From contig CAVPPH010000010.1 of assembly GCA_963707275.1 (NCBI GenBank), forward strand, positions 44,764 to 108,763: a stretch of DNA of 64,000 nt. The letters run 5' to 3'. Below are positions 1 through 64,000 of this stretch, in pieces. This DNA is from an uncultured Chloroflexia bacterium. Lineage in GTDB: Bacteria > Chloroflexota > Anaerolineae > JAAEKA01. The translations under genes and the position numbers were made by a program. Under the pieces are notes generated by a model. The model ran no database searches and had not been told where the DNA came from. It was given only the letters and a program-made list of their open reading frames with translations. Within the stretch, counting starts at the first letter, position 1. Each line of letters starts with the position of its first letter.

Positions 1-60
1 CCGCACTGCCCATACAGTCCGTCCCGTCCGTGGCGCTCTGACTCGGCCCATTTTACCACA

Positions 61-125
61 ATTATATCGGTTTTGTATCGGTAAAACGCTTGCTTTGCGG
101 CAAATTTGGTTGTTTACTTAAGGAA
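61..125. promoter_or_regulatory. Conserved upstream block A with direct repeat TATATCGGTTTTGTATCGGTAAAAC; ~80% identical to block at 9448-9515
   Basis: Direct sequence comparison within window; shares core TATCGGTTTTG(G)TATCG with sites at 8703, 9448, 18996. Confidence 0.5.
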
Positions 126-198
126 CTTCGGCAACAAGGCATGATTGTTGTCGTAAATACCCATCTTCAGCCGCAAGGCATCTGCAAAGGAGTATCCC

Positions 199-603
199 AT
201 GACCCGCTCGAAATCACGCAGTCTCGTCACGTTGCTCGTTCTGATCATCGCGCTGGTAGCGCTGCCAGCCGCTGCGTCAGCCGCGCCGCCGCAGCCAACC
301 CTGGGTGTGTACATCACGCCTGTCGGCAGTCCTACCTGGAGGCCGGTCGACTTCCACCTGTTCTCGGCGCCGCTCGGCACGGCAAAAAGCGGTTACGTCG
401 AGTTCGGTGAGACGACAGAGGCTCTCTTGCCGCCGCCGAACCATCGTGCCGCACCAGGATCTGGGTATCGGACCGGGCGCGCCGCACACTGGTTACGACA
501 CAGAGATGGCAGCCGGCGTGGCAGCGAATGGCTATCGCGAAACGGTGCGGTTTCGTCCGTCGGAGTTCTCGCAATGGGATGGGCATATGGACGGCGTGGA
601 TGA
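199..603 (+). CDS. Secreted hypothetical protein (signal peptide then AAPPQP motif; N-terminus resembles 19132-19521 protein); downstream frames to ~950 suggest frameshifted longer gene
   Basis: ORF with N-terminal hydrophobic signal LVTLLVLIIALVALPAAASAAPPQP; similar signal+AAPPEP start in ORF 19132-19521; overlapping ORFs in 3 frames to 952. Confidence 0.35.
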   Translation: MTRSKSRSLVTLLVLIIALVALPAAASAAPPQPTLGVYITPVGSPTWRPVDFHLFSAPLGTAKSGYVEFGETTEALLPPPNHRAAPGSGYRTGRAAHWLRHRDGSRRGSEWLSRNGAVSSVGVLAMGWAYGRRG

Positions 604-996
604 ACGTGCCAGATCCGGGAACGACCGGCTCCTCGCCGGACTTCACGTCAGGACCGATCATTCCCAACAGCCTCTTCCCAATCCACGTCACGGCTGTTTC
701 CACCCGCAACGGTGCGCCGTATTCAACGTGTTCGAGGGTGACGTGCCCGCGCTTGATAGCGATCTCGACCCACCTTTCGACGTGGATGGCCACAGCCACT
801 TCCCGTTCTTTCTGGCCGACAACTCCGACTTCGGTCCTCCTCATACGCAGGTGAATGGCAGCTATCGGTGGGACGTTACGATGCGGGACAGTGGTGGCAA
901 CGGCTGGGATATCGAGGTCGATTTCCTTATCGGGGGATGGGGCAACCAATAGGATTCACATGGTCGCTGTCAGTTGACAGCATTTTGTGAAGGCCG

Positions 997-1096
997 AGCC
1001 CCTTCGGGTTTCCGTGTGTTCACCGCGACTCGCGACCCACAACGTCGCATCCATCGCAGGCGAGTCGTGGTGAACCACGAGAAACCCGAAGGGGCT
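997..1096. repeat. Long imperfect inverted repeat (~37-nt arms) forming a stem-loop between secreted-protein ORF and SBP gene
   Basis: AGCCCCTTCGGGTTTCCGTGTGTTCACCGCGACTCGC ... GCGAGTCGTGGTGAACCACGAGAAACCCGAAGGGGCT read directly. Confidence 0.6.
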
Positions 1097-1280
1097 GGCG
1101 GATCAGGTTTTCGCAAGCAGGACTGATCGATGTCCCTCGGTGGACTGACAGTCCTGCTCTATCGTACAAGTTTCCCAACGCGTGTGCAAGTGGCTGTACA
1201 GCCAGACCGGGACTGTCAGTCCTGCCCGAAGGAGGATTGATCCGTGACATTCATTCACTCATTGATCGGAGGAGAAGGTT

Positions 1281-3183
1281 ATGTTTCACAGGAAGTGGGC
1301 CGCACTCTTTGTGGTCGTGATCCTAGCAAGCCTGGCGCTGTCTGCCTGCCAGGCGCCGGCGCCGCCGGCTCAACCGGTGGTTCAGACCGTCGTCGTCCAG
1401 CAGACGGTGGTGCAGACCGTCGTCCAGACAGTCGAGTCGACCGTAGAGACGGTCAAGGAAGTAGTGGTCACCGCGACGCCTGAGGCCGGCGAGAAGGTGA
1501 CGCTCAACATCAATCTCGGCGAGGAGCCGGCGACGCTCGATCCCTCGCTGGTCGCTGACGTCACCTCGGCCGAAGTCGTCGACAACCTGTTCCTGGGCTT
1601 GACCAACATCGGCGCCGATGGCAGCGTCGAGCCGGAGTTGGCCACCGACTGGAGCGTGTCCGACGACCGGCTGACCTACACGTTCAACATGCGCGACGAC
1701 GCGACCTGGGTGACGCTACACACCGTCGGGCGGCATGCAGGAGTTGGGACCGGTCACCGCCTATGACGTGGTCTACGGCGTGCGCCGCACCTGCGACCCG
1801 CGCACGGGATCGACCTACGCCTACATCGACTACATCATCGCCGGCTGCCAGGAGTTGAACACCACCGACCTGAACGGGATGAGTGAGGACGAAATCCAGG
1901 CGCTGGTGGACAGCGTCGGCGTCAGCGCACCCGACAGCTACACCGTCCAGTTCACCGTGGACACGCCGGCTGCCTACTTCCCCGGCATCGCCGGCATGTG
2001 GGGCAACCGGCCGCAGTACCGCGCCGCCATCGAGGCGCACGGCGAGCGCTGGACCGAGCCGGGCTTCATGGTCAGCAACGGCCCCTACACGCTGGTGAGC
2101 TGGTTCCACGGCGACAACATGGCGCTGGAGAAGAACCCCTTCTGGTACGGCTGGGACGAGGCGACCGGCAACATCGAGCGCATCGAGGTGGCCATGGTGC
2201 CGGAAGAGACGACTTCCATTCGCGCTGTACGAGACAGGTGAACTGGACACGGAGTTCGTGCCCGTCGCCGATCGGGAACGTGTCAAGAACGATCCGGTGC
2301 TGAGCCAGGAGTACAGCCGCTGCGCCGCGCGCCTGTACCACCTACGTCGGCTTCACCAACTCCAAGCCGCCCATGGACAACGTACTGGTGCGGCGGGCGC
2401 TGTCGGCCGCCATCGACCGCCAGAGCCTGATCGACAACGTCACTCAAGGACAACCGCATCCCGGCCAACGCCTTTGCGCCGGCTATGATCTTCGGCAACG
2501 CGGCCGGCGACACGGAGATCGCGCCCTGGACGTTGCCTGAAAGCATGGGCGGCTGGGGCTACGAGAAGGCGCTGGCGCAGGCCAAGGAGTGGCTGGCCGA
2601 AGCGGGCTACCCGGACGGGCAGGGCTTCCCGACGATCACCTACATGCACATCAAGAGCGAGAGCGCCAGCCAGATTGCCCAGGCCATCCAGTCGATGTGG
2701 AAGGAGGGACTCGGCATTGATATGCAGATCGAGACGCAGGAGGGCAATGTCGTGCTGAACACGCTCCAACCGACCACGCCTCTGGCAGGAGCGACCGCAC
2801 GCCTGGTTACATGGGCTGGTGCGCCGACTACGCCGACGAGAACAACTGGGTGCACGAGGTGTTCAACAGCGATGAAGGCGCCGAACTGGTTGAGCTGGGA
2901 CGAAAGCGCCAATGCGCCGCTGGGGCCCGGATGGCAAGAGCTTCAACCAGTTGACCAAGGAAGCGCAGTTGACCGAAGATCCGGCCGAACGCCAGGCGCT
3001 ATACCGCGCCGCCGAGAAGATCCTGGTCGACGACGCCGCAGGCTTTGCACCGCTCTACTACCGTCGTGAGCAACGTGAGTAACCAAGCCCTACCTACAGC
3101 GCACCTATCCCAGCATCGGCGGCAACGAGTGGTACAACTGGGTGCTGGATTGGGACGCCAAGCAGAAAGCACTTGGCAACTAG
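1281..3183 (+). pseudogene. ABC transporter substrate-binding protein, family 5 (oligopeptide/dipeptide SBP), lipoprotein signal; broken into >=4 frames
   Basis: ORFs 1281-1766, 1735-2241, 2258-2488, 2485-3069 in different frames align collinearly with intact paralog 9668-11570; TVVQ repeats, LSAC lipobox. Confidence 0.75.
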
Positions 3184-3189
3184 TGCAAG

Positions 3190-5826
3190 TCATGGGGAAG
3201 TCTCTCGATCCTGGACGGCCAGCACTCCTTCCAGGATCGAGACCGGCTTCTGTAATTACTTGGCCGAATGGCTGTCGCTGACCTCGTGTCCACGCAGCAC
3301 CGAAACTTTCCGTGTCAAGATGGGCTTGTGCTGCCTCGATCAGCCGATCGCAGTCGGCTCGGTAGATTGGCCACATGCGATAGTTCTCGTTGTCGGCGGC
3401 ATCAGCCGCGCCAAGCAGGGCAACAGCCAACTCGTACTTGCCCAAGCTCCAGAGCCAGGCTGGCCGGGCCAATGCACCAGAGACTCCATTCATCTCTGTT
3501 GACCGATATTCCTGGCAGACTGGCGCGGTACCAGGGAATTGCGCCTGCGTAATCGCCTTCGTCCTGGACTAACCTCGCTAGGCTAAGGTAGGAGCCACAA
3601 AGATTGGGGTCCTGCTCGTTCCCAAGTTTCTTGAAACGCCGTAGCATCTGGTCTAGAAACGCGTGGGCTGCAACAAAATCCTTCTGTCGAATTGTCGTGA
3701 GAAGTCAGACCAGTAAGTGTTTCCACACTAATGTAGCTTTCCCCGCTTTGCCGCTCGATTGTCATACTTTGTTCGAAGAGCGATCTTGCACGACCGAGAT
3801 CGCCATTTGCATAGGCAACTTCACCCAGCCGGTTCAGTGGCCATGTAAACCCCAGACCTTCCCGTTGCGCAATGGCAAGGTTTTCCTCGCCTAACTCCTG
3901 TGCTCGAACAAAATCACCTCTCACTAAGGCTACTTTTGTGAGGAAAAAGAGAGCCCACGAGACGCCGGAAGGCGATTTAAGTTCTCTGTAACACGCGAGA
4001 GCATTTTCAAGGTACCGATTGGCAGCGGTTGAGTCTTGCAACCACCACAACGCCATTCGTCCCAGAAGCGTCAAGGCATCAGCTTTTCCCTGGTCATATC
4101 CAAAATATGTGCTGATGGCCAGGCATTCTTCAAACATGGTTCGCGCCTGGGCAACCTCTCCCTTGTATAACATGATGATGCCTGCTTCATACAGCACCCT
4201 TGCTCGTGCAATGGTTGGATCTGAGGCACCGGGAAGCGCAAGTATCTTGTCAATCAAATGGATTGCCTCTGCGTAGGGACCTCGCTGACGATACCAACTT
4301 GCAAGATACGCGGTAATGAGCAAGGACGCTTGTCGTTCGTGTTGGATAGCCGAAGCATGGGCTGCACGCATGTTGTGGATTTCGTCATCGATCAGGCGGT
4401 TCGTGCAGTAGGCGTCTAGGATTGGGATCCATTCGATCGGCGTTCTCAACGAGTTGTAAGAAACTGCTGGCATGGCGGGCCCGCAGAGCGTCTTCCTCCC
4501 CGCTGGCAGCCAGCCTCTCCAGGCCGAACTCGCGCACCGTTTCCAGCATTGCATACCGTGTTTCACCGTACAGTCCGATCTCACGCTGCACCAAGTTTCT
4601 TTCTAGAAGCAGGGCGATGCCGCCCAGGACGGTTGCCTCCTGGTTTTCCTGGTCGTTCTTCTCCCCACACACCATCTCGGCGGCCTCCAGCGTGAAGCCG
4701 CCGGCGAAGACCGACAGACGCCGGAACAGCGTCTGCTCGGCCGGCGAGAGCAGGTCGTAGCTCCAGCCGATGGCGCCGCGCAGGGTCTTCTGGCGGGCGG
4801 AGACGTCGCGCAGGCCGTCGGTCGAGAGCAGCCACGGGCCGTGCAGGCGCTGCCAGCAGCTCCTTCGGCGGCAGCAGCTTGACCCGCGCCGCGACCAGCT
4901 CGATGGCCAGCGGCAGGCCGTCCAGCCGGCGGCACAGCTCGGCCACCGCGGCGGCGTTGCCGTCGTCGACGGCGAAGTCGGGCAGCACCGCCTCGGCGCG
5001 GTCGGCGAAGAGTGCTACCGACGGGTAGCGCAGCATGTCGCTGGCCGTGACCACGCTCGCGCCGGCCATCTCGGCCGGCAGCGCCAGCGGCAGGACGTGG
5101 ATCTGCCGTTCGCCGCGCACTCGCAGCGGCTGGCGGCTGGTGACCAGCACGTGCAGCCACGGACAGCGTCGCAGCAGGTCGTCCACCAGCGGCGCGGCGG
5201 CCACGATCTGCTCGAAGTTGTCCAGCACCAGGAGCAGGTGCTTCTCCTCCAGATAGGCGCGCAGTTGCAGTTCCGGCGGGTTGGGACCGCTCATCTGCAA
5301 GCCCAGCGCCTGCGCGATCGCCGCGGCCACCTGGTCGGGGTCGGTGACCGGCGCCAGGCGCACGAAGAAGACGCCGTCGTCGAACTGCTCCAGCACATCC
5401 TCGGCCACGGCCAGGGAGAGCCGCGTCTTGCCGACGCCGGGCGGACCGACGAGGGTGACCAGCCGCGCGCCGTCGCTCAACAGCCGCCGTCGTACCACGG
5501 TGATGTCGTGGGCGCGGCCGATGAGCGGCGTGAGCTGGGCGGGGAGGTTGTTGGGGCGCTGTGGACGCAGCAGGCGCGCGGTGGTCGGTGAAGTCCTCGA
5601 CCGTGCCGCGCGCCAGGGCGATCAGGTCGGGCAGGTCGGCGTCGTCTGCGCCGAGCGCCTGCGCCAGGGACGTGACCAGCGGCGCGGACGGTTGCAGGTC
5701 GCCGCTTTCGATTTTGCGCAGCGTGACCTCGGCGCAGCCCGCCTGCTGCGCCAGCGCTTTCTGTGTCAGCCCCAGCGCCTTGCGCCGTTGTTTGAGCCAG
5801 TGGCCGAAGGTTGTTGTCTTAAGCAT
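3190..5826 (-). pseudogene. STAND-type regulator copy 1: HTH_XRE + NB-ARC (P-loop GPPGVGKT) + TPR; multiple frameshifts
   Basis: ORFs 4603-5826, 4581-5498, 4385-4675, 3583-4584, 3402-3647 (minus) are collinear with intact paralog 16180-18789. Confidence 0.75.
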
Positions 5827-5834
5827 GCCGTGCC

Positions 5835-8504
5835 TCAGGTGCTGCTTGTTCCTCGACGCGCAGCACTTCCTCCAGGATCGAGACCGCCTCCTCTGATCAC
5901 CTGTTCGAATGCGAAGTTCGCGCCCTTCCGTCCACGCAGCATCAAAGCGCTCGACACCCAGGTGGGTGCGGGCGACTGTCGACGAGGCGATTGTAGTCGT
6001 TTCGCTGGAAGGGCATCAGAGCGATAATCTGGCATGTCCGCAGCCTCGATCATGCCTAACAGCTTGGCGGCCAACTCGTGTCGCTCCAAGGCTTCGGCCA
6101 GAGCAGCCAGACCAAGGCCCCAGTCACACCAATCTGTTCTGTCATACCTCACTCCAGGCAGGCCTACTCGTACAACCGACTGCGCCAGCGTAGTCACCTT
6201 CTGACCTGCGCCAGTATCCCCAGAAGCAGGTAGCAATCACAGAGTTGGCGTATTGCCAATAGTAGTTGTTTCCCTTGAGCATGCTATGACCTCATCCAGA
6301 AAGGCATGGGCAGCCGGGAAGTCCCCTGGCGCGTCGCAATCTCTGCCAAATCAACAAGGGTGCTCATGTCAGTGCCTCATCCTTCCGTGTTGCCGCTCAA
6401 TCGACAATGCCTGCTCGTAATAGCGATCGTGCCTCATCAAGGTCACCTTCAGCGTACGCGATGGCCCCCAGATCTTGTAGCGGCCATGGAAACCTGAAGC
6501 CTGCCTGCTGTGCGATGGTGAGCGCTTTCCTCGCTCAGCGCTCGTGCCGCGCGAAAGGCTTCCCGTATGACATGCGATTTCGGCCAGGAATGCACAGAGA
6601 GATAAGGAAATACCGTCGGGGTCGTCCAGCTTTCTGATAGATTGAGAGCGAGCTTGTTCAAGATATTGGACAGCTATACTCTGATCATATCGGCCGTACC
6701 AAGTGAATTTGTCCCAGGCCATAGCAGGGCATCAGCCTCCCCCTTTTCGTATTCCAGTTCCTGGCTGAGAACAAGGCTCTCTTCAGCATAGGCCTGAGCT
6801 TATCGCATTCATTGCTACACGAGCATGAGGATTGCCTGCCTCACGCAGAGCCTTCGCTCGGGGAATCGTATGGGCTGAGGCGTCAGGCAAGGCGAGAACT
6901 TCTTCTATCAAACGCATGCCTTCCGCATATGGACCTCGTTGGCCAAACCAGCGCAAGATAGGGCTGCGGTCAGCAACAACGCGGCCTGAACGTCAGTTCC
7001 ATCGCCCAGGCCAGTGCAGCGCGCACGTTGTGGATTTCGTCGTCGACGAAGTGGCGTACCTGCCAGAAGCCGGAGTCTAGGTCCAGAATGTTCGGCTTTC
7101 TCGACAAGTCGGAGAAGCAACTTACATGCCGTGCGCGTAACACCTCTTCTTGGCTGGCTCGAATTCATCCGTTCCAACCCGTACTCGCGCACCGTCTCGA
7201 GCATGACGTAGCGCGGATCACCGTACATGCCAGTTTCACGGTGCAACAGGCTCTTGTCCAGCAACGAACCGATGCCGTCGAGCACCTGGGCGGCGAGAGG
7301 GGGAGCGGGAGCGGGGAGAGAGGGTTTCTCCGCACAGCAGTTCGGCCGCTTCCAGCGTGAAGCCGCCGACAAAGACGGACAGGTACGTGAACAGCGCCTG
7401 CTCGACCGGCGAGAGCAGGTCATAGCTCCAGCCGATGGCGCCGCGCAGGGTCTTCTGGCGGGCGGAGACGTCGCGCAGGCCGTCGGTCGAGAGCAGCCAC
7501 GGGCCGTGCAGGCGCGCCAGCAACTCGTTCGGCGGCAGCAGCTTGACCCGCGCCGCGACCAGCTCGATGGCCAGCGGCAGGCCGTCCAGCCGGCGGCACA
7601 GCTCGGCCACGGCGGCGGCGTTGCCGTCGTCGACGGCGAAGTCGGGCAGCACCGCCTCGGCGCGGTCGGCGAAGAGGGCCACCGACGGGTAGCGCAGCAT
7701 GTCCTGGGCGGTCACCGCGCTCGGCGGCCGACGCAGCCAGCCGGCAGCGCCAGCGGCTGGACGTGGATCTGCCGTTCGCCGCGCACCCGCAGCGGCTGGC
7801 GGCTGGTCACCAGCACGTGCAGCCACGGACAGCGGCGCAGCAGGTCGTCCACCAGCGGCGCGGCGGCCACGATCTGCTCGAAGTTGTCCAGCACCAGGAG
7901 CAGGTGCTTCTCCTCCAGCCAGGCGCGGCAGTTGCAGCTCCGGCGGGTTGGGGCCGCCCATCTGCAAGCCCAGCGTCTGCGCGATGGCCGCTGCCACTTG
8001 GGCGGGGTCGCTGACCGGCGCCAGGCGCACGAAGAAGACGCCGTCGTCGAACTGTTCCAGCACGTCCTCGGCCACGGCCAGGGAAAGCCGCGTCTTGCCG
8101 ACGCCGGGCGGGCCGAGGAGGGTGACCAGCCGCGCGCCGTCGCTCAACAGCCGCCGTCGCACCACGGTGATGTCGTGGGCGCGGCCGATGAGCGGCGTGA
8201 GTTGGGCGGGCAGGTTGTTGGGGCGCTGTGGACGGAGGAGGCGCGCGGTGGTGGTGAAGTCCTCGACCGTGCCGCGCGCCAGGGCGATCAGGTCGGGTAG
8301 GTCGGCGTCGTCTGCGCCGAGCGCCTGCGCCAGGGACGTGACCAGCGGCGCGGAGGGCTGCAGGTCGCCGCTTTCGATCTTGCGCAGCGTGACCTCGGCG
8401 CAGCCTGCCTGCTGCGCCAGCGCTTTCTGTGTCAGCCCCAGCGCCTTGCGCCGCTGTTTGAGCCAATGACCGAAGTCGCCTGTCCTGGCAACCCTGTCTG
8501 CCAT
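5835..8504 (-). pseudogene. STAND-type regulator copy 2 (tandem to copy 1): HTH_XRE + NB-ARC + degraded TPR; many frameshifts/stops
   Basis: ORFs 7236-8504, 7712-7894, 6908-7423, 6369-6722, 5835-6236 (minus) match successive segments of 16180-18789 protein. Confidence 0.7.
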
Positions 8505-8694
8505 TGTTTCCTCTTTGTCGCCATCAAATCCAAAAGTGTGACCGAATTCACCGTTTTTGTGTGACCCGCTTCATAGCGGGATTTGCAAACATGCGCGATG
8601 ATGTCCTCAACCAACTGGTTCGATCCATTTGGGGCCTACATCTCAATCCCTGTGCTCACATCGTATCTATGTGTCGCCCGGACGGTCGCGGTAT

Positions 8695-8760
8695 TGTATC
8701 ACATTGTTATCGGTATTGGTATCGCAAATCGATTCCAAGAAGGGCACAAATCCGCTTCAA
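8695..8760. promoter_or_regulatory. Conserved divergent-promoter block C (ATTGTATCACATTGTTATCGGTATTGGTATCGCAAAT...GCACAAATCC...TTCAATAATGACAGG)
   Basis: ~85% identical to block 18985-19080; both lie ~200 bp upstream (divergent) of an HTH-NB-ARC-TPR regulator start. Confidence 0.55.
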
Positions 8761-8766
8761 TAATGA

Positions 8767-9008
8767 CAGGTGGCGACAGGGCCGATATTGTCGACGACGC
8801 GGTCCTCCGGGTCTACCCTGACTGGTCCCAGGTCAGGGTAGACGATCTGGAATACCTGGTGACCGATGGGACATACGTTGTCAGCGACGGCTCTGCCCTG
8901 CGCCGGGCGCACTTGTCCGTGATGTATTGGCCGGTCATGCAGCCCCGGCGGGCGGTCTGGCTGGAGGCTCGTCCCCGCAGGACGGTCGATCGCATCAGGT
9001 TGCGATGA
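8767..9008 (+). pseudogene. 5'-truncated remnant of cadherin-like small secreted protein (C-terminal half only)
   Basis: DDAVLRVYPDWSQV...YLVTDGTYVVSDGSA...SVMYWPV aligns with C-terminal halves of paralogs 9023-9415, 20157-20534; no signal peptide, no stop at paralog position. Confidence 0.4.
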
Positions 9009-9022
9009 AAGGAGAATGTGTG

Positions 9023-9415
9023 ATGAACATCCTGTTGATAGTTGTGATCCTGGTTGTCAGCCTGATCCCGCTGCCGGCCAGAGAACGGTATCATGTCCCG
9101 GTTGCCCGGGCCGATGATCGGACGCTGGTGTATCAAATGCCATACGTTGACATTGACGTCGTCAACAACGACTTCGGCCCGGGCCGGAACAGTTTGCACG
9201 TGGTCGCGGTCACGGTCGCTCAAGGCCAGGGGGTGGAGATCATTGACGGGTCAACGGTGCGGGTGTACGTCGATTGGGCCAGCTATTTGGCCGACGCCAC
9301 TGCCAACGATGCTGTGGCGGGCAGAGTAGCCCACGGAACCTACATCGTCAGCAACGGCTACGCCCAGTCGCGGGCGCAGTGGGCGGTGTGGTACGTGCCG
9401 GATATGAAGGTCTGA
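9023..9415 (+). CDS. Small secreted/membrane-anchored single cadherin-like (VCBS/Cadherin_5-like) domain protein, paralog P1
   Basis: N-terminal TM/signal, then VDIDVVNNDFGPG..VVAVTV...YVDW...GTYIVSNG...WAVWYVP; RBS AAAGGAGA 7 nt upstream of ATG 9023. Confidence 0.7.
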   Translation: MNILLIVVILVVSLIPLPARERYHVPVARADDRTLVYQMPYVDIDVVNNDFGPGRNSLHVVAVTVAQGQGVEIIDGSTVRVYVDWASYLADATANDAVAGRVAHGTYIVSNGYAQSRAQWAVWYVPDMKV

Positions 9416-9447
9416 ACCAATCGATACAGCGCGGTTCTCTTGCCACA

Positions 9448-9515
9448 TTTATATCGCTTTTGTATCGGTCAAACCCTTGCGGCGCGGCTGCTTGCGTTGT
9501 TTACTGGAGGAACAG
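9448..9515. promoter_or_regulatory. Conserved upstream block B (TTATATCGCTTTTGTATCGGTCAAAC...TTGTTTACTGGAGGAAC) upstream of SBP2
   Basis: ~80% identity to 61-125. Confidence 0.5.
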
Positions 9516-9667
9516 TGATACCTTGCAGGGTTTACCTGCCGTTGCGAGCGGCGCCGGGCGAGCTGGGTTTGGAGGGTTTTCGTGCCCACTCAGGCTGCTG
9601 AGGATTAAGAGTCCTGCTTGTGAGGTTTCGCTTGATTGACATCGTTCGTATTCCGGAGGTAGAGGAA

Positions 9668-11570
9668 ATGGATGCCATGAAACGTGTCGCACTATTCTTG
9701 TTCATAATTGGGGCTTGCCTATTGCTGGCCGCCTGCCAGGTGCCGCCGGCGGTGCAGATTGAGCAGGTTGCGCCAACTGTTGGCGTTCAGCCGGCGACCG
9801 CTCCGGTCGTCGATCAACCGGCCGCGCCGATTAGCGAGACGGCGTCGGTGAACACTGTTGGCGCTGCGTCGCCTGAGAGCGATCAGACCGTAACGCTCAA
9901 CATGAACCTGCCCTACGGCGATCCGATGAGCCTGGACCCGTCGCTGGCAGCCGATGGGGTCTCAGTTAACCTCGTCGACAACCTCTTTGTGGGGTTGACC
10001 GACATCCGCGCCGATGGCAGCGTTGCGCCGGCGCTGGCTACCGACTGGAGCGTCTCCGACGACCGGCTGACTTACACCTTCAACCTGCGCGACGACGCCA
10101 CCTGGGTGCGCTACACGGCCGCCGCCGGCGTGCAGCAGTTGGGACCGGTCACGGCTTACGACGTCGTCTACGGCGTCAAGCGCACCTGCGATCCGCGCAC
10201 GGCGGCGACGTCAGTCTATCTGGATTACGTCATCGCTGGTTGCCACAAACTGAACGCTGCCGACCCGGCAAGGCTGAGCGAACAAGAGGTTCAGGCGCTG
10301 ATAGACAACGTGGGCGTCAGCGCGCCCGACAGCACCACGGTACAGTTCACGCTGAATACGCAGGCTGTCTATTTTCCGCAGATTGCCGGACTGTGGGTCA
10401 ACCGGCCGCAAAACCGGACCGCGATCGAAGAGAATGGCAACCACTGGACGAATCCGGGCCAGATCGTGACCAACGGCCCCTACCTGTTGGCGCGCTGGTT
10501 TCATTACGATGACATGACGCTGGAGAAGAACCCGTTTTGGTATGGCTGGGACGAGGCGGCTGGCAACATCGAACGCATCGAACTGCGCATGACGACCGAT
10601 CAATCGTTGGCTTTCAAGATGTACAAGTTCGGCACATTGGACACGGACAGCGTGCCCGCGGCTGAAATCGACCACGTCAAGAGCGACCCGGTGCTGAGCC
10701 AGGAGTACGTCCATGCGCCAGAGGCGTGTACCTCCATCGTTGGCTTCACAAATTCCAAGCCGCCGCTGGACAACGTGCTGGTGCGCAAAGCACTGGCGGC
10801 TGCCATCGACCGCCAGAGCCTGATCGACAGCGTGCTCAAGGGTAACGAAATTCCTGCCAACACGTTCGCTCCGGGCATGGTTTTCGGCAGCCCGGCCGGC
10901 GACCCCGATATCGCGCCCTGGGCGCTGCCTGAAAGCATGGGCGGCTGGGGCTACGACAAGTCGCTGGCGCAGGCCAGGGAATGGCTGGCTGAGGCGGGTT
11001 ATCCCGACGGCCAGGGCTTCCCGGCGATCACTTTCATGCATTCCCAATATGTGACGTCCGATCAGGTGATGAGAGCCATCCAGTCCATGTGGGCGGACGG
11101 CCTGGGGATCGAGGTTGCGATCGAGTCCACCGAACACGAAGTGTTCTACGACACGATCGATGCCAATACGCCGTTGGACGAACGGCCAAACGCCTGGACG
11201 CTGGTCTGGTGCGCTGACTACGCCGACGAAAACAACTGGGTGTACGAGGTGTTCAACAGCGACGACGGCACGACCTGGGCGAGTTGGGACGCGACTGCCA
11301 ACGCGCCGCTGGGTCCGCAAGGCATGAACTTCAACCAGTTGACCAAGGATGCGCAGCAAGTGGAGGATCCGACGCAGCGCCTGGCGCTCTACCGCGCCGC
11401 CGAGAAGATTTCTGGTAGACGATGCCACGGCCATCGCGCCGTTGTACTACAGCGTTCGCAATGAGGTGGCCAAGCCCTACTTGCAGCGTACCTACCGCGA
11501 CATCGGCGGCGAACAGTGGTCGACCTGGGTGCTGGACTGGGCCGCCAAGCAAGCCGCGCTTGATCGCTAG
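9668..11570 (+). CDS. ABC transporter substrate-binding protein family 5 (oligopeptide SBP), lipoprotein; one frameshift near 11400
   Basis: 614-aa ORF 9620-11464 with LLLAAC lipobox and SBP_bac_5-like core; C-terminal 70 aa continue in ORF 11349-11570 (KPYLQRTYRDIGGEQWSTWVLDW), matching end of paralog 1281-3183. Confidence 0.8.
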
Positions 11571-11841
11571 GTTGTTCCATCGTGCAGTGACGTGTCATGC
11601 TGAACGGGTTGAACAGCCAACGAACGTGGATGTCCCACCGCAAGTGAAGCATCTCCATTCACGTGAGGCGCGAGACGCTTCACTGGTGGTTCAGGCAGGT
11701 GTTGGTCGTGCTTCAGACCCGTTCAGCGTGACAGCGGCAGCGGGGTTGCCCTGCAAACTTGTGAGGTCATGTGTATCGTCACAGGTTGATCCGGTAGCGA
11801 CCACACAGCTTTCGCTCTTGTAGCAACAGGAAATCGCAGTC

Positions 11842-12858
11842 ATGGAAGAGTCCTTCAGGCATCTCGTTGCAGCCGGCTATCAGGTACGACCGGCCACATA
11901 TGCTGATGTGCCACAGGTCGTTGCGCTGTTCAATGCCTCTGAGGTTGAACTCACCGGCGCCGGCGACTGCACGGTGAAGCGCTATGAGGACGCATGGCGC
12001 GAGTCAGGCATCGATCTGGAGGCCAGCACACGGCTTGTTGTGACTCGCGACGGGTGCATTGTCGGCTGCGTCGAGCTATGGGATCAGCGCAATCCACCCG
12101 CGCGGCCCTATGTGTGGGGCCGCGTGCATCCGCAGTGGCAAGGGTGCGGTATTGGCAGTGCCATGCTGTCGTGGGCGCTGTCTGCATCGCTGCGAGCGCT
12201 GGATCGACTGCCTGCCGATACCCGCCTTGCTGTTCAAGCTGAAGCGCCGGCTAACCACATGCCCAGCATCGAGCTGTTCGAAAGCACGGGAATGACCGCC
12301 TGCCGCTACTTTTGGCAGATGATCACCGACCTCGACAGGTCCATCCCAGAACCGGAATGGCCGGCGGGCTTGAAAATACGCACGCTGCGTTACCCGGAAG
12401 ATCTTGAAGCGGCTTTCATGGCTGAGGAAGATGCATTTCGCGAGCACTGGGGATACGTCGAGCAGCCTTTCGACGAGGCTTTCGAGCGCTGGAAGAAACA
12501 CCGCTTCGGTGCGGTCAAGCTGAAGCCGGATCTCTGGTTCCTGGCACTGGACGGCGAGCAGATCGTCGGCCAGATCAACTCACAGGAAAGTTACGATCTG
12601 GATGCCCGCATGGGCTGGATTGCCACTGTCAGTGTGAGCAAGGCTTACCGGCGGCGCGGTATCGGCCAGGCGCTGTTGCTGCACACCTTTCGCGAGCTGC
12701 AAGCGCGGGGCGTCCCGCGCGTCGGCTTGGGTGTGGACGCCACCAACAAGACCGGCGCCACCGGGCTGTATCAGCGCGTTGGCATGTCGGTCCAGCATGA
12801 GTACACAAACTACGAACTTGAGTTGCGGCCTGGCCGGGAGCTGGCCGTCGTGGACTGA
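11842..12858 (+). CDS. GNAT family N-acetyltransferase with two tandem GNAT domains
   Basis: Two acetyl-CoA motifs (QGCGIGSAML ; RRRGIGQALL) in 338-aa ORF. Confidence 0.7.
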   Translation: MEESFRHLVAAGYQVRPATYADVPQVVALFNASEVELTGAGDCTVKRYEDAWRESGIDLEASTRLVVTRDGCIVGCVELWDQRNPPARPYVWGRVHPQWQGCGIGSAMLSWALSASLRALDRLPADTRLAVQAEAPANHMPSIELFESTGMTACRYFWQMITDLDRSIPEPEWPAGLKIRTLRYPEDLEAAFMAEEDAFREHWGYVEQPFDEAFERWKKHRFGAVKLKPDLWFLALDGEQIVGQINSQESYDLDARMGWIATVSVSKAYRRRGIGQALLLHTFRELQARGVPRVGLGVDATNKTGATGLYQRVGMSVQHEYTNYELELRPGRELAVVD

Positions 12859-12944
12859 CGACAGGCCAGGGCTTATCATCAGTCGCCAACTTCGGCTGTG
12901 AGCACGACGATCAACGTGTTCGCCCTTCAAGAGGAGATTTCACT

Positions 12945-15266
12945 ATGAAGCGTTCAGCAGTGTTGGTATTGTTCGCCCTCGTCATCGTGGGGAGTATCGG
13001 ACTGTGGAACGGTCATCCGGTCAGCGCCGATGGCCACACGCAGGGTCTCTGGATCTTCTCCGACGAGATCAGTTCATTGTCGGCGCGTGATACGTTGGTC
13101 CAGCGCAGCGCGGCCAGCGGCGTGACCGACCTCTACCTCAGCGTCTATCATTCTCCCGCCAACAGCGACGGACGCCTGATGTACGAAGATGGTGACCTTG
13201 CCGATCTGATCGACAAGGCACATCTCAGCGGCCTGGCTGCGTGGGCGGCGTACGGCGACACCGTTTGGCCGGCCCTCGGATGTGATCCGGGCGCGTGGCC
13301 CTTGCAGCGCATGGCCGAGGTCGTCGCCTACAACACCGCCAATCCCGCTGCGCCTTTCGACGGCGTCATCCTCGATGTGGAGCCGCCGGAGCCGCAAAGT
13401 GCGGCTGATTTCCAAAACCTGCTGGCGCTCTACCAATGCACCCGCGACTTTCTGCCCGGCAACTTGAAGCTGGCGGTTGCGATCCGATTCTACTGGGATA
13501 CACCCGTGGCATATCCGGCCGGCGGACCGGTCAAGCCGGTCCACCAGCACATCGTCGATCTCGATCTCGACCAGATCGTGGTGATGGGCTACCGCGACTT
13601 CGCCGGCACGGCTAACTGCAACGATGGCGACGGTCTGATCTGCCTCGACCAGGACGAGATCGCCTATGCAGACGCGGCCCTCAAGCCTGACCTGATACTG
13701 GTTGGTCTTGAGACATCGAACTGCTCGCCCGGCTGCGGCCCTGAGAAGGTAACCTTCTTCGAGGAAGGGCAGGCGGTGCTAAGCAGCGAGGCGCAGGCTG
13801 TCGCGGACCACTTTGCCGCGGCCCCCAGCTTCGGCGGCTTCGCCATCCACCGCTACAACGCCTCCTATCTGTCTGGTCAGCCCGATTGGCCGGCCGAGAA
13901 CCCCCCGCCGCCACAGGGCGTGGTGGTCAGGCTGCTGGACAGCCAGGGCAACGGTCTGGCCGGCGGCACGGTGCAATACTACGCCGGCGGGTGGCAGGCC
14001 ATTCCGGGCACCACCGACGCCAGCGGGACCCTGGTTACCGATATTCCCGTGTCCAGCGGCAACCTGAGCTTCCGCATGACCTACGCCAACGCGTCGCAGC
14101 AACTGTCTCAGAACGTGACCGGCAACCCCACTGTCACGTTCCAGACGACCCACGTCACTGTCGAACTGCGAGACAGCTTCGGCAACCTGATCCCGGACGA
14201 GGCGGGAACCGGCACGGTGCAGTACTACGCGGGCGGCTGGCGTGACTTCGGTGTGACCGTGGGTGGGCAGACCAGCAAGGAGTTGCTGCCGCTGAGCTAC
14301 AGCTTCAGCATGAGCTACGCCTTTGGCCGCCAGCAACTGAACGGTCAGAATGTCGCTGCCAACCCGACCGTCACGTTCCAGACGACCCACGTCACCGTGG
14401 AACTGCGCGACAGCAGCGGCAATCTGATCCCCGACGGTGCGGGAACCGGCGCCGTGCAATACTACGCGGGCGGCTGGCGTGACTTCGGTGTGACCGCCGG
14501 TGGGCAGGCCAGCAGGGAACTGCTGCCGCTGACCTACAGTTTCGCCATGACCTACGCCTTCGGCCGCCAGCAGTTGAACGGCCAAGACGTCGGTGCTAAT
14601 CCCACCGTCACGTTCCAGACGAAACAGGTCACCGTGGAACTGCGCGACAGCGGCGGCAACCTGATCCCCGACGCGGCTGGAACCGGGACCGTGCAGTACT
14701 ACGCGGGCGGCTGGCGCGACTTCGGTGTGACGACCGGAGGGCAGGCCAGCAGGGAACTGCTGCCGCTGACCTACAGTTTCGCCATGACCTACGCCTTCGG
14801 CCGCCAGCAGTTGAACGGCCAGGATGTCGCCGCCAACCCGACCGTCACCTTCCAGACGACCCGCGTCACCGTGGAACTGCGCGACAGCAGCGGCAACCCG
14901 ATCTCCAACGAGGCAGGAACCGGGATGGTGCAGTACTACGCCGGCGGCTGGCGTGACTTTGGCGTAACCGCCGGTGGACAGGCAAGCAGGGAACTGCTGC
15001 CGCTGACCTACAGTTTCGCCATGACCTACGCCTTCGGCCGCCAGCAGCTGAACGGCCAGGACGTCAACGCGAACCCGACCGTCACGTTCCAGACTGGCCA
15101 CGTTCACTCAGACAGCGGGACAGCAGTCCAGTACTACGCCGGTGGCTGGCGCAGCTTCGTGCAGGACATGCAGCTTCTGCCCGCTTCGTACACGTTTCAC
15201 TTCAACGACGGGAGCCCGAACCAGGCATATCCAGTCGTGGGCGGCATGATGAACGCGATCCATTGA
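12945..15266 (+). CDS. Secreted 773-aa protein: signal peptide, putative TIM-barrel glycoside-hydrolase-like N-domain (FDGVILDVE motif), then ~5 tandem 79-aa repeats
   Basis: Signal MKRSAVLVLFALVIVGS; repeats NPTVTFQTTHVTVELRDSSGNLIPD..GTG.VQYYAGGWRDFGVTAGGQASRELLPLTYSFAMTYAFGRQQLNGQDV. Confidence 0.65.
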   Translation: MKRSAVLVLFALVIVGSIGLWNGHPVSADGHTQGLWIFSDEISSLSARDTLVQRSAASGVTDLYLSVYHSPANSDGRLMYEDGDLADLIDKAHLSGLAAWAAYGDTVWPALGCDPGAWPLQRMAEVVAYNTANPAAPFDGVILDVEPPEPQSAADFQNLLALYQCTRDFLPGNLKLAVAIRFYWDTPVAYPAGGPVKPVHQHIVDLDLDQIVVMGYRDFAGTANCNDGDGLICLDQDEIAYADAALKPDLILVGLETSNCSPGCGPEKVTFFEEGQAVLSSEAQAVADHFAAAPSFGGFAIHRYNASYLSGQPDWPAENPPPPQGVVVRLLDSQGNGLAGGTVQYYAGGWQAIPGTTDASGTLVTDIPVSSGNLSFRMTYANASQQLSQNVTGNPTVTFQTTHVTVELRDSFGNLIPDEAGTGTVQYYAGGWRDFGVTVGGQTSKELLPLSYSFSMSYAFGRQQLNGQNVAANPTVTFQTTHVTVELRDSSGNLIPDGAGTGAVQYYAGGWRDFGVTAGGQASRELLPLTYSFAMTYAFGRQQLNGQDVGANPTVTFQTKQVTVELRDSGGNLIPDAAGTGTVQYYAGGWRDFGVTTGGQASRELLPLTYSFAMTYAFGRQQLNGQDVAANPTVTFQTTRVTVELRDSSGNPISNEAGTGMVQYYAGGWRDFGVTAGGQASRELLPLTYSFAMTYAFGRQQLNGQDVNANPTVTFQTGHVHSDSGTAVQYYAGGWRSFVQDMQLLPASYTFHFNDGSPNQAYPVVGGMMNAIH
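14113..15110 (+). repeat. Near-identical 237-bp tandem DNA repeats (x ~4.3) inside CDS 12945-15266
   Basis: Period 237 bp at 14113/14359/14596/14833/15070; copies 2-4 differ by only a few nt. Confidence 0.85.
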
Positions 15267-15380
15267 CAGCAGACGCGAAACGCTTCACTGGCGGTTGGCC
15301 CAGGCCTGGTTGGGTGCTCGATCCGCTCAAGGTGACAACCATTCGGATACTTACGCCCACATGTACTAGGACCGCGTTCT

Positions 15381-16169
15381 ATGCCCGACTTTCGACATTG
15401 GCTACTGACCGCAGATTTGCACGTTGCAACGCTAACACTAAATCGGCCCGAGTCGAAGAACAGCCTGACGCCTGAGGTTTTGAGCGAGTTGCGCGCGATC
15501 ACAGCCGAGCTGGGCGCCAATGTCGAGGTCTGGGCTGTCGTCCTGCAAGGGAACGGAGACCACTTCTCAGTGGGCGTGGATACCGATCTCATTCGCAGCA
15601 TGCTCGATCAGCCGGCCCAGATCGTGCGCGAACAGCTTCGGGAGATGCAAGTAGCGCTGGATGAATTCGAAGCCATCCCCAAGCCCGTACTCGCCAGGCT
15701 GCATGGGTTTTGTATCGGCGGCGGTCTCCTGCTGGCATTGTGTTGCGATTTTCGCATCGCCAGCCAGCGTACCATCTTCGCCCTGCCCGAGGTCAAGCTG
15801 GGCATCCCAATTCTGATGGGCACGCACCGCATCACGCGGGTCACAGGAATTGCTACAGCAAAGGAACTGGTTTTGTTCGGCGAGCGTTTCAACGCCGCAA
15901 CGGCGCATAGATTGGGGCTGTTGCATCGCGTCGTGGCGCCCGATCAACTTGATTCCACCGTGATGACGCTGGCGGACCGCTTTCGCAGACTGCCACCGCG
16001 GACAATCAGTGTCACGAAACGCATCTTCACCGAAGGCTACGGCCTACCTCTGCGCGATAGTCAGGATCTGGAGCTTGAGGCGCTGGCGGAACTGCTTGAC
16101 AGCCACGATCCGCGCGAGGCAATCGAGAGCTTCTTGGTTGGACGTGACCCACATTACACGGGGACATAG
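15381..16169 (+). CDS. Enoyl-CoA hydratase/isomerase (crotonase) family protein
   Basis: LNRPESKNSL...FCIGGGLLLALCCDFRIA...ALPEVKLGI crotonase-fold motifs. Confidence 0.8.
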   Translation: MPDFRHWLLTADLHVATLTLNRPESKNSLTPEVLSELRAITAELGANVEVWAVVLQGNGDHFSVGVDTDLIRSMLDQPAQIVREQLREMQVALDEFEAIPKPVLARLHGFCIGGGLLLALCCDFRIASQRTIFALPEVKLGIPILMGTHRITRVTGIATAKELVLFGERFNAATAHRLGLLHRVVAPDQLDSTVMTLADRFRRLPPRTISVTKRIFTEGYGLPLRDSQDLELEALAELLDSHDPREAIESFLVGRDPHYTGT

Positions 16170-16179
16170 TCTGCAAGAA

Positions 16180-18789
16180 CTAACCAAGTTGCAACGCCTG
16201 CAGGATCGAGACTGCCTCCTCAACCACCTGCTCGAATGGGTGTCGCTGACCTTGCGCCCACGCAGCGTCGAAACTCGCTGTGTTGAGGTGAACTCTTGCA
16301 GTCTCGAAGAGTCGATTGAAGTCGGTACGATAGATCGGCCACATGCGATAGTTCTCGTTGTCTGCGGCATCGGTTGCGCCAAGTAGCACGACAGCCAACT
16401 CGTGCTGGCCAAACGCCAGCGCCAGACCGGCCAGGCCAAGGCTCCAGGAACTCCATTCATCTCGGTCGACTGGGATTCCTGGCAGACTGGCGCGGTACCA
16501 GTGGATGGCGCTAGCGTAGTCGCCTTCTTCCTGGACCAACGTTGCCAGGTACAGGTAACAGCCGCACAGGTTGGGATCCTGGTCGTTGTCGTATCTCTTT
16601 ACGAGTTGTAGCCACTGGTTCATGAATATGTGGGCAGTATCGAAATCCTTCTGACGAATCGCCGTGAGAGAAAGGCCGATAAGGGTTTCCTGGCTAATGT
16701 CGTTTTTCCCGGTTTGACGCTCTACTTTCATACTTTGCTCAAAGCGCGATCTCGCAAGTGCCAAATCGCCATTCGCGTAAGCTATCTCGCCCAGCCTGTT
16801 CAAAGGTAACGAAAACCCCAGACCTTCCCGTTGAGAGATGGCAAGGCTTTCCTCGCCTAACTCTTGAGCTCGAAGGAAGTCACCTCTCAACAGAGAGACT
16901 TTTGTGAGATACATGAGGGCCATTGACATGCCCCCAGGGGAGCGAAGTTCTGTGTAACAGTCGAGCGCCTTTTCCAGGTACTGGATGGCAGCGGCCGAGT
17001 CTTGCAACCACCACAATGACATTCGTCCCAGGAGGATCAATGCGTCGGCTTCCCCTTTGAGATAACCCAGCTTCGTGCTGATGGTCAGGCTCTCCTCGAC
17101 CATTGTCTTTGCACGAGTGGTCTCTCCGCTGTACAACAGAACAATGCCAGCTTCATACAGGACCCTTGCTCGCGGAATGGTTGGATTTGAGGCCCCGGGA
17201 AGTGCAAGTACCTCGTCGATCAAACGGATTGCTTCCACGTAGGGACCTCTCTGATAAAACCAGAACGCCAGATACGCAGTCAACAGTAAGGATATCTGTT
17301 CGTCGTGCTGCACGGACCAGGCAAGAGCAGAGCGCAAATTGTAGAGTTCATCATCGATCAAACGGTTTTGTAGCGTTCGTCTGGGGTTGCCATCCGCTGC
17401 ATTGCCATTCTCCATGATCGTCAGGAAGCAGCCAGCATGCCGCGCCCGCATGATCTCCATTTCGCCGCTGGCAGCTAATCTGTCGAGGCCGAACTCGCGC
17501 ACCGTCTCAAGCATGGCGTAGCGCGTTTCACCGTATAGCCCGGTCTCACGCTGCACGAGGTTCCTTTCCAGAAGCACTGCGACGCCGTCCAGGACGGCTG
17601 CCGCCTGCTCTTCAGCGTTGCCATCTTCCCAGCACACCATCTCAGCCGCCTGCAGTGTGAAGCCGCCTGCGAATACCGACAGACGCCGGAACAGCGTCTG
17701 CTCGGCTGGCGGGAGCAGGTCGTAGCTCCAGCCGATGGCGCCGCGCAGGGTCTTCTGGCGGGCGGACACATCGCGCAGGCCGTCGGTGGAGAGCAGCCAC
17801 GGGCCGTGCAGGCGTGCCAACAATTCGTTGGGTGGAAGGACCTTGACCCGCGCCGCGACCAGTTCGATGGCCAGCGGCAGGCCGTCCAGCCGGCGGCACA
17901 GTTCGGCCACAGCGGCAGCGTTGCCGTCGTCGACAGCGAAGTCGGGCAGCACCGCTTCGGCGCGTTCGGCAAAGAGTTCTACCGACGGATAGCGCAGCAT
18001 GTCGGCGGCTTTGACCGCGCTCGCTCCGGTCATCTCGGCCGGCAACGCTAACGGCAGCACGTGGATCTGGCGCTCGCCGCGCACCCGCAGCGGCTGGCGG
18101 CTGGTGACCAGGACGTGCAGCCATGGACAGCGGCGCAGCAAGTCGTCCACCAGCGGCGCGGCGGCCACGATCTGCTCGAAGTTATCCAGCACCAGGAGCA
18201 GGTGTTTCTCCTCAAGATACGCGCGCAGTTGTAGCTCCGGTGGGTTGGGACCGCTCATTTGCAAGCCCAGCGCCTGGGCGATGGCCGCCGCCACCTGATG
18301 GGGGTCGATGACCGGCGCCAGGCGGACGAAGAAGGCGCCGTCGTCGAACTGTTCCAGCACGTCCTCGGCCACGGCCAGGGAGAGCCGCGTCTTGCCGACG
18401 CCGGGCGGACCAACCAGCGTAACCAGCCGAGCGCCGTCGTCGACCAGCCGTTTACGCACAGCGGTGATGTCGCGCTCGCGGCCGATGAGTGGTGTGAGCT
18501 GGGCGGGGAGGTTGTTAGGATGCTGGGGACGCAGCAGGCGCGCCTTGACCGTGAAGTCGTCTTCGAGACCGCGCGCCAGGGAAACCAGGCCCGGCAGGTC
18601 GGCGTCGTCCACGCCGAGAGCTGTGGCAAGAGACGCAACCAGCGGCGCGGACGGCTGCAGGTTGCCGGCCTCGATCTTGCGCAGCGTCACCTCGGCGCAG
18701 CCCGCCTGCTGTGCCAACACCTTCTGTGTCAGCCCAAGCGCCTTGCGCCGTTGCTTGAGCCACTGACCGAAGTTACCTGTCTGTTGCAT
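16180..18789 (-). CDS. STAND-type regulator copy 3, intact: HTH_XRE N-domain + NB-ARC ATPase + C-terminal TPR
   Basis: 869-aa uninterrupted ORF; GHWLKQRRKALGLTQ HTH; Walker A GPPGVGKT; hhhhD Walker B LLVLDNFEQ; multiple TPR-like repeats. Confidence 0.85.
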   Translation of the reverse strand: MQQTGNFGQWLKQRRKALGLTQKVLAQQAGCAEVTLRKIEAGNLQPSAPLVASLATALGVDDADLPGLVSLARGLEDDFTVKARLLRPQHPNNLPAQLTPLIGRERDITAVRKRLVDDGARLVTLVGPPGVGKTRLSLAVAEDVLEQFDDGAFFVRLAPVIDPHQVAAAIAQALGLQMSGPNPPELQLRAYLEEKHLLLVLDNFEQIVAAAPLVDDLLRRCPWLHVLVTSRQPLRVRGERQIHVLPLALPAEMTGASAVKAADMLRYPSVELFAERAEAVLPDFAVDDGNAAAVAELCRRLDGLPLAIELVAARVKVLPPNELLARLHGPWLLSTDGLRDVSARQKTLRGAIGWSYDLLPPAEQTLFRRLSVFAGGFTLQAAEMVCWEDGNAEEQAAAVLDGVAVLLERNLVQRETGLYGETRYAMLETVREFGLDRLAASGEMEIMRARHAGCFLTIMENGNAADGNPRRTLQNRLIDDELYNLRSALAWSVQHDEQISLLLTAYLAFWFYQRGPYVEAIRLIDEVLALPGASNPTIPRARVLYEAGIVLLYSGETTRAKTMVEESLTISTKLGYLKGEADALILLGRMSLWWLQDSAAAIQYLEKALDCYTELRSPGGMSMALMYLTKVSLLRGDFLRAQELGEESLAISQREGLGFSLPLNRLGEIAYANGDLALARSRFEQSMKVERQTGKNDISQETLIGLSLTAIRQKDFDTAHIFMNQWLQLVKRYDNDQDPNLCGCYLYLATLVQEEGDYASAIHWYRASLPGIPVDRDEWSSWSLGLAGLALAFGQHELAVVLLGATDAADNENYRMWPIYRTDFNRLFETARVHLNTASFDAAWAQGQRHPFEQVVEEAVSILQALQLG

Positions 18790-18984
18790 TTTCTCAAGCT
18801 ACAGCCTTCTCAGCATCAGTTTGCCAGAAAAGTGTGACGGGTTTCACACTTTTTTTGTGAACTACTTCATAGCGAGAATTGCACAATCCTGTTATGATAC
18901 AACCATATCCCAAAAGCCGCTTCAAGTTTCGGGGTTAACCCGTTATCCGCCTGGTTGAGTAGGGACTGCGAGTCGCCGCAAGGG

Positions 18985-19080
18985 TCGCGCATATTGTATC
19001 ACATTGCTATCGGTTTTGGTATCGCAATTTGGTTCTTAACTGCGCACAAATCCTGTTTAATAACAGGTGTTCGGACAAAG
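18985..19080. promoter_or_regulatory. Conserved divergent-promoter block D (ATTGTATCACATTGCTATCGGTTTTGGTATCGCAATT...GCACAAATCC...TTTAATAACAGG)
   Basis: Homologous to 8695-8760; sits between regulator 3 start (18789) and secreted gene 19132. Confidence 0.55.
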
Positions 19081-19131
19081 TGCTGGGGCTCCCAAAGGCC
19101 ACCCATTTGTGATCATTTTGAGGAGGATACC

Positions 19132-19521
19132 ATGAACAAGTTTCTGTCGGTCGTGTTGGCTGCCATGTTGTTGGCCGTCGCGTTCCTGCCGGCGTCGGCC
19201 GCCCCGCCGGAGCCTGTCGATTATCGGATCACGCGAGCCGGTTCGTGTTGGCTGCCTGACGGATCAACCAGGCCGCTCTTGGTCGAGAGCGTGAAGCAGA
19301 ACTTCCACTGGGCAACGCCGATCCGGTTGGTCGCCTTTTGCGCAGGCTACGCGCCAAAAGGCGCCGAGTTGCCAAAGGAGACCTTGGTGCTAGACTACGG
19401 TTCCACCGGACGCCTGTGTAGGATCACTCTCGGTCGGGGCACTTACGTTACAGAGGACTACACTGCAACCGTCTCGCCCAACGGTAGCACCGCCATCACG
19501 TGCATAGTCGATATCGACTGA
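19132..19521 (+). CDS. Small secreted Cys-containing hypothetical protein (AAPPEP family)
   Basis: RBS GAGGAGGA; signal MNKFLSVVLAAMLLAVAFLPASAAPPEP; 4 Cys; N-terminus similar to ORF at 199. Confidence 0.6.
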   Translation: MNKFLSVVLAAMLLAVAFLPASAAPPEPVDYRITRAGSCWLPDGSTRPLLVESVKQNFHWATPIRLVAFCAGYAPKGAELPKETLVLDYGSTGRLCRITLGRGTYVTEDYTATVSPNGSTAITCIVDID

Positions 19522-19742
19522 GGAGCGTAGACGACTCTCTGCGAAAACCGGCGAGCATTCGCTACTTCTGCCGAGACGACGCGTTTCGAATCACCGCTGC
19601 TGACTTGCTGCTTCTCTCGTCCTTGCCGTTTTCCCTAGCAGGGGGCAGGGGGACCGGCGAGGCGCTGAGAGCAGGAAAAACGAGACGAGGAGCCGCCCAA
19701 AGCGGGCGGCTCCTCCCACAAACTACCTGGAGGAACCGTATC

Positions 19743-20123
19743 ATGTCTAACTTGCTTCTGATCTTGATGATGATGGTCACGCTGGTTGCACCCCTTGCCG
19801 GGCCGCGCAATCGGCCGCCGATTGCCAACGACGACATAGTCGTCCTGTTGTATCACCCTGTTCCAGTCGTCGACATTTTTGTCCTGGAAAACGATGTCGA
19901 TCCGGACATGGATCCCCTCTACGTCACAGCGCTGTCGGTCATCGACGGCGGCAAGGCCGAGATTGTCAAAGGCAAGGTCGTCCAGGTGTACATCGACTGG
20001 CCGCAAGACGGCTTTGGAGATCCGCAAGGCCTGATGGCTTACGGGTCATACATCGTCACCGACGGCGCTGCGCAAAGCAAGGCCAACTGGAGCGTCTGGT
20101 ACTGGCCGGAGATTCAGCCTTAG
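19743..20123 (+). CDS. Small secreted single cadherin-like domain protein, paralog P2
   Basis: RBS GGAGGA; signal; PPIANDD...VLENDVDPDMDPLYVTA...YIDW...YGSYIVTDGA...WSVWYWP. Confidence 0.7.
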   Translation: MSNLLLILMMMVTLVAPLAGPRNRPPIANDDIVVLLYHPVPVVDIFVLENDVDPDMDPLYVTALSVIDGGKAEIVKGKVVQVYIDWPQDGFGDPQGLMAYGSYIVTDGAAQSKANWSVWYWPEIQP

Positions 20124-20156
20124 CGGCTGAGAGTCTGGCTCACGGAGGAACGTGCG

Positions 20157-20534
20157 ATGATCACCTTTCTGCTCGCGATACCATTGGTGCTGATGTCTAT
20201 GCTGTCAAGCGGCGTGCCGCACAATCACCCACCCGTGGCGGTCGCAGACCAGTACTTCCTGCTGTTCTACCCGTTGCCGGTTGTCGACATACCGGTGCTG
20301 GAGAACGACACTGATCCCGACGGGGACGTTCTGCACGTGACTGCGTTGCTCGCGACCGAGGGCGGAACGGCCCAGATACTTGATGACGGGAGCGTGCGGG
20401 TAGTCCTTGACTGGTCTCGCGAGGTTTACGAACCGGAAGGTCTGGTTGCGTACGGCACCTACGTCGTCAGCGACGGCGCGGCAGGCAGCACGGCTGTCTG
20501 GTCGGTCTGGTATTGGCCGGTCATGCTGCCATAA
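20157..20534 (+). CDS. Small secreted single cadherin-like domain protein, paralog P3
   Basis: PPVAVADQ...VLENDTDPDGDVLHVTA...VLDW...YGTYVVSDGA...WSVWYWP. Confidence 0.7.
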   Translation: MITFLLAIPLVLMSMLSSGVPHNHPPVAVADQYFLLFYPLPVVDIPVLENDTDPDGDVLHVTALLATEGGTAQILDDGSVRVVLDWSREVYEPEGLVAYGTYVVSDGAAGSTAVWSVWYWPVMLP

Positions 20535-20566
20535 ACCATTGAAGTCGCCTGAAGGAGGAAGTAGCG

Positions 20567-20953
20567 ATGTCTACTATTCTGTCCGTACTCTTGCTGGCGT
20601 GGACCTGCATCTTGTCCGTGCCTGGGCCGCGCAACCTGCCGCCGGTGGCGGTGAACGACGAGGTCATGGTCACCGGCTACACCGACTATCTTGAGATACC
20701 GGTATTCGCCAACGACTACGACCCCGAAGGCCGGCCGATTGACGTGGTTGCCCTGGGAATGGTGGATCGCGGCAAGGCCGAGCTGTTGGAGGGCGATGCG
20801 GTCGGCGTCTACCCCGACTATCCGACGGAGGTCGACTCGACGGGATCCAAGCCAGTGCTCATCGCCCACGGCGCGTACATCATCAGCGACGGTCAACTGA
20901 CGAGCACCGGGCACTGGATCGTCTGGTATCAACCGGCATCGTCTGCTCCGTGA
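20567..20953 (+). CDS. Small secreted single cadherin-like domain protein, paralog P4
   Basis: PPVAVNDE...VFANDYDPEGRPIDVVA...YPDY...HGAYIISDGQ...WIVWYQP. Confidence 0.7.
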   Translation: MSTILSVLLLAWTCILSVPGPRNLPPVAVNDEVMVTGYTDYLEIPVFANDYDPEGRPIDVVALGMVDRGKAELLEGDAVGVYPDYPTEVDSTGSKPVLIAHGAYIISDGQLTSTGHWIVWYQPASSAP

Positions 20954-20980
20954 CCTGAAAGCACAATAACCTTCTTGACC

Positions 20981-21031
20981 GGCGCAGAGACACGAAGAGA
21001 AAGCACCTCTTTGCGTCTCTGCGCTTTTCGT
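20981..21031 (+). terminator. Intrinsic terminator-like hairpin after cadherin-like gene array
   Basis: GCGCAGAGAC-23 nt loop-GTCTCTGCGC followed by TTTTCGTT. Confidence 0.55.
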
Positions 21032-21124
21032 TGACCTTCTTTTGCGCCATTTGCGTGACTGATGTAGAATCCCCGCAGTCTTGATCATCCCCGTCGCTCC
21101 GGCCATTCTGGCCGGGAGGCTGCT

Positions 21125-21532
21125 TTGCCCGACCATCTCTCGTTGACGCTTCTGCCCAGCACGCTGGCCATCTGCCGGCTGAATCGCGCAGCCAGTTTGC
21201 CAGCCTGGGCCACCACCAGCCGTTTCTACGCCGTCACGCGCACCGATGAGGAACTGTCGGTCGTCTGCGAACAACACCTCGTTCCCGCTGACATCACCTG
21301 CCAGCGCGACTGGCGCTGCCTCCAGGTGGCTGGGCCGCTGGACTTCGCACTGACCGGCATCCTGGCGCGGCTGACTGCGCCGCTGGCCAATGCAGGCATC
21401 TCGATCTTCGCTATTTCCACCTACGACACCGACTACCTTCTTGTGCAGGCTGGCCAGCTCGATGCTGCTATCACAGCGCTGCGCGCGGCCGGCCACGCAG
21501 TGTGCTGTGACGCCGCTGGTGTGTTACAATAG
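21125..21532 (+). CDS. ACT domain-containing protein
   Basis: 135-aa ORF with ACT-like pattern (LSVVCEQ...GPLDFALTGILARLTAPLANAGISIFAISTYDTDYLLV). Confidence 0.5.
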   Translation: MPDHLSLTLLPSTLAICRLNRAASLPAWATTSRFYAVTRTDEELSVVCEQHLVPADITCQRDWRCLQVAGPLDFALTGILARLTAPLANAGISIFAISTYDTDYLLVQAGQLDAAITALRAAGHAVCCDAAGVLQ

Positions 21533-21566
21533 GCGCAGACTATTTTTGAAGAGGTAGACACAGCGT

Positions 21567-22253
21567 ATGTCCACATCAGAGCAGACCGCCGGCAAGATCA
21601 GTTTCCTGAGCGGGTTGGAACTGTTTCAGGATCTGTCCGTCAAGGAAATCGAAGAGCTTGAACATCTGATTACTATTACCACCGTCCGCCGCGGCAAGGT
21701 CTTCTATCGTCCCGAAGAGACGGGTGAGGTGCTGTTCGTCTTGCAGGAAGGGCGAGTCCAGTTGTATCGCATCTCGCAGGAGGGCAAGAAGCTGGTGATC
21801 GCGTCGCTGGGGCCAGGTTCATTGTTTGGCGAGATGCCGCTGCTGGGCCAGCAACTACACAAGACGTTTGCCGAAGCGGCCGAGGATTGTGTCATTGGCA
21901 TCATGAGCCGCAAGGATCTGGAGCGGCTTTTCCTCAGCAAGCCGCAGCTTGCCATCCGCGTGCTGGACATGACTGGCCGCCGGCTGCGCGAGGTCGAGGA
22001 CCGGCTGCGCGCGATGGCGTTCAAGGGCATACCGGCCCGGCTGTCCGCGCTGCTGCTGCTGCTGGCTGAGCAAAATGGGGGCCTTGAGGTAATCGGATAC
22101 ACGCATCAGGACCTGGCTGAGACGGCCGGCACCTACCGCGAGACCGCGACTCAGGTGCTCAACGAGCTGAAGACCCAGGGCTTGATCGACATCGGCCGCA
22201 AACGTATCGCCATCCTGGACGCTGAAGGGCTGCGGGCCATCGCCGACGAATAG
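21567..22253 (+). CDS. Crp/Fnr family transcriptional regulator (cNMP-binding domain + C-terminal HTH)
   Basis: [25 protein letters not shown]...GEMPLLG ; C-terminal [33 protein letters not shown]. Confidence 0.85.
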
Positions 22254-22314
22254 TTCGCGCAAGTTGTCCCGAAATGAAACTGCGCTTGTGATTGCCTGCG
22301 CGAGCGTTTTTGTT

Positions 22315-22343
22315 TTGACATTTGCTCACAGTCATTGTACAAT
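22315..22343 (+). promoter_or_regulatory. Sigma70-like promoter TTGACA-17-TACAAT upstream of ferredoxin gene
   Basis: Exact hexamers read at 22315-22320 and 22338-22343. Confidence 0.55.
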
Positions 22344-22515
22344 TTTCGCAACTGCTCAGGTTCGGGCTTCGTTAGCTCCAGCCCTTGCGCCAGGACCGGC
22401 AGGTTCCACCAATGTTCACTTTTCACGCCGCGCCGGCTTGCGGCAACCCCGCTGCTCGTATGGACGCTATCTGGTCGTCGCCACTGCGTGACCTCGTACA
22501 GGAGGCTACTACTTC

Positions 22516-22788
22516 ATGACCCATGTGATCACCGATCTGTGCATCCGCGACGGCGCGTGCGTTGAGGTGTGTCCGGTTGAGTGCATCATCCCCGGCCAGC
22601 CCGAAATGGAATGGCCGTGGTACTACATCGATCCCGACACCTGCATCGACTGCGGCGCGTGCATCCCGGAATGCCCTGTGGAGGCGATCTTCCCCGAGGC
22701 CGATGTTCCCAAGGAATACGAGCCTTCCACCGCGTTCAACGCCGATTTCTTCAAGAGCGGCCCCGGCTACGAAGCCCTCAACATGTAG
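22516..22788 (+). CDS. Ferredoxin (2x CxxCxxCxxxCP cluster motifs)
   Basis: CVEVCPVECI and CIDCGACIPECP motifs; 90 aa. Confidence 0.85.
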   Translation: MTHVITDLCIRDGACVEVCPVECIIPGQPEMEWPWYYIDPDTCIDCGACIPECPVEAIFPEADVPKEYEPSTAFNADFFKSGPGYEALNM

Positions 22789-22902
22789 CAGTCCGGCGCT
22801 TCGTCCAGGCATTTCCCGGATTCGATCCGGCGTCGATAGATTTCAGCCGAGGCACCGCGCTCTGCCGGCCCTCGCAATTTCACCTCATTTCAGGAGACTC
22901 CC

Positions 22903-23256
22903 ATGACTCACATTATTACCGAACTCTGTTTGCGCGATGGCGCCTGTGTCGAAGTGTGCCCGGTCGAGTGCATTATCCCCGGCCAGCCTCAGAGCGAGTG
23001 GCCGTGGTACTACATTGACCCGGACACCTGCATCGACTGTGGCGCTTGCGTGCCCGAGTGCCCGTTCGAAGCGATCTTCCCCGAGGAGGACGTGCCTGAT
23101 GACTATGTGCTCAAGGCAGGCCAGGAATACGTGCCCTTCGACACCAAGGTGAAGACGGTCGCTGCTGGCGGCGAGGAGCGCGACCTGACCACCGGCAACC
23201 AGCCGAACTACGATTTCTTCACCGACGGGCCGGGCTACGACGCGCTGGACATGTAG
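22903..23256 (+). CDS. Ferredoxin paralog with C-terminal extension
   Basis: First 65 aa ~85% identical to 22516-22788 product. Confidence 0.85.
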   Translation: MTHIITELCLRDGACVEVCPVECIIPGQPQSEWPWYYIDPDTCIDCGACVPECPFEAIFPEEDVPDDYVLKAGQEYVPFDTKVKTVAAGGEERDLTTGNQPNYDFFTDGPGYDALDM

Positions 23257-23363
23257 TTCGAGTAGATCCGCGGCGTTCTGCGGAACTGCCAGCGCGGATT
23301 GGAATCGAGACCCAACGAGGGCCTCTGCTTTGTGGCAGAGGCTCTCTGCGTTCATATAGACAG

Positions 23364-23394
23364 GTGACAGTCACTTTCCGAAAGTGACTGTCAC
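23364..23394. promoter_or_regulatory. 31-bp palindrome GTGACAGTCACTTTCCGAAAGTGACTGTCAC upstream of fumC
   Basis: Read directly; near-identical copy at 24837-24869. Confidence 0.6.
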
Positions 23395-23434
23395 CTCATC
23401 CCGACGGCGAGTAATAACTAAGGAACAAGACAAA

Positions 23435-24826
<1,392 letters not shown>

Positions 24827-24836
24827 TTTGCTTTCA

Positions 24837-24869
24837 AGTGACTGTTACTTTCCGAAAGTGACAGTCACT
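24837..24869. promoter_or_regulatory. Second copy of palindrome AGTGACTGTTACTTTCCGAAAGTGACAGTCACT, downstream of fumC / upstream of PRTase gene
   Basis: Read directly. Confidence 0.6.
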
Positions 24870-24875
24870 TCCACG

Positions 24876-25472
24876 CCAATGACTTCACCTTCCTACGACT
24901 ACACCCAGCGCGCCGGCGTCCTGCCCATCTCCTGGAACGACTTCCACGGTCTGTGCAAAGCGCTGGCGCTGGGCGTTCAGTCCTGGCGTCCCGAGCTGAT
25001 CCTGGCAATCGGGCGCGGCGGCTATTACCCCGGTACGTTGCTGGCCCACATGCTGCGCATCGATCTCTGGCCGGTTTACCTGACGCGGCGGGAGCGGGAC
25101 GCGGTCGTGCGCGAGCATCCGCTGTGGATTATCGAGCCGCCGGCCGCGGTGGCGGGCCGGCGCGTGCTGATCGTGGACGAGATCAGCAGCAGCGGCGAGA
25201 CGGTGCGACTGGTACATGAGCGGGCGCTGGAACTGGGCGCGGCCGAGGCGCGCGTTGCCGTTCTCTACGCCCATGGTTGGGGCGTCGAAACCCCTGATTA
25301 CATTGGCCTGGTGTCCGATGCGCTGATTCTCAACCCGTGGGATCGGGAAGTGCTTGGCGAAGCAGGCTGGCACGTGCACCCTGAATACCGGGAGGCCTTG
25401 GAAGAGCAGGGTATCAAACCGGTGGCATCGCTGTTAATCGAAGCCTCGTCGTTCAGCCTAGCCAAAGGGTAG
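24876..25472 (+). CDS. Phosphoribosyltransferase-domain protein
   Basis: PRPP-binding motif VLIVDEISSSGETV. Confidence 0.7.
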   Translation, partial: PMTSPSYDYTQRAGVLPISWNDFHGLCKALALGVQSWRPELILAIGRGGYYPGTLLAHMLRIDLWPVYLTRRERDAVVREHPLWIIEPPAAVAGRRVLIVDEISSSGETVRLVHERALELGAAEARVAVLYAHGWGVETPDYIGLVSDALILNPWDREVLGEAGWHVHPEYREALEEQGIKPVASLLIEASSFSLAKG

Positions 25473-25523
25473 CACGAGACAATCTTGTAATTCCAGCGGA
25501 GTTGGGTTTTGAGGCCGTCCGGT

Positions 25524-25653
25524 CCGTCATTCCGAGCGGCTTTACTCGAAACACTGTAAGTTGCGAGACGTCAGCGAGGAATCTCTCCGGAGAGATTCCT
25601 CGCTGACGTCTCTGTGTTGCAAGGCTGGCTGCCAGACCCGCTCGGAATGACCT
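25524..25653. terminator. Nested perfect palindromes between convergent genes (bidirectional terminator-like structure)
   Basis: 46-bp perfect palindrome 25566-25611 (AGACGTCAGCGAGGAATCTCTCC|GGAGAGATTCCTCGCTGACGTCT) nested inside arms GTCATTCCGAGCGG/CCGCTCGGAATGAC. Confidence 0.6.
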
Positions 25654-25690
25654 GTGAGGCCGGCTTACCAAACTATTATCTCAACCAGCA

Positions 25691-26581
25691 TCAACCGGCG
25701 ACTTTGCCCGCCCAGCGCACAAACTGCCCGTGCTCGATCTCCCGATTCGCGCTGCGATCGCGTGTCACCATCCGTCCCGCCGTCAGGTCGCCGCGGTGAC
25801 CGGCCATCATCGCGGCCAGCGCATCCTGCGTTATGCCGAAGTCTACTGACCGGGTATACAGCGTCGCCACCACCAGCCGCGGCCGGTCGCTCAACACCGC
25901 GCGACAGGCTGTGCACAACTCCCCGAACAACTGCTCGAAACTCCAGACCTCGCCGTTCGGCCCGCGTCCGAAGGCGGGCGGATCCATAATGATACCGTCG
26001 TAACGTGTACCTCGCCTCGTCTCGCGCCGCAGATATTTCAATGCATCCTCGACGATCCAGCGTACCGGCCTGTCCGCCAGCCCCGACAGCGCCTGGTTTT
26101 CCCGCGCCCGGGTGACAGCGCGCTTCGATGCGTCGACATGCGTGACACGCGCGCCGGCGCGTGCTGCTGCCAGCGTCGCCAGCCCGGTGTAGCCGAACAG
26201 GTTGAGCAGGCGCAGCGGACGGCCTGCCGCGGCCACCTGCGTCTCGATCCAGTCCCAGTGGACGGCGTTTTCCGGAAACACGCCGACATGCCGCGATTGG
26301 TCGATCTCAAGCTGGCACTGCAAACCGCGATAGTCGATGACCCAGCGACGTTCGAAGGGGTGTTGCATTGCCCAGCGGCCGCCCTGCTCGCTCTGCCGGT
26401 AGACGGCGTGGGCCGCTTGCCAGTCGCGCGCCGGCAAGGCTGCCCGCCAGCTTGCCTGGGCTTCCGGGCGCACCAGGACGACCGGGCCGAAGCGTTCCAG
26501 CTTCTGGCCGTCGCCGCTGTCCAGCAGATCGTAGTCGGTCCAGCCGGTTGCCCGTAGGGTGGACAGAGCAGACAGGTTCAT
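25691..26581 (-). CDS. Class I SAM-dependent RNA methyltransferase (RlmI/YccW-like small type)
   Basis: LNLFGYTGLATLAAARAGARVTHVDASK SAM-binding motif; DPPAFG. Confidence 0.65.
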   Translation of the reverse strand: MNLSALSTLRATGWTDYDLLDSGDGQKLERFGPVVLVRPEAQASWRAALPARDWQAAHAVYRQSEQGGRWAMQHPFERRWVIDYRGLQCQLEIDQSRHVGVFPENAVHWDWIETQVAAAGRPLRLLNLFGYTGLATLAAARAGARVTHVDASKRAVTRARENQALSGLADRPVRWIVEDALKYLRRETRRGTRYDGIIMDPPAFGRGPNGEVWSFEQLFGELCTACRAVLSDRPRLVVATLYTRSVDFGITQDALAAMMAGHRGDLTAGRMVTRDRSANREIEHGQFVRWAGKVAG

Positions 26582-27492
26582 GTCAGGAAGATCAGGGCGG
26601 TGCCGGTCAGCGCGATCAGCGTGCCGACAATCGCGCGCGAGGTGATCCGTTCGCCAAAGAAGTAGTGCGACAGCGGGATCAGCATCACGGGCGACAACGA
26701 CATCAGCGTCGCGGCGATGCCGACCGGCGCGTTCTGCACCGCGATCATCGAATTCCAGACGCCGAGAAAGGGGCCGGTGAACGCGCCGCCGGCGATCAAG
26801 ACCAGCGCGCGCCGGTCGCGCAGTGCACTGATGGTGGCAGGACCACGGCCGCGCAGCAGCGTGAAAAGCCAGATCGCTGCGGTCGCCACCACCATGCGGA
26901 TCACCGTGGCCGACAGTGGTGGAAAGCCGCCTTCCAGCCCCTTTTTAGAAAGCAGCAGACCGGCAGACTGGCCGGCCGCGCCGCCCAGCGCCAGCAGCAC
27001 GCCGATGAGGTAGATGCGCCGGTTGTCGTCGCCGGCAAAGGAGATGCGGCTGCGGCTGTTGCGCCGCTCTGACACCACCCAGGCAACGCCAAACAGCGTC
27101 AGTGTCATAGCCAGCAACTCGACCGCCGTCAGCGCTTCGTGGAACAGCAGCCATGCCAGCACGGTGCTCATGACCGGGACGGTGGTCATGACGACCTGCG
27201 AGCGCCGCGGGCCGATGGACACATACGCCTGGAACAAAAAGGCGTCGCCGATGGCCAGCCCAACGATGCCCGACAACCCCAGCCAGAACCAGCTTTCCTT
27301 GCCCGCACCCACCGGCCACCACTGGCCTTGCAAGACCAGGTGGGCGATGGACAGGTAAAACACCGCCATCGCCAGCCGCGTCCGGTTGACGACCGCGGAG
27401 CCGACGCGCCGGCCGGCGAAAGTGAACTGGATGCCGGTAAACGACCAGAGGATGGCTGTGGCCAGCGCGGCCAGTTCACCGATGCCAGGCAT
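26578..27492 (-). CDS. EamA/DMT family transporter
   Basis: 10 predicted TM helices, duplicated EamA-like halves. Confidence 0.7.
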   Translation of the reverse strand: MPGIGELAALATAILWSFTGIQFTFAGRRVGSAVVNRTRLAMAVFYLSIAHLVLQGQWWPVGAGKESWFWLGLSGIVGLAIGDAFLFQAYVSIGPRRSQVVMTTVPVMSTVLAWLLFHEALTAVELLAMTLTLFGVAWVVSERRNSRSRISFAGDDNRRIYLIGVLLALGGAAGQSAGLLLSKKGLEGGFPPLSATVIRMVVATAAIWLFTLLRGRGPATISALRDRRALVLIAGGAFTGPFLGVWNSMIAVQNAPVGIAATLMSLSPVMLIPLSHYFFGERITSRAIVGTLIALTGTALIFLT

Positions 27493-27625
27493 GGGGCGTC
27501 AGCCGGTCTGGACGCGGATAAACGCGGATCGGCGCGGATTGCTAACGGCCCCGATTCGGTATCTGATCATTCCGCGTCTTCCGCGTCCAGTTGCGGGCTG
27601 CGAAGGGTTGCTGGAATCGACGCTG

Positions 27626-28045
27626 CTATTCGTCGGCGGCCAGTTGGCCCGCTTCTTCGATCCAGTGCTCCGGCTCGATCTTCTGCCAGTCGGCTGCTGC
27701 CACGGCCGCGCGCACGGTGTCAGGATCGGACGCGGCCAGGTGCGCGTAGGTGTGCAGTCCCGCGGCGCGCAGACGGCTCTGGAATACCGGGCCGATGCCG
27801 TTGATGCGCGTCAGGTCGTCGTTCTGCACCGGCTCGGCAGGCGCGGGCATCACGTCCGCCGCGGGTGGCGCAGTCGAGGCTTCCGTGGCAGCGGACTGGC
27901 GGGCGGTTGCCATCTGGGCGCGGTAGCGGATCGCCTCGTCGCGCGCCTCGCGCAGGCGGTTCTGGTCGGCCACGTTCTCGCGCAGCTTGGCCAGGACGAA
28001 ACCGACCACGACGCCAATGGTGAGTGTGAAAAGAAAACGAAACAT
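27626..28045 (-). CDS. Small membrane-anchored protein with C-terminal helix-hairpin-helix motif
   Basis: N-terminal TM MFRFLFTLTIGVVVGFVLA; LTRINGIGPVFQSRL HhH. Confidence 0.45.
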   Translation of the reverse strand: MFRFLFTLTIGVVVGFVLAKLRENVADQNRLREARDEAIRYRAQMATARQSAATEASTAPPAADVMPAPAEPVQNDDLTRINGIGPVFQSRLRAAGLHTYAHLAASDPDTVRAAVAAADWQKIEPEHWIEEAGQLAADE

Positions 28046-28200
28046 GGGACGCTCCGGGTTGGGGAATGATGAACGATAGACGGCGGCTGAACGGTGAGCA
28101 ATAGCGGCCCACCGTCGAAGACCAGCCCGATTGTAGCATCTTCCCGCCAGCCTGTGAAGTAACGCGTCCTGCCTACCAGCAACGGCACATGAATGCCAGG

Positions 28201-28437
28201 TCAGGCGCTGCCAAAGAGCCGGCACCCGTCTTGCGTCACTCCATCGGGCATGTTCGCGCCGGTCAGGTCGGCCCTGGCCATCTCCGCGCCGGTCAGGTCG
28301 GTGTTGCGCAGGTAGGTGTTGCCAAGATTGGCCCCGCTCAGGTTTGCAAAGCTCAGATCCGCCTCCTGTAGGTTAGGCCAGCTCAGGACCGCCCCATGCA
28401 GGTCGGTGCCACTAAGGCTACGTCGCCTCAGAAATGT
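28201..28437 (-). CDS. Pentapeptide-repeat protein fragment (no ATG/GTG/TTG start in frame)
   Basis: My own minus-strand translation: [60 protein letters not shown]...*; not in ORF track because it lacks a start. Confidence 0.35.
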
Positions 28438-28556
28438 GCGAAACTACCGACATGTTGACACTTCGCGGCTGTTTTGCCGGAAGCGGCGGCAACGGCTACA
28501 ATCGAAAAACGCTGCCCCACGCAGCGCATTCCCGTATACAGTTTGACATAGAAACC

Positions 28557-29682
28557 ATGACCGGATCAACTCCCCAATTCATCCACCAGCGCATCGTCCT
28601 GAAACTGGGCACCAGCGTGCTGACCGCCGGGTCGCCGCGCATCAACCGACCGCGGCTGCTGGACATCGTACGCCAGTGCGCGCGCCTGCGGGCCAGCGGA
28701 GTCGAGGTAGTTGTCGTCAGCTCCGGAGCGATCGGCGCAGGTCGCGAGCGGCTGGGCTTTCGCCAGTTGCCGCGCGCCATGCCCGCCAAGCAAATGCTGG
28801 CCGCGGTCGGCCAAAGCCGGCTGCTGGGCCTCTACGAAGAGTACTTCGCCATCTACGATGTCGTCGTCGGCCAGGTACTGCTGACCCGCGCCGATCTGGA
28901 CAACCGCAGCCGTTACCTCAACGCGCGCGACACGCTGCAAGCCTTGCTGGCCGAGCGCATCGTGCCGGTCATCAACGAAAACGACGCGGTCGCCACCGAG
29001 GAGATCAAGCTGGGCGACAACGACACGCTGTCGGCGCTGGTGTCCAACCTGGTAGAAGCCGATCTGCTATTGATCCTGACCGACCAGCCAGGACTGTTCA
29101 CAGCCGATCCGCGCAACGATCCCGCCGCGCGAACTCATCAGCGAAGTCAGCGTCATCGATGACGACCTGCGCGCCGTCGCTGGCGGTTCCAACAGCGGGC
29201 TGGGCGTCGGCGGCATGACCACCAAGCTGACGGCGGCCGATCTGGCCCGGCGCGGCGGCGCACAGGTCGTCATCGCGGCCGGCAGTGTCGATGACGTGGT
29301 GCTGCGGGTTGCGGCGGGCGAGCGCATCGGCACCCGTTTCGCACCGCTGGCTGGCCGGCTGGAAAGCCGCAAGCGCTGGCTGCTGGGCGGTCTGGCGCCA
29401 ACCGGACGCATCTGGGTAGACGCGGGCGCCGAGCGGGCGCTGCTGGCGCAGGGACGCAGCCTGTTACCGGTCGGCGTGACCCGGGTCGAGGGGCAGTTTC
29501 AGCGCGGCGACACCGTGCGCATCTGCAACGTCGCCGGCCGCGAAGTCGCACGCGGGCTGTCGCGTTACGGCGCAGAGTCGTTGGAGCGGATCATGGGCCG
29601 GCGTTCCGACGAGATCGAGGCAATCCTCGGCTACGAGTACGGCGAGACCGTGGTGCACCGCGACGATCTGGTGGTGCTGTAA
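28557..29682 (+). CDS. proB: Glutamate 5-kinase with PUA domain; single-base frameshift near 29125
   Basis: [21 protein letters not shown] in ORF 28434-29162; C-terminal half+PUA in ORF 29215-29682; shifting one base at GCCGCGCGAACTC restores [24 protein letters not shown]. Confidence 0.8.
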
Positions 29683-29709
29683 GCAAAGTTACTTCAATTT
29701 GGCGTCTGC

Positions 29710-30540
29710 TTACACCGGCGCCAGCGTGCCGGCGAAGATCAGCCAGGCCAGCGTGGTCTTGGCCAGCAGGCTGAGCACGATGTAGATCCGCTCGCCGAAC
29801 AGATAGTTCTGCCAACGCCCCACCTTCTTGTACTGCAAGTACATGTTGATGGCGAAGATGTTGAAGAAGACGAACAGCGTCGGGATGATGATGTAGACGA
29901 AGGCCGGCGGTTTGGCGTCGCCCGAGTTGACGGCCCCCACGAAATAGAGCGTGATCACGATCCAGGGGAAGATGCCGGCGATGCAGCCGTAGATGAAGGA
30001 GGTCCAGTCGGTCTTCTTGGTGGTCTGGTTGTGCAGCTCCATCATCACGCCGAACAGGTTCATCATGGCGTTGACGCCGAAGATCAGGATGATCGCGCCC
30101 AGATCCCAGATCCCCACCAACATACCGATCAGCACGATCATCAGCGACGAGCTGAGGGCATACTCATAGAAGCGGATGGGGTTCATCCCCTTCTTCAGGG
30201 CGGCGACGTAGCGAGGATAGCCGATGGTCGCCAGATAGAAGTGGGCCACGGCCGAGATCAGCAGGAACATGGCGACGGCCGGCCCAAAACGCAGCTCGTA
30301 GAGCAGTTGCGGATTGGGCGCCAGCGAGCGGGTCGCCACGTCGAAGTTGAGAAAGTTGGTGTAGATCGGGTAGGTGGTGGCGTTGCTCAACACGATCATC
30401 AGGATGCCCTGGATCAGGTGCAGAAAGCCCATGATCAGGTTGAAGCGGCGCAGGCTGGTGTAGCTAGCCTCGGATTCGGCAGGCGTGCTCGCCACGGGAG
30501 CAGGCACGCGCTTGGCAGGAGCAGAGCGTTTCTTGGTCAT
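29710..30540 (-). CDS. Heliorhodopsin (7-TM microbial rhodopsin, inverted topology family)
   Basis: Strong match to HeR 48C12 recalled from memory: NPIRFYEYALSSSLMIVLIG, YGCIAGIFPW, YLQYKKVGRWQNYLFGERIYIVLSLLAKTTLAW (Schiff-base Lys in VLSLLAK). Confidence 0.8.
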   Translation of the reverse strand: MTKKRSAPAKRVPAPVASTPAESEASYTSLRRFNLIMGFLHLIQGILMIVLSNATTYPIYTNFLNFDVATRSLAPNPQLLYELRFGPAVAMFLLISAVAHFYLATIGYPRYVAALKKGMNPIRFYEYALSSSLMIVLIGMLVGIWDLGAIILIFGVNAMMNLFGVMMELHNQTTKKTDWTSFIYGCIAGIFPWIVITLYFVGAVNSGDAKPPAFVYIIIPTLFVFFNIFAINMYLQYKKVGRWQNYLFGERIYIVLSLLAKTTLAWLIFAGTLAPV

Positions 30541-30751
30541 CGGTCGATCCTCCTTGGGTCGAACCAGAGCTTGGTTACACCGCGCCAATCGGGTAGCGGG
30601 CGTATGCGGTGGTTCGATTATAGCCGCTAGTGACCAAAGGAGCAAAGGAGGCAAAGCGACACACGCTGCCCACACGGGAAGTACTGTGAGACGCTGCCCG
30701 GTTAGCTCTACCCTCCTGAAAGTTGGTAACCTCACAGAGGGTTTCTGTCGA

Positions 30752-30779
30752 TTGACTCGAACGGCGGTGTGGCTATAAT
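30752..30779 (+). promoter_or_regulatory. Sigma70-like promoter TTGACT-16-TATAAT upstream of proA
   Basis: Hexamers read at 30752-30757 and 30774-30779. Confidence 0.5.
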
Positions 30780-30829
30780 GACCTTCGTTCAATCAACCAT
30801 TATTGACTGCAATTTCCGGGAGTCGCCTC

Positions 30830-32107
30830 ATGACTGAGACCAACCTCAATATCTTGGGCCAGCGCGCCAGGGCTGCCAGCCGGCTGCTGGGTCGGGCTTC
30901 GACGGCTCAGAAGAACGCCGCCTTGCACGCCATTGCCGGCGGGCTAGAACGCAACGCGGCCCAGATTCTGGCCGCCAACGCGTTGGACGTGGCCGACGCG
31001 CAGGCGGCCGGCTTGTCGCCCGCGCTGGTGGACCGCCTGCTGCTGACCGATAAGCGGCTGGCCGGCATGGCCGCCGACACCCGCAGCGTCGCCGTGCTGC
31101 CCGATCCGGTTGGCGAGGAATATGACGGCCAACTGCGGCCCAACGGTCTGCGCATCGCGCGCCGGCGGACGCCGCTGGGTGTGCTGGGCGTGATCTACGA
31201 GGCGCGGCCCAACGTTACTATCGACATCGCCGCGTTGAGCCTCAAGACCGGCAACGCGGCCATTCTGCGCGGCGGCAAGGAAACGCTGCGCAGCAACCTG
31301 GCGCTGGTGGACGTGATCCAGACGGCGCTGGAGCAAGCGGGACTGCCGGGCGACAGCATCCTCTACATCGACAGCCCCGACCGCGCGCTGGTCACAGAGC
31401 TGCTGCGGCTGGATGCATACGTGGACATGATCATCCCGCGCGGCGGTAACGCGCTGCACAAGCTGTGCCGCGAGCAGGCCACGATCCCGGTCATGACCGG
31501 CGGCATCGGCATCTGCCACCTGTTTGTCGACGCGTCGGCCGACCAGACCAAGGCGGTCGAGATCATCCACAACGCCAAGACGCAGCGCCCGACCGTCTGC
31601 AACTCGCTGGACACCGTGCTGGTACACCGCGATGTCGCGGCCGATTTCCTGCCACGCATGGCGGCGCGGCTGGCCGGCGATGCGGTCGAGCTCCGGGCTG
31701 ATCCGATGTCGTACCTGATCCTGGAGCGGTCAGGCGAGGGCAGCGACTGGAAGGTGGAGCCGGCCGGGCCGGATGACTTCGACCAGGAATGGCTGAGCCT
31801 GATTCTGGGCGTCAAAGTGGTGGGTGGGCTGGACGAGGCCATCGACCACATCGCCGCCCACAGCACCGCGCATTCCGACGGCATCCTGACCGAGAGCTAT
31901 AGCCACGCCCAGCGCTTTGTCAACGAGGTCGACTCGGCGGCGGTCTTTGTCAATGCCAGCACCCGCTTCAACGACGGCGGCCAGCTTGGCCTGGGCGCAG
32001 AGGTGGCCGTTAGCACGCAGAAGTTGCACGCCCGCGGGCCGATGGGATTGCAGGAGCTGACGACGTATAAGTGGGTGGTGTTTGGTGAAGGGCAAGTACG
32101 GGAGTGA
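30830..32107 (+). CDS. proA: Gamma-glutamyl phosphate reductase
   Basis: Full-length ALDH-fold ProA pattern ([10 protein letters not shown], catalytic Cys in TVCNSLDT). Confidence 0.85.
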
Positions 32108-32299
32108 AACGTAATGCGTGATACGTACTGCGTAGCTTGTGGGTGGTTTGTCCAGTTGCCAGGCTCACCGATGGTGAAGAAGCATTGGCCCACAGATAGA
32201 AGGAGACGCAGATAGCCTGCGGCGCATTTCGTTACGCAACTCGCAAATCGCAATACGTAATTCGCAATACGTAACACGGAATACGCAATACGAGTTGAC

Positions 32300-33376
32300 A
32301 TGAAACCATCAATCAAGATCGCCGCGTCGTTACTCGGCGTCGGCGCGGTTGCCGCCGCCGGAACGCTGGCCTATGCACGCTGGGTCGAGCGGCTGCGCGT
32401 CGATGTGCGGCGAATGTCAGCCGAGGTCGACGCGCCGGGCTTGCCGGCCGGTGGGCTGCGGATTCTGCATCTGTCGGACATGCATTTCACCGGCAGTGGT
32501 CAGATCGAGCGCTGGAAGATCGACCGCACGCTGAACTTGCTGGCCGGCGAGCAGTTCGACCTGCTGCTGGTAACTGGGGACCTGATCCACGACGACCGTG
32601 GGCTGCCGGCCGCGCTGGAGTTGCTGGCCCGCCTTCCGCAGCCGCGGCTGGGCGCGTTCGCCTGTCTGGGCAACCACGACTACGCAACCTATAGCTGGCT
32701 GGGACCGGCGCGGGTTGCCTGGCGCGAGGCTGAACCGGGGCAGGAACTGCGCGACGCGTCGCTGCGCACCTTCGAGATGATGACGCGCATCTTCCGCAAC
32801 GACAAGCTGTATCTGGGGCAGGAACACAACGACATCGAGGCGCTGAAGCAGGCGCTGGCGGACCAGGGTGTCACGGTTCTTGACAACAGCAGCGTCCGCT
32901 TGACAGGTAATAACGGCGACATCTGGCTTGCAGGCGTAGACGATCTGATGGAAGGCACGCCAGACGTCGAAGCGGCGCTGGCCGGTGCGCCGCTTGACGA
33001 CAGCGACGCGCTGCGCATTTTGCTCTTCCACAACCCGGACCACATGCTTGATCCGCGACTGCAAACGTTCGACCTGGCCTTCGGCGGCCACGTCCACGGC
33101 GGGCAGGTGCTTATCCCCCTGTTGGGCGCACTACATACACAGGGCACCCACGTCTCGCGCCGGCGCACGCACGGCTGGTTTCAGTACGGTGAGGCAAAGA
33201 CCTACATCGGGCGAGGTTTGGGTGAAGGGGTGCGGTTGCGCTTCCGCTGCCGGCCGGAAGTTGCGCTGATCGAAGTCACGCTGTCAGAGTGGGATCGCCC
33301 ACCTCTGGCGATTTCGACGAGTCGTCCCCAGGCTGCCACGAATGGCAGAGCCGCTCGGCCGGCGCGGGCCGGTTGA
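32300..33376 (+). CDS. Membrane-anchored metallophosphoesterase (calcineurin-like)
   Basis: LRILHLSDMHF, LVTGDLIHDD, CLGNHDY, GGHVHGG motifs. Confidence 0.8.
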   Translation: MKPSIKIAASLLGVGAVAAAGTLAYARWVERLRVDVRRMSAEVDAPGLPAGGLRILHLSDMHFTGSGQIERWKIDRTLNLLAGEQFDLLLVTGDLIHDDRGLPAALELLARLPQPRLGAFACLGNHDYATYSWLGPARVAWREAEPGQELRDASLRTFEMMTRIFRNDKLYLGQEHNDIEALKQALADQGVTVLDNSSVRLTGNNGDIWLAGVDDLMEGTPDVEAALAGAPLDDSDALRILLFHNPDHMLDPRLQTFDLAFGGHVHGGQVLIPLLGALHTQGTHVSRRRTHGWFQYGEAKTYIGRGLGEGVRLRFRCRPEVALIEVTLSEWDRPPLAISTSRPQAATNGRAARPARAG

Positions 33377-33611
33377 AGTGCGGCGAGTTTGGCGCGCGGC
33401 AATAGGTGTGCAGCCGGGTGACCTGACCGTCGCCGTTGCTGCGAAAAGCATCGGCAAAGGCACAGTTGTCACACGAGCTGCCGCGCAGGCGCAGCCATAC
33501 AATATGTAATCGAGACATGATACGTTAGCGACCTCATCGGTCAACCGCTTCGACAGGAATTATATCTGCCGTCCCTGGTTTGTCCAGCCATCCAGCCAGA
33601 AGGAGCATCTC

Positions 33612-34808
33612 ATGGCGATCCACAACCTCCAGATCACGCAGCTCGACCCCAACAAAGCCTCGGACCGCAGCCGCCTGGTCAAGTTCGTGTTCAAGCTGTA
33701 CAAGAATGATCCCTACTGGGTGCCCCCGCTGATCGGCGACCGCAAGAAGTTTCTCGACCCACAGAAAAATCCCTCGTTCGAGTATCTCAAGGTCGCCTAT
33801 TTCGTGGCCGAGGCGGTAGTCATCCCCGAGAACAAGCCCAAGGGAACCATCACAGGCGGCATGGAGCAGGATGTGGGCATCATCGCTGCGGTGATCAATC
33901 CGCGCCACAACGAGACGCACGGCGACAAGATCGGTTTCTTTGGCTTGTTCGAGTGCATCAACAGCCACGAGGTGGCCGATGCGCTGTTGGACGCCGCGGC
34001 AGGCTGGCTGCGCGGGCAGGGCCACGTTGCCATGCGCGGTCCGGTGACATTCACCATGACCGACGAAGTCGGCCTGCTGGTGGACGGCTTCAACGACGAG
34101 CCGCGTATCCTGATGCCATACAACCCGCCTTATTATCCTGAGATGCTGGAGGCACACGGGTTGAAGGGAGTTATGGACTTGTACGCCTGGAAATGGGACA
34201 TGGTTGCACAGTACGAAGGCAAGGCCGAGAACCTGCCGCCGAAGCTGGTGCGCGTCATGGAGAAGCTCAAGCAGCGCGGCAACCTGACGCTGCGCAAGAT
34301 GGACATGAAGGACTTCGACAACGAAGTCGAGAAGGTCAAGATCATCTACCGGGCAGCGTGGGAAGCCAATTGGGGTGCGGTGCCGATCACTGACCATGAA
34401 TTGGACCATTACGCGGCCGACATGAAACAGATACTGGACCCCGATCTGGTCTTCTTCGTGGAAATCGAAGGTGAGACCATCGGCATGTCTCTAACCCTGC
34501 CTGATGCCAACTTCGTGCTGAAGAAGATGAAGGGCCATGTCTTCCCCTTTGGCATCATCCAGGCGCTGCGCTACCAGAACAAGATCAACTGGGGACGGGT
34601 CTGGGCGCTGGGCGTGTTGCCCGAGTATCGCCATCTCGGCGCGGACGGCGTCATGATCTATGAGACAGCCAAGTCCGCGATGGAGAAGGGCTACCGCTAC
34701 ATGGAGGCGAGCTGGATTCTTGCCGACAATCTCGACATGAACCGGCTCATCGAGAATCTGGGCGCGCAGCTCTATAAGACCTATCGGGTGTTTGAGATGG
34801 AGTTGTAA
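33612..34808 (+). CDS. ~400-aa GNAT-superfamily acyltransferase-like protein
   Basis: C-terminal GNAT CoA-binding motif VLPEYRHLGADGVM. Confidence 0.45.
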   Translation: MAIHNLQITQLDPNKASDRSRLVKFVFKLYKNDPYWVPPLIGDRKKFLDPQKNPSFEYLKVAYFVAEAVVIPENKPKGTITGGMEQDVGIIAAVINPRHNETHGDKIGFFGLFECINSHEVADALLDAAAGWLRGQGHVAMRGPVTFTMTDEVGLLVDGFNDEPRILMPYNPPYYPEMLEAHGLKGVMDLYAWKWDMVAQYEGKAENLPPKLVRVMEKLKQRGNLTLRKMDMKDFDNEVEKVKIIYRAAWEANWGAVPITDHELDHYAADMKQILDPDLVFFVEIEGETIGMSLTLPDANFVLKKMKGHVFPFGIIQALRYQNKINWGRVWALGVLPEYRHLGADGVMIYETAKSAMEKGYRYMEASWILADNLDMNRLIENLGAQLYKTYRVFEMEL

Positions 34809-34901
34809 GGGAGAGGGAAAGGAAAAGAGGAAACGGAGGGAATGGAAGGAAACCGGATGCCTGTGCTGCCGATTCTTGTGTGCGGGCCTCACGCGTCCGG
34901 C

Positions 34902-35393
34902 TTACGACTGTTCGCGGAGGATTCGTAGCGCTGTCTCGACCGCCCCTGCGGCCGTGGCGGCGTGATGGATTGGCAATGGCTGGCCGCTGCCGTCAACTGC
35001 CTGCCAGGTGTTGATGCCGACCACCGGGCGTCCGAATTTACAGGCGAACGCGATCTCCGACAGCGTGCCATACTCGCCGCCAACCGCGATGACGGCCTGG
35101 GCCGTGCGCATCAGCACGGTATTGCGCGCCTCGCCCAGCCCGGTGACAACCGGCAGCGCCACCCACGGATTGGCATCGCGGGCGTCTTCACCCGGCAGGA
35201 TGCCGACCACAAGTCCGCCAGCTTGCGCCGCGCCACGGCTGGCTGCTTCCATCACCCCGCCGCGCCCGCCGGTCAGCAACACCGCGCCGGCCGATGCCAG
35301 CAGCCGACCCACCTCCTCCGCGATGGTTGCCTCCGTTTCGCTGCACGCCCCGCCGCCGATAACGGCCACCCGCGGCCCGATTGTGACCCTCAT
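34902..35393 (-). CDS. TIGR00725/LOG-family Rossmann-fold protein
   Basis: VAVIGGG...GLVVGILP...PVVTGLGEARN...AVIAVGGEYGTLSE pattern. Confidence 0.65.
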   Translation of the reverse strand: MRVTIGPRVAVIGGGACSETEATIAEEVGRLLASAGAVLLTGGRGGVMEAASRGAAQAGGLVVGILPGEDARDANPWVALPVVTGLGEARNTVLMRTAQAVIAVGGEYGTLSEIAFACKFGRPVVGINTWQAVDGSGQPLPIHHAATAAGAVETALRILREQS

Positions 35394-35983
35394 TCGTCAG
35401 TTCCGCTCAGCCTGGCTCGCGCCAGAGCCGTATGGACTGCGCCACCGGGACGCAGGTCGCTTTGAAACAGGACCACCTCTGCAATAGGTACGGTTCCCAG
35501 CAATCCCACCTCGATTTGAGCAAGCGCGGCAGCCAACTTCTCCCGATCGCCGCTCGAAATATTCTTGTTGACCCGACCTAGCGTCAAGTGTGGCGAGAAG
35601 CGACGCTTTTCCTTTTCATAGTCCAGCCGCGTTAGCTGCAGGTCAACCGCGCGCTGCAAACCGGCCAGCGCCTTCGGCGCGTCCGGCACGCCAACCCATA
35701 GCACGCTGGCGCGCCGCGGGTTAGGAAAGCAGCCGAAGCCCGCGACGGTTAAGCTGAAAGGCGCAAAACCGCCTGCCGCCGTGGCCATCGCCTGCGCGAT
35801 GGGATCGACCCGGTCAGCCGGTGTGTCCCCCAGAAATTTCAACGTCAGGTGAATGCCGTCAGGATTCGTCCAGCGGACTGCCTTCGGCGGCACGACCCGA
35901 CGCAAATCCGCCTGGACGCTGGCCAGAGCCGTGCGCACGTCAGCAGTCAGTTCAATGGCGATAAACAGACGAAGGGACTGCAT
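35390..35983 (-). CDS. thpR: RNA 2',3'-cyclic phosphodiesterase (2H phosphoesterase)
   Basis: Two H-x-T-x motifs: IHLTLKFLG and PHLTLGRV. Confidence 0.8.
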   Translation of the reverse strand: MQSLRLFIAIELTADVRTALASVQADLRRVVPPKAVRWTNPDGIHLTLKFLGDTPADRVDPIAQAMATAAGGFAPFSLTVAGFGCFPNPRRASVLWVGVPDAPKALAGLQRAVDLQLTRLDYEKEKRRFSPHLTLGRVNKNISSGDREKLAAALAQIEVGLLGTVPIAEVVLFQSDLRPGGAVHTALARARLSGTDE

Positions 35984-36009
35984 GACGTATGACGTATGAC
36001 AAGCTACGT

Positions 36010-37221
36010 CTAGGGTTGCCAGACAGGTGAACCGTCACGGAACGGATTGTTTGTCACGTTCTGTTCACTTGTCCCGTCTACCTTCATCACGTAGATATCA
36101 CTCTGGCGGCCATCGTAGTCTACATAGGCGATTCTGGAGCCGTCCGGCGACCAAACGGCGTTTCCCCTCCAGTTTGGCGAAGGTGCGTTCAGGTGAGTCA
36201 GTCCGGAACCGTCGGCATTCATAAGAGCAATGCTTGTAAGAGTATGGCTGCTGCTGAAAGCCGTAAAAGCGATTTGGTCTCCATCTGGCGACCATGCCGG
36301 AAAATCATCCCAACCCAGTCGATGCGTGAGATTCTCTAGCCCGGTTCCATCGGCATTCATGAGACAGATCTCAAAGTCGTCATTGACAAGCGCAACAAAG
36401 ACGATCTTGGTTCCATCTGGCGACCAGGCACTACTGTGGGCTGACACGTAAGCAAAAGGCAGTTCCGCCGTAAGATTGGTGAGTTCACTCCCGTCCGTCT
36501 TAACAACATAGACATAGCTGGCGCTGTCCTGGTAAGAGGAATAGGCCAGTTGGGTACTGTCAGGTGACCAACTGGGCACAGAATTACATGCCGAACCGGT
36601 CGTTAGTCTGGTCAGGGCGGTGCCATCAGCGTTTATGACATAAACATCGCAAACGTCGCCTCCATAGATAAGATCCAAGGCGAGTTTGGTTCCGTCGGGT
36701 GACCATACCAATGTGCCTCCCCATCCTAACCCACCCCTAAGCAGCGTCAGACCTTGGCCTTCAGCTGTCGCAAGGTAGATTGCATAGTCGCGCGTGTCAT
36801 AGTTGTAGGAGGTAAAAGCTACCTTGGTTCCGTCTGGAGACCAGGTAGGATGCAGATCCAGAGCATTAGGGTTATTAGAGAGGTTTGCCAAACCCGTTCC
36901 GTCGACGCGAACGGTGTATATATCCTCGTTGCGATACTGAGGACTGGGACGGTCCGAAACGAAAGCCAGTCGCCTTACAGAAGGTTGCGAGTTTACCACC
37001 GGCATCCACACTGTGAAGACGAAAGTATCCGAGATTGCCGGCCTGGCATTGGAGGAAACTCGAGCACCAGCTTCAGGCAGTTCTTGAAGCAAATTGAAAC
37101 CGCGACGTCCGTCAGACAAGGCACTTCCACCGACGAAAAGATACAGCGCCAGCAGCAAACCAACCGAGAACACGAATGGGCCAATCAATTTGGGACCTGG
37201 TCGAACATGCTGATCTTGCAT
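36010..37221 (-). CDS. TolB-like beta-propeller (PD40/WD40-like repeats) protein with N-terminal TM; lower GC than flanks
   Basis: Repeated WSPDG(T/S)K(L/I/V)AF...IY.(M/I)NADG motifs; local GC ~50% vs ~68%. Confidence 0.7.
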   Translation of the reverse strand: MQDQHVRPGPKLIGPFVFSVGLLLALYLFVGGSALSDGRRGFNLLQELPEAGARVSSNARPAISDTFVFTVWMPVVNSQPSVRRLAFVSDRPSPQYRNEDIYTVRVDGTGLANLSNNPNALDLHPTWSPDGTKVAFTSYNYDTRDYAIYLATAEGQGLTLLRGGLGWGGTLVWSPDGTKLALDLIYGGDVCDVYVINADGTALTRLTTGSACNSVPSWSPDSTQLAYSSYQDSASYVYVVKTDGSELTNLTAELPFAYVSAHSSAWSPDGTKIVFVALVNDDFEICLMNADGTGLENLTHRLGWDDFPAWSPDGDQIAFTAFSSSHTLTSIALMNADGSGLTHLNAPSPNWRGNAVWSPDGSRIAYVDYDGRQSDIYVMKVDGTSEQNVTNNPFRDGSPVWQP

Positions 37222-37407
37222 TGGTACGCCTCAATGGTGGACCATTGTTCGGACAGTCATTCGAACTATCTGAAAACTGGCTTAAGGTGTTCAGTCATCA
37301 ATAGTCCCAGCAACTATATACTAGCACGCAAGCTCTTCGTGCGCAAGGCATTGCGCAGTTCCTTGTAGCGGCGAACACCTGTAGGCGTTTGTGAACCCAA
37401 CCGGATA

Positions 37408-38736
37408 TCATGCGTATCGACTCACATCCGCTCTGGGAAAGGGCACCCGCTGGAACTCGTGCAGCCGCGTGCAACCGTCGGACTGATCCCACGGGATGGT
37501 CGCGTCCAGAGCCATCTTGGCGCTGCGGCTTTTCTGGCCGGGAACGTGGGTCGCCGACGGGTCCAGCGATGATGAAGGTTGGTCCTCCCACAGCATCAGA
37601 TCGCGGTCGGCCTGGAAGCGCGTCGCAATCGCCCACTCCACGTCGTGCGGGTCGTAGAGGTCGATGTCGTCGTCCACCACCACGACATGCTTCAGCGATC
37701 CGTGGCCTTGGAATGCTGCTTCAGCCGCCTTGCGCCCATCGTCAGCGTGCTGCTTGTCGATCTGCACCACAGCATGTAGCCACGACGCGCCGCCCGGTGT
37801 GATGCTGACGTTGCGGCAGGTGCAGACGGCGTTGACCGCGGCATAGATGCTCGGCTCGCGTGGCATGCCCATCAGCAACTTGTGCTCCAGCATTCCCGGC
37901 AGCAGGGCGTGGTAAATGGCGTCGCGGCGGTGGGTGATGCAGTCGATCTCGATCACCGGCTGCTGACGCACGATGTCCCAGGTCTCGGTCAGATCGACAA
38001 ACGGCCCTTCGGCCACGGTGCGATGCGTGATCCGCCCTTCCAGCACGAACTCGGCCTCGGCCGGCACATGCAGGTCGTTAGTAAGACACTGGACCACCGG
38101 CGTTGGCGCCAGCGCGTTGGCGATGGACAGCTCGTCTACACCGGGCGGCGGCGCCATGCTGGCCGCCAGAAGAACGTGCAGCGGCAGGCCGATGCAGATG
38201 GCAACCGGCAGATCGCCGGGCGTCTTCATGCGCGCGCTGTCAGTGCCGCGCCGCTCGACGATTCTTGCGGCGAGGTGGGTCGCGTCCAGCCGCAGGCAGC
38301 GGTGAAAACTGACGTTGGGCCCGCTGTCGGGGTCGTTGACGATGGCGATGGCAGCCGTCGCATACGGTCCGGCGTCGTCCGTGTAGTGTGTCAGGAAAGG
38401 GATGCGTCGCAGGTCCGGCGGCGACATCACCACTTGCTGACAAGGCGCGTCGGAGCCAGCGACCAGCGGCGGCGGCTGTGGAGCTGCGTAGGCGTCAGCG
38501 AGTCGAAAGACCAATTCATCGACCTGACAACCCAGCGCCAGCGCGAAATAGCGCCGATCCGAGCACTGGCCCGACAGCACCCGAAACTCGCTGCCCGCCA
38601 CGTCGTTGAACAGCACCGGCCGCCCGTCCAGCGCCGCAATCACCGGCGCCATCTCCAGCCGCGGATTGACTGCCTTGTCGATCTCTGCCAGAAAGCCCAG
38701 CGTCTGAGATTGGTTGATGAACTCACGTAGTGTCAT
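37408..38736 (-). CDS. UbiD-family (prFMN-dependent) decarboxylase
   Basis: 442-aa ORF with UbiD-family conservation throughout. Confidence 0.8.
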   Translation of the reverse strand: MTLREFINQSQTLGFLAEIDKAVNPRLEMAPVIAALDGRPVLFNDVAGSEFRVLSGQCSDRRYFALALGCQVDELVFRLADAYAAPQPPPLVAGSDAPCQQVVMSPPDLRRIPFLTHYTDDAGPYATAAIAIVNDPDSGPNVSFHRCLRLDATHLAARIVERRGTDSARMKTPGDLPVAICIGLPLHVLLAASMAPPPGVDELSIANALAPTPVVQCLTNDLHVPAEAEFVLEGRITHRTVAEGPFVDLTETWDIVRQQPVIEIDCITHRRDAIYHALLPGMLEHKLLMGMPREPSIYAAVNAVCTCRNVSITPGGASWLHAVVQIDKQHADDGRKAAEAAFQGHGSLKHVVVVDDDIDLYDPHDVEWAIATRFQADRDLMLWEDQPSSSLDPSATHVPGQKSRSAKMALDATIPWDQSDGCTRLHEFQRVPFPRADVSRYA

Positions 38737-38753
38737 GAAGTACCTCGGATGAT

Positions 38754-39774
38754 TGACTCACAGATGGAAAGAAACACAGATGGCTTTCAATGGGTTGTCG
38801 AGTTAGTCGGGTGAGATGCCGTAGATTTGAAGCTGGTTCTTGCCGAAGTTTACAACCACACCCAGCCGCAAGCACAGGTTATTCATGAACGTCTTGGTGC
38901 GGGCGAACTCGTATTTGGGCGGAAACAAGGTCAGTGCACCGACATTGACCAGTACTGTGTCAGCAACCAGCAGGTGATCACCGATGTGCTGGCTCAGCGG
39001 CTCACCATGCAGGCTCGCTTGAAGCTGAACGTCCGAACGACAGGGAATCCCGTTGCATTCCAGTTCCACAGCAAGTGCTCGCCTGAAAGTAGTGGCTGGA
39101 TATCCCAGCTCATGTTGCTGGTAGACCTGAAGAATGCTGTCTCGCACTCTGACAAGAATCGTTCGGTCCCACCTGTTGTGCACTGGTTTGATCTCGTCAT
39201 AGTGCTCAAAAACATCAGGTTCTGGCTCTTGCCACACCACACGCTTGATCTCAGCACTTAACGGCCCAAAATTGACGAGCAATCCGAGCTTCTTTTGCCA
39301 CAGCTTCAGATAACGAATGATCTGGGCAAAGTGTGCTGGAGCAAAGCTGGTAAACGGCAGGACCTTGAGTTCGAGTATGAGGAGGTCCCACAGGATGAGG
39401 TCGCATTCGAACACATCAACGTCAACACCTCGATGCCTTAATGCAAGCCGAGGCTTGGACACGTATGGAATGCTTCTCGCCTCTACCAGGCGAATCAACC
39501 CCTGATGATAGGCCTCTTCGGGCCAACCGATCTTCAATGCGTTATGGGTGTCGAATATCAGCCCTCGCGCCTCGTAGCTCAACTTATTCAGATGCTCATC
39601 GCGCATGGCCCCTCCAAAAACCCATCTGCGAGTCACCTCCGCCTCCAACCGGCCAACGACACGCCCCCTCCAAAAACTCATCTGTGTTTCTTTCCATCTG
39701 TGAGTTAACTCCGCCTCGATCCGGCCAACGACACTACCAAAAGGAAATCAGTGTTTCTTTCCATCTGTGAGTCA
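38754..39774 (-). mobile_element. ~1-kb low-GC insertion bounded by 24-bp inverted repeats, carrying a tandem GxxExxY/PD-(D/E)xK-like gene
   Basis: TGACTCACAGATGGAAAGAAACAC at 38754-38777; reverse complements GTGTTTCTTTCCATCTGTGAGT(T/C)A at 39684-39707 and 39751-39774; three degenerate ~65-bp tandem units at right end; GC drop. Confidence 0.55.
38803..39681 (-). CDS. Tandem GxxExxY-family (PD-(D/E)xK nuclease-like fold) protein
   Basis: Two ~140-aa halves; first with GWPEEAY (GxxExxY) and LLVNFG, second with GYPATTF and VVVNFG. Confidence 0.6.
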   Translation of the reverse strand: MSFWRGRVVGRLEAEVTRRWVFGGAMRDEHLNKLSYEARGLIFDTHNALKIGWPEEAYHQGLIRLVEARSIPYVSKPRLALRHRGVDVDVFECDLILWDLLILELKVLPFTSFAPAHFAQIIRYLKLWQKKLGLLVNFGPLSAEIKRVVWQEPEPDVFEHYDEIKPVHNRWDRTILVRVRDSILQVYQQHELGYPATTFRRALAVELECNGIPCRSDVQLQASLHGEPLSQHIGDHLLVADTVLVNVGALTLFPPKYEFARTKTFMNNLCLRLGVVVNFGKNQLQIYGISPD

Positions 39775-40710
39775 AATCCGCCTCGGCGCAACGACCGTCA
39801 CAACGACTCTGCGCGCGCCAGCAGCCGACAAAGCTGCCACCAGCGGCTCGGCCTCGTCGTCGCGCGCCAGCGCGATCATGTTACCGCCGCGGCCACCGCC
39901 GCTGAGCTTGGCACCCAGCGCGCCGGCTTCTCGCGCCGTGATGCACAGCCGGTCCAGCTCCGGGCTGGAAACGTTCATCTGCTGCAACAGCGCGTGGTTC
40001 TCGTCCATCAAACGGCCCAGCGCGCCGGTGTCGCCGATCTGGATCGCGTCACGGGCTGCCACCACGATATGGCCCACAGCGTCAAACAACGCCTCGTAAC
40101 GCGCCGGCTCAGCCTGCCAGCCGCGGCGCACATCGCCCACAGTGACGCTGGTCGGGCTGGCAATGCCGGTGTCGCCGATCACCAGCGTGACGGGCCGGGC
40201 GACGGCGAACGGCTCCGGCGGCTGGCCGCGCACGAACCAGACCGGCTGCTCGTAAGCCACCACGGTGTTGTCGATGCCGCTGGGCGTGCCGTGAAACAGT
40301 CGCTCACTCTCGAACACCAGCGCCGATATCTCTGAGGCGGTCAGGAACCGGCCCGCGGCAGCAGCGATAGCGCGCACGATCGCGGTGGCCGCCGCCGCGC
40401 CGCTGCCCAGCCCGCTGCTAACCGGAATCGTGCTGCGCAGGATGATATGCCAGTCCGGCGTGGCAATTTCCAGGGCATCCAACGTCGTTCGCGTCACAAG
40501 CGCCAGCGGCTGCATGGTCGGCTCGCCGGTCACCGGCACGGTCTGACCGATGTCGTGCAAATCCAGCACGCAGCCGCTGCCGGGCGTCCCTGGCGTGACT
40601 GTCGCCGTCGCCGTAAGCTGGCTGACCGGCGCAGCGATAGCCGGTCGCCCGTAGACCACCGCGTGCTCGCCGAAGAGAATGATCTTGCCCGGTGCGCTGC
40701 CAGTCTTCAT
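39772..40710 (-). CDS. mvk: Mevalonate kinase (GHMP kinase)
   Basis: GKIILFGEHAVVYG N-terminus; PVSSGLGSGAAAA ATP motif; KLSGGGRGG. Confidence 0.8.
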   Translation of the reverse strand: MKTGSAPGKIILFGEHAVVYGRPAIAAPVSQLTATATVTPGTPGSGCVLDLHDIGQTVPVTGEPTMQPLALVTRTTLDALEIATPDWHIILRSTIPVSSGLGSGAAAATAIVRAIAAAAGRFLTASEISALVFESERLFHGTPSGIDNTVVAYEQPVWFVRGQPPEPFAVARPVTLVIGDTGIASPTSVTVGDVRRGWQAEPARYEALFDAVGHIVVAARDAIQIGDTGALGRLMDENHALLQQMNVSSPELDRLCITAREAGALGAKLSGGGRGGNMIALARDDEAEPLVAALSAAGARRVVVTVVAPRRI

Positions 40711-40887
40711 GCTGCGAGTATAACACAGGAATCACGACTGGCGGAACCAAGGGTGAAGGAGGAGTCAGGCATCCGCAGATGCCAGGCAGCAACAACGTGT
40801 CATTGCCGCGCAGTTACGATGCCGGGTTTGCGGGGGCGATGTCCATCACCGGTCAGGAAGGGCAGATTGAACACCAACGTTCGAGCC

Positions 40888-41448
40888 TCACACAGGTTCA
40901 AGACAGCGGTGCGGCTCCGGCGGAAGCTCGACGCGGATCGAGTTGCCGGCGCGCACGTCGCCGCTGACAATGACGACCGCCATCACGCCCGCCTTGCGAA
41001 CGAGGTTGCCATCCCGGTCGCGATCCAGCACGGCTGCCAACAAGCCAGGTTGGAAATCGTCCAGTTGGTAACAGGGATTGCGCAGGCCGGTGATCTCGAC
41101 GACCGCGGCGTCGCCCAGAGTTAGCCGCGCGCCGGTTGGCAAGGCCAGCAGATCAACGCCCCTGGTCGTGACGTTCTCTCCCATCTGCCCAGGCGCGACC
41201 TGGAAACCCGCCGCGCACAGTTCCTCATGCAGCTCGCTATGGATCAAATGCACCTGGCGCAGGTTGAGTTGCTCTGGATCGCGCGTCATGCGCGACCGAT
41301 GTTTGACCGTCGTGCCTGCGTGTACGTCACCCTCGACACCCAACCCTGCCAGCAGGGCAATACTTGCCCGGTTCGGCTTGCTGAAGGTGTATGAACCGCT
41401 GCTGCTTACCGCAATCACCGTTCCATCCGCCTGTTCATATGCCGTCAT
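40888..41448 (-). CDS. MOSC domain-containing protein
   Basis: GENVTTRG... and overall YiiM-like MOSC pattern. Confidence 0.65.
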   Translation of the reverse strand: MTAYEQADGTVIAVSSSGSYTFSKPNRASIALLAGLGVEGDVHAGTTVKHRSRMTRDPEQLNLRQVHLIHSELHEELCAAGFQVAPGQMGENVTTRGVDLLALPTGARLTLGDAAVVEITGLRNPCYQLDDFQPGLLAAVLDRDRDGNLVRKAGVMAVVIVSGDVRAGNSIRVELPPEPHRCLEPV

Positions 41449-43194
41449 CGGCGTCTCTTTCCAGCGGCAGACCGACCAGCGCCATCAGCTTCAACGCGTT
41501 GGTCGAGGTGGCGATGCCGGGGCGCAGGGTGTAGTCGAAATCCATGGTCGGGCCGTTGGGTCCGTCGGTGAATGATTCGGTCAGATGCACCGGCGCGCTG
41601 GCAACGGCCAGATCGGACGCGTCGGCCAGCGTCAGGTCGTGAGTCGAGACCGCGCCGATTGCGCCACTGCGCAGCAGGTGCAGAATCACCTGGCGGGCGG
41701 CCACGCGCCGCTCGCTGGTGTTGGTGCCCTGTAGAATTTCGTCCAGCAGGTAGAGCAGCGGTCGTGCTTGCCTTGCCTCGGTCTGATCGGCGCGATCGAT
41801 GATAGCTTTCAGCCGGCGCAGTTCTGCCATGAAATAGGAGACGCCCTGGTCGAGCGAGTCCTGGACGCGCATGCTGGAGGCAACCAACACGGGCGGTAAT
41901 TGCATCTCGGCCGCGCTGACCGGCCCGCCCATCTGCGCCAGCGTCGCGTTGACGCCGATGGCACGCAGCAGCGTACTCTTGCCCGACATGTTGGAGCCGG
42001 TAACGAAGAGGAACGTGCCCGGCGGCCCGATCTCGACATCGTTGCCCACGGCCGCGTCGGACGGCAACAGCGGATGCGCCAGATTGCGGGCGGCGAACCT
42101 GGCCCCTCCACCTTCCACGACGGAGGGAAACACCCAATCAGGCTGCTCAAAGCGCAGTGTGGCCAGTGCGATCAACCCCTCTGCTTCGCCAAGGGCTGCC
42201 AGCCAGCCGCGCACGTCCTGCCCCGCTTGTCCCTGCCAGCGCTCCAGCAGCCACAATACGTGAAATGACCAGAGGGTCAGCGCCTGGACGATGAAGAAGA
42301 ACATCGAGCGGCGGATCTCGACCAGCGGCATCAGCCGCGCCAGCCGCCGCAGTTGTCCGCCGGCTGTGTTGTCGCCGGAACCGAGCGCCTGCTGGACGCG
42401 CTGTAGCTCGACTGACTGGAACGGCTGGCGCGCGATCAGATCGAAGATGCCCGCGTACACGCCGAAGACGTTTTGCCGGGCGACTACACGGTCGAGGTCG
42501 GCGCCGGCGCGCAGACCGACCGTGTAGCTGACAGCCAGATTCACCACAATCACGGCAATCAGCGCGGGAAAGGCGGGCAGGCCGGCGATCTGAGCAATCA
42601 GCAGCCCGATGGTCAGCACGGTCAGCAGCCGGGCTATCCACACCAGCCCGCGACGCTTGCTGAGCCAGGGTTCGTCCTCAGCCCAATCGATGAATTGATC
42701 GTAGCCGCCGCCAGACTGGCCCAGCAGCCGGCCTTGCAGCATCACATCCTGGCGCTGTTCGACCAGTGGAGCCAGCTCAGCTACGGCTTCCTGACGAGAT
42801 CGCACGGTTTCGACGGTTGCCGGATTGAGTATCCAGCGGCGCAGCGTTGCTCTGCCGACCGCGGTTCCCGGCGTGTTGAGCAGATGTTCCAGCGAAACAG
42901 CGCCCAGCAGATCCAGATCGGCTGCGGTGCTGGGGTCGATGACGGCATCCGGGTCGCCGGCGCGCGGCAAACTGGGCCGCGGCAGCGCGTTCCAATCGCG
43001 CGCCAGCCGCGCCGTTCCCTCTTCGTTGATCCGCGCCAGCAGGCCGGCACGCTGCGCGGCCGCGCGCGCGGCGGTGAACGATGAAAGACCAGACCGAGCG
43101 CGGCGGTCAGCAGACCGGCCAGCACAAAGAGCGTGGTCGCGTTGTACCACAGCGCCAGGCCCGCGGCGGCCAGTATTGCGACGACCAGCAGCAA
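41435..43194 (-). CDS. MutS-family ATPase (MutS domain V) with N-terminal transmembrane segments; apparent frameshift near 43085
   Basis: Walker A TGSNMSGKSTLLR, DEILQGTNTSER, STHD; TM helices in main ORF; extra N-terminal TM pair MLLVVAILAAAGLALWYNATTLFVLAGLLTAALGLVF in adjacent frame (ORF 42781-43194). Confidence 0.65.
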
Positions 43195-43569
43195 GTTGAG
43201 GTTGCCGAAGCGCCGGCTGCGCTGGTCGTGGGCGTCGCGCTGGCCGGCGAACTCGGCGCGGCGCTGTTGATAGGTTGACTTGTGGGTTGTTGTCCATAAC
43301 AGGCGAGATTATAGCATTGAACGGTAAATTGGGCGGATTTTCACGAGTGTGAGCTGCGACCCTGGAGGAAGGGAGACCCCGCCTAAGGACGATCGAGGGT
43401 CCGTGGGCAACTGCGGCAAGAGAAAGGACGTGCGGGAGCCAGCTTTGGACAGGGGAATCGGGGTCGGGTATACTTTCGGGTGTAACTGAAATCGGTCGAG
43501 CACAGGCCGTTTGAATCACTTCACCCGGGTGCAAACGCACCTAAATCCACGACGAAAGTACCTGACATC

Positions 43570-44730
43570 ATGAACGACGCTGATAAGATCGATGCAATCC
43601 GGCGGGAGTTGCCTGCAACCCTGACCGGTGTGTATCTGAACACCGGGTCGTGCGGGCCGGTTTCGCGCTCGGTGGGTGAGACCATCCGCGCAGTGGCTGA
43701 GCGCGAACTGACCGGTGGACGGATCGCGCCCAATGAGTGGCCGGACTATATGGCAGCGCTGGGCGATCTGCGCGGCAGCTTCGCGCGGCTGCTGGGCGCA
43801 AACGATGACGAGATCGCCCTCACCCACCACACCACCGATGGCATGAACATCGGCATCTGGGGGCTGGACTGGCGGCCGGGCGATGAGCTGATTACCACCA
43901 ACAACGAGCACGAAGGCGGCCTGATCCCGGCCTATGTCGCGGCGCGCCGGCTGGGCGTGGTGGTCAAGGTGGTGGATATCGGGCTGGGCGACGGCGACGT
44001 AGTCGCGCTGCTGCGCGCGGCGATGACGCCACGCACCCGCTTGATCAGCCTCTCGCACGTCAGTTGGATGAGTGGCGCGCTGCTGCCGCTGGAGGAGATC
44101 GTCGCGCTGGCCCATCAGCAGGGCGCGCTGGTGCTGGTGGACGGGGCGCAGTCGGTCGGGGCGATCCCGCTGGATGTCCACGCGCTGGGCGCGGACCTGT
44201 ACACGGCGACCGGACAGAAGTGGCTGTGCGGGCCGGAGGGCGTCGGTGCGCTGTATGTCAGCCGCACGGCGCAGGCGCAGGTGCAGCCGACCTATGCCGG
44301 CTACAGCTCGGTCTACCCTGACATGGACTACGACTATCTGGGCAACTTCAAGCTGGCTGCCGGCGCCAGCCGCTACGAGGTTGGCACTACCTCGCGGCCT
44401 GCCAACCTGGCCATGCTCGCCGGGCTGCGCTGGCTGGAGGAGGAAGTGACGTGGCCGTGGGCGCACGCACGCATCGCGGCGCTGGCCGATCTGGCCGCCG
44501 AAATGTTGAGCGACCTGCCCGGCGTGACGGTGCTGACACCGCCCAGCCATGCCGGCTTGATCAGCTTCACAGTCGAGGGGCAGTCAGCCGAAGCCGTCGT
44601 GGCGCGGGTCGCGGCGCACGGGGTGTGGATACGCTGGCTGCCCAAGCGCGGCTGGCTGCGCGTCAGCACGGGGTTCTTCAACACTGAGGAGGATCTGAAC
44701 GCGCTGTGCGGTGCCCTGCGGGCGGACTGA
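43570..44730 (+). CDS. Class V PLP-dependent aminotransferase (cysteine desulfurase/epimerase-like)
   Basis: LSHVSWMSG, LVDGAQSVG, PLP Lys in TGQKWLCGPEG. Confidence 0.75.
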   Translation: MNDADKIDAIRRELPATLTGVYLNTGSCGPVSRSVGETIRAVAERELTGGRIAPNEWPDYMAALGDLRGSFARLLGANDDEIALTHHTTDGMNIGIWGLDWRPGDELITTNNEHEGGLIPAYVAARRLGVVVKVVDIGLGDGDVVALLRAAMTPRTRLISLSHVSWMSGALLPLEEIVALAHQQGALVLVDGAQSVGAIPLDVHALGADLYTATGQKWLCGPEGVGALYVSRTAQAQVQPTYAGYSSVYPDMDYDYLGNFKLAAGASRYEVGTTSRPANLAMLAGLRWLEEEVTWPWAHARIAALADLAAEMLSDLPGVTVLTPPSHAGLISFTVEGQSAEAVVARVAAHGVWIRWLPKRGWLRVSTGFFNTEEDLNALCGALRAD

Positions 44731-44822
44731 CACACGGCGTTTGTAGTGGCCGAGTTTGTTGTCGCGACTTCAGTCGCTTCCGCTGGCTTCAGAGTGACTG
44801 ATGACGCGACTACGAACCTTGT

Positions 44823-46301
44823 TTAGACTGCGCCGATCAGCGCGATCCCGCTGCGCGGCGGGACGGCGAGGCCGTGCAGGACGCCGTTGTCTACCCGGGC
44901 ATCTTCCGTGCCCCAGACAGCCTGAAAGACGGCGCCGTCGGCCGCAAATCCGCTGGCCGGCACTTCCAGCCGGGCAAAGGCCGCGCCGCTGTTGAGCGCG
45001 ACCACGGCGATCTGCTCCTGCCAGCGGCGGGCATAGACCACGAGATCGTCGGTCGTTTGCAGCACTGCAAAGTTGCCGCGGCTGAAGACCGGATAGCTGC
45101 TGCGCAGCGAGACGGCTCGCCGGGCGTAGTCCAGCAGGTCCTCGTCCCAGCGGGCGTGAGGGCCGGCATGGAAGTCATCCTGCCAGGGGAAACCGCGGCG
45201 ACAGTCGGGATCGCGGCCCCCTTCCATGCCGATCTCGTCGCCGTAGTAGATGCAGGGCGCGCCGGGGATCGTCATCAGGAAGAGCAGCGCCAGCCGGTAA
45301 GCCCGGCCATCGCGGCGGGCCAGCGTGGCGAACCGGGGCGTGTCGTGGCTGCCCAGCAGGTTGAGCTGCGCGTGCGCGATCTCGGCCGGATAGCGTGACA
45401 GCACGTTAACGATGGTCGCGGCGAAGCCCGCCCCGTCCAGCCGCTCGATGTGGCCGTAGCCGGTGCCGAGGGCCGCGTTGTTGTCCAGCGTCTCACGCGC
45501 GAAGAAGCCCAGGCAGGCACGGGTGATCGGGTAGTTCATCACCGCGTCGAATTGGTCACCGCGCAGCCAGCGGTGCGCGTCGCCCCAGATCTCACCGACG
45601 ATGTAGGCATCAGGATTGACACCCTTGACGCGCCGGCGAAACTCGCGCCAGAACTCGTCGTCGTCGATCTCGTTGGGCACGTCCAGCCGCCAACCGTCGA
45701 TCCCCTGCTCGACCCAGTATTGGCCCACGCTTAACAAGAACTCGCGCACGGCCGGGTTGCGGGTGTTGAGCTTCGGCAGCGCGTGGATGTTCCACCAGGC
45801 GGCGTAGTTGGGCGGCTTGTGGCCTTCATAGGCGTGCAGCGGCCAGCCGTTGACGTGGAACCAGTCGAGGTAGGGCGAGGCCTGGCCGTTCTCCAGCAGG
45901 TGGTTGAACTGGTAGAAGCCGCGGCTGGCGTGGTTGAACACGCCGTCCAGCACGACCCGGATGCCGCGCCGGTGCGCTTCGTTCAGCAAGCTGGCAAAGG
46001 CCCGGTTGCCGCCCAGGACCGGATCGACCTGGTAAAAGTCGTGGGTGTGATAGCGGTGGTTGGCGGTGGACTGGAAGATCGGGCAGAAGTAGAGCGCGGT
46101 GACGCCGAGGCTCTGGAGATAGTCCAGGCGCTCGACCACGCCCAGCAAGTCGCCGCCCTTGAACCCGTGCAGGGTTGGCGGGTAATCCCATCGTTCGAGG
46201 TTCGTTGGCTTGGATAGGGAGCGGCTGCGGGCAAAGCGATCGGGAAAGATCTGGTAGAAAATGGCGGATTTGACCCAGTCAGGGGTCCTGGCTTCGACCA
46301 T
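44823..46301 (-). CDS. Glycoside hydrolase family 13 (alpha-amylase family) enzyme
   Basis: [39 protein letters not shown] conserved regions. Confidence 0.8.
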
Positions 46302-46416
46302 GAAGTGGCGTTAACTCCGATGTTGCGATAAATTGTGAATGCAATGGGCGCAATGATACAACAAGTCCGGGAGAGGGCCAAAACAGCCTCTCCCTTCAAA
46401 GAAAGGCAACACACCA

Positions 46417-46962
46417 ATGCTTGAACCATGGACACTGCTGGCGTCGGAGGACGTGTTCCGCAACCGCTGGTTGCATGTCACCGTGGACCGCTTCCGGCTG
46501 CCCAACGATCGCGAATACGAATACACCACCATCCGCCGCGACGCGGCCGGGGTGGGCGTGATGCTGCTGGACGAGCAGAATCGCCTGCTGCTGGAGCGCG
46601 AGTTTCGACCGCCGGTGAATGACGTGCTGCTCCAGATACCAGGCGGCCTGACCAACGGCGACGAGGATCCGGCTGACTGCATCCGCCGCGAGCTGGAGGA
46701 GGAGACCGGCTACCTGGCAGGCGAGATGACCTATCTGGGCGCGTTTTTCAACAACCCTGCCAGCAGCAACAGCCAGTGCATGATCTACCTCTGCCGCGAC
46801 TTTCAAGCCGGCGGCACGGTGAGTCGCGACGCGGCCGAGTTCATGACCTTCGACTGGTACGACCTGGACTGGGTAAAGGCGCGCGTGCTGGACGGCACGA
46901 TCCGCGACCGGGTGGTGATCTGCGGGCTGGCGTATCTGTGGCTGGCGGGTGAGGCAAGCTGA
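46417..46962 (+). CDS. NUDIX hydrolase
   Basis: Nudix box GGLTNGDEDPADCIRRELEEETGY. Confidence 0.8.
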   Translation: MLEPWTLLASEDVFRNRWLHVTVDRFRLPNDREYEYTTIRRDAAGVGVMLLDEQNRLLLEREFRPPVNDVLLQIPGGLTNGDEDPADCIRRELEEETGYLAGEMTYLGAFFNNPASSNSQCMIYLCRDFQAGGTVSRDAAEFMTFDWYDLDWVKARVLDGTIRDRVVICGLAYLWLAGEAS

Positions 46963-46974
46963 GCTGCGGGGACA

Positions 46975-47190
46975 GGGCCGAGCTGGACACGCGGCTGCTG
47001 GCAGCGTCAACGTGACCGGTCGGCAGGCCACGTTGCGTCTGGACGCGGCCAGACTGCCGCGTCGCGCCTGGCGCGATCTGCTCAACGGGGAGCGGTTCGA
47101 CGCGGCCGGTAGTCGTCTGGCCGCGCCGATGGCCGCTTACCGGGTGCGGTGGATGGTGGCAGCCCAGGTCTGGCGCCAGGCCAGCTGAGC
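46975..47190 (+). pseudogene. Short remnant resembling a GH13 C-terminal beta-domain
   Basis: VNVTGRQATLRLDAARLPRRAWRDLLNGERFDAAGSRLAAPMAAYRVRWMVAA resembles typical amylase-family C-termini; no start/N-terminal domains. Confidence 0.25.
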
Positions 47191-47240
47191 GAGAGGGGGT
47201 GGCTATCGCCTGCGCAGCGGAAGTCAGCGGCGAAAAACGG

Positions 47241-47269
47241 TTGACTCTGGATGTGAAGTATCGTACAAT
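47241..47269 (+). promoter_or_regulatory. Sigma70-like promoter TTGACT-17-TACAAT ~410 nt upstream of S8 peptidase start
   Basis: Hexamers read directly. Confidence 0.45.
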
Positions 47270-47485
47270 GGAAGTGGCGTACGATCAGGCAAAGAGCAGG
47301 AAGAGGTTTGTCTCGGGCAGGTAAACCCGCCCAACGATTAGCCAGCGGTTAACCTTAACGCCATCCAAACTCCTCGCTTCGATCTCCTCACTCCTCGCAG
47401 CCATCGACCGTATCGAGTTTGTCCGTTCCATCGGTTGGGAAGCTGGTTGGCATCGTCCCACCGAATGGCCGGAGGAGAGAATCGG

Positions 47486-47554
47486 ATGAACCCCTTAACT
47501 CGGAGTCGGCTGACTATGGCAGCCGGCTTTGTCGCGTTCGGCGTCTTCGTGTAG
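47486..47554 (+). CDS. 22-aa leader/small hydrophobic peptide ORF with strong RBS
   Basis: GGAGGAG-7nt-ATG; MNPLTRSRLTMAAGFVAFGVFV*. Confidence 0.25.
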   Translation: MNPLTRSRLTMAAGFVAFGVFV

Positions 47555-47677
47555 GCCGTCCGTCCCCCGGCGCGTGGATTCCCATAGCGCCGGCTGGCGT
47601 TGCCGGCGGCGCTGCCGGTAGCCGCAAGTCTGGCCGTGACTCTAGGGGACAGCAGTGTCAGAAACAAGGTTGAAACC

Positions 47678-50600
47678 ATGAACAAGAAGTCTGTCGGGCG
47701 CCGTTCATACGGCTGGAGGCTGGCTGCGCCGCTGATGGTTGCGGCGCTCGCTCTGATTGGAAGTTTGCACAGCTTTGCGGCGCCGTTGCCGCAACTTCAA
47801 ACACCTTTCGAGACCACTTCGTTACCAGCGGAGGCGTTATCCTGGACCGCCGATCCGCTGGCCGGCGCGCGGGCAACGCACAATCCCAAGCTCGACTCGG
47901 CCTTGGCAGGCCTGGCTGCAGCGGCCGAGGATTCGCCCCAGGCAGCGACGGCCTGGGCTGAGGCGCAGTCGCTGCGGCTGGTGGGCGACCAAGTGCACGT
48001 GCAGGTGGTCGCCGACGGAACTAGCTTGCCGGGCGCTATCGCCGCGATGACCAATGCCGGCGGTGAGGTGACCAAGGTCGGCAACGACGCGGCTTTGCTC
48101 CAAGGCTGGCTGCCCGTGGACGCGCTAGAGACCGTCGCCGCTGACGAGAACGTCTTCTTCATTCGGCGGCCAGCCGAGCTGGTCCTGCTGGAGGACATGA
48201 GCCGCCGGCAACGCCACCACCGAGGGCTTGAGCGTGATCAACGGCCCGGCCTGGCACACGGCCGGCCAGCAGGGCGCGAGCGTCAAGATCGGCATCATCG
48301 ACGGCGGCTTTCTGGGCTACCCCGGCCTGCTGGGTGTCGATTTGCCGGCGTCGGTCACAGTGAAGAACTTTGTGGACGGCGAGACCGATCTGCAGGTGGA
48401 CGGGACAACCAAGCACGGCACGGCCTGCGCCGAGGTCATCCACGATATCGCGCCGGCCGCCACCCTCTACCTGGCCAAGGTTTCCACCAACCTGGACCTA
48501 CAGGAAGCGGTCACATGGCTGAAGAACACGAATCAGGTAGATATCATCTCCACGTCCATGGGATGGTACAACCTGACGCCGGGCGACGGCACGGGTGAGT
48601 TCGCTGACCTGGTGCAGTCCGCACGCGACGCGGGCATCCTTTGGGCGACGGCGGCCAGCAATGATCGCGAGGCGCACTGGGGCGGGCTGTACTACGATCC
48701 CAACAACACTGGCTACTCACTACTACAACGCTACACAGAACGTCAACTACTTCGGGCCGGGCGACGGCAACGCCTACAACATCCCGGCAGGCAACAGGAT
48801 CAGCTGTCTTCCTGCGTTGGAACGACTGGAGCGCCGTCGACCAGGACTACGATCTGTATCTGCTGCGCTGGAGCGGTACTGCGTGGACCACTATCGCGAG
48901 CGGCGCGAACTACCAGAACGGCGGGGCCGGCCAGACGCCTGTCGAGTATGTCACGGCCGTTGACCAGTGGCAGCGCGACTGCCTACGGTTTTGGCATCAC
49001 GCGCTACAACAGCAACCGGGCCGTCAACTTCGAGGTGTTCGCGCCCGGATCCGGCGCGCGGCTGGACGAGATTCTGCACGCGCGCAGCCTTGCCAACCTA
49101 GCCGACGCGCCCGGTGCACTAACGGTGGCCGCGCTGGATGTGGTCGCGCCCTACCCGCAAGAGTTCGTACAGCTCGCAAGGGCCGACCAACGGGCCGGGC
49201 GGCGCAGGAGACGGGCGGCTTCATCAAGCCGGATCTGGCCGGCTTCGCCAACGTCTCCACCGAAAGCTACGGCGCGACGGGATTCGATGGCACTTCGGCG
49301 GCCACACCGCATGTGGCCGGTGCAGCGGCGCTGGTGAAGGGCGCGTATCCCGCCTACACACCCAGCCCAGGTGCAGAGCTTTCTGGAGGGCGCGCGCGGT
49401 AGACATGGGGACTGCCGGCAAAGACACGGTCTACGGGCATGGCCGGCTCTACCTGGGTGCGCCGCCGGCCGCGGGTTCGACCTCGACGTCCTACCGCCAC
49501 GCCGACCCGAACACCAACGGTCACCGCCACGCCGACCCGAACACCAACAGCTAACACCCACGGGCGATCCGGGCGGTGTCCTGAAGCGCTATCTGCCGCT
49601 GATTCTGACGCCACGGTGCCCGCTGCGCCAACCGACGACGACACCCACGCCAACAAGGACTGCACAGCCTACGCAAACGCCGACGCCCACGGCGACAACG
49701 CAGCCCGGGCGATGGGTGACCAACGGCCCCTATGGCGGCAGCGTTTGCGGATATGGCCATGTCGCTCAGCAATCCCGACGTCCTGTATGCCGTCATGGGC
49801 GGCGCCGGACTGTTCAAAACGATCAACGGCGGCGACAACTGGTCACAGATGGCTTCCCCAGAGGGAAATCTCAGCGCATCTACGTTGCGCCAAACAATCC
49901 CAGTGTGGTGTACGCAGGTACAGGCAATGGCATCTACAAGAGCGTCGATGGCGGCGCTACCTGGACGCACAAAGGGCTGACTGGCATCCTTGTCAAGGCT
50001 ATCGCGATCCATCCATCCAACCCGCAGGTCGTCTATGTAGGTGCCAGAAGTGGAACTTCTACTGGCGTCGTGTTCAAAAGCACCGATGGCGGCGAGACCT
50101 GGCAGCAGAAGTTCTCTGAGGCGAATCTTTGGGTCAATACTCTGCTGATTGACACGACAATTCCCAACAGGATCTATCTCGGCGCGTCGGGCGAACCGCA
50201 GGGGTCTGGGGGTGTACCGCAGGGCCTCCGTATCAGCAGCGACGGCGGCAATTCATGGAACTCGCACAAGGTGACGACTCTCGAGTGGAGAAGCCGTGAC
50301 CGTACTGGCGATGACGCCCATGGGATACACCCCGCCTACGCTGTATGCCGCGGAACGCAGTGCGACGTACAAAAGTACCGACGGCGGTCTGACCTGGATC
50401 AGAGCATGGCAAACAGCCAGTTCTCATAGATGCCCAGTCTCTGGCCGTCGATGCGCAGAACCCACACGTCGTGTACGCCGGTGGAGGGGGTATTCGTGGG
50501 CTGCCGGCTACCCCTACGCCTGACTGGTATCCGCACGATCAGGGTTCCAAATCGAGGCTCTGGCGGAGCGCTGACAACGGGGCGACCTGGGCAGCGCAGG

Positions 50601-51490
50601 GATGCCGGGCTGCCGGGAGAGGTCGCTACGAGCATCGTGATCGATCCCCGCAGCGGCCGCCTGTTCGTCGGCCTGCGCTCGGCCGGGGTGTATCGCTCCA
50701 GCGATGGCGGCGGCAGTTGGCAGCTTGCCAGCCAGGGCATCACTGCGACCAACATCCAAGGCCTGGCAGCCGATCCCGGAGGCTCCGGGCGGGTGATTGC
50801 CGCCATCGAAGGGCCAAGCCACCCATGGCCGTTACAGCCGGCGCGGGCGCGCCATGGCTTTACCTGATAGGCGATGATACGCCAACGAATGTCGGCGCGG
50901 TGGCGGTCGATCCGGCGCATCCATCCACCTGGTACACCGGTGATGGGTTGGTCGGCAACTGGCGATGGGTGTACACGTTCCGGAGCAGCGATGGTGGCAG
51001 TACCTGGACCGCCAATCAGTTGCTTTACAAGACAGATGGACCCGTGGGCCAGGTCGTTTATCATCGCGTGTTTGCCTTGGCAGTAGATCCCGGCGACGCC
51101 AGCACCGTGTTGGCTGCGGTCGCCGAGCAGCGAACAGCGTATGGCGGGGTGTACAAGAGCACCGATGCCGGCGCCAGTTGGTCCCGCACCCTGCCTGATT
51201 GGGCTACAGCGCTGGCGTTTGATCCCACGTCGCCAGGCCGGGTATATGCGGGAGCAGTGCGCTACGGGAAGGTCTTTAGCTCGACTGACAGCGGTACTAC
51301 CTGGACCCAGATCGGCGGCAGCACGTTGGAAGCGCTACGCGTGTACGACATTGCAGTGGCTCCAAACGGACACGTGTATGTGGCGACCAACGGCGGCCTT
51401 CAGAAATGGAACGGCACAGCATGGAGCACGGCGACAGGATTGCCGTCGGTCCCAACCATAGCCCTGGCGATAGATCGCGTCCAGCGACCC
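47678..51490 (+). pseudogene. Secreted S8 (subtilisin-like) peptidase - Pro/Thr-rich linker - BNR/Ycf48-like beta-propeller; many frameshifts
   Basis: Signal MNKKSVGRR..; catalytic motifs GIIDGG (Asp), HGTACAE (His), GTSAATPHVAG (Ser) in different frames; PTATPTRTPTVTATPTRTPT linker; repeated S.DGG.TW BNR motifs across ORFs 49371-50429 and 50471-52051. Confidence 0.65.
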
Positions 51491-52845
51491 CGTCATCAGC
51501 TCTTCTCCGGGTTGACGCGCCAGGACGAGGAGACTGGAGCCATTGTTCCTGACCTGGCTGAGTCATGGACCGTCGCGCCTGACGGCATGAGCGTCACCTT
51601 CAATCTGCGCAGTGGCCTCCGCTGGAGCGATGGCACGCCGCTGACAGCCTCAGACGTGGTGTTTGGCCTGGATCGCGCCAGACAAAACAGCCCTTACAAC
51701 TGGATTCTAGACTGGGTTGGTGTTAGCAACGCAACGGCCCTAACCTCGCGTCTCGTCCGCGTTGATCTTTCGCGGCCACACGGCGGGGCTCTGTTGTCAG
51801 TCATGGCGACATTCTACGCCTTTCCGGTTCCGGAGCACGCAATTGCCGCGTTCGGTTCAGCATGGGCTGACATCAGTCGTATTGTCACCAGCGGACCCTA
51901 TCGATCCGGGGGCGGCGGCCTGCGGCCGCTGATCCTGGAGAGAAACCCGCTCTACCACGATGCCAGCGGTGTCGCTATCGACAGAGTAGAGTTCTATGCC
52001 CACTCCGATGCTGCGGCAGCGACTCATGCTGTACGCCAGAGGTGGTCTTGATACCACCTTCGTCTACGATGACGCTATGGTGAACGCAGATCCTGCTTCT
52101 GCGGAACGAGCGCCGCTCTACAAGCACGTCCTGCAACCTACTACTACGGCTTCACCACAACGAAACCTCCGTTGGACAATCCACTGGTGCGCAAAGCCCT
52201 GATAGCGGCCATCGATCGGGCTGCCCTTGTTGCCAACGCTGTGGGCGCGGGTGTGCCGTCGACCACCTTTGCTCCACCCGGGGTGTTTGGCGCAGTTGCG
52301 CCTGGAAGCGGCATCGGGATTGACTATAACCCGGCGCAAGCACAAGCCTGGCTGACGCAGTCTGGCGTGTCGCTCCCGTTTACGTTGAGGCTGGCTTTTG
52401 CAACCAGTCGTCAAATCAACCAGCAGCGGTTGCGCAGTTCCTTGCCAATTCGTGGGAGACAGTCCTCGGCATCGATGTGGTGATCGAGGAGTGTCCCTGG
52501 GCAGACTATTACCCGTGGATCCATCCAACCACGCCTGTCGAGGAGATGCCCCATGCGTGGGCTCTTGGCTGGTGTGCTGATTACATGCACCAGCATGACT
52601 GGGTCCATGAGTTGTTCAACTCACATGCCAGCTTCAACTTCATCCGCTGGAGCAATGCGGAGTTTGATAGTGTCACCAGCCTGGCGGCAGCTTCCGACGA
52701 TCCCGCTCAACAGGCCGCGTGGTATCGCCGGGCTGAGGAGATCCTCAACGAGGAGCAGGCCGGTATCCTCAGCCTGTACTGGACTACATCGTCGCAGTTG
52801 AGCAAGCCCTATCTACAGCGCACCCAGTGCCCATGCCTGGGCTGA
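51491..52845 (+). pseudogene. N-terminally truncated, frameshifted family-5 SBP remnant fused in-frame to upstream propeller ORF
   Basis: LFSGLTRQDEETGAIVPDLAESWTVAPDGMSVTFNLRSGLRWSDGTPLTASDVVF ... WALGWCADYMHQHDWVHELFNS ... KPYLQRT collinear with SBPs at 1281 and 9668 but lacking first ~90 aa. Confidence 0.6.
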
Positions 52846-53568
52846 GCAGATCCGCAATTGGTCGTTCCGGCCGGGCACAGGGGAGGCGAGCGCAGCCGGC
52901 GGCAGCGTGCAGTCGGCTGATGGCCGTACCGAGGCTGATTTTCCCTCCGGTGCGTTCTCGTGCCGATGTCGATCTGGTGCTCGATCACTTGACCGTTTTG
53001 CCTGGCAGCGCGGGCAGCAAGGTGTCAGCCAACCGGACATTCCAGATCAGCGCCCTCGATGCCTTGACTGGCGATCCTGTGACGCCTGACCCTGCTCATC
53101 CCGCAATGCTGACCATGCAATACACCGATTGGGAAAAGGGCACCATCATCGAAGACACGCTGCGGCTCTACCGCTGGAACGGCAGCGCCTGGCAGCAGGA
53201 GAATGCCGCTTTCGACTATACCAACAACACGGTGAGCGCTTCGCTGCCACACCTGGGCGTGTTTGCCCTGTTAGGCGACACCCATCGACTCTGGCTGCCC
53301 ACGCTTATTCGCCATAGCTCCGTAGGCTACCGGGCATCTGATGGCGGCACATCGTGCGCACTTCAGCGCTTTGGTCGCATGAAGTGCGCACTGTGAAGTG
53401 CGCTAGCGCCGGTAGCTCTTGCGGGTATGCCACTGTCGGAGCCAGCCTCTGCGATCTGCAAGCAGCGCAGAGGCTGGCTTTCTTCATTGAGATCAGCTCG
53501 AACGGAATCGCCCTGAAAGAGGCACGACGTTGTTGCGTGCTCGCGCAACAACGGTGTTGACGGTTGGA

Positions 53569-54313
53569 TTACGTCAGCAATAACAGCAGCGCCGAGATCA
53601 CCAGGAAAATCAGGATTACCGCCTCGAACGTCCGCTGACTGACCCGTATGACGAACATCCGTCCCAGCCAGACGCCCACCGGCACCAGCGGCAGCAACCA
53701 GGCGACGTTGACGATGCGCGCCAGATCGAACAGGCCGGCCGTGTAATAAAAAGGGATCTTGATGTAGTTCAGAATCATGAAGAACAGCGCGGTGGTGCCG
53801 ATAAAGACCCGCGGCTGTAAGTTCTGCATCAGCAGGTAGATGGTGGCCGGGGGACCGCCGGTGTTGGCGATGGCCGATGAGAAGCCCGACACGCCGCCGC
53901 CGATCAGCCCGTGCCACGGCCGCGGCTGGTAGCGGAAGAAACGCATGATGCGCGGCTCCAGCGCCCGATAGAGGGCAAACAACAGGATGAGTATCGCGAG
54001 GAAGGTGCGCAGCACGTCGGGCGACACGTTGGTCAGGAAGAGCGTGCCGATGGCGACACCCACCAGCGCGCCGGGGATCAGCAGCAGCACCTGTCGCCGG
54101 TCCCAGCGCCGCCAGTGGAAGCCGACCGCAAACAGGTCGCCCACCATCAGGAAGGGCAGCATCAGCGGCACCAGCTCAGGCACCGGCATCGTCAACGCCA
54201 GCAGCGGCGTCGCCAGACGCGGCAAAGGAGGAGCCCAAGCCCCCTTTGCCAAGACCGATGATGAGCGCGGTGAGCGCAAAGATCAGGTAGAAGCCGGGAG
54301 ACGGGTTGGTCAT
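53569..54313 (-). CDS. TauE/SafE family sulfite exporter-like permease; frameshift near 54240
   Basis: N-terminus MTNPSPGFYLIFALTALIIGLGKGGLG in another frame (my translation), remainder in ORF 53569-54279. Confidence 0.65.
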
Positions 54314-54481
54314 GGGAAGGGGATGGTCAGAGGTCAGAGGTCAATGGTCAGCGGCGGTATGCCAGCGGACATTATACCTCCGGCGGGCGGATTCAGGGTA
54401 TTTGATGGCCAACGCGACAGCCAGATGGGGCCGAAGCGCGCCGGTGTTGCGCGTTGCGCAATATGATGTATAATCCAACTC

Positions 54482-54760
54482 ATGATCAAGTCGTTCGAGC
54501 ACAAGGGACTGAAGATGTTCTTTGAAACCGGCAACGTGTCGGGGATTGATCCCGCTCATCGACAAAAAATCCGGATTCGGCTGACAGCGCTGGACACTGC
54601 GACCAGCATCGAAGACATGGATTTGCCCGGTTTCCGCTTGCATCCCTTGAAGGGCGACAGACAAGGTGCGTGGGCGATTGATGTCAGCAAGAACTGGCGT
54701 ATCACGTTCGAGTTCTTTAACGGGAATGCCTACGTTGTGAATTATGAGGACTATCACTGA
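54482..54760 (+). CDS. higB: HigB-like toxin (RelE/ParE superfamily)
   Basis: MIKSFEHKGLKMFFETGN...WRITFEFFNGNAYVVNYEDYH typical HigB; 1-nt overlap with downstream antitoxin. Confidence 0.8.
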   Translation: MIKSFEHKGLKMFFETGNVSGIDPAHRQKIRIRLTALDTATSIEDMDLPGFRLHPLKGDRQGAWAIDVSKNWRITFEFFNGNAYVVNYEDYH

Positions 54761-55050
54761 TGAGCATGTATGATCCACCCCACCCAGGCGAATTCATTCG
54801 GGAAGTCTATCTCGAGCCGTTTGAAATCAGCTCGCGCACAGTGGCGGCCAAGCTGAAGGTATCCCCGTCCACGTTGACGCGCTTGCTCAACGGCACGAGC
54901 AGCGTCACACCGGAGATGGCCCTGCGCCTGTCCAAGACCCTGGGCCGCTCACCGGAAAGCTGGCTGGCAATGCAGAACAGTTACGACCTCTGGCAGATGC
55001 GGCAACACTTCGACATCGATCAGGTTGAGAAGCTTGAGTTCGCGTCCTGA
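54760..55050 (+). CDS. higA: HigA antitoxin (HTH_XRE)
   Basis: HPGEFIREVYLEP...SSRTVAAKLKVSPSTLTRLLNG HTH. Confidence 0.8.
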   Translation: MSMYDPPHPGEFIREVYLEPFEISSRTVAAKLKVSPSTLTRLLNGTSSVTPEMALRLSKTLGRSPESWLAMQNSYDLWQMRQHFDIDQVEKLEFAS

Positions 55051-55199
55051 CAGGTTTTGCCTGGCATGACAGACCACCGGAAGAAGAATATCACAGCGCT
55101 CGCTTGATCCGGACGTCGGTCAAGCGAGCAGCCAGAACGAAAACGGAGCCGGCGAGCCGGCTCCGTTTTCGTTCGAGTGAAAATGCTGAAGCAGTTGTC

Positions 55200-56324
55200 T
55201 CAATCCGGAAGCGTAAACCCCGGCAATCGCACAATCGCGCCACCCTGCAACGCCGACTGGTGGGCGCAAATGCCGACGCAGGTCCAGTTGGCGCTGGTGA
55301 CGGCGTTGGGCCAGGGCTCTCTCCCCGCCGTCAGCGCTGACACGAATTCGTTGACCAGATGGGGATGCGAACCGCCATGCCCGGCGCCCTGAATGAACGA
55401 CAGATGCGCGGCGTCCTGGATGGTGGAGGTGAACATCTGGATCTCCTCCGGCAGCCGGTGGGCGTAGTCAGGCACGCTGACTCGCTCGGGGATCTCCGGT
55501 TCCGGCTTCTTGGCCGTGTGGATGACGTGCTCTTCGTCCTCGATCAGCGCCCACTCGAAGCTCTTTTTGGAGCCGTAGACGTCGAAGGACTCGCGATACT
55601 GGCGAGCGGTATCGAAGAGGCACCGCCAGATGTGGGCGGCCACGTCGAAGTCCTTGATCTTGATGTGACAGGACTCGACGGCGAACGAACTGCCCGACTT
55701 CACTGCCAGCCGCTCGTTGATGGTCCCCGATCCGAAGCAGGAGACGTACTCGGCGTGCCCCTTCACCAGCCCCAGCACGGGAGAGACGACGTGGGTGGCG
55801 TAGTGCATCGGTACCATCCGCTCCCAGTACTCCGGCCAGCCTTCCATCTCCTGCGGATGCGACGCCTGCATGTACTGCAGCTTGCCCAGTTCGCCTGCCT
55901 CGTACAGTTCCTGGATGAACAGGAACTCGCGGCTGTAGACGACCGTCTCCGCCATCATGTAGGTCAGGCCGGTCTCCTTGACCAGGCGCACGATCTCCGC
56001 GCACTCCTCGATGGTGGTCGCCATGGGCACGGTGCACATGACGTGCTTGCCGGCCTTGAGCGCCGCAATCGACATCCAGGCGTGGTCACCGATGGGCGAG
56101 TTGATGTGGACGAAATCGACCTGCGGATCGGCCAGCACGTCGTCGTAGTTGGTGTAGCGGGTTTCGACGCCAAAGGCGTCGCCGATCTTGTTCAGCTTCT
56201 CGACGTTGCGCTGGCAGATGGCGTACATCGTGGCGTTGGGGTGCCGCTGGTAGATGGGAATGAACTCCGCGCCAAACCCCAGGCCGATGATGGCCACGTT
56301 GACGGGACGATCGATAGGTGTCAT
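55200..56324 (-). CDS. Gfo/Idh/MocA family oxidoreductase
   Basis: N-terminal Rossmann VAIIGLGFGAEFIP; EKP-like region. Confidence 0.8.
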   Translation of the reverse strand: MTPIDRPVNVAIIGLGFGAEFIPIYQRHPNATMYAICQRNVEKLNKIGDAFGVETRYTNYDDVLADPQVDFVHINSPIGDHAWMSIAALKAGKHVMCTVPMATTIEECAEIVRLVKETGLTYMMAETVVYSREFLFIQELYEAGELGKLQYMQASHPQEMEGWPEYWERMVPMHYATHVVSPVLGLVKGHAEYVSCFGSGTINERLAVKSGSSFAVESCHIKIKDFDVAAHIWRCLFDTARQYRESFDVYGSKKSFEWALIEDEEHVIHTAKKPEPEIPERVSVPDYAHRLPEEIQMFTSTIQDAAHLSFIQGAGHGGSHPHLVNEFVSALTAGREPWPNAVTSANWTCVGICAHQSALQGGAIVRLPGFTLPD

Positions 56325-56438
56325 GGGTGTGCTCCTTGGTTGGCTGGTTTATGGAAACGATTTTGCCGCGAATTGCACGAATTTCACGAAACTGATCCGG
56401 AGAAATTCGAACAATTCGGAAATTCGTGGCTGAATTGC

Positions 56439-57728
56439 TCACGCTATACGAGCGGTTGCCTCGCTCACATAGGGAATAGTCAACGGGCCGTCGGGCATGA
56501 CGCAAATTCTGGCGTATGGGCCGTAGCGTCCTTGCAGATCGGCCACCGTCGCGGCGATGTCGCGGCAGGGGATAAACAGCGCCCGCTCGATCTGTGCGTC
56601 GTTGAGGCCGTCGCTGTAGACGTAGACCTCGGCCCGCTGCTGGATCAGCGCCTGGGTCTGCACCTGCCACTGGTCATGCGCCTGAAAGCCGGGCTGTGCG
56701 ATCAGCTCAAGGATGCCTTGCGGCGAGCCGGCCTGCGCCAGCAATGCGGCGTATTGGCCGTGGTCCGGCAGGCCATCCTCGCAGGCTGCCGCGGCAATGA
56801 TCGCCCCGCCGTCGCGCACCACGCGCGCCGCCACGCTCATCCCCTTCACCGCCTGGTAGAGGTTCTGGTCCAGCGGATAGCCGCTGTTGGTGGTGATCAC
56901 CACGTCGTACGGTTCATCCACCGCCGCCATCGCGCTGGCGCGGACGAACTCGCAGCCGGCCGCGTGCGCCTGCAACATGTCGCCGGCAAAGACGCCGGTG
57001 ATCTGGCGCTCGCTGTTGAGTGTCACGTTGAGCAGAAACGTCGGCTGGGTGCTCAGCGCCACCTCGCGCATCTCTTCCCAGATCGGATTGCCTTCGAGAA
57101 TGCCCCAAGTGGATCGCGGGTCGCCGATCATCTGCACGCCGTGGTTGGTGAAGACGCTCTCTGCGCCGGCCAGCGAGGGCAGGATCGCCTTGGGACCGCC
57201 GCTGAAGCCGGCGAAGAAGTGCGGCTCGATGAAGCCGGTCAGTATCTTGACGTCGGCCGCCATATAGGCGCGGTTGATGCGCACCGGATGGCCGCGACTG
57301 GTCGCTGGCAGGGAAACCAGATTGTCGTCGTCGAAGCAATCGTGCTGCAGGCAGCGGTACGAATCGACGACCGCGTCGCCCAGCATGGCGCGCAGCTCAG
57401 CCTCGGTCTGCTTGCGATGCGTGCCCAGCCCGTTGAGCAGGGTGATGTCATCGCGCTGCACGCCTGCCCCTTCCAACTCAGCCAGCAGCGGCGGCAGGAT
57501 GCGGTCGTTGGGCGTCGCGCGCGTGATGTCGGTGTGCACGATCACCACCGTGTCGCCCGGCTTGACCAGACCAGCCAGCGGCGGCGCCGCGATGGGGTCG
57601 CGCAACGCGGCCAGCAGCGCCGCCTGCTCATCAGGCAGCCCGGCCACAAAGCGCGGCAGGATCACATCCGTCGTGTCGGGCAGATCAACATGGAGGCCGC
57701 TGCGGCCATAGGCCAGTTTCACACGCAT
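56439..57728 (-). CDS. LarA-family (nickel-pincer nucleotide-dependent racemase/epimerase-like; DUF2088) protein
   Basis: 429-aa; VVIVHTDITRATPN N-terminal motif and overall LarA-like pattern. Confidence 0.6.
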   Translation of the reverse strand: MRVKLAYGRSGLHVDLPDTTDVILPRFVAGLPDEQAALLAALRDPIAAPPLAGLVKPGDTVVIVHTDITRATPNDRILPPLLAELEGAGVQRDDITLLNGLGTHRKQTEAELRAMLGDAVVDSYRCLQHDCFDDDNLVSLPATSRGHPVRINRAYMAADVKILTGFIEPHFFAGFSGGPKAILPSLAGAESVFTNHGVQMIGDPRSTWGILEGNPIWEEMREVALSTQPTFLLNVTLNSERQITGVFAGDMLQAHAAGCEFVRASAMAAVDEPYDVVITTNSGYPLDQNLYQAVKGMSVAARVVRDGGAIIAAAACEDGLPDHGQYAALLAQAGSPQGILELIAQPGFQAHDQWQVQTQALIQQRAEVYVYSDGLNDAQIERALFIPCRDIAATVADLQGRYGPYARICVMPDGPLTIPYVSEATARIA

Positions 57729-57731
57729 AAC

Positions 57732-58794
57732 TCACACCATCCAAACGGTTTGTCCCGTCTCGAACGACCGGATCGTGTCCCAGATCATGCGAAACGAGTT
57801 GAGGTTGTCCTGCACAGCGGTCGCCGGACGTTCGCCGCTGCGAACCGCGTGAACAAACTGGTGCAGCAGCAGCGCCTGGCGTTCGCGCGCCATCTTGATC
57901 AGCGGCACGCTCCCAGGCTTTTCGTTCAGGTACTGCGGATAGCCCTGCGGGTCACCGGTTGTGGCAGTGCGCCGCTGCACCGTCACCCGGTCGTCGCGCA
58001 GCAGCAGCACGCCATGCTCGCAGTCGAAGCGCCAGTCGGCGTTCCACGGCGTCTCACGGCCGGTCGCGCACCATGAGCCGGTGTAACTGACCTGCACGCC
58101 GCTGGCGAAGCTGAGCAGCACGCTGGCCGACGAGTCGCCCTTCCACCAGTCCCACGGGGTGCGCCAGGCAGCGACCGTAGATCGACTGCGGTTCACTGCC
58201 CAGGAAGAAGCGCATCATGTCGAAATGGTGGATCGACATATCGACCGTCAGTGGATAGGCCAGCGTGTCGTGGAAGCCGCTGCGGATCAGGCTCTTGAAG
58301 AACTCGACCGTCACCGCGCCCACCGCGCCCAGTTCGCCGGAGGCCAGGATCTGGCGGACGGTCTGCGCCTGGCGCGAGTAGCGGTAGTCCTGCGAAACCA
58401 TGTGCAACACGCCGGTGCGTTCAGCCGCGGCCAGGATCGCCTCACCGGCCTCGATGCTGTCCGCCAGCGGTTTCTCCGACAGGACCGGCACGCCTGCCTC
58501 CAGCGCTGATACCGCCATCTCGCGGTGTGTGGCTGGCGGCGTGACAATCAGCACGCCATCCGGCTGCACGAGGCGTAGCGCATCCACATAGGAAGCGAAA
58601 TGCAGCTTGCTATCCAGGCCATGTTGCTCGAAACGCTCGCGTGCCAGGTCCGGGTTGACCTCGACCGCGGCCACCAGTTCCACCTCGTCAGAGGCGGCGA
58701 TGACGCGCAGCCAGTGGTTGCCCATGCTGCCAAGGCCGGCCAGCAGCAGGCGAAACCGCGGTTGCGCTGGCTCGTGTTGTCTCTTTCTTGCCAT
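57732..58794 (-). CDS. Gfo/Idh/MocA family oxidoreductase; frameshift near 58160
   Basis: N-terminal ORF 58054-58794 (LLAGLGSMGNHW, EKPLA) and C-terminal ORF 57732-58196 collinear in different frames. Confidence 0.65.
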
Positions 58795-58842
58795 CGGATC
58801 ACCTATGACTCATAGCGGGGTTGATGGAATCCGTGAGTCGGC

Positions 58843-59118
58843 GTGTCATAACCGCGGAGTCGGCATCCTCAGATGCCGGGTTCGGGCGCTCACACCGTTC
58901 GCATCGCAGGATGCGAACTCCGCGAAGTGGGCGATCGTTTGATTCGCGGAGTCGGCATCCTTGGATGCCGGGTTCGGGCGTTCACGCCGTTCGCATCGTA
59001 GGATGCGAACTCCGCGGAGTGGGCGATCGTTTGATTCGCGGAGTCGGCATCCTCAGATGCCGGGTTCGGACGCTCACACCGTTCGCATCGGAGGATGCGA
59101 ACTCCGCTGTGGTCCTCA
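58843..59118. repeat. Three tandem copies of a 92-bp structured repeat (internal hairpins CGGCATCC-TCAG-GGATGCCG and GTTCGCATC-GCAG-GATGCGAAC; closing helix CGCGGAGT/ACTCCGCG)
   Basis: Units begin at 58843, 58935, 59027; >90% identical. Confidence 0.85.
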
Positions 59119-60043
59119 GAAGACGCGGTCGATGAACTCGCGATTGTGGACCTCGACCGGGACCTTCTGCAATTCCAGCACGCCTTTGGCAACGTGCTCC
59201 GACAGGCGGCGGAAGGCTTCCTCGCCCTTCTCGCGCGTCGCGCGCATGGGATTGCCGATGGTGCCGCTTTCGATGAACTCGTGGTGGTCCATGGGGAAGG
59301 TGAAGTACTTGTAACCCTGGAACTCCACGTCGGGCATGCCGTCTTTCTTGGCAAAGCTGCGCGGCAGGAAATCAGGGATATGCGCGCGGGTGAAGTCGGC
59401 GCGATCCATGCGCACGTACTTCTCGTTCCAGGCCATGTCCTGCGAGGTCTCCAGCTCGCTGGAATGCCAGCCGGGCGTCTCGTCCAGGGGGTTCTCCATC
59501 AGCCCGGCCAGGATGCCGACGTAGTTCTCCATGTACGGCTTGACGAAGCTGATCAGCGCGCCGGTCTCGTAGCGCAGCTTGCGCAGTACCGGATCGACGA
59601 CCTTGACGTTGCTGCCGTGGCCGTTGACGAAGATGATGCGGTTGAAGCCGTGGTGGATCAGGCTGCGGCCCACATCGTGCAGCAGGTTGAGCAGCGTCGT
59701 GCTGCGGATGGTGATGGTGCCGCGCCCCGACCCCGGCTCGTGCATGTGCTGCGGCGAGTAGCCGGTCCAGATCGGCGGCGCGTGCAGGACACCGATCATC
59801 TCCGCCACCCGCTTGCTGATCTCCACCGCGGTGATGGTGTCGGTGTAGAGCGGCAGGTGCGGCCCGTGCTGCTCGAAGCTGGCCATCGGCACCAGGATCG
59901 TGTCCTTGACCTTCAGATACTCCTGGACATCGACGTAGCTGAGGTTGCCCAGGTCCCAGGAAAGGAACTTGCTGCGAAACTCCTCGTCACCTGCTGGTCA
60001 GGTGCGGGAGGTCTTTGTAATCTCGGCCGTTGTCGGCGATCAT
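59116..60043 (-). CDS. Creatininase-family amidohydrolase; frameshift near 59985
   Basis: EQHGPHLPL, FVNGHGSN motifs; N-terminal 30 aa (MIADNGRDYKDLPHLT..EEFRSKFLSWDLGNLSYVDVQEYLKVKDTILVP) recovered in adjacent frame by own translation. Confidence 0.65.
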
Positions 60044-60088
60044 CGATTCTACTCCTCGTAAATGTATGTCTGATCGACTTGTGCTGTC

Positions 60089-60514
60089 CTATTCCAGAAG
60101 ATGCACCCACGGTAGTGAAGACTGTACTGCCCTGACGAGACGGCCATCTGCTGTCCAGAAGTCAGCGCCAAGTTGTTCGGCGAGAGCCAGATAATGTGCA
60201 TCGTAGGTGGCTTTGAGACCATGCTTGCTGGCAAGCCTCAAGGCGCTGCGATGCAGTTCTTGCCCATCATGTAGTTGAACAGGCAGCGCCAACACGACAT
60301 TCAACGCCTTCAGGACGCCATCCTGGTCCATCTGGCCGACTCTCGTGTATTGATGCAGCGCGTTGGTCACCTCGTAGTACAACACAGTGGGCGCGACCAG
60401 CTGGCGACGCTGGTCAAGCCACGTTTCCATGATCGATTTGGGCGTCCTGTCGTCAAGCGATGTCACCAATCGAACGAGGAAACTGGCGTCAACGCAAACC
60501 AAACTGTTCGGCAT
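60089..60514 (-). CDS. vapC: PIN-domain toxin
   Basis: LVCVDASFLV (first catalytic Asp), TADGRL C-terminal motif. Confidence 0.7.
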   Translation of the reverse strand: MPNSLVCVDASFLVRLVTSLDDRTPKSIMETWLDQRRQLVAPTVLYYEVTNALHQYTRVGQMDQDGVLKALNVVLALPVQLHDGQELHRSALRLASKHGLKATYDAHYLALAEQLGADFWTADGRLVRAVQSSLPWVHLLE

Positions 60515-60794
60515 CGTGTTCTTCCCTTCCCATGCGTACAATCTCATCAGCCGGTATCAGCGTTTGATCTCCCAAAGCAGCGCGGATGTGATCTTGTGCA
60601 TCCTTTAGCAGGTCTCTCCAATCCGGCTCATATTCTTGTGTACGCATTCGATCGTACTGTTCAACCGGCATGATTACCACAACAGGTTTGCCAGAACGTT
60701 CAACCAGCACCGCTTCGTCGTTTTGAACGATACGTTGCAGCAGCTCGCCGAAATGAACACGAGCATCGGTGGCCGTAACGGTATTGAGTGTCAT
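60489..60794 (-). CDS. Phd/YefM-type antitoxin
   Basis: MTLNTVTATDARVHFGELLQRIVQNDEAVLVERSGKPVVVIMPVEQY. Confidence 0.7.
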   Translation of the reverse strand: MTLNTVTATDARVHFGELLQRIVQNDEAVLVERSGKPVVVIMPVEQYDRMRTQEYEPDWRDLLKDAQDHIRAALGDQTLIPADEIVRMGREEHDAEQFGLR

Positions 60795-60814
60795 TGAAAT
60801 GCCTCCTGAACATA

Positions 60815-60848
60815 CAATAATGATCAATTGATCGATCAATCAATATTG
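60815..60848. promoter_or_regulatory. Palindromic operator-like sequence upstream of antitoxin-toxin operon
   Basis: CAATAATGATCAATTGATCGATCAATCAATATTG with core ATTGATCGATCAAT. Confidence 0.55.
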
Positions 60849-60914
60849 TACACGATTGGCCAAAATATGCCAACGCCGAACACGGCAGCGCCTTCGAAAG
60901 TCACGCTTCACGCT

Positions 60915-62143
60915 TCACGTTTCACGCATCATTTCGATAAACAACTCCGCCACCTCGACCCCAAACGCCGGATCGTTGACGTGACGCGGATAGGTCAGCA
61001 CCGGGATGTCGGCGCGGATCTCGCTGCGCAGGGTGTCGAGGAAGGCGCGGTCGGCCTCTGGGTCCCAGAAGACGCCGCCCGGCACGTTGGGGATCGACAG
61101 GCCCTCAGTCGGCACGGCGATCACGACCGGCCCCTGCGCCAGGTTGAGCCGTTCGGCAAAGAGATGGCCCAGCGCGACCATCTCGTCGTGCGTCGCGCGC
61201 ACCAGCGTGTACTCCGGGTTGTGGTCGTAGACGGGGCGGCCCTTGAGCGCGTCGGGGATCGCACCGGCGTGGAAGACGCTGAAGTCGATGCAGCCCGGCA
61301 CGACCACCTGCGGCAGGCCCAGCAGGCCGACCCGCTTCAGCCGGTCCGGCCCGCCGTCGTGGATGCCGCCGGTCATCGGGTCGTAGGTCTCGTTGGTGGT
61401 GAAGTCGATGACGCCGACGAACTGGCCCGCTTCGGCCAGCTCCTCCATGGCCGGCCCGCCGACGCCGTTGGAGTGGAAGATCACCGCCTCGTAGCCGGCC
61501 TCAGCCAGCCGATCCTTGAGCGCCATCACGGCCCTGGTCGTGTTGCCCAGCATGGTCACCGCCACGTAGCGGTCGCCCGGCTGCGGCGGCGGCAGGACGT
61601 GGCCATGCTCCACCAGCCCGGCCAGCGCGGCCGCCACGTTGTCGTAGACCGTGGTCGCGATGGGGTTCAGGCCCAGGATGTCCACGATCGAGTGGACGAC
61701 CATGATGTCGCTGGTGCCGACCAGCGGATCGAAGTAGTGCTTGCCCGACGCGATGGGCGACACCAGCACCTTGGGCACGCCGACCGGCAGCACCATCATC
61801 GCCGCCGCGCCCATCACCGCGCCCTCGGCGCCGCCCATGCTGACGATCGCGTCCAGCCGGCCTGCGGCATAGAGCTGGCGCACCAGCACTGTGAGCGCCT
61901 CGCGCATCCCGTGCACCGCCTTGCCGCGGCTGCCGGCGTTGCGCAGCGCGTCGATGGTCGTGCCGCCAGTACAGCGGCCGCTTCCGCCCGGCTGATGTCC
62001 GGCGTGATGCCCAGCGGCTCGCCCAGGATGCCCGAATCGACCACGGTGGTGGTCAGTCCCAGCGCCTGCAACCGGTCGCGCAGATAGGCGATCTCCGGCC
62101 CCTTGGTGTCCAGGGTGCCGATGACGACGACGTTTTTTCCCAT
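60915..62143 (-). CDS. UPF0261 (Tm-1-like) family protein; frameshift near 61950
   Basis: N-terminus MGKNVVVIGTLDTKGPE in ORF 61814-62143; remainder in ORF 60915-61916. Confidence 0.6.
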
Positions 62144-62238
62144 GAGTGGGGCCTGGGGGGTGGGGCCTGGGGTCTGGGGGCTGGAGCCCGAAAATTGGAT
62201 GGCTCTCCAGTCCCTACGTCCCTAGACCCCAGTACCCA

Positions 62239-63125
62239 CTAGATCAACGGCAGCAGCACCGCGGCGCAGCGACCTACCAGATAGTCGTAGAACGTCTCGC
62301 TGAGCAGGCTGGAGCCGTGGTCCTCGATGAACTTGAGCTGTTCGGCGCTGATGTTGACCGGGTGCTGCTCGATGGCATCCGGGAACGGGTTGGCCGGCGT
62401 GCGGTCGATCGGAGCGACGAACTCGACGGTCAGCGCGCCGTCGTAGCCGATGTCCTTGAGCGTGCGCACGATGGCCGTCCAGTTGAGCGCGCCCATGCCG
62501 CAGGCCAGGCGGTTGTTGTCGGCGACGTGGAAGTCGACCAGCCGGCTGCCGGCCCGGCGGATCGACGCCAGCATGTCGGCCTCTTCGATGTTGAGGTGGA
62601 AGGTGTCGAGGCAGACGCCGCAGTCGGGGCCGACCGCCTCGGCCAGCGCCAGCGCCTGGTCGGCCCGGCTGACGAAGTAGGTCTCGAAGCGGTTGAGCGG
62701 CTCCAGCGCCAGGCGCACGCCAGCCTTCTGGCCATGGTCGTAGACTTCCTTCAGCCCTTCCACTGCCCAGTCCCACTCCTTCTCCGGCGTCGAGTCGGGG
62801 TTGACCTTGCCGACGGTGCCGGGCACGATGGTCATCTCCTGGCCGTCCAGTTCCTTGACCATGGTGATGCAGTCCTTGACGTACTTGACCGTGCGGGCGC
62901 GGGTCGCTTCGTCCGCCGAGGGGAAGCAGAGGCCGGGGAACATCAAGCGTCACCGAGCCCCAGCAGCTCAGACCGTATGTCCTTGAGCAGCCGGCGCACT
63001 TCCTTGGTGTCGTACTTCTCCGGCTCGCCGCTGATCTCGATGCTCTTGTAGCCGTACTTGGCCAGCCGCGCGATGGTGACCTCGATTGGCTCGGCGCGCA
63101 TCCAGTTGTGCATGGAAAGATGCAT
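62239..63125 (-). CDS. Sugar phosphate isomerase/epimerase (xylose isomerase-like TIM barrel); frameshift at ~62945
   Basis: N-terminal ORF 62943-63335 (from MHLSMHNWM) and C-terminal ORF 62239-62946 adjacent in different frames. Confidence 0.55.
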
Positions 63126-63184
63126 GGTGTGTTGTCTCCTGTGGTTTGGTTGATTGGTAAATTGGTGAATTCGTAAACGGTTGA

Positions 63185-64000
63185 TCAGGCCAGATGTTCG
63201 GCCAGCAGTTCGTACAGACCGCGAATGGTCAGGCCGAAACGCGGCGCCTTGGACGACAGCAGCATTCAGCGTGCCGGCGTCTTCGCAGATCAGCACCTGC
63301 GCGCCGACCTGCGCGGGCGTCGCCCAGGCGAGCATAGGTCAGGTGCTCGGCGATCATCGGGTTGGCGAAACGCAGCGAGGTGCTGCCGGCGGGATGGGAG
63401 CGCTCGCGCCGCCAGAAAAGCTCCAGCAGCCGGCGCGGGCATCACGGCTGCCAGCAACTGGCGCGGCGCGGCGTCACGGCCCGTCGACGCGCACCGTGTG
63501 CGCCGGATCGACGTAGGCGTAGGGCGGGCCGCCGCTGCGCGACGCAGGGTCAGTGTCGCCGCGTCCAGCGCGCTCGGCCAGCAGCGTCGTCACTTCCTTG
63601 ACCTCGACGTCGGCCGGGACAGTCGATGCCCAGCCGCTCGTCGTAGAGCTGGCGGAAGGCGTAGGCGTCGCCGGGATTGAGCGTCAGCAGCGTGCTGGCC
63701 TGGCTGGCGTGCAGGTCGGCCAGGTTGGCCTCGGCCAGCCTGCGCGCCGTCTCCGGGAAGCCCAGCGAGCTGGGCAGGTAGCCACTGTTGCGTCCCGCGC
63801 CGATCAGCACCGGGTCGATGCCGACCGCGCGCGAGCAGCGTCAGCGCGGCCGTGCAACGCCGTCCGGCCACAGAGTAGCGCGCCTCGTCGCCGACAAACA
63901 GCGCGTACTCGCCAGTGCCGGCCACCGCGTCCGGCTCCTGCTCCACGTAGGGATTGCCCCAGCGGCTAACTGCCTCATTGAGCGCGATAGAGGCTGACCG
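63185..64000 (-). pseudogene. Partial, multiply frameshifted gene, weakly PdxA-family-like (GTGEYAL vs GHTEYLA; LNPGDAY vs LNPHAGE); truncated by window end
   Basis: Own translation of minus strand; plausible C-terminus ...FGLTIRGLYELLAEHLA*. Confidence 0.25.

Follow-up and report, generated by a model that had tools for sequence, protein, structure and literature searches.

Repeated cassettes pairing STAND regulators with secreted β-sandwich protein genes in an Amarolinea-like Chloroflexi genome

GutR, the STAND activator of the glucitol operon of Bacillus subtilis, contains an N-terminal HTH of the XRE type, an NB-ARC-type NOD and a C-terminal TPR region in ∼830–870 residues; it senses a sugar alcohol and controls a catabolic gene. 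MalT of Escherichia coli combines a STAND switch with a NOD, a winged helix and arm, a helical-repeat sensor that binds maltotriose and a C-terminal LuxR-type HTH; at weak promoters, it assembles cooperatively into multimers on repeated upstream boxes. In AfsR and the large SARPs of Streptomyces, an N-terminal DNA-binding region (OmpR-type winged helix and BTAD) is followed by NB-ARC and TPR domains, and the targets are biosynthetic clusters. The RRNPP regulators (Rap, NprR, PlcR, PrgX and AimR), known from Firmicutes and their phages, sense short matured peptides; they share an XRE-type HTH, a TPR sensor, secreted neighbours and an Opp-type binding protein, and to our knowledge lack any NTPase domain. 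XRE HTH domains are usually dimeric and bind palindromes. MalT activation is treated in PMC4381067, and GutR is activated by inducer together with ATP in the account given in PMC10936776, which cites Poon et al. 2001. SARPs bind direct repeats with a spacing of 11 or 22 bp (PMC10936776), and the TPR sensors of the Avs defence STANDs bind phage proteins (PMC13581612).

An Amarolinea-like Chloroflexi genome contains repeated cassettes in which a STAND transcription factor gene lies beside genes for small secreted β-sandwich proteins and a peptide-binding lipoprotein. The cassettes were analysed in a 64-kb stretch of DNA (the window) and in related loci. The regulator type is already known, and its pairing with secreted genes is confined to one clade. 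The partner operon is usually divergent from its regulator and encodes Big_9/cadherin-like mini-proteins, the four-Cys protein P129 or the β-sandwich protein P248, with an OppA-like lipoprotein in some cassettes. We put at roughly 55% the probability that these cassettes, amplified in tandem and specific to Chloroflexota of the Amarolinea/Caldilineales type, consist of STAND regulators that drive the adjacent surface-protein operons in the manner of MalT, GutR and AfsR.

The regulators of the window are encoded on the minus strand. The initial annotation listed three of them, each of ∼870 residues; the three paralogous regions are real, but only reg3 (16180–18789) is an intact open frame, and reg1 (3190–5826) and reg2 (5835–8504) are broken by indels. 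Reg3 is an 869-residue XRE-HTH/NB-ARC/winged-helix (HTH_77)/TPR protein. A profile search supports the domain assignment made earlier (HTH_31, 1.1e-13; HTH_3; NB-ARC, 3.9e-9; AAA_22/AAA_16; TPR_12, 2.4e-23; TPR_MalT), and HTH_77 is present in reg3 homologues. The Walker A (GPPGVGKT), Walker B (LVLDNFE) and GLPLAIE motifs are invariant among 34 homologues. In DNA comparison and tblastn, reg1, reg2 and reg3 are 72% to 97% identical in blocks of ∼190–300 nt. The N-terminal HTH/NB-ARC halves share 46–90% identity among all paralogues, and the TPR halves share 13–53% outside orthologue groups.

We take GutR to be the nearest known architecture to reg3; the likeness is one of architecture, and the window cassettes would target secreted β-sandwich proteins instead of a catabolic gene. 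MalT differs from reg3 in domain order and DNA-binding domain despite the TPR_MalT match. The domain order of AfsR is that of reg3, whose NB-ARC region matches the AfsR model (4.8e-15), but reg3 carries an XRE HTH and would have targets other than biosynthetic clusters.

Frameshifts affect reg1, reg2, SBP1 (1281–3185, plus strand), SBP2 (9668–11565, plus strand) and the gene at 199. They amount to ∼36 insertions and ∼6 deletions, almost all being single-base insertions, and are ∼25-fold denser in 1–11.5 kb than in the remaining window. Six +1 insertions split reg1 into three ORFs, and ∼20 indels, mostly +1, divide reg2 into at least four ORFs and leave its Walker B region out of frame. SBP1 contains ten +1 insertions, the gene at 199 contains two +1 insertions and one −1 deletion, and in SBP2 a single +1 insertion near 11405 shifts the final ∼52 residues. 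The left 11.5 kb could accordingly be read as a decaying birth-and-death cluster of paralogues, with reg3 and its operon as the sole working cassette. The local density, a truncated cadherin-like remnant at 8745–8945 that is a genuine deletion product, and fragmented regulator copies in the related loci L087 and L053 agree with such decay, which we nevertheless consider unlikely. Bacterial pseudogenes show a deletion bias, opposite to the ∼36:6 ratio observed here. Without its insertions, reg1 is an 869-codon open frame with zero stops (dN/dS 0.22–0.23), and SBP1 is a 623-codon open frame free of nonsense codons (dN/dS 0.16 against the L053 orthologue); the corrected values of 0.16–0.23 lie in the range of intact pairs. 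The single-copy proB gene and a GFO/IDH/MocA oxidoreductase gene elsewhere in the window are likewise split between frames, and in L087 the reg1 orthologue is interrupted by deletions and at other positions. Unpolished consensus would be expected to persist at paralogous repeats in hybrid or long-read assemblies. Because the corrected frames are open with dN/dS of ∼0.2, assembly error is likelier than decay. The insertions most likely arose as consensus errors when a stretch rich in paralogues was assembled, and the organism itself probably carries intact versions of the frameshifted genes. The frameshifts, present in most copies, had been overlooked in the first reading.

The secreted proteins belong to several families, all encoded on the plus strand. 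The gene at 199–955 encodes a P248-family protein with a signal peptide ending in AASA/APP. This family comprises 306 proteins of ∼248 residues without a Pfam domain, and its member P0132 is modelled by AF2 as an Ig-like β-sandwich (pLDDT 91.6). The P129-family protein (19132–19521; ∼129 residues) has a signal peptide ending in ASA/APP and four invariant Cys residues and is β-rich, its AF2 model being unreliable. These two genes had been grouped into one AAPP(E/Q)P family; they belong to unrelated families and have only the signal peptide in common. The proposed cadherin-like family was borne out. Three tandem Big_9/Cadherin_4 mini-protein genes (19743–20123, 20157–20534 and 20567–20953) all exceed the Big_9 cut-off. 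The 130-residue product of 9023–9415, which has an N-terminal hydrophobic anchor, gave zero Pfam matches of its own in the profile search but is a homologue by phmmer and tblastn, with 63% identity to L087 18351–18746. The remnant at 8745–8945, the C-terminal half of a fifth cadherin-like gene in the window, is 59–66% identical to residues 63–126 of the L087 and L084 proteins. The mature neighbour proteins are folded β-sandwich domains of 105–230 residues. A secreted 773-residue protein (12945–15266) with five 79-residue Ig-like tandem repeats (repeat families D1 and D17) is syntenic and a possible member of the regulon.

SBP1 and SBP2 are OppA-like family-5 lipoproteins with the lipobox sequences LSAC and LAAC, respectively (SBP_bac_5 match in the window, 1e-67). 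The ORFs that were tested throughout the 64 kb gave no permease or ATPase Pfam match, and the ABC ATPase signature is absent from the real ORFs of the window. The description of lipoprotein SBPs without transporter genes is thus retained, but not their presence in every module, as the reg3 module has no SBP. Orphan OppA paralogues, additional family-5 SBPs served by a single Opp permease, are likewise SBP_bac_5 lipoproteins without adjacent permease or ATPase genes; the two SBPs differ from them in being frameshifted, and their lack of a permease is seen within the 64-kb window.

The arrangement recurs in Amarolinea/Caldilineales relatives (51–84% identity). Regulators are repeatedly divergent from small secreted Big_9/cadherin-like or P129 genes, as observed in the window (reg2 and reg3), L053, L084, L085, L086 and L087. 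Divergence had been assigned to each regulator, but reg1 follows reg2 immediately in tandem, and its other neighbour, SBP1, is convergent with it. In the window, L001 and L087, the SBPs belong to the operons of the small genes, and no SBP was found within 10 kb in L084 or in the fetched L086 locus. Since the domains are supported and the neighbourhood recurs in five related genomes, the initial annotation is not refuted on these points within this clade. The pairing is missing in distant homologues: a cadherin-like, P129 or P248 neighbour was found at 0 of 79 loci, including seven that retain the XRE HTH. A weak SBP match was observed at two of the 79 in this census; divergent SBPs could have escaped it, as six-frame ORFs were compared by single-sequence phmmer.

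These neighbourhoods bear on the peptide circuit that had been proposed by analogy with RRNPP systems, in which the secreted proteins would be cut to peptides, re-imported via the OppA-like SBPs and bound by a cognate TPR domain. The XRE HTH and TPR within one polypeptide, the signal peptides of the neighbours, the OppA-like SBPs in small-gene operons and the hypervariable TPR halves, reminiscent of pherotype diversification, are consistent with such a circuit. We regard it as highly improbable because an NB-ARC NTPase, which we know from no RRNPP member, separates the HTH from the TPR, the neighbours are folded domains (Big_9, four-Cys β-rich and β-sandwich) rather than short pro-peptides, and partner-gene type is independent of TPR orthology group. 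The lack of transporter genes in the 64 kb, the SBP-less loci and the distant census also argue against it, and the phylum here is Chloroflexota. The fallback offered alongside the circuit, a cell-surface regulon, is the better fit.

A conserved switch and effector half joined to very divergent sensor halves, tandem amplification, an AbiE pair inserted between two regulator copies in L001 and the phage-protein binding of Avs sensors would fit NLR-like surveillance. Synonymous sites are saturated and so carry no signal on diversifying selection. The hypervariable TPR would then detect foreign or kin-specific proteins, and the output would be surface-remodelling transcription rather than cell death. 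This is very unlikely: the regulator matches PADLOC defence-system models only through generic HTH/TPR domains, the small secreted proteins gave zero matches to these models, the effector is an HTH and neither a nuclease nor a protease, and the surrounding genes of the window are metabolic rather than a defence island.

The earlier proposal of a conserved intergenic block is supported by two elements, Block B and site A, each matched twice in the window against chance expectations of 0.03 and 0.00, respectively. Block B consists of three TATC(A/G) repeats spaced by 11–12 bp, a geometry equal to that of SARP repeats, and lies about 97–119 bp from the target start codon in most cases. It reads in the plus orientation as ATTGTATCACA-N4-TATCGGT-N4-GTATCGCAAATCGATTCC...GCACAAATCC..TTCAATAA on the reg2 side (8691–8765) and recurs on the reg3 side (18991–19065, plus), where the P129 start codon follows ∼108 bp downstream. 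About 120 bp ahead of the P248 gene lies a plus-strand variant, TTACCACA-N4-TATCGGTTTTGTATCGG (51–120), whose three TA(T/C)C repeats recur every 11 bp, and a block of the same type is found before P248-family genes of L001 and L087. Another plus-strand variant (9437–9507; core TATCGCTTTTGTATCG at 9452–9467) is located upstream of SBP2; the L001 SBP has a variant at the matching position, and the L001 homologue of the 773-residue protein gene is also preceded by one. Of 16 regulator copies, 12 have Block B upstream, and it is missing at tandem copies; SBP, P248 and large Ig-like genes that are not adjacent to a regulator also have it directly upstream. Site A, found at seven of 16 copies, adjoins the regulator start. 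At reg2 (8537–8577), it comprises a pair of CRP-like TGTGA-N6-TCAC sites with a spacing of 23 bp, ∼35–75 bp upstream of the start codon, and at reg3 (18833–18873), a perfect AAAAGTGTGA-N6-TCACACTTTT palindrome with a second half-matching site 23 bp off. A consensus sigma-70 promoter was not found within 18700–19200, which fits activator dependence.

The related loci come from one family-level clade and share flanking GNAT, ECH, hydantoinase, Crp and ACT genes, so that inheritance rather than function could account for the neighbourhood. Block B would then serve another factor, and the regulators would act elsewhere or on themselves via site A. The palindrome habit of XRE HTH domains favours site A over direct repeats as the operator, and both the occurrence of Block B apart from regulators and the absence of the neighbourhood in distant homologues agree with this explanation. 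We assign it a minor share of the probability because the divergent pairing has outlasted several duplications and rearrangements that arose independently, within genomes as well as between them. In addition, P248 genes of unrelated bacteria (L088 and L093) are again divergent to STAND-TPR regulators, there with a Trans_reg_C DNA-binding domain, a link to AfsR and the SARPs.

If the regulators do drive their adjacent operons, a ligand would be captured by the TPR domain, the part that varies from paralogue to paralogue, by analogy with MalT, GutR and AfsR. Capture would release autoinhibition and permit ADP/ATP exchange and oligomerization. The near-identical HTH domains could then line up on the three direct repeats of Block B, one helical turn apart; we infer this binding. 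Block B, which we place between approximately −45 and −75 relative to a weak promoter, would activate the secreted-protein operon. The regulator gene itself is probably under the control of the paired TGTGA-N6-TCACA palindromes at its start, which could be bound by the regulator or by a syntenic Crp/Fnr protein. The candidate for the latter (21567–22253, plus strand) shows 77.5% identity to its L086 homologue and, read by eye, presumably retains the Arg-Glu pair of the recognition helix (YRETATQVL).

As the initial annotation had proposed, three paralogous regions of regulator length lie on the minus strand of the window (reg1, 3190-5826; reg2, 5835-8504; reg3, 16180-18789). They share 72-97% DNA identity in blocks. 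The window has a G+C content of ~61%, and its proteins find their best matches in Chloroflexota. Reg3 is the only open frame of the three regulators and contains 869 codons. Its nearest named relative is from Candidatus Amarolinea aalborgensis (69% identity), and closer matches are given by Anaerolineae and Caldilineales MAGs. Profile searches on reg3 upheld the assignment of an XRE-type HTH, an NB-ARC domain and a TPR array. The HTH occupies residues 7-65 (HTH_31, 1.1e-13; HTH_3, 3.3e-10) and is followed by the NTPase at residues ~100-232 (NB-ARC, 3.9e-9; AAA_22 and AAA_16). In the TPR array, TPR_12 matches five stretches (2.4e-23), and TPR_MalT matches at 1.1e-8, under Pfam's cut-off. A winged helix after the NOD (PF25872, HTH_77) is on record for P0001, a protein 100% identical to reg3, and for its homologues. 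The Walker A (GPPGVGKT), Walker B (LVLDNFE) and GLPLAIE motifs exhibit no variation in an alignment of 34 homologues.

All four sequence-level STAND features are thus present: a NOD, a winged helix/ARC with GxP, a C-terminal repeat sensor and a DNA-binding domain in the same chain. The STAND assignment is sound given the reg3 profiles, the HTH_77 of the homologues and the invariant motifs, and at the sequence level the regulators clearly belong to the STAND class of transcription factors (MalT/GutR/AfsR). Like other members, they would turn on transcription through inducer- and ATP-dependent oligomerization. The HTH-NB-ARC-TPR architecture is common, with more than 8000 database proteins at E ≤ 1e-10 against reg3. 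No family was assigned to the regulator by NCBIfam or PADLOC, and a PDB sequence search returned nothing close. The PADLOC defence-system models gave generic HTH and TPR matches only, and the effector is an HTH with no toxic domain, which argues against an Avs or bNACHT system. A stand-alone XRE-type HTH protein of ~100 aa is also encoded in the window (54748-55047, plus strand; HTH_3, 5.3e-10).

The regulators most likely activate adjacent secreted-protein operons. The small genes at 199-955 (P248) and 19132-19521 (P129) had been placed in one AAPP(E/Q)P family; they have nothing in common beyond a signal peptide and cleavage region and belong to two separate families. The former represents a ~248-aa family of 306 members without a Pfam domain, and the latter a very small family of 129-aa proteins in which four cysteines are invariant. 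P129 is β-rich with two likely disulfides, and its AF2 model (pLDDT of 52) is unreliable and unfit for a structure search. The four cadherin-like genes starting at 9023, 19743, 20157 and 20567 are real. The last three exceed the Big_9 cut-off of 23.6 bits (30.3, 41.9 and 25.5 bits, respectively), and the first is assigned by homology, matching Big_9 through its homologues only. The cadherin-like proteins consist of a single Big_9 domain after a hydrophobic N-terminus, and a fifth gene of this type (8745-8945) is a C-terminal remnant. A secreted 773-aa Ig-like-repeat protein (12945-15266, plus strand) contains five tandem 237-nt (79-aa) repeats with 77-87% DNA identity. P129, the cadherin-like proteins and the 773-aa protein have the look of surface or matrix components, not of pro-peptides for signalling.

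A family-5 solute-binding protein (SBP) had been attributed to each regulator module. Two OppA-like lipoprotein genes, SBP1 (1281-3185) and SBP2 (9668-11565), are found in the first 21 kb, both frameshifted, but the reg3 module has none. SBP2 matches PF00496 (SBP_bac_5) at 1e-67 and an OppA model at 1.3e-52, under the equivalog cut-off, and the translations contain the lipoboxes LAAC and LSAC. Where present, in the window and in the Ca. A. aalborgensis (L001) and Caldilineales MAG (L087) loci, the SBP genes close operons that are opened by small genes. No SBP occurs within 10 kb in L084, on a JGI 4.5-Mb contig, or in the fetched L086 locus of JBAQCH01. A third SBP_bac_5 gene (49371-52842, plus strand) is diverged, being ~30-37% identical to SBP2, and lies downstream of BNR/sortilin-like repeats. 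It is interrupted, in that an ORF (50471-52051) stops inside the domain and homology runs on in another frame to 52842.

These genes had been proposed to form an RRNPP-like circuit, in which a regulator with an XRE HTH and TPRs senses peptides via Opp SBPs. The proposal was not borne out, and the analogy fails on its defining features of domain order and pro-peptide gene. The HTH of an RRNPP regulator is fused directly to the TPRs, whereas the NB-ARC/AAA region of reg3 (residues ~100-232) sits in between. In place of a short secreted pro-peptide, the neighbouring genes encode proteins of 125-250 aa that bear a Big_9 domain, four invariant cysteines or a confident β-sandwich model. Signal import through Opp is a separate point: OppA-like SBPs are present, and a permease may be encoded elsewhere in the genome. 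Within the 64-kb window no ABC permease or ATPase gene was found, as the initial annotation had observed for the surroundings of the SBP genes.

Reg1 falls into three ORFs and reg2 into at least four. Alignment of each broken gene to its own orthologues located six +1 insertions in reg1, ten in SBP1 and one in SBP2, two +1 insertions and one -1 deletion in the P248 gene, and ~20 indels, +1 for the most part, in reg2. The majority of the insertions lie outside homopolymer runs. When the inserted bases are taken out, reg1 is open over 869 codons and SBP1 over 623 codons with zero stop codons, and the dN/dS values of the corrected genes against their orthologues (0.16-0.23) are at the level of intact gene pairs. 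The almost insertion-only spectrum, the lack of nonsense codons and the unchanged selective constraint point to consensus errors, and the apparent pseudogenes are probably assembly artefacts; on the same evidence, real decay of the genes is rather unlikely. Paralogue-rich stretches are difficult to assemble and polish, which would account for the clustering of errors here. A frame split also affects two unrelated single-copy genes in other parts of the window. In proB (28434-29679, plus strand), the AA_kinase ORF (28434-29162) and the PUA ORF (29080-29679) overlap in different frames. The GFO/IDH/MocA oxidoreductase gene (57735-58794, minus strand) is split into ORFs 58054-58794 and 57735-58214, of which one matches positions 2-73 of the C3 domain profile and its partner positions 81-121. 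The reg1 orthologue in L087 is also broken, by deletions and at other positions, and programmed frameshifting was rejected on this ground. Paralogue-rich cassettes in this and related MAGs probably gather indel errors, so that naive gene calls yield fragments or pseudogenes.

The gene neighbourhood was compared with close relatives (51-84% identity) in five genomes: Ca. A. aalborgensis, HK-STAS-CHLO-17 (L053), the JGI contig (L084/L085), JBAQCH01 and the Caldilineales MAG. In these genomes, the regulators are repeatedly divergent to a gene for a 120-147 aa P129 or cadherin-like protein, and several cassettes per locus are frequent. Divergent pairing, which had been claimed for each regulator, therefore recurs in the clade but does not extend to reg1, which lacks a divergent partner because it is placed directly behind reg2.

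The conserved intergenic block noted previously is present and holds two conserved elements, as observed by inspection of 16 regulator copies. Site A, found at seven copies, is a pair of TGTGA-N6-TCACA-like sites with a spacing of 23 bp, placed 35-75 bp ahead of the start codon of the regulator. A perfect palindrome is located at 18833-18848 (18829-18852 with 10-nt arms), and a copy with one mismatch at 8537-8552. Site A fits the CRP-type consensus and is a candidate operator. The syntenic genes include one of the Crp/Fnr family (21567-22253). A tandem pair of 4Fe-4S ferredoxin genes (22492-23253, plus strand; 78% DNA identity; repeat family D13) is syntenic with Crp and ACT genes in L086. Block B, found at 12 of the 16 copies, also lies directly in front of SBP, P248 and big-Ig genes away from regulators, and a variant precedes the L001 homologue of the 773-aa protein. 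Its core comprises three TATC(A/G) direct repeats at 11-12 bp spacing, ATTGTATCACA-N4-TATCGGT-N4-GTATCGC, and is typically 97-119 bp from the start codon, with a conserved TA(A/C)T-type -10-like element ~33 bp past the core. No consensus sigma-70 promoter was detected in the Block B region, and the intergenic blocks contain no known RNA element (Rfam at the gathering threshold, tRNA scan). MalT, an oligomerizing activator, acts from direct repeats that are spaced one turn apart and precede a weak promoter. The repeat geometry of Block B resembles that of MalT and SARP/AfsR sites; Block B is a candidate operator, and the XRE HTH may bind either Block B or the palindromes of site A. The SARP/AfsR oligomerizing activators also use one-turn direct repeats ahead of a weak promoter (PMC10936776).

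Across the loci compared, the cassette is confined to one clade. Among the matches listed, 79 distant homologue loci (29-44% identity), a thin sample of mostly NOD-only relatives, were searched for neighbours by single-sequence phmmer, which has limited sensitivity. No cadherin-like, P129 or P248 neighbour was detected at any of these 79 loci, and a weak SBP match occurred at two. The XRE HTH is kept in only seven of the loci listed, which lack divergent small secreted genes except for one 298-aa candidate in L003. The proposed conserved neighbourhood thus holds in the five related genomes but not among the distant loci listed. A metagenome scan with reg3 yielded two loci only. From the target side, the neighbourhoods of six P248 homologues in other bacteria were inspected. 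Two homologues are directly divergent from STAND-TPR regulators (L088 and L093) whose DNA-binding domain is an OmpR/SARP-type Trans_reg_C and not an XRE HTH. A third is found 5.5 kb downstream of a BTAD-NACHT regulator, a fourth is near TPR/cyclase gene fragments, and the other two have no such regulator nearby. This census independently supports a functional connection of such regulators with the P248 family at least.

The two halves of the regulators differ in conservation. In all copies and genomes, the HTH/NB-ARC/winged-helix half keeps 46-90% identity, whereas the TPR half is just 13-53% identical beyond three orthologue groups. Likewise, reg1 and reg2 share 93-94% DNA identity in their N-terminal halves and ~60% in their C-terminal halves. 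As judged from these identities, the regulators are conserved output modules fused to diversified putative sensors. Partner-gene type exhibited no correspondence to TPR orthology group. Reg1 and its orthologue in L087 (12665-15100) are 87% identical in DNA and, over the TPR half, 84% identical in amino acids, whereas the flanking GNAT and ECH proteins are only 71-72% identical; this gap may reflect a recent exchange or uncommonly strong constraint. The paralogues could conceivably form an NLR-like receptor bank, in which the conserved HTH/NB-ARC output module is joined to fast-diversifying TPR sensors that each detect a different protein or peptide cue from kin, phage or neighbours and induce their own secreted Ig-like surface or matrix proteins. 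This extension is improbable; if true, it would represent a transcriptional, non-lethal output of bacterial STAND surveillance in filamentous Chloroflexi.

The cassettes are a tractable regulator/operator/target set and not a new kind of system. HTH-NB-ARC-TPR proteins are annotated in thousands, and to our knowledge a target or operator has been established for very few STAND transcription factors (MalT, GutR and AfsR). In this clade the arrangement of regulator, operator and target is clean and repeated, with three direct repeats as the candidate operator. Ca. Amarolinea relatives are filamentous bacteria of activated sludge, and the repeated arrangement, with paralogues differing chiefly in the sensor, opens questions of regulator targets and sensor specificity to testing in them. 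In the Ca. A. aalborgensis locus, two regulator copies are separated by an inserted AbiEi/AbiEii toxin-antitoxin (abortive infection) pair (L001 14329-16146). In the window, a heliorhodopsin ORF of 360 aa (29710-30792, minus strand) with a full-length PF18761 match (2.7e-100) sits between the proB and proA-like genes.

Follow-up and report, generated by a model that had tools for sequence, protein, structure and literature searches.

MalT of E. coli, a STAND protein of the LAL type, is an activator that oligomerises in dependence on a signal plus ATP, and several repeated boxes lie upstream of, and abut, the weak -35 of the promoters it serves. GutR of Bacillus subtilis activates the adjacent operon upon binding of its inducer and then of ATP. 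It acts at an imperfect inverted repeat that precedes the gutB promoter. The RNPP regulators of the Firmicutes (PlcR and NprR) have regulons that include secreted proteins and rely on oligopeptide binders of the SBP_bac_5/OppA type. In the classical case, XRE-type helix-turn-helix (HTH) proteins act as dimers on inverted repeats. AfsR and the other 'large' SARPs of Streptomyces combine a SARP region with a NOD and a TPR region and recognize the afs box. In passages of PMC10936776, the activation logic of MalT and also the activation by GutR are cited. The AfsR protomers line up next to one another on 11-bp direct repeats located at the -35 region, and SARP targets in general consist of direct repeats with a spacing of 11 or 22 bp, with 8 bp between the 3' repeat and the -10 (PMC10936776).

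The 64-kb stretch of Chloroflexota DNA analysed here (the window) contains four blocks of repeats. From sequence comparison these are probably activator sites for oligomerised XRE-STAND regulators, lying upstream of a weak -35 and driving genes for secreted or surface proteins. By analogy, the best reading is that the sites would be used in a MalT- or AfsR-like mode, via a different DNA-binding domain. As a regulon prediction for a Chloroflexota cluster this is solid and fairly ordinary.

Repeat blocks and regulators of the window

The original prediction described four intergenic TATCG blocks, and exact searches combined with ORF maps confirmed their places. Paired TATCG was found at 65/76, 8708/8720, 9452/9463 and 19008/19020, always on the + strand and always between genes. 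Such pairs are absent elsewhere in the 64 kb, with ~0.1 expected by chance. The exact pattern TATCG-N6-TATCG occurs in the 64-kb window only at 65-80 and 9452-9467 (2 vs 0.09 expected) and TATCG-N7-TATCG only at 8708-8724 and 19008-19024 (2 vs 0.03 expected). A search of the window with 2 mismatches allowed gave no further credible site. The blocks had been thought to consist of two half-sites ~10 bp apart; instead, they are arrays of 3-6 phased direct repeats with the unit consensus wTTgTATCG and a start-to-start distance of 11-12 bp, the TATCG pair being spaced 11 bp in blocks 1 and 3 and 12 bp in blocks 2 and 4. An extra unit is present 11 bp upstream of the pair (TACCA at 54, TGCCA at 9441, TATCA at 8697 and 18997).

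By alignment the blocks fall into two pairs. Blocks 1 and 3 (type A) have 3 units each: block 1 (54..80, +) reads TACCA 54, TATCG 65 and TATCG 76 with spacings of 11 and 11 bp, and block 3 (9441..9467, +) reads TGCCA 9441, TATCG 9452 and TATCG 9463. Blocks 2 and 4 (type B) have up to 5-6 units and the extended architecture that had been ascribed to two of the blocks is a real feature of this pair. Block 2 (8673..8736, +) is composed of GTCGC at 8673 and 8685, TATCA 8697, TATCG at 8708 and 8720 and a degenerate ATTCC at 8732, with a spacing of 11-12 bp; block 4 (18972..19036, +) is composed of GTCGC at 18972 and 18984, TATCA 18997, TATCG at 19008 and 19020 and a degenerate GTTCT at 19032. Conserved blocks of ~70 nt upstream of genes with long 5' regions might also be read as encoding RNA, either a structured leader or a small RNA, instead of being a DNA site. 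This is hardly credible and finds no support: Rfam gave no match at gathering thresholds or at E <= 1, the folding energy was no better than that of shuffled sequence (z -0.71 to +0.45), and the conserved columns are phased direct repeats that have no pairing partners.

Three paralogous regulator genes lie on the - strand. The intact one (16180..18789, -; 869 aa) encodes, according to Pfam, an XRE HTH at residues 7-65, an NB-ARC/AAA_16 P-loop NTPase at ~100-232 and a TPR sensor at ~540-835. Regulator 2 (7236..8504, -) has an intact HTH and an NTPase region that is out of frame, with remnants down to ~5830. Immediately downstream of regulator 2, and in tandem with it, comes regulator 1 (3583..5826, -), which lacks an associated repeat block and is split by a frameshift into 4603-5826 and 3583-4584. 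Two of the three copies in the window are disrupted in this way or the other, which counts against the above reading. The XRE HTH was recognized in all three paralogues (HTH_31 51.7-55 bits, cutoff 27; HTH_3 40-43 bits, cutoff 23), the HTH_31 E-values for the genes starting at 8504 and 18789 being 1e-14 and 1e-13. The STAND architecture was seen in the intact copy at 16180-18789 only, with NB-ARC at 36.6 bits (cutoff 23.5), AAA_16 at 32.9 bits (cutoff 32.6) and TPR_12 at 82.6 bits, and the Walker motifs GPPGVGKT and LLLVLDNFE are present in its translation. Block 2 starts 193 bp from the start codon at 8504 (-) and block 4 208 bp from that at 18789 (-), in agreement with the earlier placing of two blocks in the divergent region upstream of these two XRE-type genes. 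Block 1 has orthologues in the related loci L001 (at 14) and L104 (at 4951), the latter ~100 bp from a regulator start codon; by synteny with L104 a further such regulator probably lies just beyond the left edge of the window, beside block 1. The possibility that the regulators are anti-phage STAND (Avs-like) defence proteins was rejected, as PADLOC gave weak matches only (generic HTH, TPR, TRIP13) and the effector is a DNA-binding HTH.

Conservation in relatives and co-occurrence with the regulator clade

Seventeen more sites with the same geometry were found in relatives (Caldilineales and Anaerolineae MAGs, Ca. Amarolinea). Most of them are neighbours of a gene encoding an XRE-HTH + NB-ARC + TPR regulator and are directed away from it. 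Beyond the window, sites turned up exclusively in loci belonging to the clusters of this regulator clade, with the recognition helix AEVTLR(K/R)IE, or in syntenic fragments of such loci, which bears out the co-occurrence that had been proposed as a check. A regulator with the AEVTLRKIE helix is encoded on the opposite strand beside the site in L001 (site at 6076), L002, L003/L017, L015, L019-L021, L097 and L104. In L018 the site is ~1460 bp from the regulator start codon, and a regulator is not visible in two short site-bearing fragments (L011, and L001:14 at the locus edge). The regulator of L101 is 47% identical, has the helix AEVTLRRIE and is encoded on an unrelated contig of lower GC content (47%). 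The arrangement is again divergent, with TTTGTATCGGTATTTGTATCGC lying 14 bp from the start codon of the regulator. Much of the co-occurrence derives from related, syntenic genomes and amounts to few independent observations, namely the close clade, L101 and the weaker analogues L022/L027, L102 and L105.

A strict 19-base pattern was used to scan 185,579 species genomes and gave 16 stretches, of which 5 belong to this Chloroflexota lineage, all intergenic within these clusters. The other matches are a handful from unrelated taxa, chance-like and apparently in coding DNA. The scan gave no sign that the motif is equally frequent in random or coding DNA, an outcome that would have spoken against the original prediction. 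Around ~75 STAND homologues that have a cyclase or kinase N-terminus and no HTH, the motif was absent, the 2 chance-level matches comparing with ~4 estimated for ~480 kb. Against the link to the regulator, phased repeats were absent within 4-5 kb of the regulators of L098 and L099, with the same recognition helix, and of L106, with a related helix. Among more distant HTH-STAND genes, 5 of 10 upstream regions contained phased TGYAY-N6-8-TGYAY pairs, all in divergent orientation, at a density of 1.7 per kb vs 0.035 per kb in the background; this pattern was defined post hoc, after the data had been seen.

When 12 type B and 9 type A sites were aligned, most invariant columns fell on the repeats, and in type B the AT of the -10-like hexamer was invariant as well. 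These 21 sites come from at least 8 genomes or metagenomes, and their flanks are unalignable. In the window, the flanks of blocks 1 and 3 are unrelated on both sides, and the identity between the segments of blocks 2 and 4 collapses between regulator start and block, two islands excepted. Paralogous segments do abound in the window (three regulator copies 72-97% identical, repeat families D2-D6; two SBP copies 75-83% identical), as would be expected if the blocks were functionless relics of a recent segmental duplication of regulator cassettes. Whole-segment duplication fails as an explanation, because the copies have different flanks and precede different genes, both of which apply to blocks 1 and 3. 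In addition, L101 has the same repeats yet no other sizeable similarity beyond the regulator gene. Relics are thus a very improbable explanation that is largely refuted, and the concern that the conservation merely reflected duplicated segments was not borne out.

Promoter-like elements and downstream genes

Across the 21 sites (4 in the window and 17 in relatives), the first and second repeats are spaced 11 bp, and the second and third exactly 11 bp in type A and exactly 12 bp in type B. In 17 of the 21 a TTTAMT-like hexamer (TTTACT or TTTAAT) follows 36-37 bp after the start of the third, which is the last strong repeat. This would place the array just upstream of, and extending into, a putative -35 position. 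Behind block 1 (90..118, +), TTGCTT at 90-95, a 17-bp spacer and TTTACT at 113-118 were read from the sequence; behind block 3 (9477..9505, +), the alignment of type A sites gave TTGCGG at 9477-9482, a 17-bp spacer and TTTACT at 9500-9505. This TTGnnn-17-TTTACT layout is conserved in the type A sites of L001 (6076), L011, L018 and L097, with a perfect TTGACA in L097. In type B sites the TTTAAT hexamer is at the same distance from the array as the type A hexamer. Block 2 is followed (8745..8761, +) by the conserved CACAAATCC at 8745-8753 and a -10-like TTCAAT at 8756-8761, and block 4 (19045..19061, +) by CACAAATCC at 19045-19053 and a -10-like TTTAAT at 19056-19061. Measured from its end, the last strong repeat is ~25 bp away from the -10-like hexamer. 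The degenerate repeat starts 24 bp before the hexamer and ends at ~13 bp. A strict sigma-70 consensus scan called none of these putative promoters, and the -10-like hexamer has a T and not an A at position 2. From the predicted transcription starts, the repeat centres would be at ~-66, -55 and -44.

The array is fixed with respect to the putative + strand promoters and variable with respect to the regulator start (14 to ~1460 bp), which is activator-like and unlike a classical repressor operator. The sites were originally proposed to be an operator for the XRE HTH of the adjacent regulator. The link to this HTH is supported by the co-occurrence, the binding being deduced from comparison, and the placement argues for activation instead of the classical repressor operator. 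It is quite unlikely that the regulator binds the repeats mainly as a repressor or autoregulator of its own divergent gene, although many XRE-family proteins are repressors and although the array starts 14-55 bp from the regulator start codon in L101, L003/L017 and L097, so that it must overlap the promoter or 5' leader of the regulator there. Blocks 1 and 3 and several sites of relatives precede their targets with no regulator gene directly opposite, and activators typically have their sites upstream of a weak -35. From this geometry, we infer that the arrays serve activation of the rightward genes. Autoregulation is only possible.

The gene after block 1 (199..952, +) codes for a secreted protein with a signal peptide for which Pfam gave no match. 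It is split by a frameshift (199-603 and 305-952), whereas its L001 orthologue is a single ORF of 271 aa as listed, or ~250 aa from the Met equivalent to window position 199. Block 3 is followed by the gene for a lipoprotein-type family 5 solute-binding protein of the peptide/oligopeptide type (9620..11464, +; Pfam SBP_bac_5, E = 1e-67), of which ATG 9669 is the likely start codon. After block 4 (19132..20123, +), genes for a 129-aa secreted protein (19132-19521) and a Big_9/cadherin-like protein (19500-20123) are found, and this pair also follows type B sites in L003, L020 and L104. The downstream genes vary by copy and include those for a secreted 134-aa protein, SBP_bac_5, Big_9 proteins and an Ig-like protein of 773 to 1007 aa. 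In relatives, after rearrangement, the motif precedes whatever gene stands first. For instance, the L001 site at 6076 precedes an Ig-like gene; the Ig-like gene of the window instead follows a motif-free GNAT gene.

The candidate binding protein and known regulators

The XRE-HTH/NB-ARC/TPR regulator encoded divergently beside blocks 2 and 4 is most likely the protein that would bind the repeats. Its TPR domain would sense a signal and, with ATP on the NB-ARC domain, the regulator would oligomerise. In the oligomer the N-terminal HTH domains could all face the same way, each helical turn of the DNA being contacted by one of them, and the repeats would be filled cooperatively. RNA polymerase would be recruited by the subunit nearest the promoter, whose -35 is poor, and the rightward promoters behind the arrays would feed the genes for secreted and surface proteins. 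Head-to-tail tandem binding by an XRE HTH domain would be a departure from its classical mode.

XRE HTH domains usually bind inverted repeats, and this would fit a different binder, either an OmpR/PhoB-type response regulator or a SARP-like activator (winged helix + BTAD) encoded elsewhere, with the XRE-STAND genes as merely co-regulated neighbours. Indeed, L011 and L018 both have a 315-aa SARP-like winged-helix gene downstream of a type A site, in L011 in first position, and L019 has a fragment of such a gene; direct repeats spaced 11 or 22 bp are what SARPs bind (PMC10936776). Such a binder is nevertheless unlikely. The SARP-like gene is missing from the 64-kb window and from L001-L003, L097, L101 and L104, and the only sizeable gene common to the window cluster and to L101, L105, L022 and L102 is the regulator. 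Moreover, the 8-bp distance between the 3' repeat and the -10 is not observed, the strong repeat being at ~25 bp and the degenerate one at ~13 bp.

The window regulator resembles AfsR in its domain order, from a DNA-binding domain at the N-terminus through a P-loop NOD to a TPR sensor. The sites, too, are direct repeats of one helical turn (11 bp), located at the -35 (in the window a putative one) or beside it, in promoters whose core elements are poor. The DNA-binding domain is however of the XRE (Cro/CI) type, compared with the OmpR-type winged helix + BTAD of AfsR, and the strong repeats are upstream of the -35 (predicted ~-66, -55 and -44) compared with -40 to -19. The hosts are Chloroflexota and Actinomycetota, respectively. 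The AfsR model matched the intact regulator in the NOD region only, and below threshold (E = 4.8e-15; 54.6 bits vs a cutoff of 1430), and Pfam gave no Trans_reg_C or BTAD match in the regulators. Membership of the SARP/AfsR family was rejected on the XRE HTH at the N-terminus and on the distance to the -10-like hexamer (36-37 bp from the start of the last strong repeat, 24 bp from that of the degenerate one), even though the 11-12 bp periodicity was found.

The predicted role resembles that of MalT as an oligomerising STAND activator with repeated boxes by a weak -35. MalT differs in its C-terminal LuxR-type HTH, its other sensor domain and the unrelated sequence of its boxes. The window regulators gave no GerE (LuxR-type HTH) match in Pfam and have an N-terminal HTH of the XRE type, which places them outside the MalT/LAL group. 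The RNPP regulators likewise have an XRE HTH and a TPR sensor, and an SBP_bac_5 gene follows block 3; they are devoid of an NTPase and bind palindromic boxes as dimers. The NB-ARC between HTH and TPR and the direct repeats of the sites set the window regulator apart from this family. GutR, likened here by description, has the same domain order of an N-terminal HTH, a nucleotide-binding domain and C-terminal TPR. It differs in its inverted-repeat site, as opposed to the phased direct-repeat array of the window, and in its function in sugar-alcohol catabolism, as opposed to secreted proteins.

Phased TATCG arrays in the window

Exact searches of the 64-kb window returned TATCG-N6-TATCG only at 65-80 and 9452-9467 (2 matches versus 0.09 expected) and TATCG-N7-TATCG only at 8708-8724 and 19008-19024 (2 matches versus 0.03 expected). 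Allowing two mismatches in the window added a single match, which was weak and lay inside an ORF. ORF maps placed the four blocks (block 1, 54-80; block 2, 8673-8736; block 3, 9441-9467; block 4, 18972-19036) without exception on the + strand and in intergenic DNA, at the places given in the original prediction. The conserved core that it proposed is present at all four sites but extends further than had been drawn, to CACAWT-NN-TATCG-N-T-N-TTG-(N)-TATCG. In addition, 11 bp upstream of the TATCG pair, each block has a third unit (TACCA at 54 in block 1, TATCA at 8697 in block 2, TGCCA at 9441 in block 3 and TATCA at 18997 in block 4). Blocks 2 and 4, hereafter type B as opposed to the type A blocks 1 and 3, carry two more GTCGC units upstream and one degenerate unit downstream, which brings them to at most six units at steps of 11-12 bp.

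Three paralogous genes occupy the - strand, two with starts at 8504 and 18789 and one ending at 5826. All three encode an XRE HTH followed by NB-ARC/AAA_16 and TPR domains, i.e. they are STAND NTPases with an N-terminal DNA-binding domain. Only the copy at 16180-18789 (-, 869 aa) is intact; an exact-protein look-up found no identical protein on record. The copy at 7236-8504 (-) has a frameshift within the NTPase domain, and the one directly downstream of it in tandem (3583-5826, -) is split once. On the + strand, downstream of the blocks, are a frameshifted secreted-protein gene (199-952), fragments of Big_9-like proteins (8763-9415), an SBP_bac_5 lipoprotein gene (9620-11464) with a GNAT gene and the gene of an Ig-like repeat protein behind it, and genes for a 129-aa secreted protein and a Big_9/cadherin-like protein (19132-20123). 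The Ig-like, invasin-like surface protein ORF (12945-15266) contains four to five tandem 237-bp coding repeats at 14124-15134 that are 77-87% identical. In the window it follows the GNAT gene without an array; in three loci from relatives (L001, L097 and L104) it has a type A array of its own. Frameshifts abound at the left of the cluster (199-952, 1281-3069, 3583-5826 and 5830-8504), where, besides two regulator copies and the secreted protein, an SBP_bac_5 copy is affected, which lies in three pieces. Regulator homologues in many MAGs are likewise split, into 2-4 ORFs. Either indel errors of long-read assemblies or decay of a paralogous family would account for this.

The original prediction named recent duplication of entire segments with identical flanks as the competing reading. 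Pairwise alignment gave another picture. Blocks 1 and 3 have about 70 bp in common (CCACAWTTATATCGSTTTTGTATCGGT ... CTTGC ... GTTGTTTACT..AGGAAC), with unrelated flanks on either side and different genes downstream. In the stretch that leads from the regulator start codon to block 2 or block 4, identity breaks down outside two islands, one of which is the block itself and the other a pair of CRP-like boxes. Simple, neutral duplication is rejected on account of these identity islands, the unrelated flanks and the different downstream genes.

Other readings of the blocks were also rejected. For an RNA element there was no Rfam match at gathering thresholds or at E <= 1, and folding gave no excess stability (z-scores -0.71 to +0.45). 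An ECF-type promoter was discarded because the GGAAC of blocks 1 and 3 is not conserved in orthologous type A sites, and a DnaA box because inspection showed an indel between TTGTATCACA and TTATCCACA and a phased, direct arrangement of the repeats. The reverse complement does offer TACAAT/TATAAT for a minus-strand promoter, but with no acceptable -35 and no call in the promoter scan; these hexamers may possibly be part of the regulator's own promoter.

Sites in relatives and their geometry

A strict 19-base pattern was scanned against one genome per species (185,579 species) and matched 16 stretches, five of them in Chloroflexota MAGs (Anaerolineales HK-STAS-CHLO-17, Caldilineales ABC2.10 and Caldilineales DTUCFX11). 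The other 11 are from unrelated taxa, chance-like and apparently in coding DNA; several of them come in pairs from related genomes. The Chloroflexota loci share synteny with the window, their main collinear segments being about 74-88% identical in nucleotides, and they contain additional sites that had escaped the strict pattern. With the regulator N-terminus as query, a metagenome scan yielded 80 loci. The motif was found in all five that encode an HTH-bearing regulator 74-85% identical to that of the window (L017-L021), in each upstream of the regulator start and on the opposite strand. It was absent from the remaining loci, where about 480 kb gave two chance-like hits versus roughly four estimated. 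Most of the homologues there, judged from sequence, have adenylate/guanylate cyclase-like or protein kinase-like N-termini and no HTH, and therefore serve as negative controls. The co-occurrence of motif and regulator family that was to be checked is thus borne out among these loci. Outside the HTH clade, the nearest NB-ARC/TPR homologues (L023-L096) have, by their sequences, adenylate/guanylate cyclase-like or Ser/Thr kinase-like N-terminal domains in place of an HTH, and one sensor-switch module is therefore wired to different outputs.

Contigs reached through homologous proteins gave further sites. The Ca. Amarolinea dominans locus (L097), whose regulator is 70% identical, has one type B site and one type A site, the latter with a perfect TTGACA-17-TTTACT. 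In a 20.8-kb cluster (L104), five sites accompany four or more regulator genes, of which several are split.

The search across relatives recovered the same geometry in 17 sites, making 21 with the four of the window. The consensus of a single unit reads (A/T)T(T)(G)TATC(G/A)(C/G)(A/T). The step from the first unit to the second is 11 bp; that from the second to the third, the last strong unit, is exactly 11 bp in type A and exactly 12 bp in type B. From the start of this last unit to a TTTACT, TTAACT or TTTAAT hexamer the distance is 36-37 bp in 17 of the 21 sites. Type A sites have a TTGnnn hexamer 17 bp ahead of the TTTACT-like hexamer, and in type B a fourth, degenerate TATC-like unit stands there instead (TATCA in L104 and L015, TGTCA in L019 and L097, ATTCC in the window). 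Most invariant columns of the multiple alignments are those of the repeat units; type B adds the AT of the hexamer. If the hexamer is a -10 element, the strong units would be centred near -66, -55 and -44, an activator position beside a weak -35 element. A rival reading is that the same XRE-STAND protein acts as a repressor only. A strict sigma-70 scan calls none of these promoters because position 2 of the hexamer is T, not A, and they are therefore treated here as putative. An array may lie as little as 14 bp or as much as about 1460 bp from the regulator start codon. This variability ties the array to the rightward promoters and not to the regulator gene. Within the presumed -35/-10 spacer, and in type B sites only, CACAAATCC is conserved at 8745-8753 and 19045-19053 and recognisable in most type B sites of relatives; it could be the site of a second factor or part of an unusual promoter.

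The candidate DNA-binding protein

No sizeable gene other than the regulator is shared by all contexts that carry the motif. The single observation that links it most strongly to the repeats comes from L101, a contig of 47% GC whose other genes are unrelated. Its regulator is only 47% identical, keeps the recognition helix AEVTLRRIE, and is preceded in divergent orientation, 14 bp from the start codon, by TTTGTATCGG-TATTTGTATCGC-TTTTCGTATTAC. Two further proteins, P0039 and P0049, share the recognition helix or nearly so. Analogous phased repeats stand in the same orientation at distant HTH-STAND genes: ATTGCATCGGTGATGCATCGG in L022 (a variant in L027), TTGTACGGTTTTTTGTATAG in L105, TGTATGAGTTTTTGTAC in L102 and GGCTGTATCCCT / GGCTGTCGCCCT / GGCTGTATCCCT in L089. 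The pattern TGYAY-N6-8-TGYAY, defined post hoc from those same sequences, occurs 5 times in 2.9 kb of distant HTH-STAND upstream DNA versus 15 times in 423 kb of control loci. L100 has a single repeat unit, and no such repeats were found near the regulator gene in L098, L099 and L106. Clearly, regulators need not adjoin their sites. In L106, which encodes a distant family member (regulator at 5001), two long perfect palindromes, CTATAGTTTGTTTTGGGCGC..GCGCCCAAAAAAAACTATAG and GGTGTTTTTTATTGCCGGCCGGCAATAAAAAACACC, lie upstream instead of direct repeats, at about 4905-4965 and 4835-4880.

The repeats might instead be read by a different direct-repeat binder, such as a SARP-like winged-helix protein, whose gene follows a type A site in L011 and L018. 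However, the arrays do not show the SARP spacing, and this gene occurs only in L011, L018 and L019 and is absent from the window and most loci. It encodes 315 aa (winged helix + BTAD; L011, 2056-1112, as first gene; L018, 1260-325; L019, 2564-2247), and its position behind a type A array hints at a regulatory cascade in those genomes.

The XRE-STAND regulator remains the preferred reader of the arrays. Its operator, as originally predicted, gains comparative support from L101 and the shared geometry, but would consist of arrays of three to six units, not of two half-sites. A transcription-factor site with a small regulon is a well-supported comparative prediction.

The CRP-like boxes are tandem CRP/FNR-type sites, TGTGA-N6-TCAYA, at 8537-8575 and 18833-18871 (4 matches versus 0.05 expected), located only between the regulator starts and blocks 2 and 4; one of them is the perfect palindrome TGTGACGGGTTTCACA. 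A CRP-family gene lies 2.5 kb to the right (21567-22253, +), 75% identical to that beside the regulators in L099, and the same gene adjoins regulators also in L003, L017 and L098. The regulator genes might thus be under cyclic-nucleotide or redox control, or the divergent promoters might be co-activated.

Predicted mechanism and relation to known systems

In MalT and GutR, inducer plus ATP forms the on switch, and AfsR protomers sit side by side on 11-bp direct repeats at the -35 region (PMC10936776). Since characterised STAND activators behave in this way, it may by analogy be proposed that signal and ATP drive oligomerisation of the regulator, that the oligomer would set its N-terminal XRE HTH domains head to tail along the phased repeats, and that the promoter-proximal subunit would assist RNA polymerase at a poor -35 element. 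Where the array abuts the regulator gene, autoregulation is possible. The predicted system would work like MalT and AfsR, yet it belongs to neither family because SARP and LuxR DNA-binding domains are absent; nor is the protein an RNPP regulator, as it has an NTPase domain. GutR has the same domain order as the regulator. Its site is an inverted repeat. Defence-system models gave weak matches only, mostly to generic HTH and TPR.

It seems improbable that the cluster is the NLR-like (STAND) equivalent of RNPP peptide signalling in Gram-positive bacteria, with the whole feedback circuit included. The small secreted proteins encoded behind the arrays would then be processed and re-imported via the co-regulated SBP_bac_5 peptide-binding protein, after which the XRE-STAND regulator would sense them with its TPR domain. 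A head-to-tail oligomer of 5-6 subunits would assemble directly on 5-6 phased repeats and activate the same promoters, a positive-feedback switch for cell-cell signalling in filamentous Chloroflexota. If true, this would be the first Cro/CI-type HTH on a tandem direct-repeat array via NOD-driven oligomerisation.

The XRE-HTH/NB-ARC/TPR family is very large (2,499 proteins at E <= 1e-10 among 8,000 candidates examined) and extends over Chloroflexota and other phyla; in the literature searched, no operator or target site was described for XRE-STAND regulators. The arrays offer a testable candidate operator, wTTgTATCG every 11-12 bp abutting the -35 region, and predict a small regulon that comprises secreted proteins, Ig/cadherin-like surface proteins and one peptide-binding protein. 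A modest mechanistic twist would be the reading of tandem direct repeats by HTH domains of the Cro/CI type. If binding is confirmed, the MalT/AfsR principle of an oligomerising STAND activator reading helically phased repeats would reach a third class of DNA-binding domain, unrelated to the other two. Ca. Amarolinea belongs to the lineage; Chloroflexi of activated sludge are the subject of two papers, one of which includes it.

Two structured elements were noted elsewhere in the window. Three tandem copies of a 92-bp unit (92% matches) at 58853-59128, intergenic and without Rfam match at the gathering threshold, contain two hairpin-forming inverted repeats per copy. Between the first target gene and the SBP fragments, a terminator-like stem (966-981) precedes a long hairpin at 997-1096, which gave sub-threshold Rfam matches to miRNA-precursor models (36.6 bits).

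What the first reader, a model, noticed from the sequence alone, without database searches (positions are those of the whole stretch)
8767..20953. Family of single-domain membrane-anchored cadherin-like mini-proteins in tandem
Four ~125-130-aa paralogs plus one 5'-truncated remnant each have an N-terminal signal/TM segment followed by one domain with the hallmark PP(V/I)A(V/N)DD ... V(L/F)ENDxDPDGD ... V.DW ... YGTY(V/I)VSDG ... W.VWY.P. This is the bacterial cadherin-like/VCBS signature, which normally occurs as many repeats in giant adhesins. Stand-alone single-domain versions arrayed next to STAND regulators are unusual. Paralogs are only ~40-50% identical, i.e. a diversifying family.
Basis: partly seen in the sequence, partly recalled or inferred. 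Interest (0 to 1): 0.6.

Follow-up and report, generated by a model that had tools for sequence, protein, structure and literature searches.

The report
Small single-domain cadherin-like surface proteins
A filamentous Chloroflexota bacterium carries four intact genes and one broken one for very small exported proteins, each made of a single copy of the calcium-binding "cadherin-like" domain usually found as dozens of repeats in giant bacterial adhesins; they sit beside a sensor-type regulator gene, and they are a real but fairly ordinary lineage-specific family.

Summary
There are four intact paralogs: 9023-9415, 19743-20123, 20157-20534 and 20567-20953. They are 125-130 aa and 32-51% identical. 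A 5'-deleted pseudogene lies at about 8745-8945.

Each protein has a hydrophobic N-terminal segment followed by one Big_9/Cadherin_4 domain. Pfam supports this, with scores above threshold for three of the four. An AlphaFold model (pLDDT 85) gives a beta-sandwich closest to RTX-adhesin extender domains and protocadherin EC domains.

They are separate cistrons, not fragments of one large gene. Each has its own Shine-Dalgarno site, start and stop, and same-length orthologs occur in independent assemblies.

Two claims fail or weaken:
- "Diversifying" is not supported. Each paralog has orthologs under purifying selection (dN/dS 0.15-0.40). What varies is array content, from 0 to 3 genes per module, with recombinant chimeras.
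- "Unusual" holds only in part. This family, about 60 clusters, was found only in a few Caldilineales/Anaerolineae genomes. Small proteins built only of Big_9 domains are already known, for example the Rhizobium lectin RapA2.

The genes lie in two duplicated modules. Each is transcribed divergently from an HTH-NB-ARC-TPR STAND gene across a conserved control region with a palindrome and TATC direct repeats.

Most likely they are Sec-exported, membrane-tethered Ca2+-dependent binding modules under STAND control. Modest interest.

The parts
19743..20123 (+). p3: mini-protein, 126 aa. N-terminal hydrophobic segment plus one Big_9 domain with a full acidic loop ENDVDPDMD.
   Evidence: ORF. Pfam Big_9 30.3 bits against a gathering threshold of 23.6. 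GGAGGA lies 8 nt before the ATG. The L004 ortholog is 73% identical, dN/dS 0.21.
20157..20534 (+). p4: mini-protein, 125 aa. Best match to Big_9/Cadherin_4, with the acidic loop ENDTDPDGD.
   Evidence: Pfam Big_9 E 1.9e-10 and Cadherin_4 E 2.1e-9. AF2 pLDDT 84.8. Foldseek hits FrhA and protocadherins. Orthologs are 82-83% identical, dN/dS 0.15-0.20.
20567..20953 (+). p5: mini-protein, 128 aa. Divergent subtype with GYTDYLEIPVFANDYDPEG.
   Evidence: Pfam Big_9 25.5 bits. Orthologs are 69-76% identical. Its own GGAGGA site is present.
9023..9415 (+). p2: mini-protein, 130 aa, in module A. The acidic loop is degenerate (NNDFGPGRN) and SNG replaces SDG.
   Evidence: ORF. It scores below the Pfam threshold on its own (14.8 bits) but is a clear paralog, E 1e-24 to p3. 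Orthologs are 73% (L004) and 63% (L007) identical, dN/dS 0.27-0.30.
8745..8945 (+). Pseudogene remnant of a fifth subtype (A1-type). About 290 nt are deleted at the 5' end and the stop codon is lost.
   Evidence: tblastn. Alignment to the intact orthologs L004 2358-2735 and L001 1275-1655.
19132..19521 (+). p6: unrelated 129-aa secreted protein and first gene of the module B operon. It has a classical Sec signal peptide (MNKFLS...LPASA|AP) and 4 invariant cysteines.
   Evidence: ORF. No Pfam, PHROG or PADLOC hit. It belongs to a narrow family. It precedes the minis in L001, L003, L004 and L008, and a 129-aa gene in the same position in L089 was not checked. The AF2 model is low-confidence, pLDDT 63, all-beta.
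16180..18789 (-). STAND-B: intact 869-aa HTH_XRE-NB-ARC-TPR protein, transcribed divergently from p6-p3-p4-p5.
   Evidence: Pfam HTH_31, HTH_3, NB-ARC, AAA_22, TPR_12 and TPR_MalT. The NOD region is weakly similar to AfsR. No full-length PADLOC defence-STAND model matches.
6021..8504 (-). STAND-A: paralog of STAND-B, divergent from the remnant and p2. It is broken by frameshifts.
   Evidence: tblastn pieces fall in 3 frames. DNA is 79% identical to STAND-B and its leader over 7179-8772. Pfam hits on the N-terminal 422 aa.
3245..5826 (-). STAND-C: third paralog, directly downstream of STAND-A, with several frameshifts.
   Evidence: tblastn pieces fall in 3 frames and are 60-93% identical to STAND-B.
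18790..19131 (.). Control region of module B. It contains a perfect palindrome AAAAGTGTGA-N6-TCACACTTTT (18828-18853), the blocks TTCATAGCG and TGTTATGAT (18866-18898), and a triple direct repeat TATCAC-N5-TATCGG-N6-TATCGC (18997-25).
   Evidence: These blocks are invariant across 8 module A/B leaders from 4 genomes. Sequence read directly. Motif searches.
8505..8765 (.). Control region of module A. It has the same blocks: palindrome-like GTGTGACCGAATTCAC at 8536-8552 and the TATC triple repeat at 8697-8725. It is truncated by the deletion that made the remnant.
9452..9468 (+). Variant TATC double repeat TATCGCTTTTGTATCGG, downstream of p2 and upstream of the SBP gene. A further copy lies at 65-81, upstream of a secreted-protein gene.
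   Evidence: The window holds 4 matches against 0.08 expected by chance, all on the + strand and all intergenic. The same variant occurs in L004, L007, L086, L087 and L089.
19687..19715 (+). 12-bp GC-rich hairpin in the 220-nt spacer between p6 and p3. It has no U-run on the + strand.
   Evidence: Folding gives -32.2 kcal/mol, z -6.6. The scan lists it as terminator-like on the - strand only.
20981..21033 (+). Intrinsic terminator-like hairpin plus U-run that ends the p6-p5 operon.
   Evidence: Folding gives -32 kcal/mol, z -5.2, followed by CUUUUCGUU.
21567..22253 (+). CRP/FNR-family regulator (cNMP-binding domain plus HTH_Crp_2) and candidate binder of the TGTGA-N6-TCACA palindrome. Whether it belongs to the system is uncertain.
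   Evidence: Pfam and NCBIfam hits. It is syntenic with module B in L002 and L084, and in fragmented form in L003. The link to the palindrome is inference only.

Best explanation
Each gene encodes a minimal surface protein with three parts: a hydrophobic N-terminal export or anchor segment of about 18 aa, a Pro-rich linker (P-G-P-R-N-x-P-P), and one bacterial cadherin-like Ig domain (Pfam Big_9/Cadherin_4).

Shown:
- the domain family and the beta-sandwich fold;
- that the genes are independent cistrons;
- purifying selection on each paralog;
- the operon layout p6-p3-p4-p5, ending in a terminator;
- divergent pairing with an HTH-NB-ARC-TPR STAND gene across a conserved control region, in nearly all genomes that carry the family;
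- duplication of the whole module.

Inferred:
1. The proteins are exported by Sec. Most stay tethered to the outer face of the cytoplasmic membrane through an uncleaved signal-anchor.
2. The conserved acidic positions bind Ca2+. These are D31, N50, D51, D53, D85 and D106, and include the ENDxDPDGD loop. p2-type members have lost the loop and the SDG motif.
3. The domain binds a cell-envelope or matrix ligand in a Ca2+-dependent way. The most likely ligand is a sheath or exopolysaccharide glycan, as for the Big_9-only Rhizobium lectins RapA2 and RapD. Another surface protein is the alternative. The paralog subtypes would have different specificities.
4. The STAND protein works like MalT, GutR or AfsR. 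A ligand sensed by its TPR arm permits ATP-dependent oligomerisation, and the N-terminal XRE-type HTH domains then bind the TATC direct repeats to switch on the divergent operon. The TGTGA-N6-TCACA palindrome is a second input. It could be the CRP-family regulator encoded just downstream, or STAND autoregulation.
5. Array content changes through unequal recombination and deletion between neighbouring paralogs.
For: Domain and fold:
- Pfam Big_9 and Cadherin_4 hits.
- The profile search hits repeat units of giant adhesins.
- AF2 model with pLDDT 84.8: helix 3-16 followed by 7 strands.
- Foldseek matches FrhA at E 8.7e-4, plus MpAFP and protocadherin EC domains.

Export:
- The hydrophobic N-terminus is present in all 57 members examined.
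- Two family members, P0213 and P0216, carry classical K-containing Sec signal peptides with AxA cleavage sites in front of the same PRNLPPVA junction.
- The operon partner p6 has a canonical signal peptide and 4 invariant cysteines.

Anchor rather than cleavage:
- 54 of 57 members lack K/R in the n-region.
- By eye, the junction after the hydrophobic core is Pro-rich and lacks a conserved AxA site.

Ca2+ ligands: the acidic positions are invariant or nearly so.

Functional genes: dN/dS is 0.15-0.40.

Lectin analogy: RapA2 belongs to the same Pfam families, with Big_9 at E 6.9e-17 in two copies. It is an experimentally shown Ca2+-dependent EPS/CPS lectin (PMC9298526).

Operon: separate Shine-Dalgarno sites, 32-33-nt spacers and a terminator.

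STAND link:
- The arrangement recurs in the window (twice), L001 (twice), L002, L003, L004 (twice), L084, L086, L087 and L089.
- The module duplicated as a unit. DNA is 79% identical across the STAND gene and leader.
- Control-region blocks are invariant across 8 leaders.
- The TATC repeats occur 4 times in the window against 0.08 expected.
- The TATC motif is present in every STAND-bearing locus examined. It is absent from the two loci that have a mini gene but no HTH-STAND, L006 and L008.

Recombination: P0005 is the p3 N-terminus (24/29) joined to the p4 body (82/96). P0201 is the p4 N-terminus (24/29) joined to the p5 body (76/99). Copy number runs from 0 to 3 per module.
Against: There are no experimental data on these proteins or their relatives.

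- Localisation rests on sequence features only. SignalP and DeepTMHMM were not available. The n-region is uncharged and many members have an Arg just after the hydrophobic core, which leaves the topology formally ambiguous.
- Ca2+ binding is inferred from motifs that, in tandem-repeat proteins, form sites between neighbouring domains. A lone domain may bind differently.
- Direct comparison with RapA2 is weak: hhalign probability 2.5%, aligning only the PxAxDD...ND motif region. The lectin analogy therefore rests on shared Pfam family, not on close homology.
- All STAND-linked loci come from one narrow clade, so shared ancestry could explain much of the adjacency. L006, L008 and L007 carry a mini gene without a divergent HTH-STAND next to it.
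- The sigma-70 consensus scan found no promoter in the control region.
- Two of the three STAND copies in the window are frameshifted.
Confidence: 0.5

Rival explanations
1. The small ORFs are pieces of one large multi-repeat adhesin gene, broken up by frameshift or assembly errors.
For: The window does contain frameshifted genes: STAND-A, STAND-C and two SBP genes. The domain normally occurs in giant tandem-repeat proteins.
Against: Each ORF has its own GGAGG site, ATG and stop codon, and a hydrophobic N-terminal segment that an internal repeat would not have. The 32-33-nt spacers contain stops in the coding frame. About 60 clusters of 120-135 aa with the same layout come from independent short- and long-read assemblies. 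dN/dS below 0.4 applies to the whole ORF, N-terminus included.
Confidence: 0.02
2. The adjacency to STAND genes is inherited synteny without regulatory meaning. The minis are constitutive surface proteins, and the STAND proteins regulate something else or are decaying.
For: All loci come from one Caldilineales/Anaerolineae clade. Two of three STAND copies in the window, and several in L001-L003, are fragmented. L006 and L008 keep a mini gene without an HTH-STAND. L084 module B keeps STAND and p6 but has no minis.
Against: The regulator, leader and first genes duplicated and persisted together as a unit. Leader blocks are invariant although the adjacent mini genes are only 32-43% identical between the two modules. 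TATC repeats co-occur with HTH-STAND and are absent where it is absent. Divergent regulator-target pairing is the classical arrangement for GutR-type STAND activators (my own knowledge, plus PMC10936776).
Confidence: 0.2
3. The minis act as protein-protein adhesion or recognition modules, for example homophilic cadherin-style contacts between neighbouring cells of the filament, or as partners of p6. They are not glycan-binding lectins.
For: The structures most similar to the model include protocadherin EC domains and a peptide-binding adhesin region. The organism's relatives are MAGs labelled Caldilineales/Anaerolineae, a group I know to be filamentous, although the organism itself was not identified. 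p6 co-occurs with a mini even in L008, which has no STAND. Several distinct conserved subtypes per genome would fit a combinatorial code.
Against: A single 100-aa domain on a short linker reaches only a few nanometres from the membrane, probably not beyond the cell wall (inference). Characterised bacterial proteins built only of this domain are lectins (PMC9298526).
Confidence: 0.2
4. The hydrophobic segment is a reverse signal-anchor (N-out, C-in). The domain would then face the cytoplasm and act as a membrane-tethered ligand or adaptor for the TPR arm of the STAND protein.
For: 54 of 57 members have no K/R before the hydrophobic core, and 49 of 57 have 1-2 K/R in the 12 residues after it. 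By the positive-inside rule this favours a cytoplasmic C-terminus.
Against: P0213 and P0216 have classical cleavable Sec signal peptides in front of the same domain. L006 and A1-type members have no Arg and a net negative charge after the core. The conserved acidic Ca2+ loop is typical of extracytoplasmic domains. The operon partner p6 is clearly secreted.
Confidence: 0.05

Closest known systems
Big_9 / Cadherin_4 ('tandem-95', CHDL) extender repeats of giant bacterial RTX-type adhesins, such as V. cholerae FrhA and Marinomonas MpIBP/MpAFP
   Same: Same Pfam domain families. Same PPxAxDD...NDxDxDGD...SDG motif set. Same beta-sandwich fold, with Foldseek best hits 9ybq (FrhA) and 5k8g (MpAFP). 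The family profile retrieves these repeats in 16,884 proteins.
   Different: One domain instead of 7-55. Total length is about 125 aa instead of 900-6800. The N-terminus is a Sec-type hydrophobic segment, with no T1SS signal or RTX repeats. There is a family-specific aromatic C-terminus, W-x-V-W-Y-x-P. With no neighbouring domain, the usual inter-domain Ca2+ rigidification cannot apply.
Rhizobium leguminosarum Rap proteins (RapA1/RapA2, RapD): small secreted Ca2+-dependent lectins made of Ra/CHDL domains
   Same: They are small proteins consisting only, or mainly, of this domain. RapA2 (236 aa) hits Pfam Big_9 at E 6.9e-17 and Cadherin_4 at E 1.2e-15. Several paralogs occur per genome. Ca2+-dependent folding and binding to the cell's own EPS/CPS have been shown experimentally (PMC9298526). 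This is the best functional analogy.
   Different: Rap proteins have two domains (RapA) or one domain plus an unrelated C-terminal region (RapD). They are secreted by the PrsDE type I system, have no N-terminal hydrophobic segment, and are dispersed in the genome rather than arrayed next to a STAND gene. Direct sequence similarity to the minis is marginal: hhalign probability 2.5%, and there was no tblastn hit to Rhizobium plasmids.
Eukaryotic classical cadherin and protocadherin EC domains
   Same: Greek-key beta-sandwich with acidic Ca2+-binding loops. Protocadherin EC1-4 structures are among the top Foldseek hits, with probability 0.9-1.0.
   Different: There is no Pfam Cadherin (PF00028) hit. 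Sequence identity is 13-19%, and TM-scores are 0.31-0.44 for the protocadherin and cadherin hits when normalised to the whole query. The resemblance is at fold level only.
STAND-class transcription regulators MalT, GutR and AfsR (applies to the neighbouring regulator)
   Same: A DNA-binding effector domain, an NB-ARC/NOD ATPase and a TPR sensor arm. The NOD is weakly similar to AfsR, E 4.8e-15. It is transcribed divergently from the presumed target operon. Direct repeats in the leader resemble activator sites.
   Different: The effector is an N-terminal XRE-type HTH (HTH_3/HTH_31), not a LuxR-type HTH (MalT) or SARP domain (AfsR). No curated NCBIfam model is reached. The inducer and the DNA site are unknown.

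Membership tests
Pfam Big_9 (PF17963, bacterial Ig domain) | HMM score at or above the gathering threshold of 23.6 bits | tested here: met
   p4 41.9, p3 30.3 and p5 25.5 bits are above threshold. p2 at 14.8 bits is below it, but p2 is an unambiguous paralog, E 1e-24 to p3.
Pfam Cadherin_4 (PF17803) and Cadherin_5 (PF17892), bacterial cadherin-like domains | HMM score at or above the gathering threshold (25.1 and 26.5 bits) | tested here: inconclusive
   Cadherin_4: p4 38.2 (met), p3 25.0 (just below), p5 23.0, p2 14.3. Cadherin_5: best score 23.7, below 26.5. These overlapping models describe the same domain.
Tandem-95 repeat / VCBS-type giant adhesin (NCBIfam NF012211) | Many head-to-tail copies of the ~95-aa repeat in one polypeptide; model cutoff 90 bits | tested here: not met
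   Best score is 20.7 bits, for p4. Each protein has exactly one domain. Pfam VCBS was not hit.
Cadherin-like / Ig-like beta-sandwich fold | Seven-strand Greek-key sandwich superposable on adhesin extender or cadherin EC domains | tested here: met
Ca2+-binding cadherin-like domain | Conserved acidic ligand motifs (xDD at the N-terminus, NDxDxDGD loop, D in the DW motif, SDG) and actual Ca2+ binding | not testable with these tools
   The motifs are present and near-invariant in p3/p4-type members, partial in p5 (NDYDPEGR), and lost in p2-type members (NDFGPGRN, SNG). Binding itself needs experiment.
Eukaryotic cadherin repeat (Pfam PF00028) | Sequence match to the Cadherin HMM | tested here: not met
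   No hit at E <= 1.
Rap (Ra/CHDL) lectin family of Rhizobium | Ra/CHDL domain(s), T1SS (PrsDE) secretion, and Ca2+-dependent EPS/CPS binding | tested here: inconclusive
   The Pfam domain family is shared. Direct profile-sequence similarity is insignificant, at hhalign probability 2.5%. The N-terminal hydrophobic segment points to Sec rather than T1SS. Carbohydrate binding is untested. The minis may work like Rap proteins, but they are not filed as members.
Sec-exported protein with a signal peptide or signal anchor | n-h-c signal peptide, or an uncleaved hydrophobic anchor, giving extracytoplasmic location | not testable with these tools
   A hydrophobic core is present in all 57 members. 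Only 3 have K/R in the n-region, and of these P0213 and P0216 have canonical AxA sites. SignalP, DeepTMHMM or experiment are needed.
STAND NTPase transcription regulator (neighbouring gene) | NB-ARC/NACHT-type P-loop NOD, a repeat sensor arm and a DNA-binding effector | tested here: met
   HTH_31 at E 1e-13, NB-ARC at E 3.9e-9 (36.6 bits against a threshold of 23.5) and TPR_12 at E 2.4e-23. A Walker A motif, GPPGVGKT, is visible in the translation.
Known anti-phage STAND systems (Avs, bNACHT and others in PADLOC) | Full-length match to a PADLOC defence-protein model | tested here: not met
   Only generic HTH and TPR fragments matched, with a best score of 31.9 bits over 55 aa. The minis and p6 gave no hit.

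The most novel reading that the evidence does not exclude
The STAND-controlled cassettes would form an inducible, recombining repertoire of membrane-tethered single cadherin-like domains, together with p6. On a signal sensed by the STAND TPR arm, this repertoire would re-coat or re-code the cell surface of a filamentous Chloroflexota bacterium. The purpose could be a cell-cell identity or cohesion code within filaments, or surface masking against phage or predators. That would make them a bacterial counterpart of combinatorial cadherin and protocadherin recognition, built from minimal one-domain units.
Probability: 0.08. Interest if true: 0.7.

Novelty: new variant of a known kind. Interest (0 to 1): 0.3.

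Why it matters
The family shows that the repeat unit of giant Ca2+-dependent adhesins can also exist as a free-standing protein of about 100 aa on a membrane tether. Here it has expanded into four or five conserved subtypes, and it is wired to a ligand-sensing STAND regulator.

If the lectin or adhesion reading is right, these are compact and tractable probes of envelope or sheath chemistry in activated-sludge filamentous Chloroflexota, which cause bulking and are largely uncultured.

The conserved leader, with its palindrome and TATC repeats, offers a directly testable operator for a large and poorly understood class of HTH-NB-ARC-TPR regulators.

The finding does not change current concepts. 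Both the domain and the type of regulator are known, and NCBI already labels members 'Ig-like domain-containing protein'.

Tried and rejected
1. Split-adhesin or assembly artefact. Rejected on gene anatomy and on orthologs in independent assemblies.
2. Positive or diversifying selection. NG86 dN/dS on 12 ortholog pairs gave 0.15-0.40. Rejected at whole-gene level; site-level tests were not possible with so few sequences.
3. Defence-system membership. PADLOC gave only generic HTH and TPR hits. The only PHROGs hit was marginal, E 0.0087 for p2.
4. An RNA element in the conserved leader. Rfam gave no hit at gathering threshold anywhere in the window. The conservation has no codon periodicity and reads as DNA operator blocks.
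5. The profile search of 1.84 billion representatives confirmed the domain family, but the top 150 were all giants. It could not show how common short single-domain relatives are.
6. Sequence search of the PDB with the family profile gave no hit at E <= 0.01.
8. The p6 structure came out at pLDDT 63, too poor for a fold search. None was run.
9. The sigma-70 scan found no consensus promoter in the control region. My hand-read candidates, TGTTATGAT at 18890-18898 and TTCTTA-17-TTTAAT at 19033-19061, are weak and unverified.
10. Direct homology to RapA2 is not significant. Only the Pfam family is shared.
11. The N-out/C-in topology suggested by the Arg after the hydrophobic core was down-weighted after finding family members with canonical signal peptides and members without that Arg.

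Full report
**1. What is there**

The + strand between 8.7 and 21 kb carries four intact ORFs of 125-130 aa:
- p2, 9023-9415
- p3, 19743-20123
- p4, 20157-20534
- p5, 20567-20953

A C-terminal remnant at about 8745-8945 lies in the frame of ORF 8583-9008. BLASTP identities among the four are 32-51%, with E-values from 1e-16 to 3e-39. The remnant matches their C-terminal halves at 31-55%. tblastn finds no other copy in the 64 kb.

In an alignment of the four paralogs with 11 database homologs, these positions are invariant: P26, A28, D31, I45, V47, N50, D51, P54, D85, A98, G100, Y102, G107, W115, V117, W118, Y119 and P121.

The geometry needs correcting. Only p3-p4-p5 are tandem. p2 and the remnant sit in a second module about 10 kb away. 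An unrelated 129-aa secreted-protein gene, p6 (19132-19521), leads the p3-p5 array.

**2. Domain and fold**

Pfam assigns Big_9 (PF17963) above its gathering threshold of 23.6 bits to p4 (41.9 bits, E 1.9e-10), p3 (30.3) and p5 (25.5). Cadherin_4 (PF17803) is above threshold for p4. Cadherin_5 is sub-threshold. Pfam VCBS and eukaryotic Cadherin are not hit. NCBIfam 'tandem-95 repeat' reaches only 20.7 of 90 bits, as expected for a single repeat.

A family profile searched against 1.84 billion representative proteins hits 16,884 proteins. The 150 best are all 878-6787 aa with 7-55 matched stretches. The domain is therefore the repeat unit of giant adhesins.

AlphaFold2 on the 15-sequence alignment gives pLDDT 84.8. 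The model has an N-terminal helix (residues 3-16), a lower-confidence linker, and a seven-strand sandwich with pLDDT 82-97 in the 10-residue blocks covering residues 21-120. The best Foldseek matches in the PDB are:
- the V. cholerae FrhA adhesin region, 9ybq, at E 8.7e-4
- cadherin-like domains of GH107 fucoidanases
- Ig-like phage collar proteins
- many protocadherin EC domains
- MpAFP

A sequence search of the PDB with the family profile finds nothing.

**3. Not fragments of one gene**

p3, p4 and p5 each have a GGAGGA site 7-8 nt upstream of the ATG, their own stop codon, and 32-33-nt spacers. p2 has an AGGAG site. Each begins with a hydrophobic segment that an internal repeat would not have.

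A hairpin of -32 kcal/mol followed by a U-run lies after p5 (z -5.2) and ends the unit.

The protein database holds about 60 clusters at 90% identity. All are 120-135 aa with the same layout, and they come from NCBI, ENA, JGI and Logan assemblies. NCBI names them 'Ig-like domain-containing protein' or 'hypothetical protein'.

**4. Export signal**

In 57 family members the best 15-aa N-terminal window has a median Kyte-Doolittle score of 2.5. Only 3 members have K/R in residues 2-6, and 49 have 1-2 K/R just after the core. By eye, the junction is Pro-rich (P-G-P-R-N-x-P-P) and has no conserved AxA site. This looks more like an uncleaved anchor than a standard signal peptide, and taken alone it would even allow an N-out/C-in topology.

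Three observations argue for an extracytoplasmic domain:
- P0213 (MNKLAIVTLLVLMFSMSAAAVNA|G) and P0216 (MTKFMSVLLAALMLTFVVLPASA|NE) carry canonical Sec signal peptides in front of the same PRNLPPVA junction.
- The L006 and A1-type members have no Arg and a net negative flank after the core.
- The operon partner p6 has a textbook signal peptide and four invariant cysteines.

I therefore take the domain to be outside the cell, tethered or released. This remains an inference, because no signal-peptide predictor was available.

**5. Evolution: conserved subtypes, dynamic arrays**

The family has at least five subtypes:
- A1-type, represented in the window only by the remnant
- p2-type, in which the acidic loop has degenerated to NDxGPGP and SDG has become SNG
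- p3-type
- p4-type
- p5-type

Each window paralog has its own orthologs in related contigs. Examples are p4 at 82-83% in L002 and L003, and p3, p5 and p2 at 73% in L004.

Nei-Gojobori dN/dS for ortholog pairs is 0.15-0.40, compared with 0.05 for the neighbouring CRP-family gene and 0.15 for a ferredoxin. dS between paralogs is saturated at 1.3-2.4. The paralogs are therefore old and individually maintained. 'Diversifying' in the sense of positive selection is not supported.

What does vary is gene content:
- The window has one intact gene plus the remnant in module A, and 3 in module B.
- L004 has 3 + 3.
- The Caldilineales MAG ABC2.10 has 1 + 2, plus 1 elsewhere.
- L084 has 2 + 0.
- L006 has a single gene.

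Recombinant genes also exist. P0005 joins the p3 N-terminus (24/29 identical) to the p4 body (82/96). P0201 joins the p4 N-terminus (24/29) to the p5 body (76/99). These are what unequal crossing-over between neighbouring genes at the conserved PRNxPPVA junction would produce.

The window's remnant is another such accident. About 290 nt are missing, covering the end of the leader and roughly codons 1-68, and its stop codon has mutated from TAG to CGG.

**6. Distribution**

A pattern scan of one genome for each of 185,579 species returned 80 loci. Stand-alone small versions occur only in a handful of Caldilineales/Anaerolineae MAGs (L001/5/7, L004, L006, L008). All other matches, in Leifsonia, Herbiconiux, Bipolaricaulota and others, lie in ORFs of 300 aa or more, and most in ORFs of 1000 aa or more.

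This particular family is therefore clade-restricted. The scan was tuned to this family, so it does not show that single-domain Big_9 proteins in general are rare.

**7. Genomic context and likely control**

STAND-B (16180-18789, minus strand, 869 aa) contains HTH_31/HTH_3, NB-ARC/AAA and TPR_12/TPR_MalT domains. Its NOD region is weakly AfsR-like. It matches no PADLOC defence model beyond generic HTH and TPR pieces.

Two more paralogs are interrupted by frameshifts: STAND-A at about 6021-8504 and STAND-C at about 3245-5826. Two SBP genes are also frameshifted, so assembly errors cannot be excluded.

Module A (STAND-A, leader, remnant, p2) and module B (STAND-B, leader, p6, p3-p5) are duplicates. 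DNA is 79% identical over 1.6 kb of STAND gene plus leader. The remnant aligns to the 3' half of p4 at 66%.

The same divergent layout recurs in L001 (twice), L002, L003, L004 (twice), L084, L086, L087 and L089.

An alignment of eight leaders from four genomes shows invariant blocks:
- a palindrome, perfect in module B: AAAAGTGTGA-CGGGTT-TCACACTTTT at 18828-18853, which is the CRP-type TGTGA-N6-TCACA
- TTCATAGCG
- TGnTATGAT
- a triple direct repeat, TATCAC-N5-TATCGG-N6-TATCGC, at 18997-19025 and again at 8697-8725

The double-repeat pattern TATCGS-N4-6-TATCGS occurs four times in the window against 0.08 expected. All four are on the + strand, intergenic and upstream of genes for exported proteins, at 65, 8708, 9452 and 19008. 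The motif is present in every HTH-STAND-bearing locus examined. It is absent from the two loci that have a mini gene but no HTH-STAND, L006 and L008.

By analogy with MalT, GutR and AfsR, the simplest model has the STAND protein binding the TATC repeats through its XRE-type HTH domains and activating the divergent operon when its TPR arm senses a ligand. Those STAND regulators are released from autoinhibition by inducer and ATP (PMC10936776).

The palindrome could be bound by the CRP-family regulator encoded just downstream (21567-22253). From memory, its recognition helix contains an R-E pair like that of E. coli CRP. Alternatively, the palindrome serves STAND autoregulation.

All of this is inference. 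The consensus sigma-70 scan found no promoter in the leader. A strong hairpin at 19687-19715 (-32 kcal/mol, z -6.6) lies between p6 and p3 and may set their relative expression.

**8. What the proteins probably do**

The near-invariant acidic positions are D31, N50, D51, D53, D85 and D106. In tandem cadherin-like repeats these positions are Ca2+ ligands, which is established knowledge of the family but was not tested here.

The closest characterised proteins built only of this domain are the Rhizobium Rap lectins. RapA2 (236 aa) hits Big_9 at E 6.9e-17, in two copies, and Cadherin_4 at E 1.2e-15. It is a Ca2+-dependent lectin for the cell's own EPS/CPS. RapD, with one Ra/CHDL domain, also binds EPS (PMC9298526).

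Direct similarity of the minis to RapA2 is not significant: hhalign probability is 2.5%, and tblastn gave no hit to Rhizobium plasmids. The analogy is one of architecture and Pfam family, not of orthology.

My preferred reading, at confidence about 0.5, is that the minis are Ca2+-dependent binding modules held at the outer face of the membrane. Subtype-specific ligands would lie in the envelope, sheath or EPS. A protein-protein adhesion role, or a partnership with p6, is the main alternative.

**9. Verdict**

It is a stand-alone, single-domain, Sec-type variant of a domain best known from giant adhesins. It is organised in duplicated cassettes associated with STAND regulators and sharing conserved operator-like repeats, and it is confined to a small Chloroflexota clade.

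It is not hypervariable, and it is not without precedent, given the Rap lectins.

Novelty: new variant of a known kind. Interest: about 0.3.

Noticed in passing
window 19132-19521 (p6); also L001 9497-9886, L003 8357-8746 and 9085-9381, L004 6994-7380, L008 7463-7834, L084 10001-10444: A narrow family of ~129-aa secreted proteins with no Pfam, PHROG or PADLOC hit. It has a classical signal peptide and four invariant cysteines. It is always the first gene after the STAND leader, and it stays next to a mini gene even in L008, which has no STAND. The AF2 model is poor (pLDDT 63, all-beta).
   Followed up: partly
window 18828-18853 and 18997-19025; 8536-8552 and 8697-8725; 9452-9468; 65-81: Conserved operator-like DNA: a CRP-type palindrome (AAAAGTGTGA-N6-TCACACTTTT) and TATC direct repeats. 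The window has 4 double repeats against 0.08 expected, all on the + strand and upstream of exported-protein genes. The TATC repeats are conserved in 8 other loci and absent from the two loci that lack an HTH-STAND. They may define a small regulon of the STAND paralogs.
   Followed up: partly
window 3245-5826 (-), 6021-8504 (-), 1281-3069 (+), 9620-11570 (+), 199-950 (+): Two of the three STAND paralogs, both SBP_bac_5 genes and a small secreted-protein gene are interrupted by frameshifts, while STAND-B, the 773-aa protein, the GNAT and the ECH genes are intact. These are either real pseudogenes in paralog-rich DNA or polishing errors. Related loci L001-L003 show similar fragmentation.
   Followed up: no
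window 12945-15266 (repeats 14119-15094): A 773-aa secreted protein with 4.1 tandem copies of a 237-nt (79-aa) unit at 87% identity, and weak Invasin_D3/Big_1 hits. It lies between the GNAT and ECH genes, which are adjacent in the related MAG locus L001, so it appears to be an insertion or lineage-specific gain.
   Followed up: no
window 58853-59107: A 92-nt tandem repeat, 2.8 copies at 92% identity. Each unit contains short inverted repeats such as CGGCATCC...GATGCCG and TTCGCATC...GATGCGAA. Nature unknown.
   Followed up: no
database proteins P0005, P0201, P0178, P0181, P0220 (metagenomic relatives): Natural chimeras between neighbouring mini-gene subtypes: p3 N-terminus with p4 body, and p4 N-terminus with p5 body. 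By eye, P0178 and P0181 appear to be A1-type N-terminal halves joined to p2-type C-terminal halves. P0220 is an 81-aa internal-deletion form. These indicate unequal recombination within the arrays.
   Followed up: partly
window 20157-20534 vs L002 3449-3826, compared with window 21567-22253 vs L002 5336-6022: Synonymous divergence of p4 from its L002 ortholog (dS 0.63) is about 2.5 times that of the CRP-family gene 1 kb away on the same pair of contigs (dS 0.25). Possible causes are weaker codon constraint, gene conversion among paralogs, or exchange between strains.
   Followed up: no
L006 1779-5711 and 5964-10421: In an uncultured Anaerolineae MAG the single mini gene lies between two large beta-helix proteins that carry a CSLREA-like motif and C-terminal anchors. 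It is downstream of a 1310-aa BTAD-ATPase-TPR-SBP_bac_5 fusion, which is a different kind of STAND regulator. This reading comes from the ORF translations only.
   Followed up: no
window 19687-19715: A 12-bp GC-rich hairpin (-32 kcal/mol, z -6.6) in the 220-nt spacer between p6 and p3. It has a T-run only on the minus strand. It could be an mRNA processing or stability element, or a terminator for antisense transcription.
   Followed up: partly

Follow-up and report, generated by a model that had tools for sequence, protein, structure and literature searches.

In the 64-kb stretch of DNA analysed here, which we call the window, the mevalonate kinase gene mvk is followed on the same strand by a low-GC cassette and then by ubiD, the gene of a UbiD-family decarboxylase. 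The cassette occupies the entire gap between these two co-directional operon genes, which elsewhere are almost contiguous. It consists of a gene for a tandem GxxExxY protein bracketed by inverted repeats, with an array of repeat-bearing units at the mvk end (Table 1). Its GC content is 0.50-0.55 (ca 52%), against 0.63-0.72 in mvk and ubiD, and the window holds one copy of it.

Table 1. Features of the cassette, its neighbours and a distant arm-like site (window coordinates)
Feature	Position	Strand	Remarks
Possible degenerate solo arms, intergenic	32163..32213	+	CTCACCGATGGTGAAGAAGCATTGG then CCCACAGATAGAAGGAGACGCAGAT; weak, 10.3 bits, E 0.32
ubiD, UbiD-family decarboxylase, downstream neighbour	37408..38736	-	TIGR00148 and three UbiD Pfam domains
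Right arm (inverted copy)	38753..38787	-	gene-strand reading AAAGCCATCTGTGTTTCTTTCCATCTGTGAGTCAA
Tandem GxxExxY / PDDEXK_3 gene	38803..39606	-	267 aa
Array of three tandem units	39600..39812	-	67-72 nt each
Third, degenerate unit	39607..39673	-	truncated arm TGACTCGCAGATGG at 39622-39635
Left arm, copy 2	39674..39708	-	TTAACTCACAGATGGAAAGAAACACAGATGAGTTT
Outer left arm, copy 1	39747..39775	-	gene-strand reading TTGACTCACAGATGGAAAGAAACACTGAT
mvk, mevalonate kinase, upstream neighbour	39772..40710	-	TIGR00549 match

The core of the repeat is the 24-nt sequence TGACTCACAGATGGAAAGAAACAC, which adjoins ubiD at 38754-38777 on the forward strand. Its reverse complement occurs twice beside mvk, exactly at 39751-39774 and with one mismatch at 39684-39707. 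These are the places given in the first-pass annotation, and 0 such copies are expected by chance. A search for other copies gave none in the 64 kb at up to 3 mismatches, and shuffled sequences predict 0. Its two finer observations hold as well: the 24-nt match begins 18 nt from the ubiD ATG, and the TGA stop codon of mvk is formed by the final three bases of the outer copy (39772-39774, the first bases of the outer left arm when read on the gene strand). The inverted repeats extend beyond this core to 29-35 nt, and left arm copy 2 is 91% complementary to the ubiD-side arm across 35 nt. The right arm starts 15 nt past the stop codon of the nuclease gene and has its outer end 16 nt before the ubiD ATG, while the outer left arm contains two 7-mer half-sites, 16 nt apart.

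Upstream of the nuclease gene there are, as had been noted, three degenerate tandem units, although their size is not the ca 65 bp first assigned to them, the start-to-start spacing being 72 and 67 nt. Each unit is made up of an mvk 3'-end copy, with the pattern GTG.CG.T.G..GG..(C/G)GAGGCGGA(G/T)(G/T)T(G/A)A, then an arm and then about 20 nt, and unit 1 includes the last ca 10 codons of mvk itself. The arm of the third unit is short by exactly one 16-nt period and is followed by a likely ribosome-binding site, GGAGGGG, at 39609-39615. Tandem Repeats Finder gave no score for the three units because they are too diverged. They are local duplications taking in the mvk end, and not repeated insertions. 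The C-terminal tail of the kinase reads VTVVAPRRI* here and VTEV(S/G)* where the cassette is missing.

The encoded protein matches PF13366 with 120 bits (cut-off 22) and TIGR04256 with 124.8 bits (cut-off 35), each model matching two stretches, which bears out the proposed duplicated GxxExxY gene. The extent originally given, 38803-39681 (292 aa), has to be revised, the start in that case falling inside left arm copy 2. The homologues are all about 267 aa long, and their start aligns with the ATG at 39606 (MRDEHL...), which has GGAGGGG in front of it. In the N-terminal domain E30/E31, Y33, H34, D69, E79-x-K81 and Q95 are kept, and GWPEEAYH, D69 and E79-L-K81 are invariant over 32 homologues. 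The C-terminal domain, judged by its residues, looks catalytically dead, since it carries GYPATTF and has N221/G223 where E/K are expected. In the AlphaFold2 model (pLDDT 94.8), the closest solved fold according to Foldseek is 4ic1, Cas4 SSO0001 (E 3e-4); lambda exonuclease, MGME1 and Hjc are also found. HMM matches, predicted fold and catalytic residues thus agree in supporting the assignment of the gene product as a PD-(D/E)xK nuclease, as first suggested, with the active-site residues confined to the N-terminal domain.

This architecture with one live and one seemingly dead domain in tandem is specific to the present subfamily, for which 177 clusters were obtained at E <= 1e-30, while the GxxExxY family (PF13366/TIGR04256) comprises ca 16,000 clusters at 50% identity. 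A full-text literature search for GxxExxY, PDDEXK_3 and PF13366 returned a handful of incidental mentions and one table entry reading 'Unknown'.

We have compared the cassette with homologous loci from Chloroflexota, Verrucomicrobiota and other groups, situated in different operons. Inverted arms surround the gene in 22 of 24 of them. An arm consists of a 7-mer, a purine-rich spacer (mean 83% purine) and the 7-mer again, which recurs after 15-17 nt and mostly after 16; the half-site variants include CACAGAT, CACGGAT, CACTGAT, CTCGGAT and others. The two half-sites of one arm are identical at 6.84 of 7 positions, compared to 5.65 of 7 between lineages (permutation p < 5e-5), in a test on representative arms hand-picked one per locus. 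Hairpin pairing alone fails to predict this covariation within an arm. Between the window and its relative L001, which has an orthologous cassette likewise between mvk and ubiD, the arms are identical at 21 of 25 positions despite a dS of ca 1.2, as against 23-25 of 25 within a genome, and two substitutions relative to the window are common to all four L001 arms. The arms on both sides of the gene change in concert; such concerted evolution could also stem from gene conversion without involvement of the protein.

At the level of the family, the cassette is found in many unrelated operons and in several phyla. Its upstream neighbour is co-directional with it in all 23 loci, but these neighbours are functionally unrelated among loci, and no conserved partner gene was found among them. 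In loci with called or annotated neighbours, the arms lie directly against the stop codon on the upstream side and the start codon on the downstream side. The low GC content is equally general: in each of the 23 loci the cassette lies ca 11 points under its host, whose GC it follows. The GC drop reported for the window is thus real, but as a trait of the family it is no mark of recent transfer.

The age of the insertion can be assessed from L001. Between its nuclease gene and that of the window, dN/dS is 0.14 and dS 1.19, similar to mvk, and the window copy is therefore not a recent arrival. The cassette is old and has been vertically inherited under purifying selection. The cassettes of L021-L023 likewise share one genomic context. 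Cassette-free junctions, which the first-pass annotation had suggested looking for, were found in eight relatives (L034, L037, L039, L041, L043, L049, L079 and L101), where mvk and ubiD are separated by -4 to +8 nt. They support the original view of the cassette as an insertion into a normally tight mvk-ubiD junction. It is important to add that all eight are distant, with UbiD proteins 59-69% identical, so that no recent gain is documented. The closest UbiD relatives, L027-L031 (79-91% identical), were discarded as empty sites, mvk not being upstream of ubiD in them.

These observations bear on the idea that the locus is a small transposon of the classical kind, or an insertion sequence, with the PD-(D/E)xK protein as transposase and the 24-35-nt arms as terminal inverted repeats. 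Both ends do carry inverted repeats, the insertion sites do vary between lineages, and there are transposition systems with a PD-(D/E)xK component, such as TnsA of Tn7. However, PF13366 is the only Pfam match of the cassette protein, which contains no DDE, HUH, serine or tyrosine transposase domain, and just one of its two domains is catalytically competent. At the cassette junctions, no target-site duplication could be recognised. The CCGAGG / GGAGGTGA similarities considered as such are accounted for by the extended inverted repeat, by ribosome-binding sites or by the duplication of the mvk tail, and what lies outside the arms can be assigned either to the extended inverted repeat or to the tandem duplication. 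Moreover, the 64 kb contain a single copy, the orthologous copies have a long history of vertical descent, and the arms occur as hairpins and tandem arrays too. A near-identical second copy was not seen in any of the genomes examined; the two copies of Ca. Trichofilum are diverged and have different arms. Of the mobile element bounded by terminal inverted repeats that had been proposed, the inverted-repeat bounds remain, and at family level the cassette is spread over unrelated operons and phyla; the window copy is no recent arrival. Nor are the arms classical transposon ends: no transposase, target-site duplication or second copy was found in the window, and the arms are units of a hairpin-repeat family of conserved bipartite design that also forms solo hairpins and tandem arrays. 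The transposon reading, disfavoured already on these grounds, is in our judgement very improbable.

We now turn to arms that lie at a distance from the gene. Loci that carry the gene, 262 kb in all, contain 12 such distant arms, stemming from five genomes only, compared to 0 in 477 kb of control loci at the same score. Solo hairpins with cassette-type arms are present in L014, L016 and L022-L024, and in 2 of 3 related genomes (L022/L023) such a hairpin lies in-frame within hypF and is translated. Arms also form tandem arrays in gene-carrying genomes, and in three loci (L002, L009 and L110) complete hairpins stand on both flanks of the gene. Among cultured bacteria, the same anatomy recurs with the single-domain GxxExxY genes of Bacteroides, Bernardetia, Gemmatirosa and Sphingomonas; the hairpin of Gemmatirosa is found at at least 79 places on two replicons, and in Sphingomonas further replicons of the strain also bear the arm. 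The window itself has one extra arm-like site, which is weak (Table 1). An exact 21-mer of the arm gave no match in the GTDB species genomes, a collection that excludes the window's own genome.

Solo hairpins resemble the palindrome minus its gene, as they would if the nuclease were a free-standing homing endonuclease. It would then cut cassette-free alleles or intact solo palindromes, recombinational repair would copy the cassette in, and the flanking arms would be what the insertion left of a palindromic target, one half on each side. PD-(D/E)xK homing endonucleases exist, I-Ssp6803I being one. The mvk-ubiD junction occurs both filled (window and L001) and empty, the gene appears sporadically in unrelated operons and phyla, and in L018, L025 and L026 it is disrupted while the arms are intact, a state that the late phase of a homing cycle should produce. 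The persistence under purifying selection described above, on the other hand, outlasts what a classical homing cycle predicts, the complete hairpins on both sides in L002, L009 and L110 are not split halves, and with empty sites in distant relatives only, a recent gain is undocumented. We consider homing improbable, though less so than transposition.

Another option is that the arms act at the RNA level, insulating the operon from the insertion. They would pair in the mvk-cassette-ubiD transcript to a stem of ca 30 bp with the inserted ORF in its loop, and this would either rejoin the mvk stop and the ubiD start, preserving translational coupling, or create an RNase III site from which the cassette RNA is excised, as for the intervening sequences of 23S rRNA; the nuclease would then be simply carried along, or have RNA as its target. 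This fits the constant co-directionality of the cassette with its neighbours and the position of the arms at the extreme edges of the gap, beside the stop and start codons. The empty junctions overlap or are 3-8 nt apart, which is typical of coupled genes, and in a structure prediction for the entire transcript, left arm copy 2 pairs with the right arm. A promoter and terminator scan found no promoter-like and no convincing terminator-like site within the cassette; there is a single terminator-like match, and shuffled sequences give more. A precedent is the Coxiella intervening sequence (IVS), described as an ORF within a stem processed by RNase III (PMC4990558).

The arm mismatches, however, lack the G-U bias of the sense strand that an RNA stem should leave: local hairpins have 15 G-U against 21 A-C mismatches and 30 transversions, and the gene-spanning pairs 11 against 12, and 17. 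Nor does a stem account for the covariation of half-sites within one arm, for hairpins standing alone, for tandem arrays made up of left arms only, or for the translated hairpin in hypF. In addition, the upstream array alone folds like shuffled sequence (z = 0.31), and Rfam has no family matching the window region at permissive thresholds or any of six related loci at gathering thresholds. RNA-level insulation is, in our estimate, unlikely, though the most probable of the three rivals.

The reading that we favour, and to which we give about an even chance, is that of a long-lived cassette, selfish or semi-domesticated, in which a two-domain GxxExxY nuclease gene is combined with its own cognate palindromic repeat, in the manner of REPIN/RAYT systems. 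The protein would be a pseudo-dimer with one live active site. We infer an interaction between nuclease and repeat: the enzyme may read the iterated half-sites, with single-stranded DNA in folded form or cruciform DNA as the probable substrate, and nick or cut at these sites. Repair or copying of such cuts would spread and homogenise the hairpins and now and then move the whole cassette, paralleling the upkeep of REP/REPIN populations by the RAYT transposase. One PD-(D/E)xK active site is not, however, enough to accomplish transposition unaided. The nuclease gene would have no promoter of its own and be expressed by read-through from the host operon. In the searchable literature we found no description of a nuclease-plus-palindromic-repeat system of the GxxExxY type.

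A wider and more tentative proposal, which we regard as possible but somewhat short of an even chance, is that the GxxExxY proteins as a class, from Bacteroidota to Chloroflexota, are cognate nucleases of unrecognised palindromic repeat elements and form a second, independently evolved REPIN/RAYT-like system that uses PD-(D/E)xK chemistry. If so, each gene would sit inside a palindrome of iterated CACRGA-type 7-9-mers, these iterons would be what its protein recognises, and the palindromes would be scattered genome-wide, between genes, inside operons and even in-frame within genes. A link of this kind between nuclease and repeat would give a widespread family of unknown function a concrete, testable role, the predicted substrate being iterated CACRGAT arms such as CACAGAT-GGAAAGAAA-CACAGAT, and it would suggest that the repeat-plus-enzyme lifestyle of REP/RAYT arose again with an unrelated enzyme. 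It would also mean that a selfish gene can live in essential operons without breaking them, in mvk-ubiD here and in fabD-fabG in Sphingomonas. For annotation, it would account for operons interrupted by hairpin arrays and by small ORFs of low GC, and the lineage-specific half-sites might yield programmable sequence-specific nucleases.

It remains to place the cassette among known systems. Cas4 and RecB-like nucleases are the closest solved folds and share the D...ExK arrangement, but the cassette protein differs from Cas4 in having neither an Fe-S cluster motif nor a CRISPR context, and no PDB chain matches it at the sequence level. In integrons, each hairpin arm of an attC site carries two short protein-binding boxes (R''/L''-L'/R'). 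Similarly, the cassette is a probably promoterless co-directional ORF with an imperfect hairpin site and two short boxes per arm. Its half-sites, however, are CACRGAT-like and not GTTRRRY/RYYYAAC, and they flank a single gene in ordinary operons and not an array beside an integrase; no tyrosine recombinase was found among the neighbour genes examined.

Rickettsia palindromic elements and other prokaryotic MITEs may sit in-frame inside coding genes, and to our knowledge the former have no cognate enzyme gene between their arms. The translated solo hairpin in hypF of L022/L023 is comparable, whereas the cassette differs in having a nuclease gene inside the palindrome. Short palindromes of this sort, able to lie in-frame within protein genes, are described in PMC10969869. 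The 23S rRNA intervening sequence (Coxiella IVS, S23p) is presented in PMC4990558 as a small selfish ORF between complementary arms that does not destroy its host unit, and the cassette resembles it as an arm-bracketed small ORF inserted in a host transcription unit. Here, by contrast, this unit is an mRNA operon and the insertion lies between protein genes, the ORF family is a different one, and there is no sense-strand wobble bias.

The nearest parallel is REP/REPIN-RAYT. As described in the cited accounts, it comprises an enzyme gene, usually single-copy per genome, that is flanked by inverted palindromic repeats; the lineage-specific repeat is dispersed as hairpin-forming doublets, and the system is mostly vertical and long-persisting (PMC3116915, PMC5581495, PMC8266576, bioRxiv 10.1101/2022.05.22.493013). 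RAYT is an HUH/Y1 transposase of the IS200/IS605 type, while the cassette enzyme is a PD-(D/E)xK nuclease. Unlike REPIN-RAYT, the cassette has arms of iterated 7-mer or 9-mer design and resides within operons, always co-directional. Compared with REPIN dispersal, any dispersal in the window's own genome would be modest, judging by one weak extra site in 64 kb; L014, L016 and L022-L024 have solo hairpins, and Gemmatirosa has its hairpin at 79 or more places. In its flanking inverted arms, solo hairpins, vertical inheritance and lineage-specific half-sites, the cassette family is like REPIN-RAYT (REPtron; TnpA_REP).

The tandem GxxExxY gene lies between the genes for mevalonate kinase (mvk) and a UbiD-family decarboxylase (ubiD), and the order mvk, tandem GxxExxY ORF, ubiD runs on the minus strand throughout. 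The 24-bp inverted repeats described in the first-pass annotation are present, and the repeat extends beyond the 24-mer to 29-35 nt. No further copy of TGACTCACAGATGGAAAGAAACAC was found in the 64-kb window at ≤3 mismatches, and 100 shuffles also gave 0 copies at this threshold. As previously noted, 18 nt separate the ubiD-side arm start from the ubiD ATG, the final three bases of the outer arm copy supply the mvk stop codon, and GC drops in the cassette (gene plus arms); the values are 0.50-0.55 there and 0.63-0.72 in mvk and ubiD. The tandem gene had been listed as ORF 38803-39681. The gene stands, but not its start: ATG 39681 lies inside arm 2 (a left arm copy, 39674-39708), whereas the homologues, all of ca 267 aa, start at the position matching ATG 39606, downstream of GGAGGGG.

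Coordinates of features in the window and in comparison loci
Feature	Position	Strand	Evidence
mvk	39772-40710	minus	gene call and family match
UbiD-family gene	37408-38736	minus	gene call and family match
24-mer TGACTCACAGATGGAAAGAAACAC	38754-38777	plus	exact
Reverse complement of TGACTCACAGATGGAAAGAAACAC	39751-39774		exact
Reverse complement of TGACTCACAGATGGAAAGAAACAC	39684-39707		one mismatch
PD40/WD40-like beta-propeller gene	36010-37221	minus	
LigT/2'-5' RNA ligase-like gene	35390-35983	minus	
Weak arm-like pair	32163-32213		
Intergenic 7-nt-period runs	32104-32297		
hypF hairpin, L022	2964-3033		
hypF hairpin, L023	2936-3005		
Disrupted tandem GxxExxY copy, L018	6043-6048		
Disrupted tandem GxxExxY copy, L025	~6189-6345		
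Disrupted tandem GxxExxY copy, L026	~6366-6453		

Three upstream units can be aligned over ca 85 nt, including the last ca 10 codons of mvk; the current mvk tail VTVVAPRRI* and stop codon fall within the repeated unit, and precisely one 16-nt period is missing from unit 3. Since the units span the mvk 3' end, they arose by local tandem duplication after the insertion. Scans of the window cassette found no promoter-like and no convincing terminator-like sites, and no Rfam family matched.

Empty mvk-ubiD sites, to which the first-pass annotation had tied its insertion reading, do occur in relatives. With UbiD as query against metagenome contigs, 80 loci were obtained, 13 with mvk upstream. In eight of these 13 the mvk stop is -4 to +8 nt from the ubiD start, UbiD is 59-65% identical and mvk ends in ...VTEV(S/G)*. 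The five nearest UbiD relatives (79-91% identical) have no upstream mvk and are thus unusable as empty sites. In the other five of the 13 loci something unrelated occupies the junction, an insert or a spacer between 47 and 679 nt long; the insert of L089 encodes a UbiX-like (flavin prenyltransferase-like) protein. Other lineages carry different inserts there, and insertion at this junction seems to have happened repeatedly.

Some further observations concern the neighbouring genes. Small ORFs in the 574-679 nt junction inserts of L032 and L040 look like a toxin-antitoxin pair, and in the close UbiD relative L028 the gene just upstream of ubiD (about 1050-1340), read by eye from raw sequence, looks like a PIN-domain (VapC-like) toxin gene, not mvk. 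The UbiD-family gene directly follows mvk in many Chloroflexota-like contigs (window 37408-40710; L034-L101), the stop codon of the one often overlapping the start codon of the other; this adjacency suggests that the enzyme may act in a mevalonate pathway of a modified, archaeal type. A second low-GC gene (ca 52%), for a beta-propeller protein, lies between ubiD and the LigT-like gene. In L027, the closest UbiD relative (91% identical), a LigT-like gene 73% identical to that of the window begins 3 nt after ubiD, so the propeller gene, too, looks inserted into this string of genes; inverted repeats do not flank it.

The insertion of the cassette is old. In L001 (GCA_020051655.1) mvk, cassette and ubiD lie in the same order on one contig, and there are two arms of each type, left and right. 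The two nucleases are 75% identical (dN/dS 0.14, dS 1.19) and the two mvk products 80% (dN/dS 0.19). The shared arrangement and the nuclease dS and dN/dS show that the cassette was present before the two lineages split and that it is under purifying selection. The selfish, repeat-bounded nuclease insertion proposed at first holds in outline, recast as an old, conserved module of a nuclease and its cognate repeat.

The window protein has two matches each to PF13366 (Pfam) and TIGR04256 (NCBIfam). Across 32 aligned homologues, the residues that never vary (E, Y, H, D, K and Q) all fall in the N-terminal domain; in the window protein they are E31, Y33, H34, D69, K81 and Q95, and the adjacent E30 and E79 make up the rest of the motifs. 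In the C-terminal domain the sequence is GYPATTF, and N221 and G223 stand at positions expected to be E and K. AlphaFold2 gave a high-confidence model (pLDDT 94.8), which among solved structures is closest to Cas4 SSO0001, lambda exonuclease, MGME1 and Hjc-type nucleases, all at low sequence identity; a PDB sequence search matched no chain. These results support the suggested PD-(D/E)xK likeness, and from the family matches, the N-terminal-only catalytic residues and the predicted fold we infer a pseudo-dimer in which one active site is live. At E ≤ 1e-30 the tandem subfamily comprises 177 clusters (50% identity), and at E ≤ 1e-3 the wider GxxExxY family comprises ~16,500; the searchable literature gives the family function as unknown.

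We collected 74 homologues and drew loci both from assemblies and from GTDB species genomes; they represent Anaerolineae, Caldilineaceae, Ardenticatenaceae, Ca. Trichofilum and three Verrucomicrobiota, plus one MAG each labelled Cellvibrionaceae and Rhizobiaceae. The gene lies between upstream left-type and downstream right-type (inverted) arms in 22 of 24 loci. The arms share one plan, in which two copies of a 7-mer, repeated at a period of 15-17 nt (usually 16), enclose a purine-rich spacer (83% purine). The 7-mer itself varies with lineage (CACAGAT, CACGGAT, CACTGAT, CGCGGAT, CTCGGAT, AACGGAT); half-sites agree at 6.84/7 positions within an arm vs 5.65/7 between lineages, a within-arm value reached by 0 of 20,000 permutations. 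Window and L001 arms are identical at 21/25 positions despite dS > 1, and two substitutions are common to all four L001 arms. The arms are thus conserved, and their evolution is concerted. A complete hairpin stands on either side of the gene in L002 and L009, left arms form arrays of six in L020 and three in L012, and hairpin unit number varies among samples of one locus (L002, L003, L005). Three loci retain arms around nuclease copies broken by a stop codon or frameshift, the arms being even identical in L026; these copies may be decaying genes or MAG sequencing errors.

The upstream neighbour is co-directional with the nuclease gene in 23/23 loci, and the genes in that position have unrelated functions (regulator, amidotransferase, ABC permease, enolase-family enzyme, cyclase, flavoprotein, acyl-CoA dehydrogenase, MFS transporter). 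In loci with genes called by others, the outer arm edges abut the upstream stop and downstream start codons. The nuclease gene has lower GC than its flanks in all 23 loci (mean -11 points), and its GC tracks that of the host; the drop is characteristic of the family. This position and orientation fit an RNA-level role of the arms, in which the insert is looped out or processed by RNase III. However, wobble support is absent (G-U 15 vs A-C 21 in local hairpins, 11 vs 12 in gene-spanning pairs), many changes are transversions, and the half-site covariation within an arm is left unexplained.

The arms also occur away from the gene. An arm-profile search of 262 kb of gene-bearing sequence gave 12 arms >0.5 kb from it, while the best match in control contigs (477 kb) scores below all 12; the difference has p ~4e-6 under equal rates, with only five genomes contributing (L014, L016, L023, L024 and the window). 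Solo copies fold as hairpins whose stems measure roughly 22-35 bp. One, of the Verrucomicrobiota arm family, lies in frame in hypF of L022 and L023 and adds ~20 residues; the orthologous L021 site (~2870-2900) has (AAATCCG)3 instead. SEIRNPKSEI-type repeats recur elsewhere in the HypF proteins of L021-L023. Beyond the cassette, the window holds only a weak, degenerate arm-like pair. It is flanked by inverted 7-nt-period runs (ACGTAAT/GCGTGAT..., CGCAATA/CGTAATT...) resembling heptamer tandem repeats.

The association appears to hold well beyond the window. A preliminary set of eight single-domain GxxExxY loci was taken from complete replicons of cultured bacteria (L107-L114, PLSDB records). 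The gene is again an operon insert and is co-directional with its annotated neighbours in Bacteroides finegoldii (radA/FAD protein), Bernardetia (ade/guanylyltransferase) and Sphingomonas parapaucimobilis (between fabD and fabG). Strong flanking inverted repeats of iterated motifs occur in 4/8 (3 x CAC(A/G)GAGGA; CACAGAGA-N9-CACAGAGA; 3-4 x CGCAGAGGA; 3 x CGCGA(A/G)G), a short repeat with a CACGGAT motif in one (Treponema) and direct-repeat flanks in two; one of the eight has no flanking repeats. The Gemmatirosa kalamazoonensis hairpins, perfect 35-nt palindromes, are found at at least 40 and at least 39 places, at least 79 in total, on two ~1-Mb replicons (NZ_CP007129.1, NZ_CP007130.1), one of which carries three GxxExxY matches. 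The Sphingomonas arm recurs in unannotated DNA of several other replicons of the same strain; a search for the Bernardetia arm elsewhere gave no recurrence.

In the mechanism that we propose, the protein would read the iterated half-sites and cut at folded arms, and repair or copying would then spread and homogenise the hairpins. Readings of the cassette as a homing endonuclease or a classical transposon are less likely. We found no description of this nuclease-repeat association in the searchable literature. Its closest analogue is REPIN/RAYT, which also places an enzyme gene within inverted palindromic repeats; published work describes that gene as usually single-copy and vertically inherited, between inverted copies of a repeat that also populates the genome (PMC3116915, PMC5581495, PMC8266576, bioRxiv 10.1101/2022.05.22.493013). 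The RAYT enzyme is HUH and the cassette enzyme an unrelated PD-(D/E)xK, so the cassette is outside the REPIN/RAYT family, but by analogy it may work similarly.
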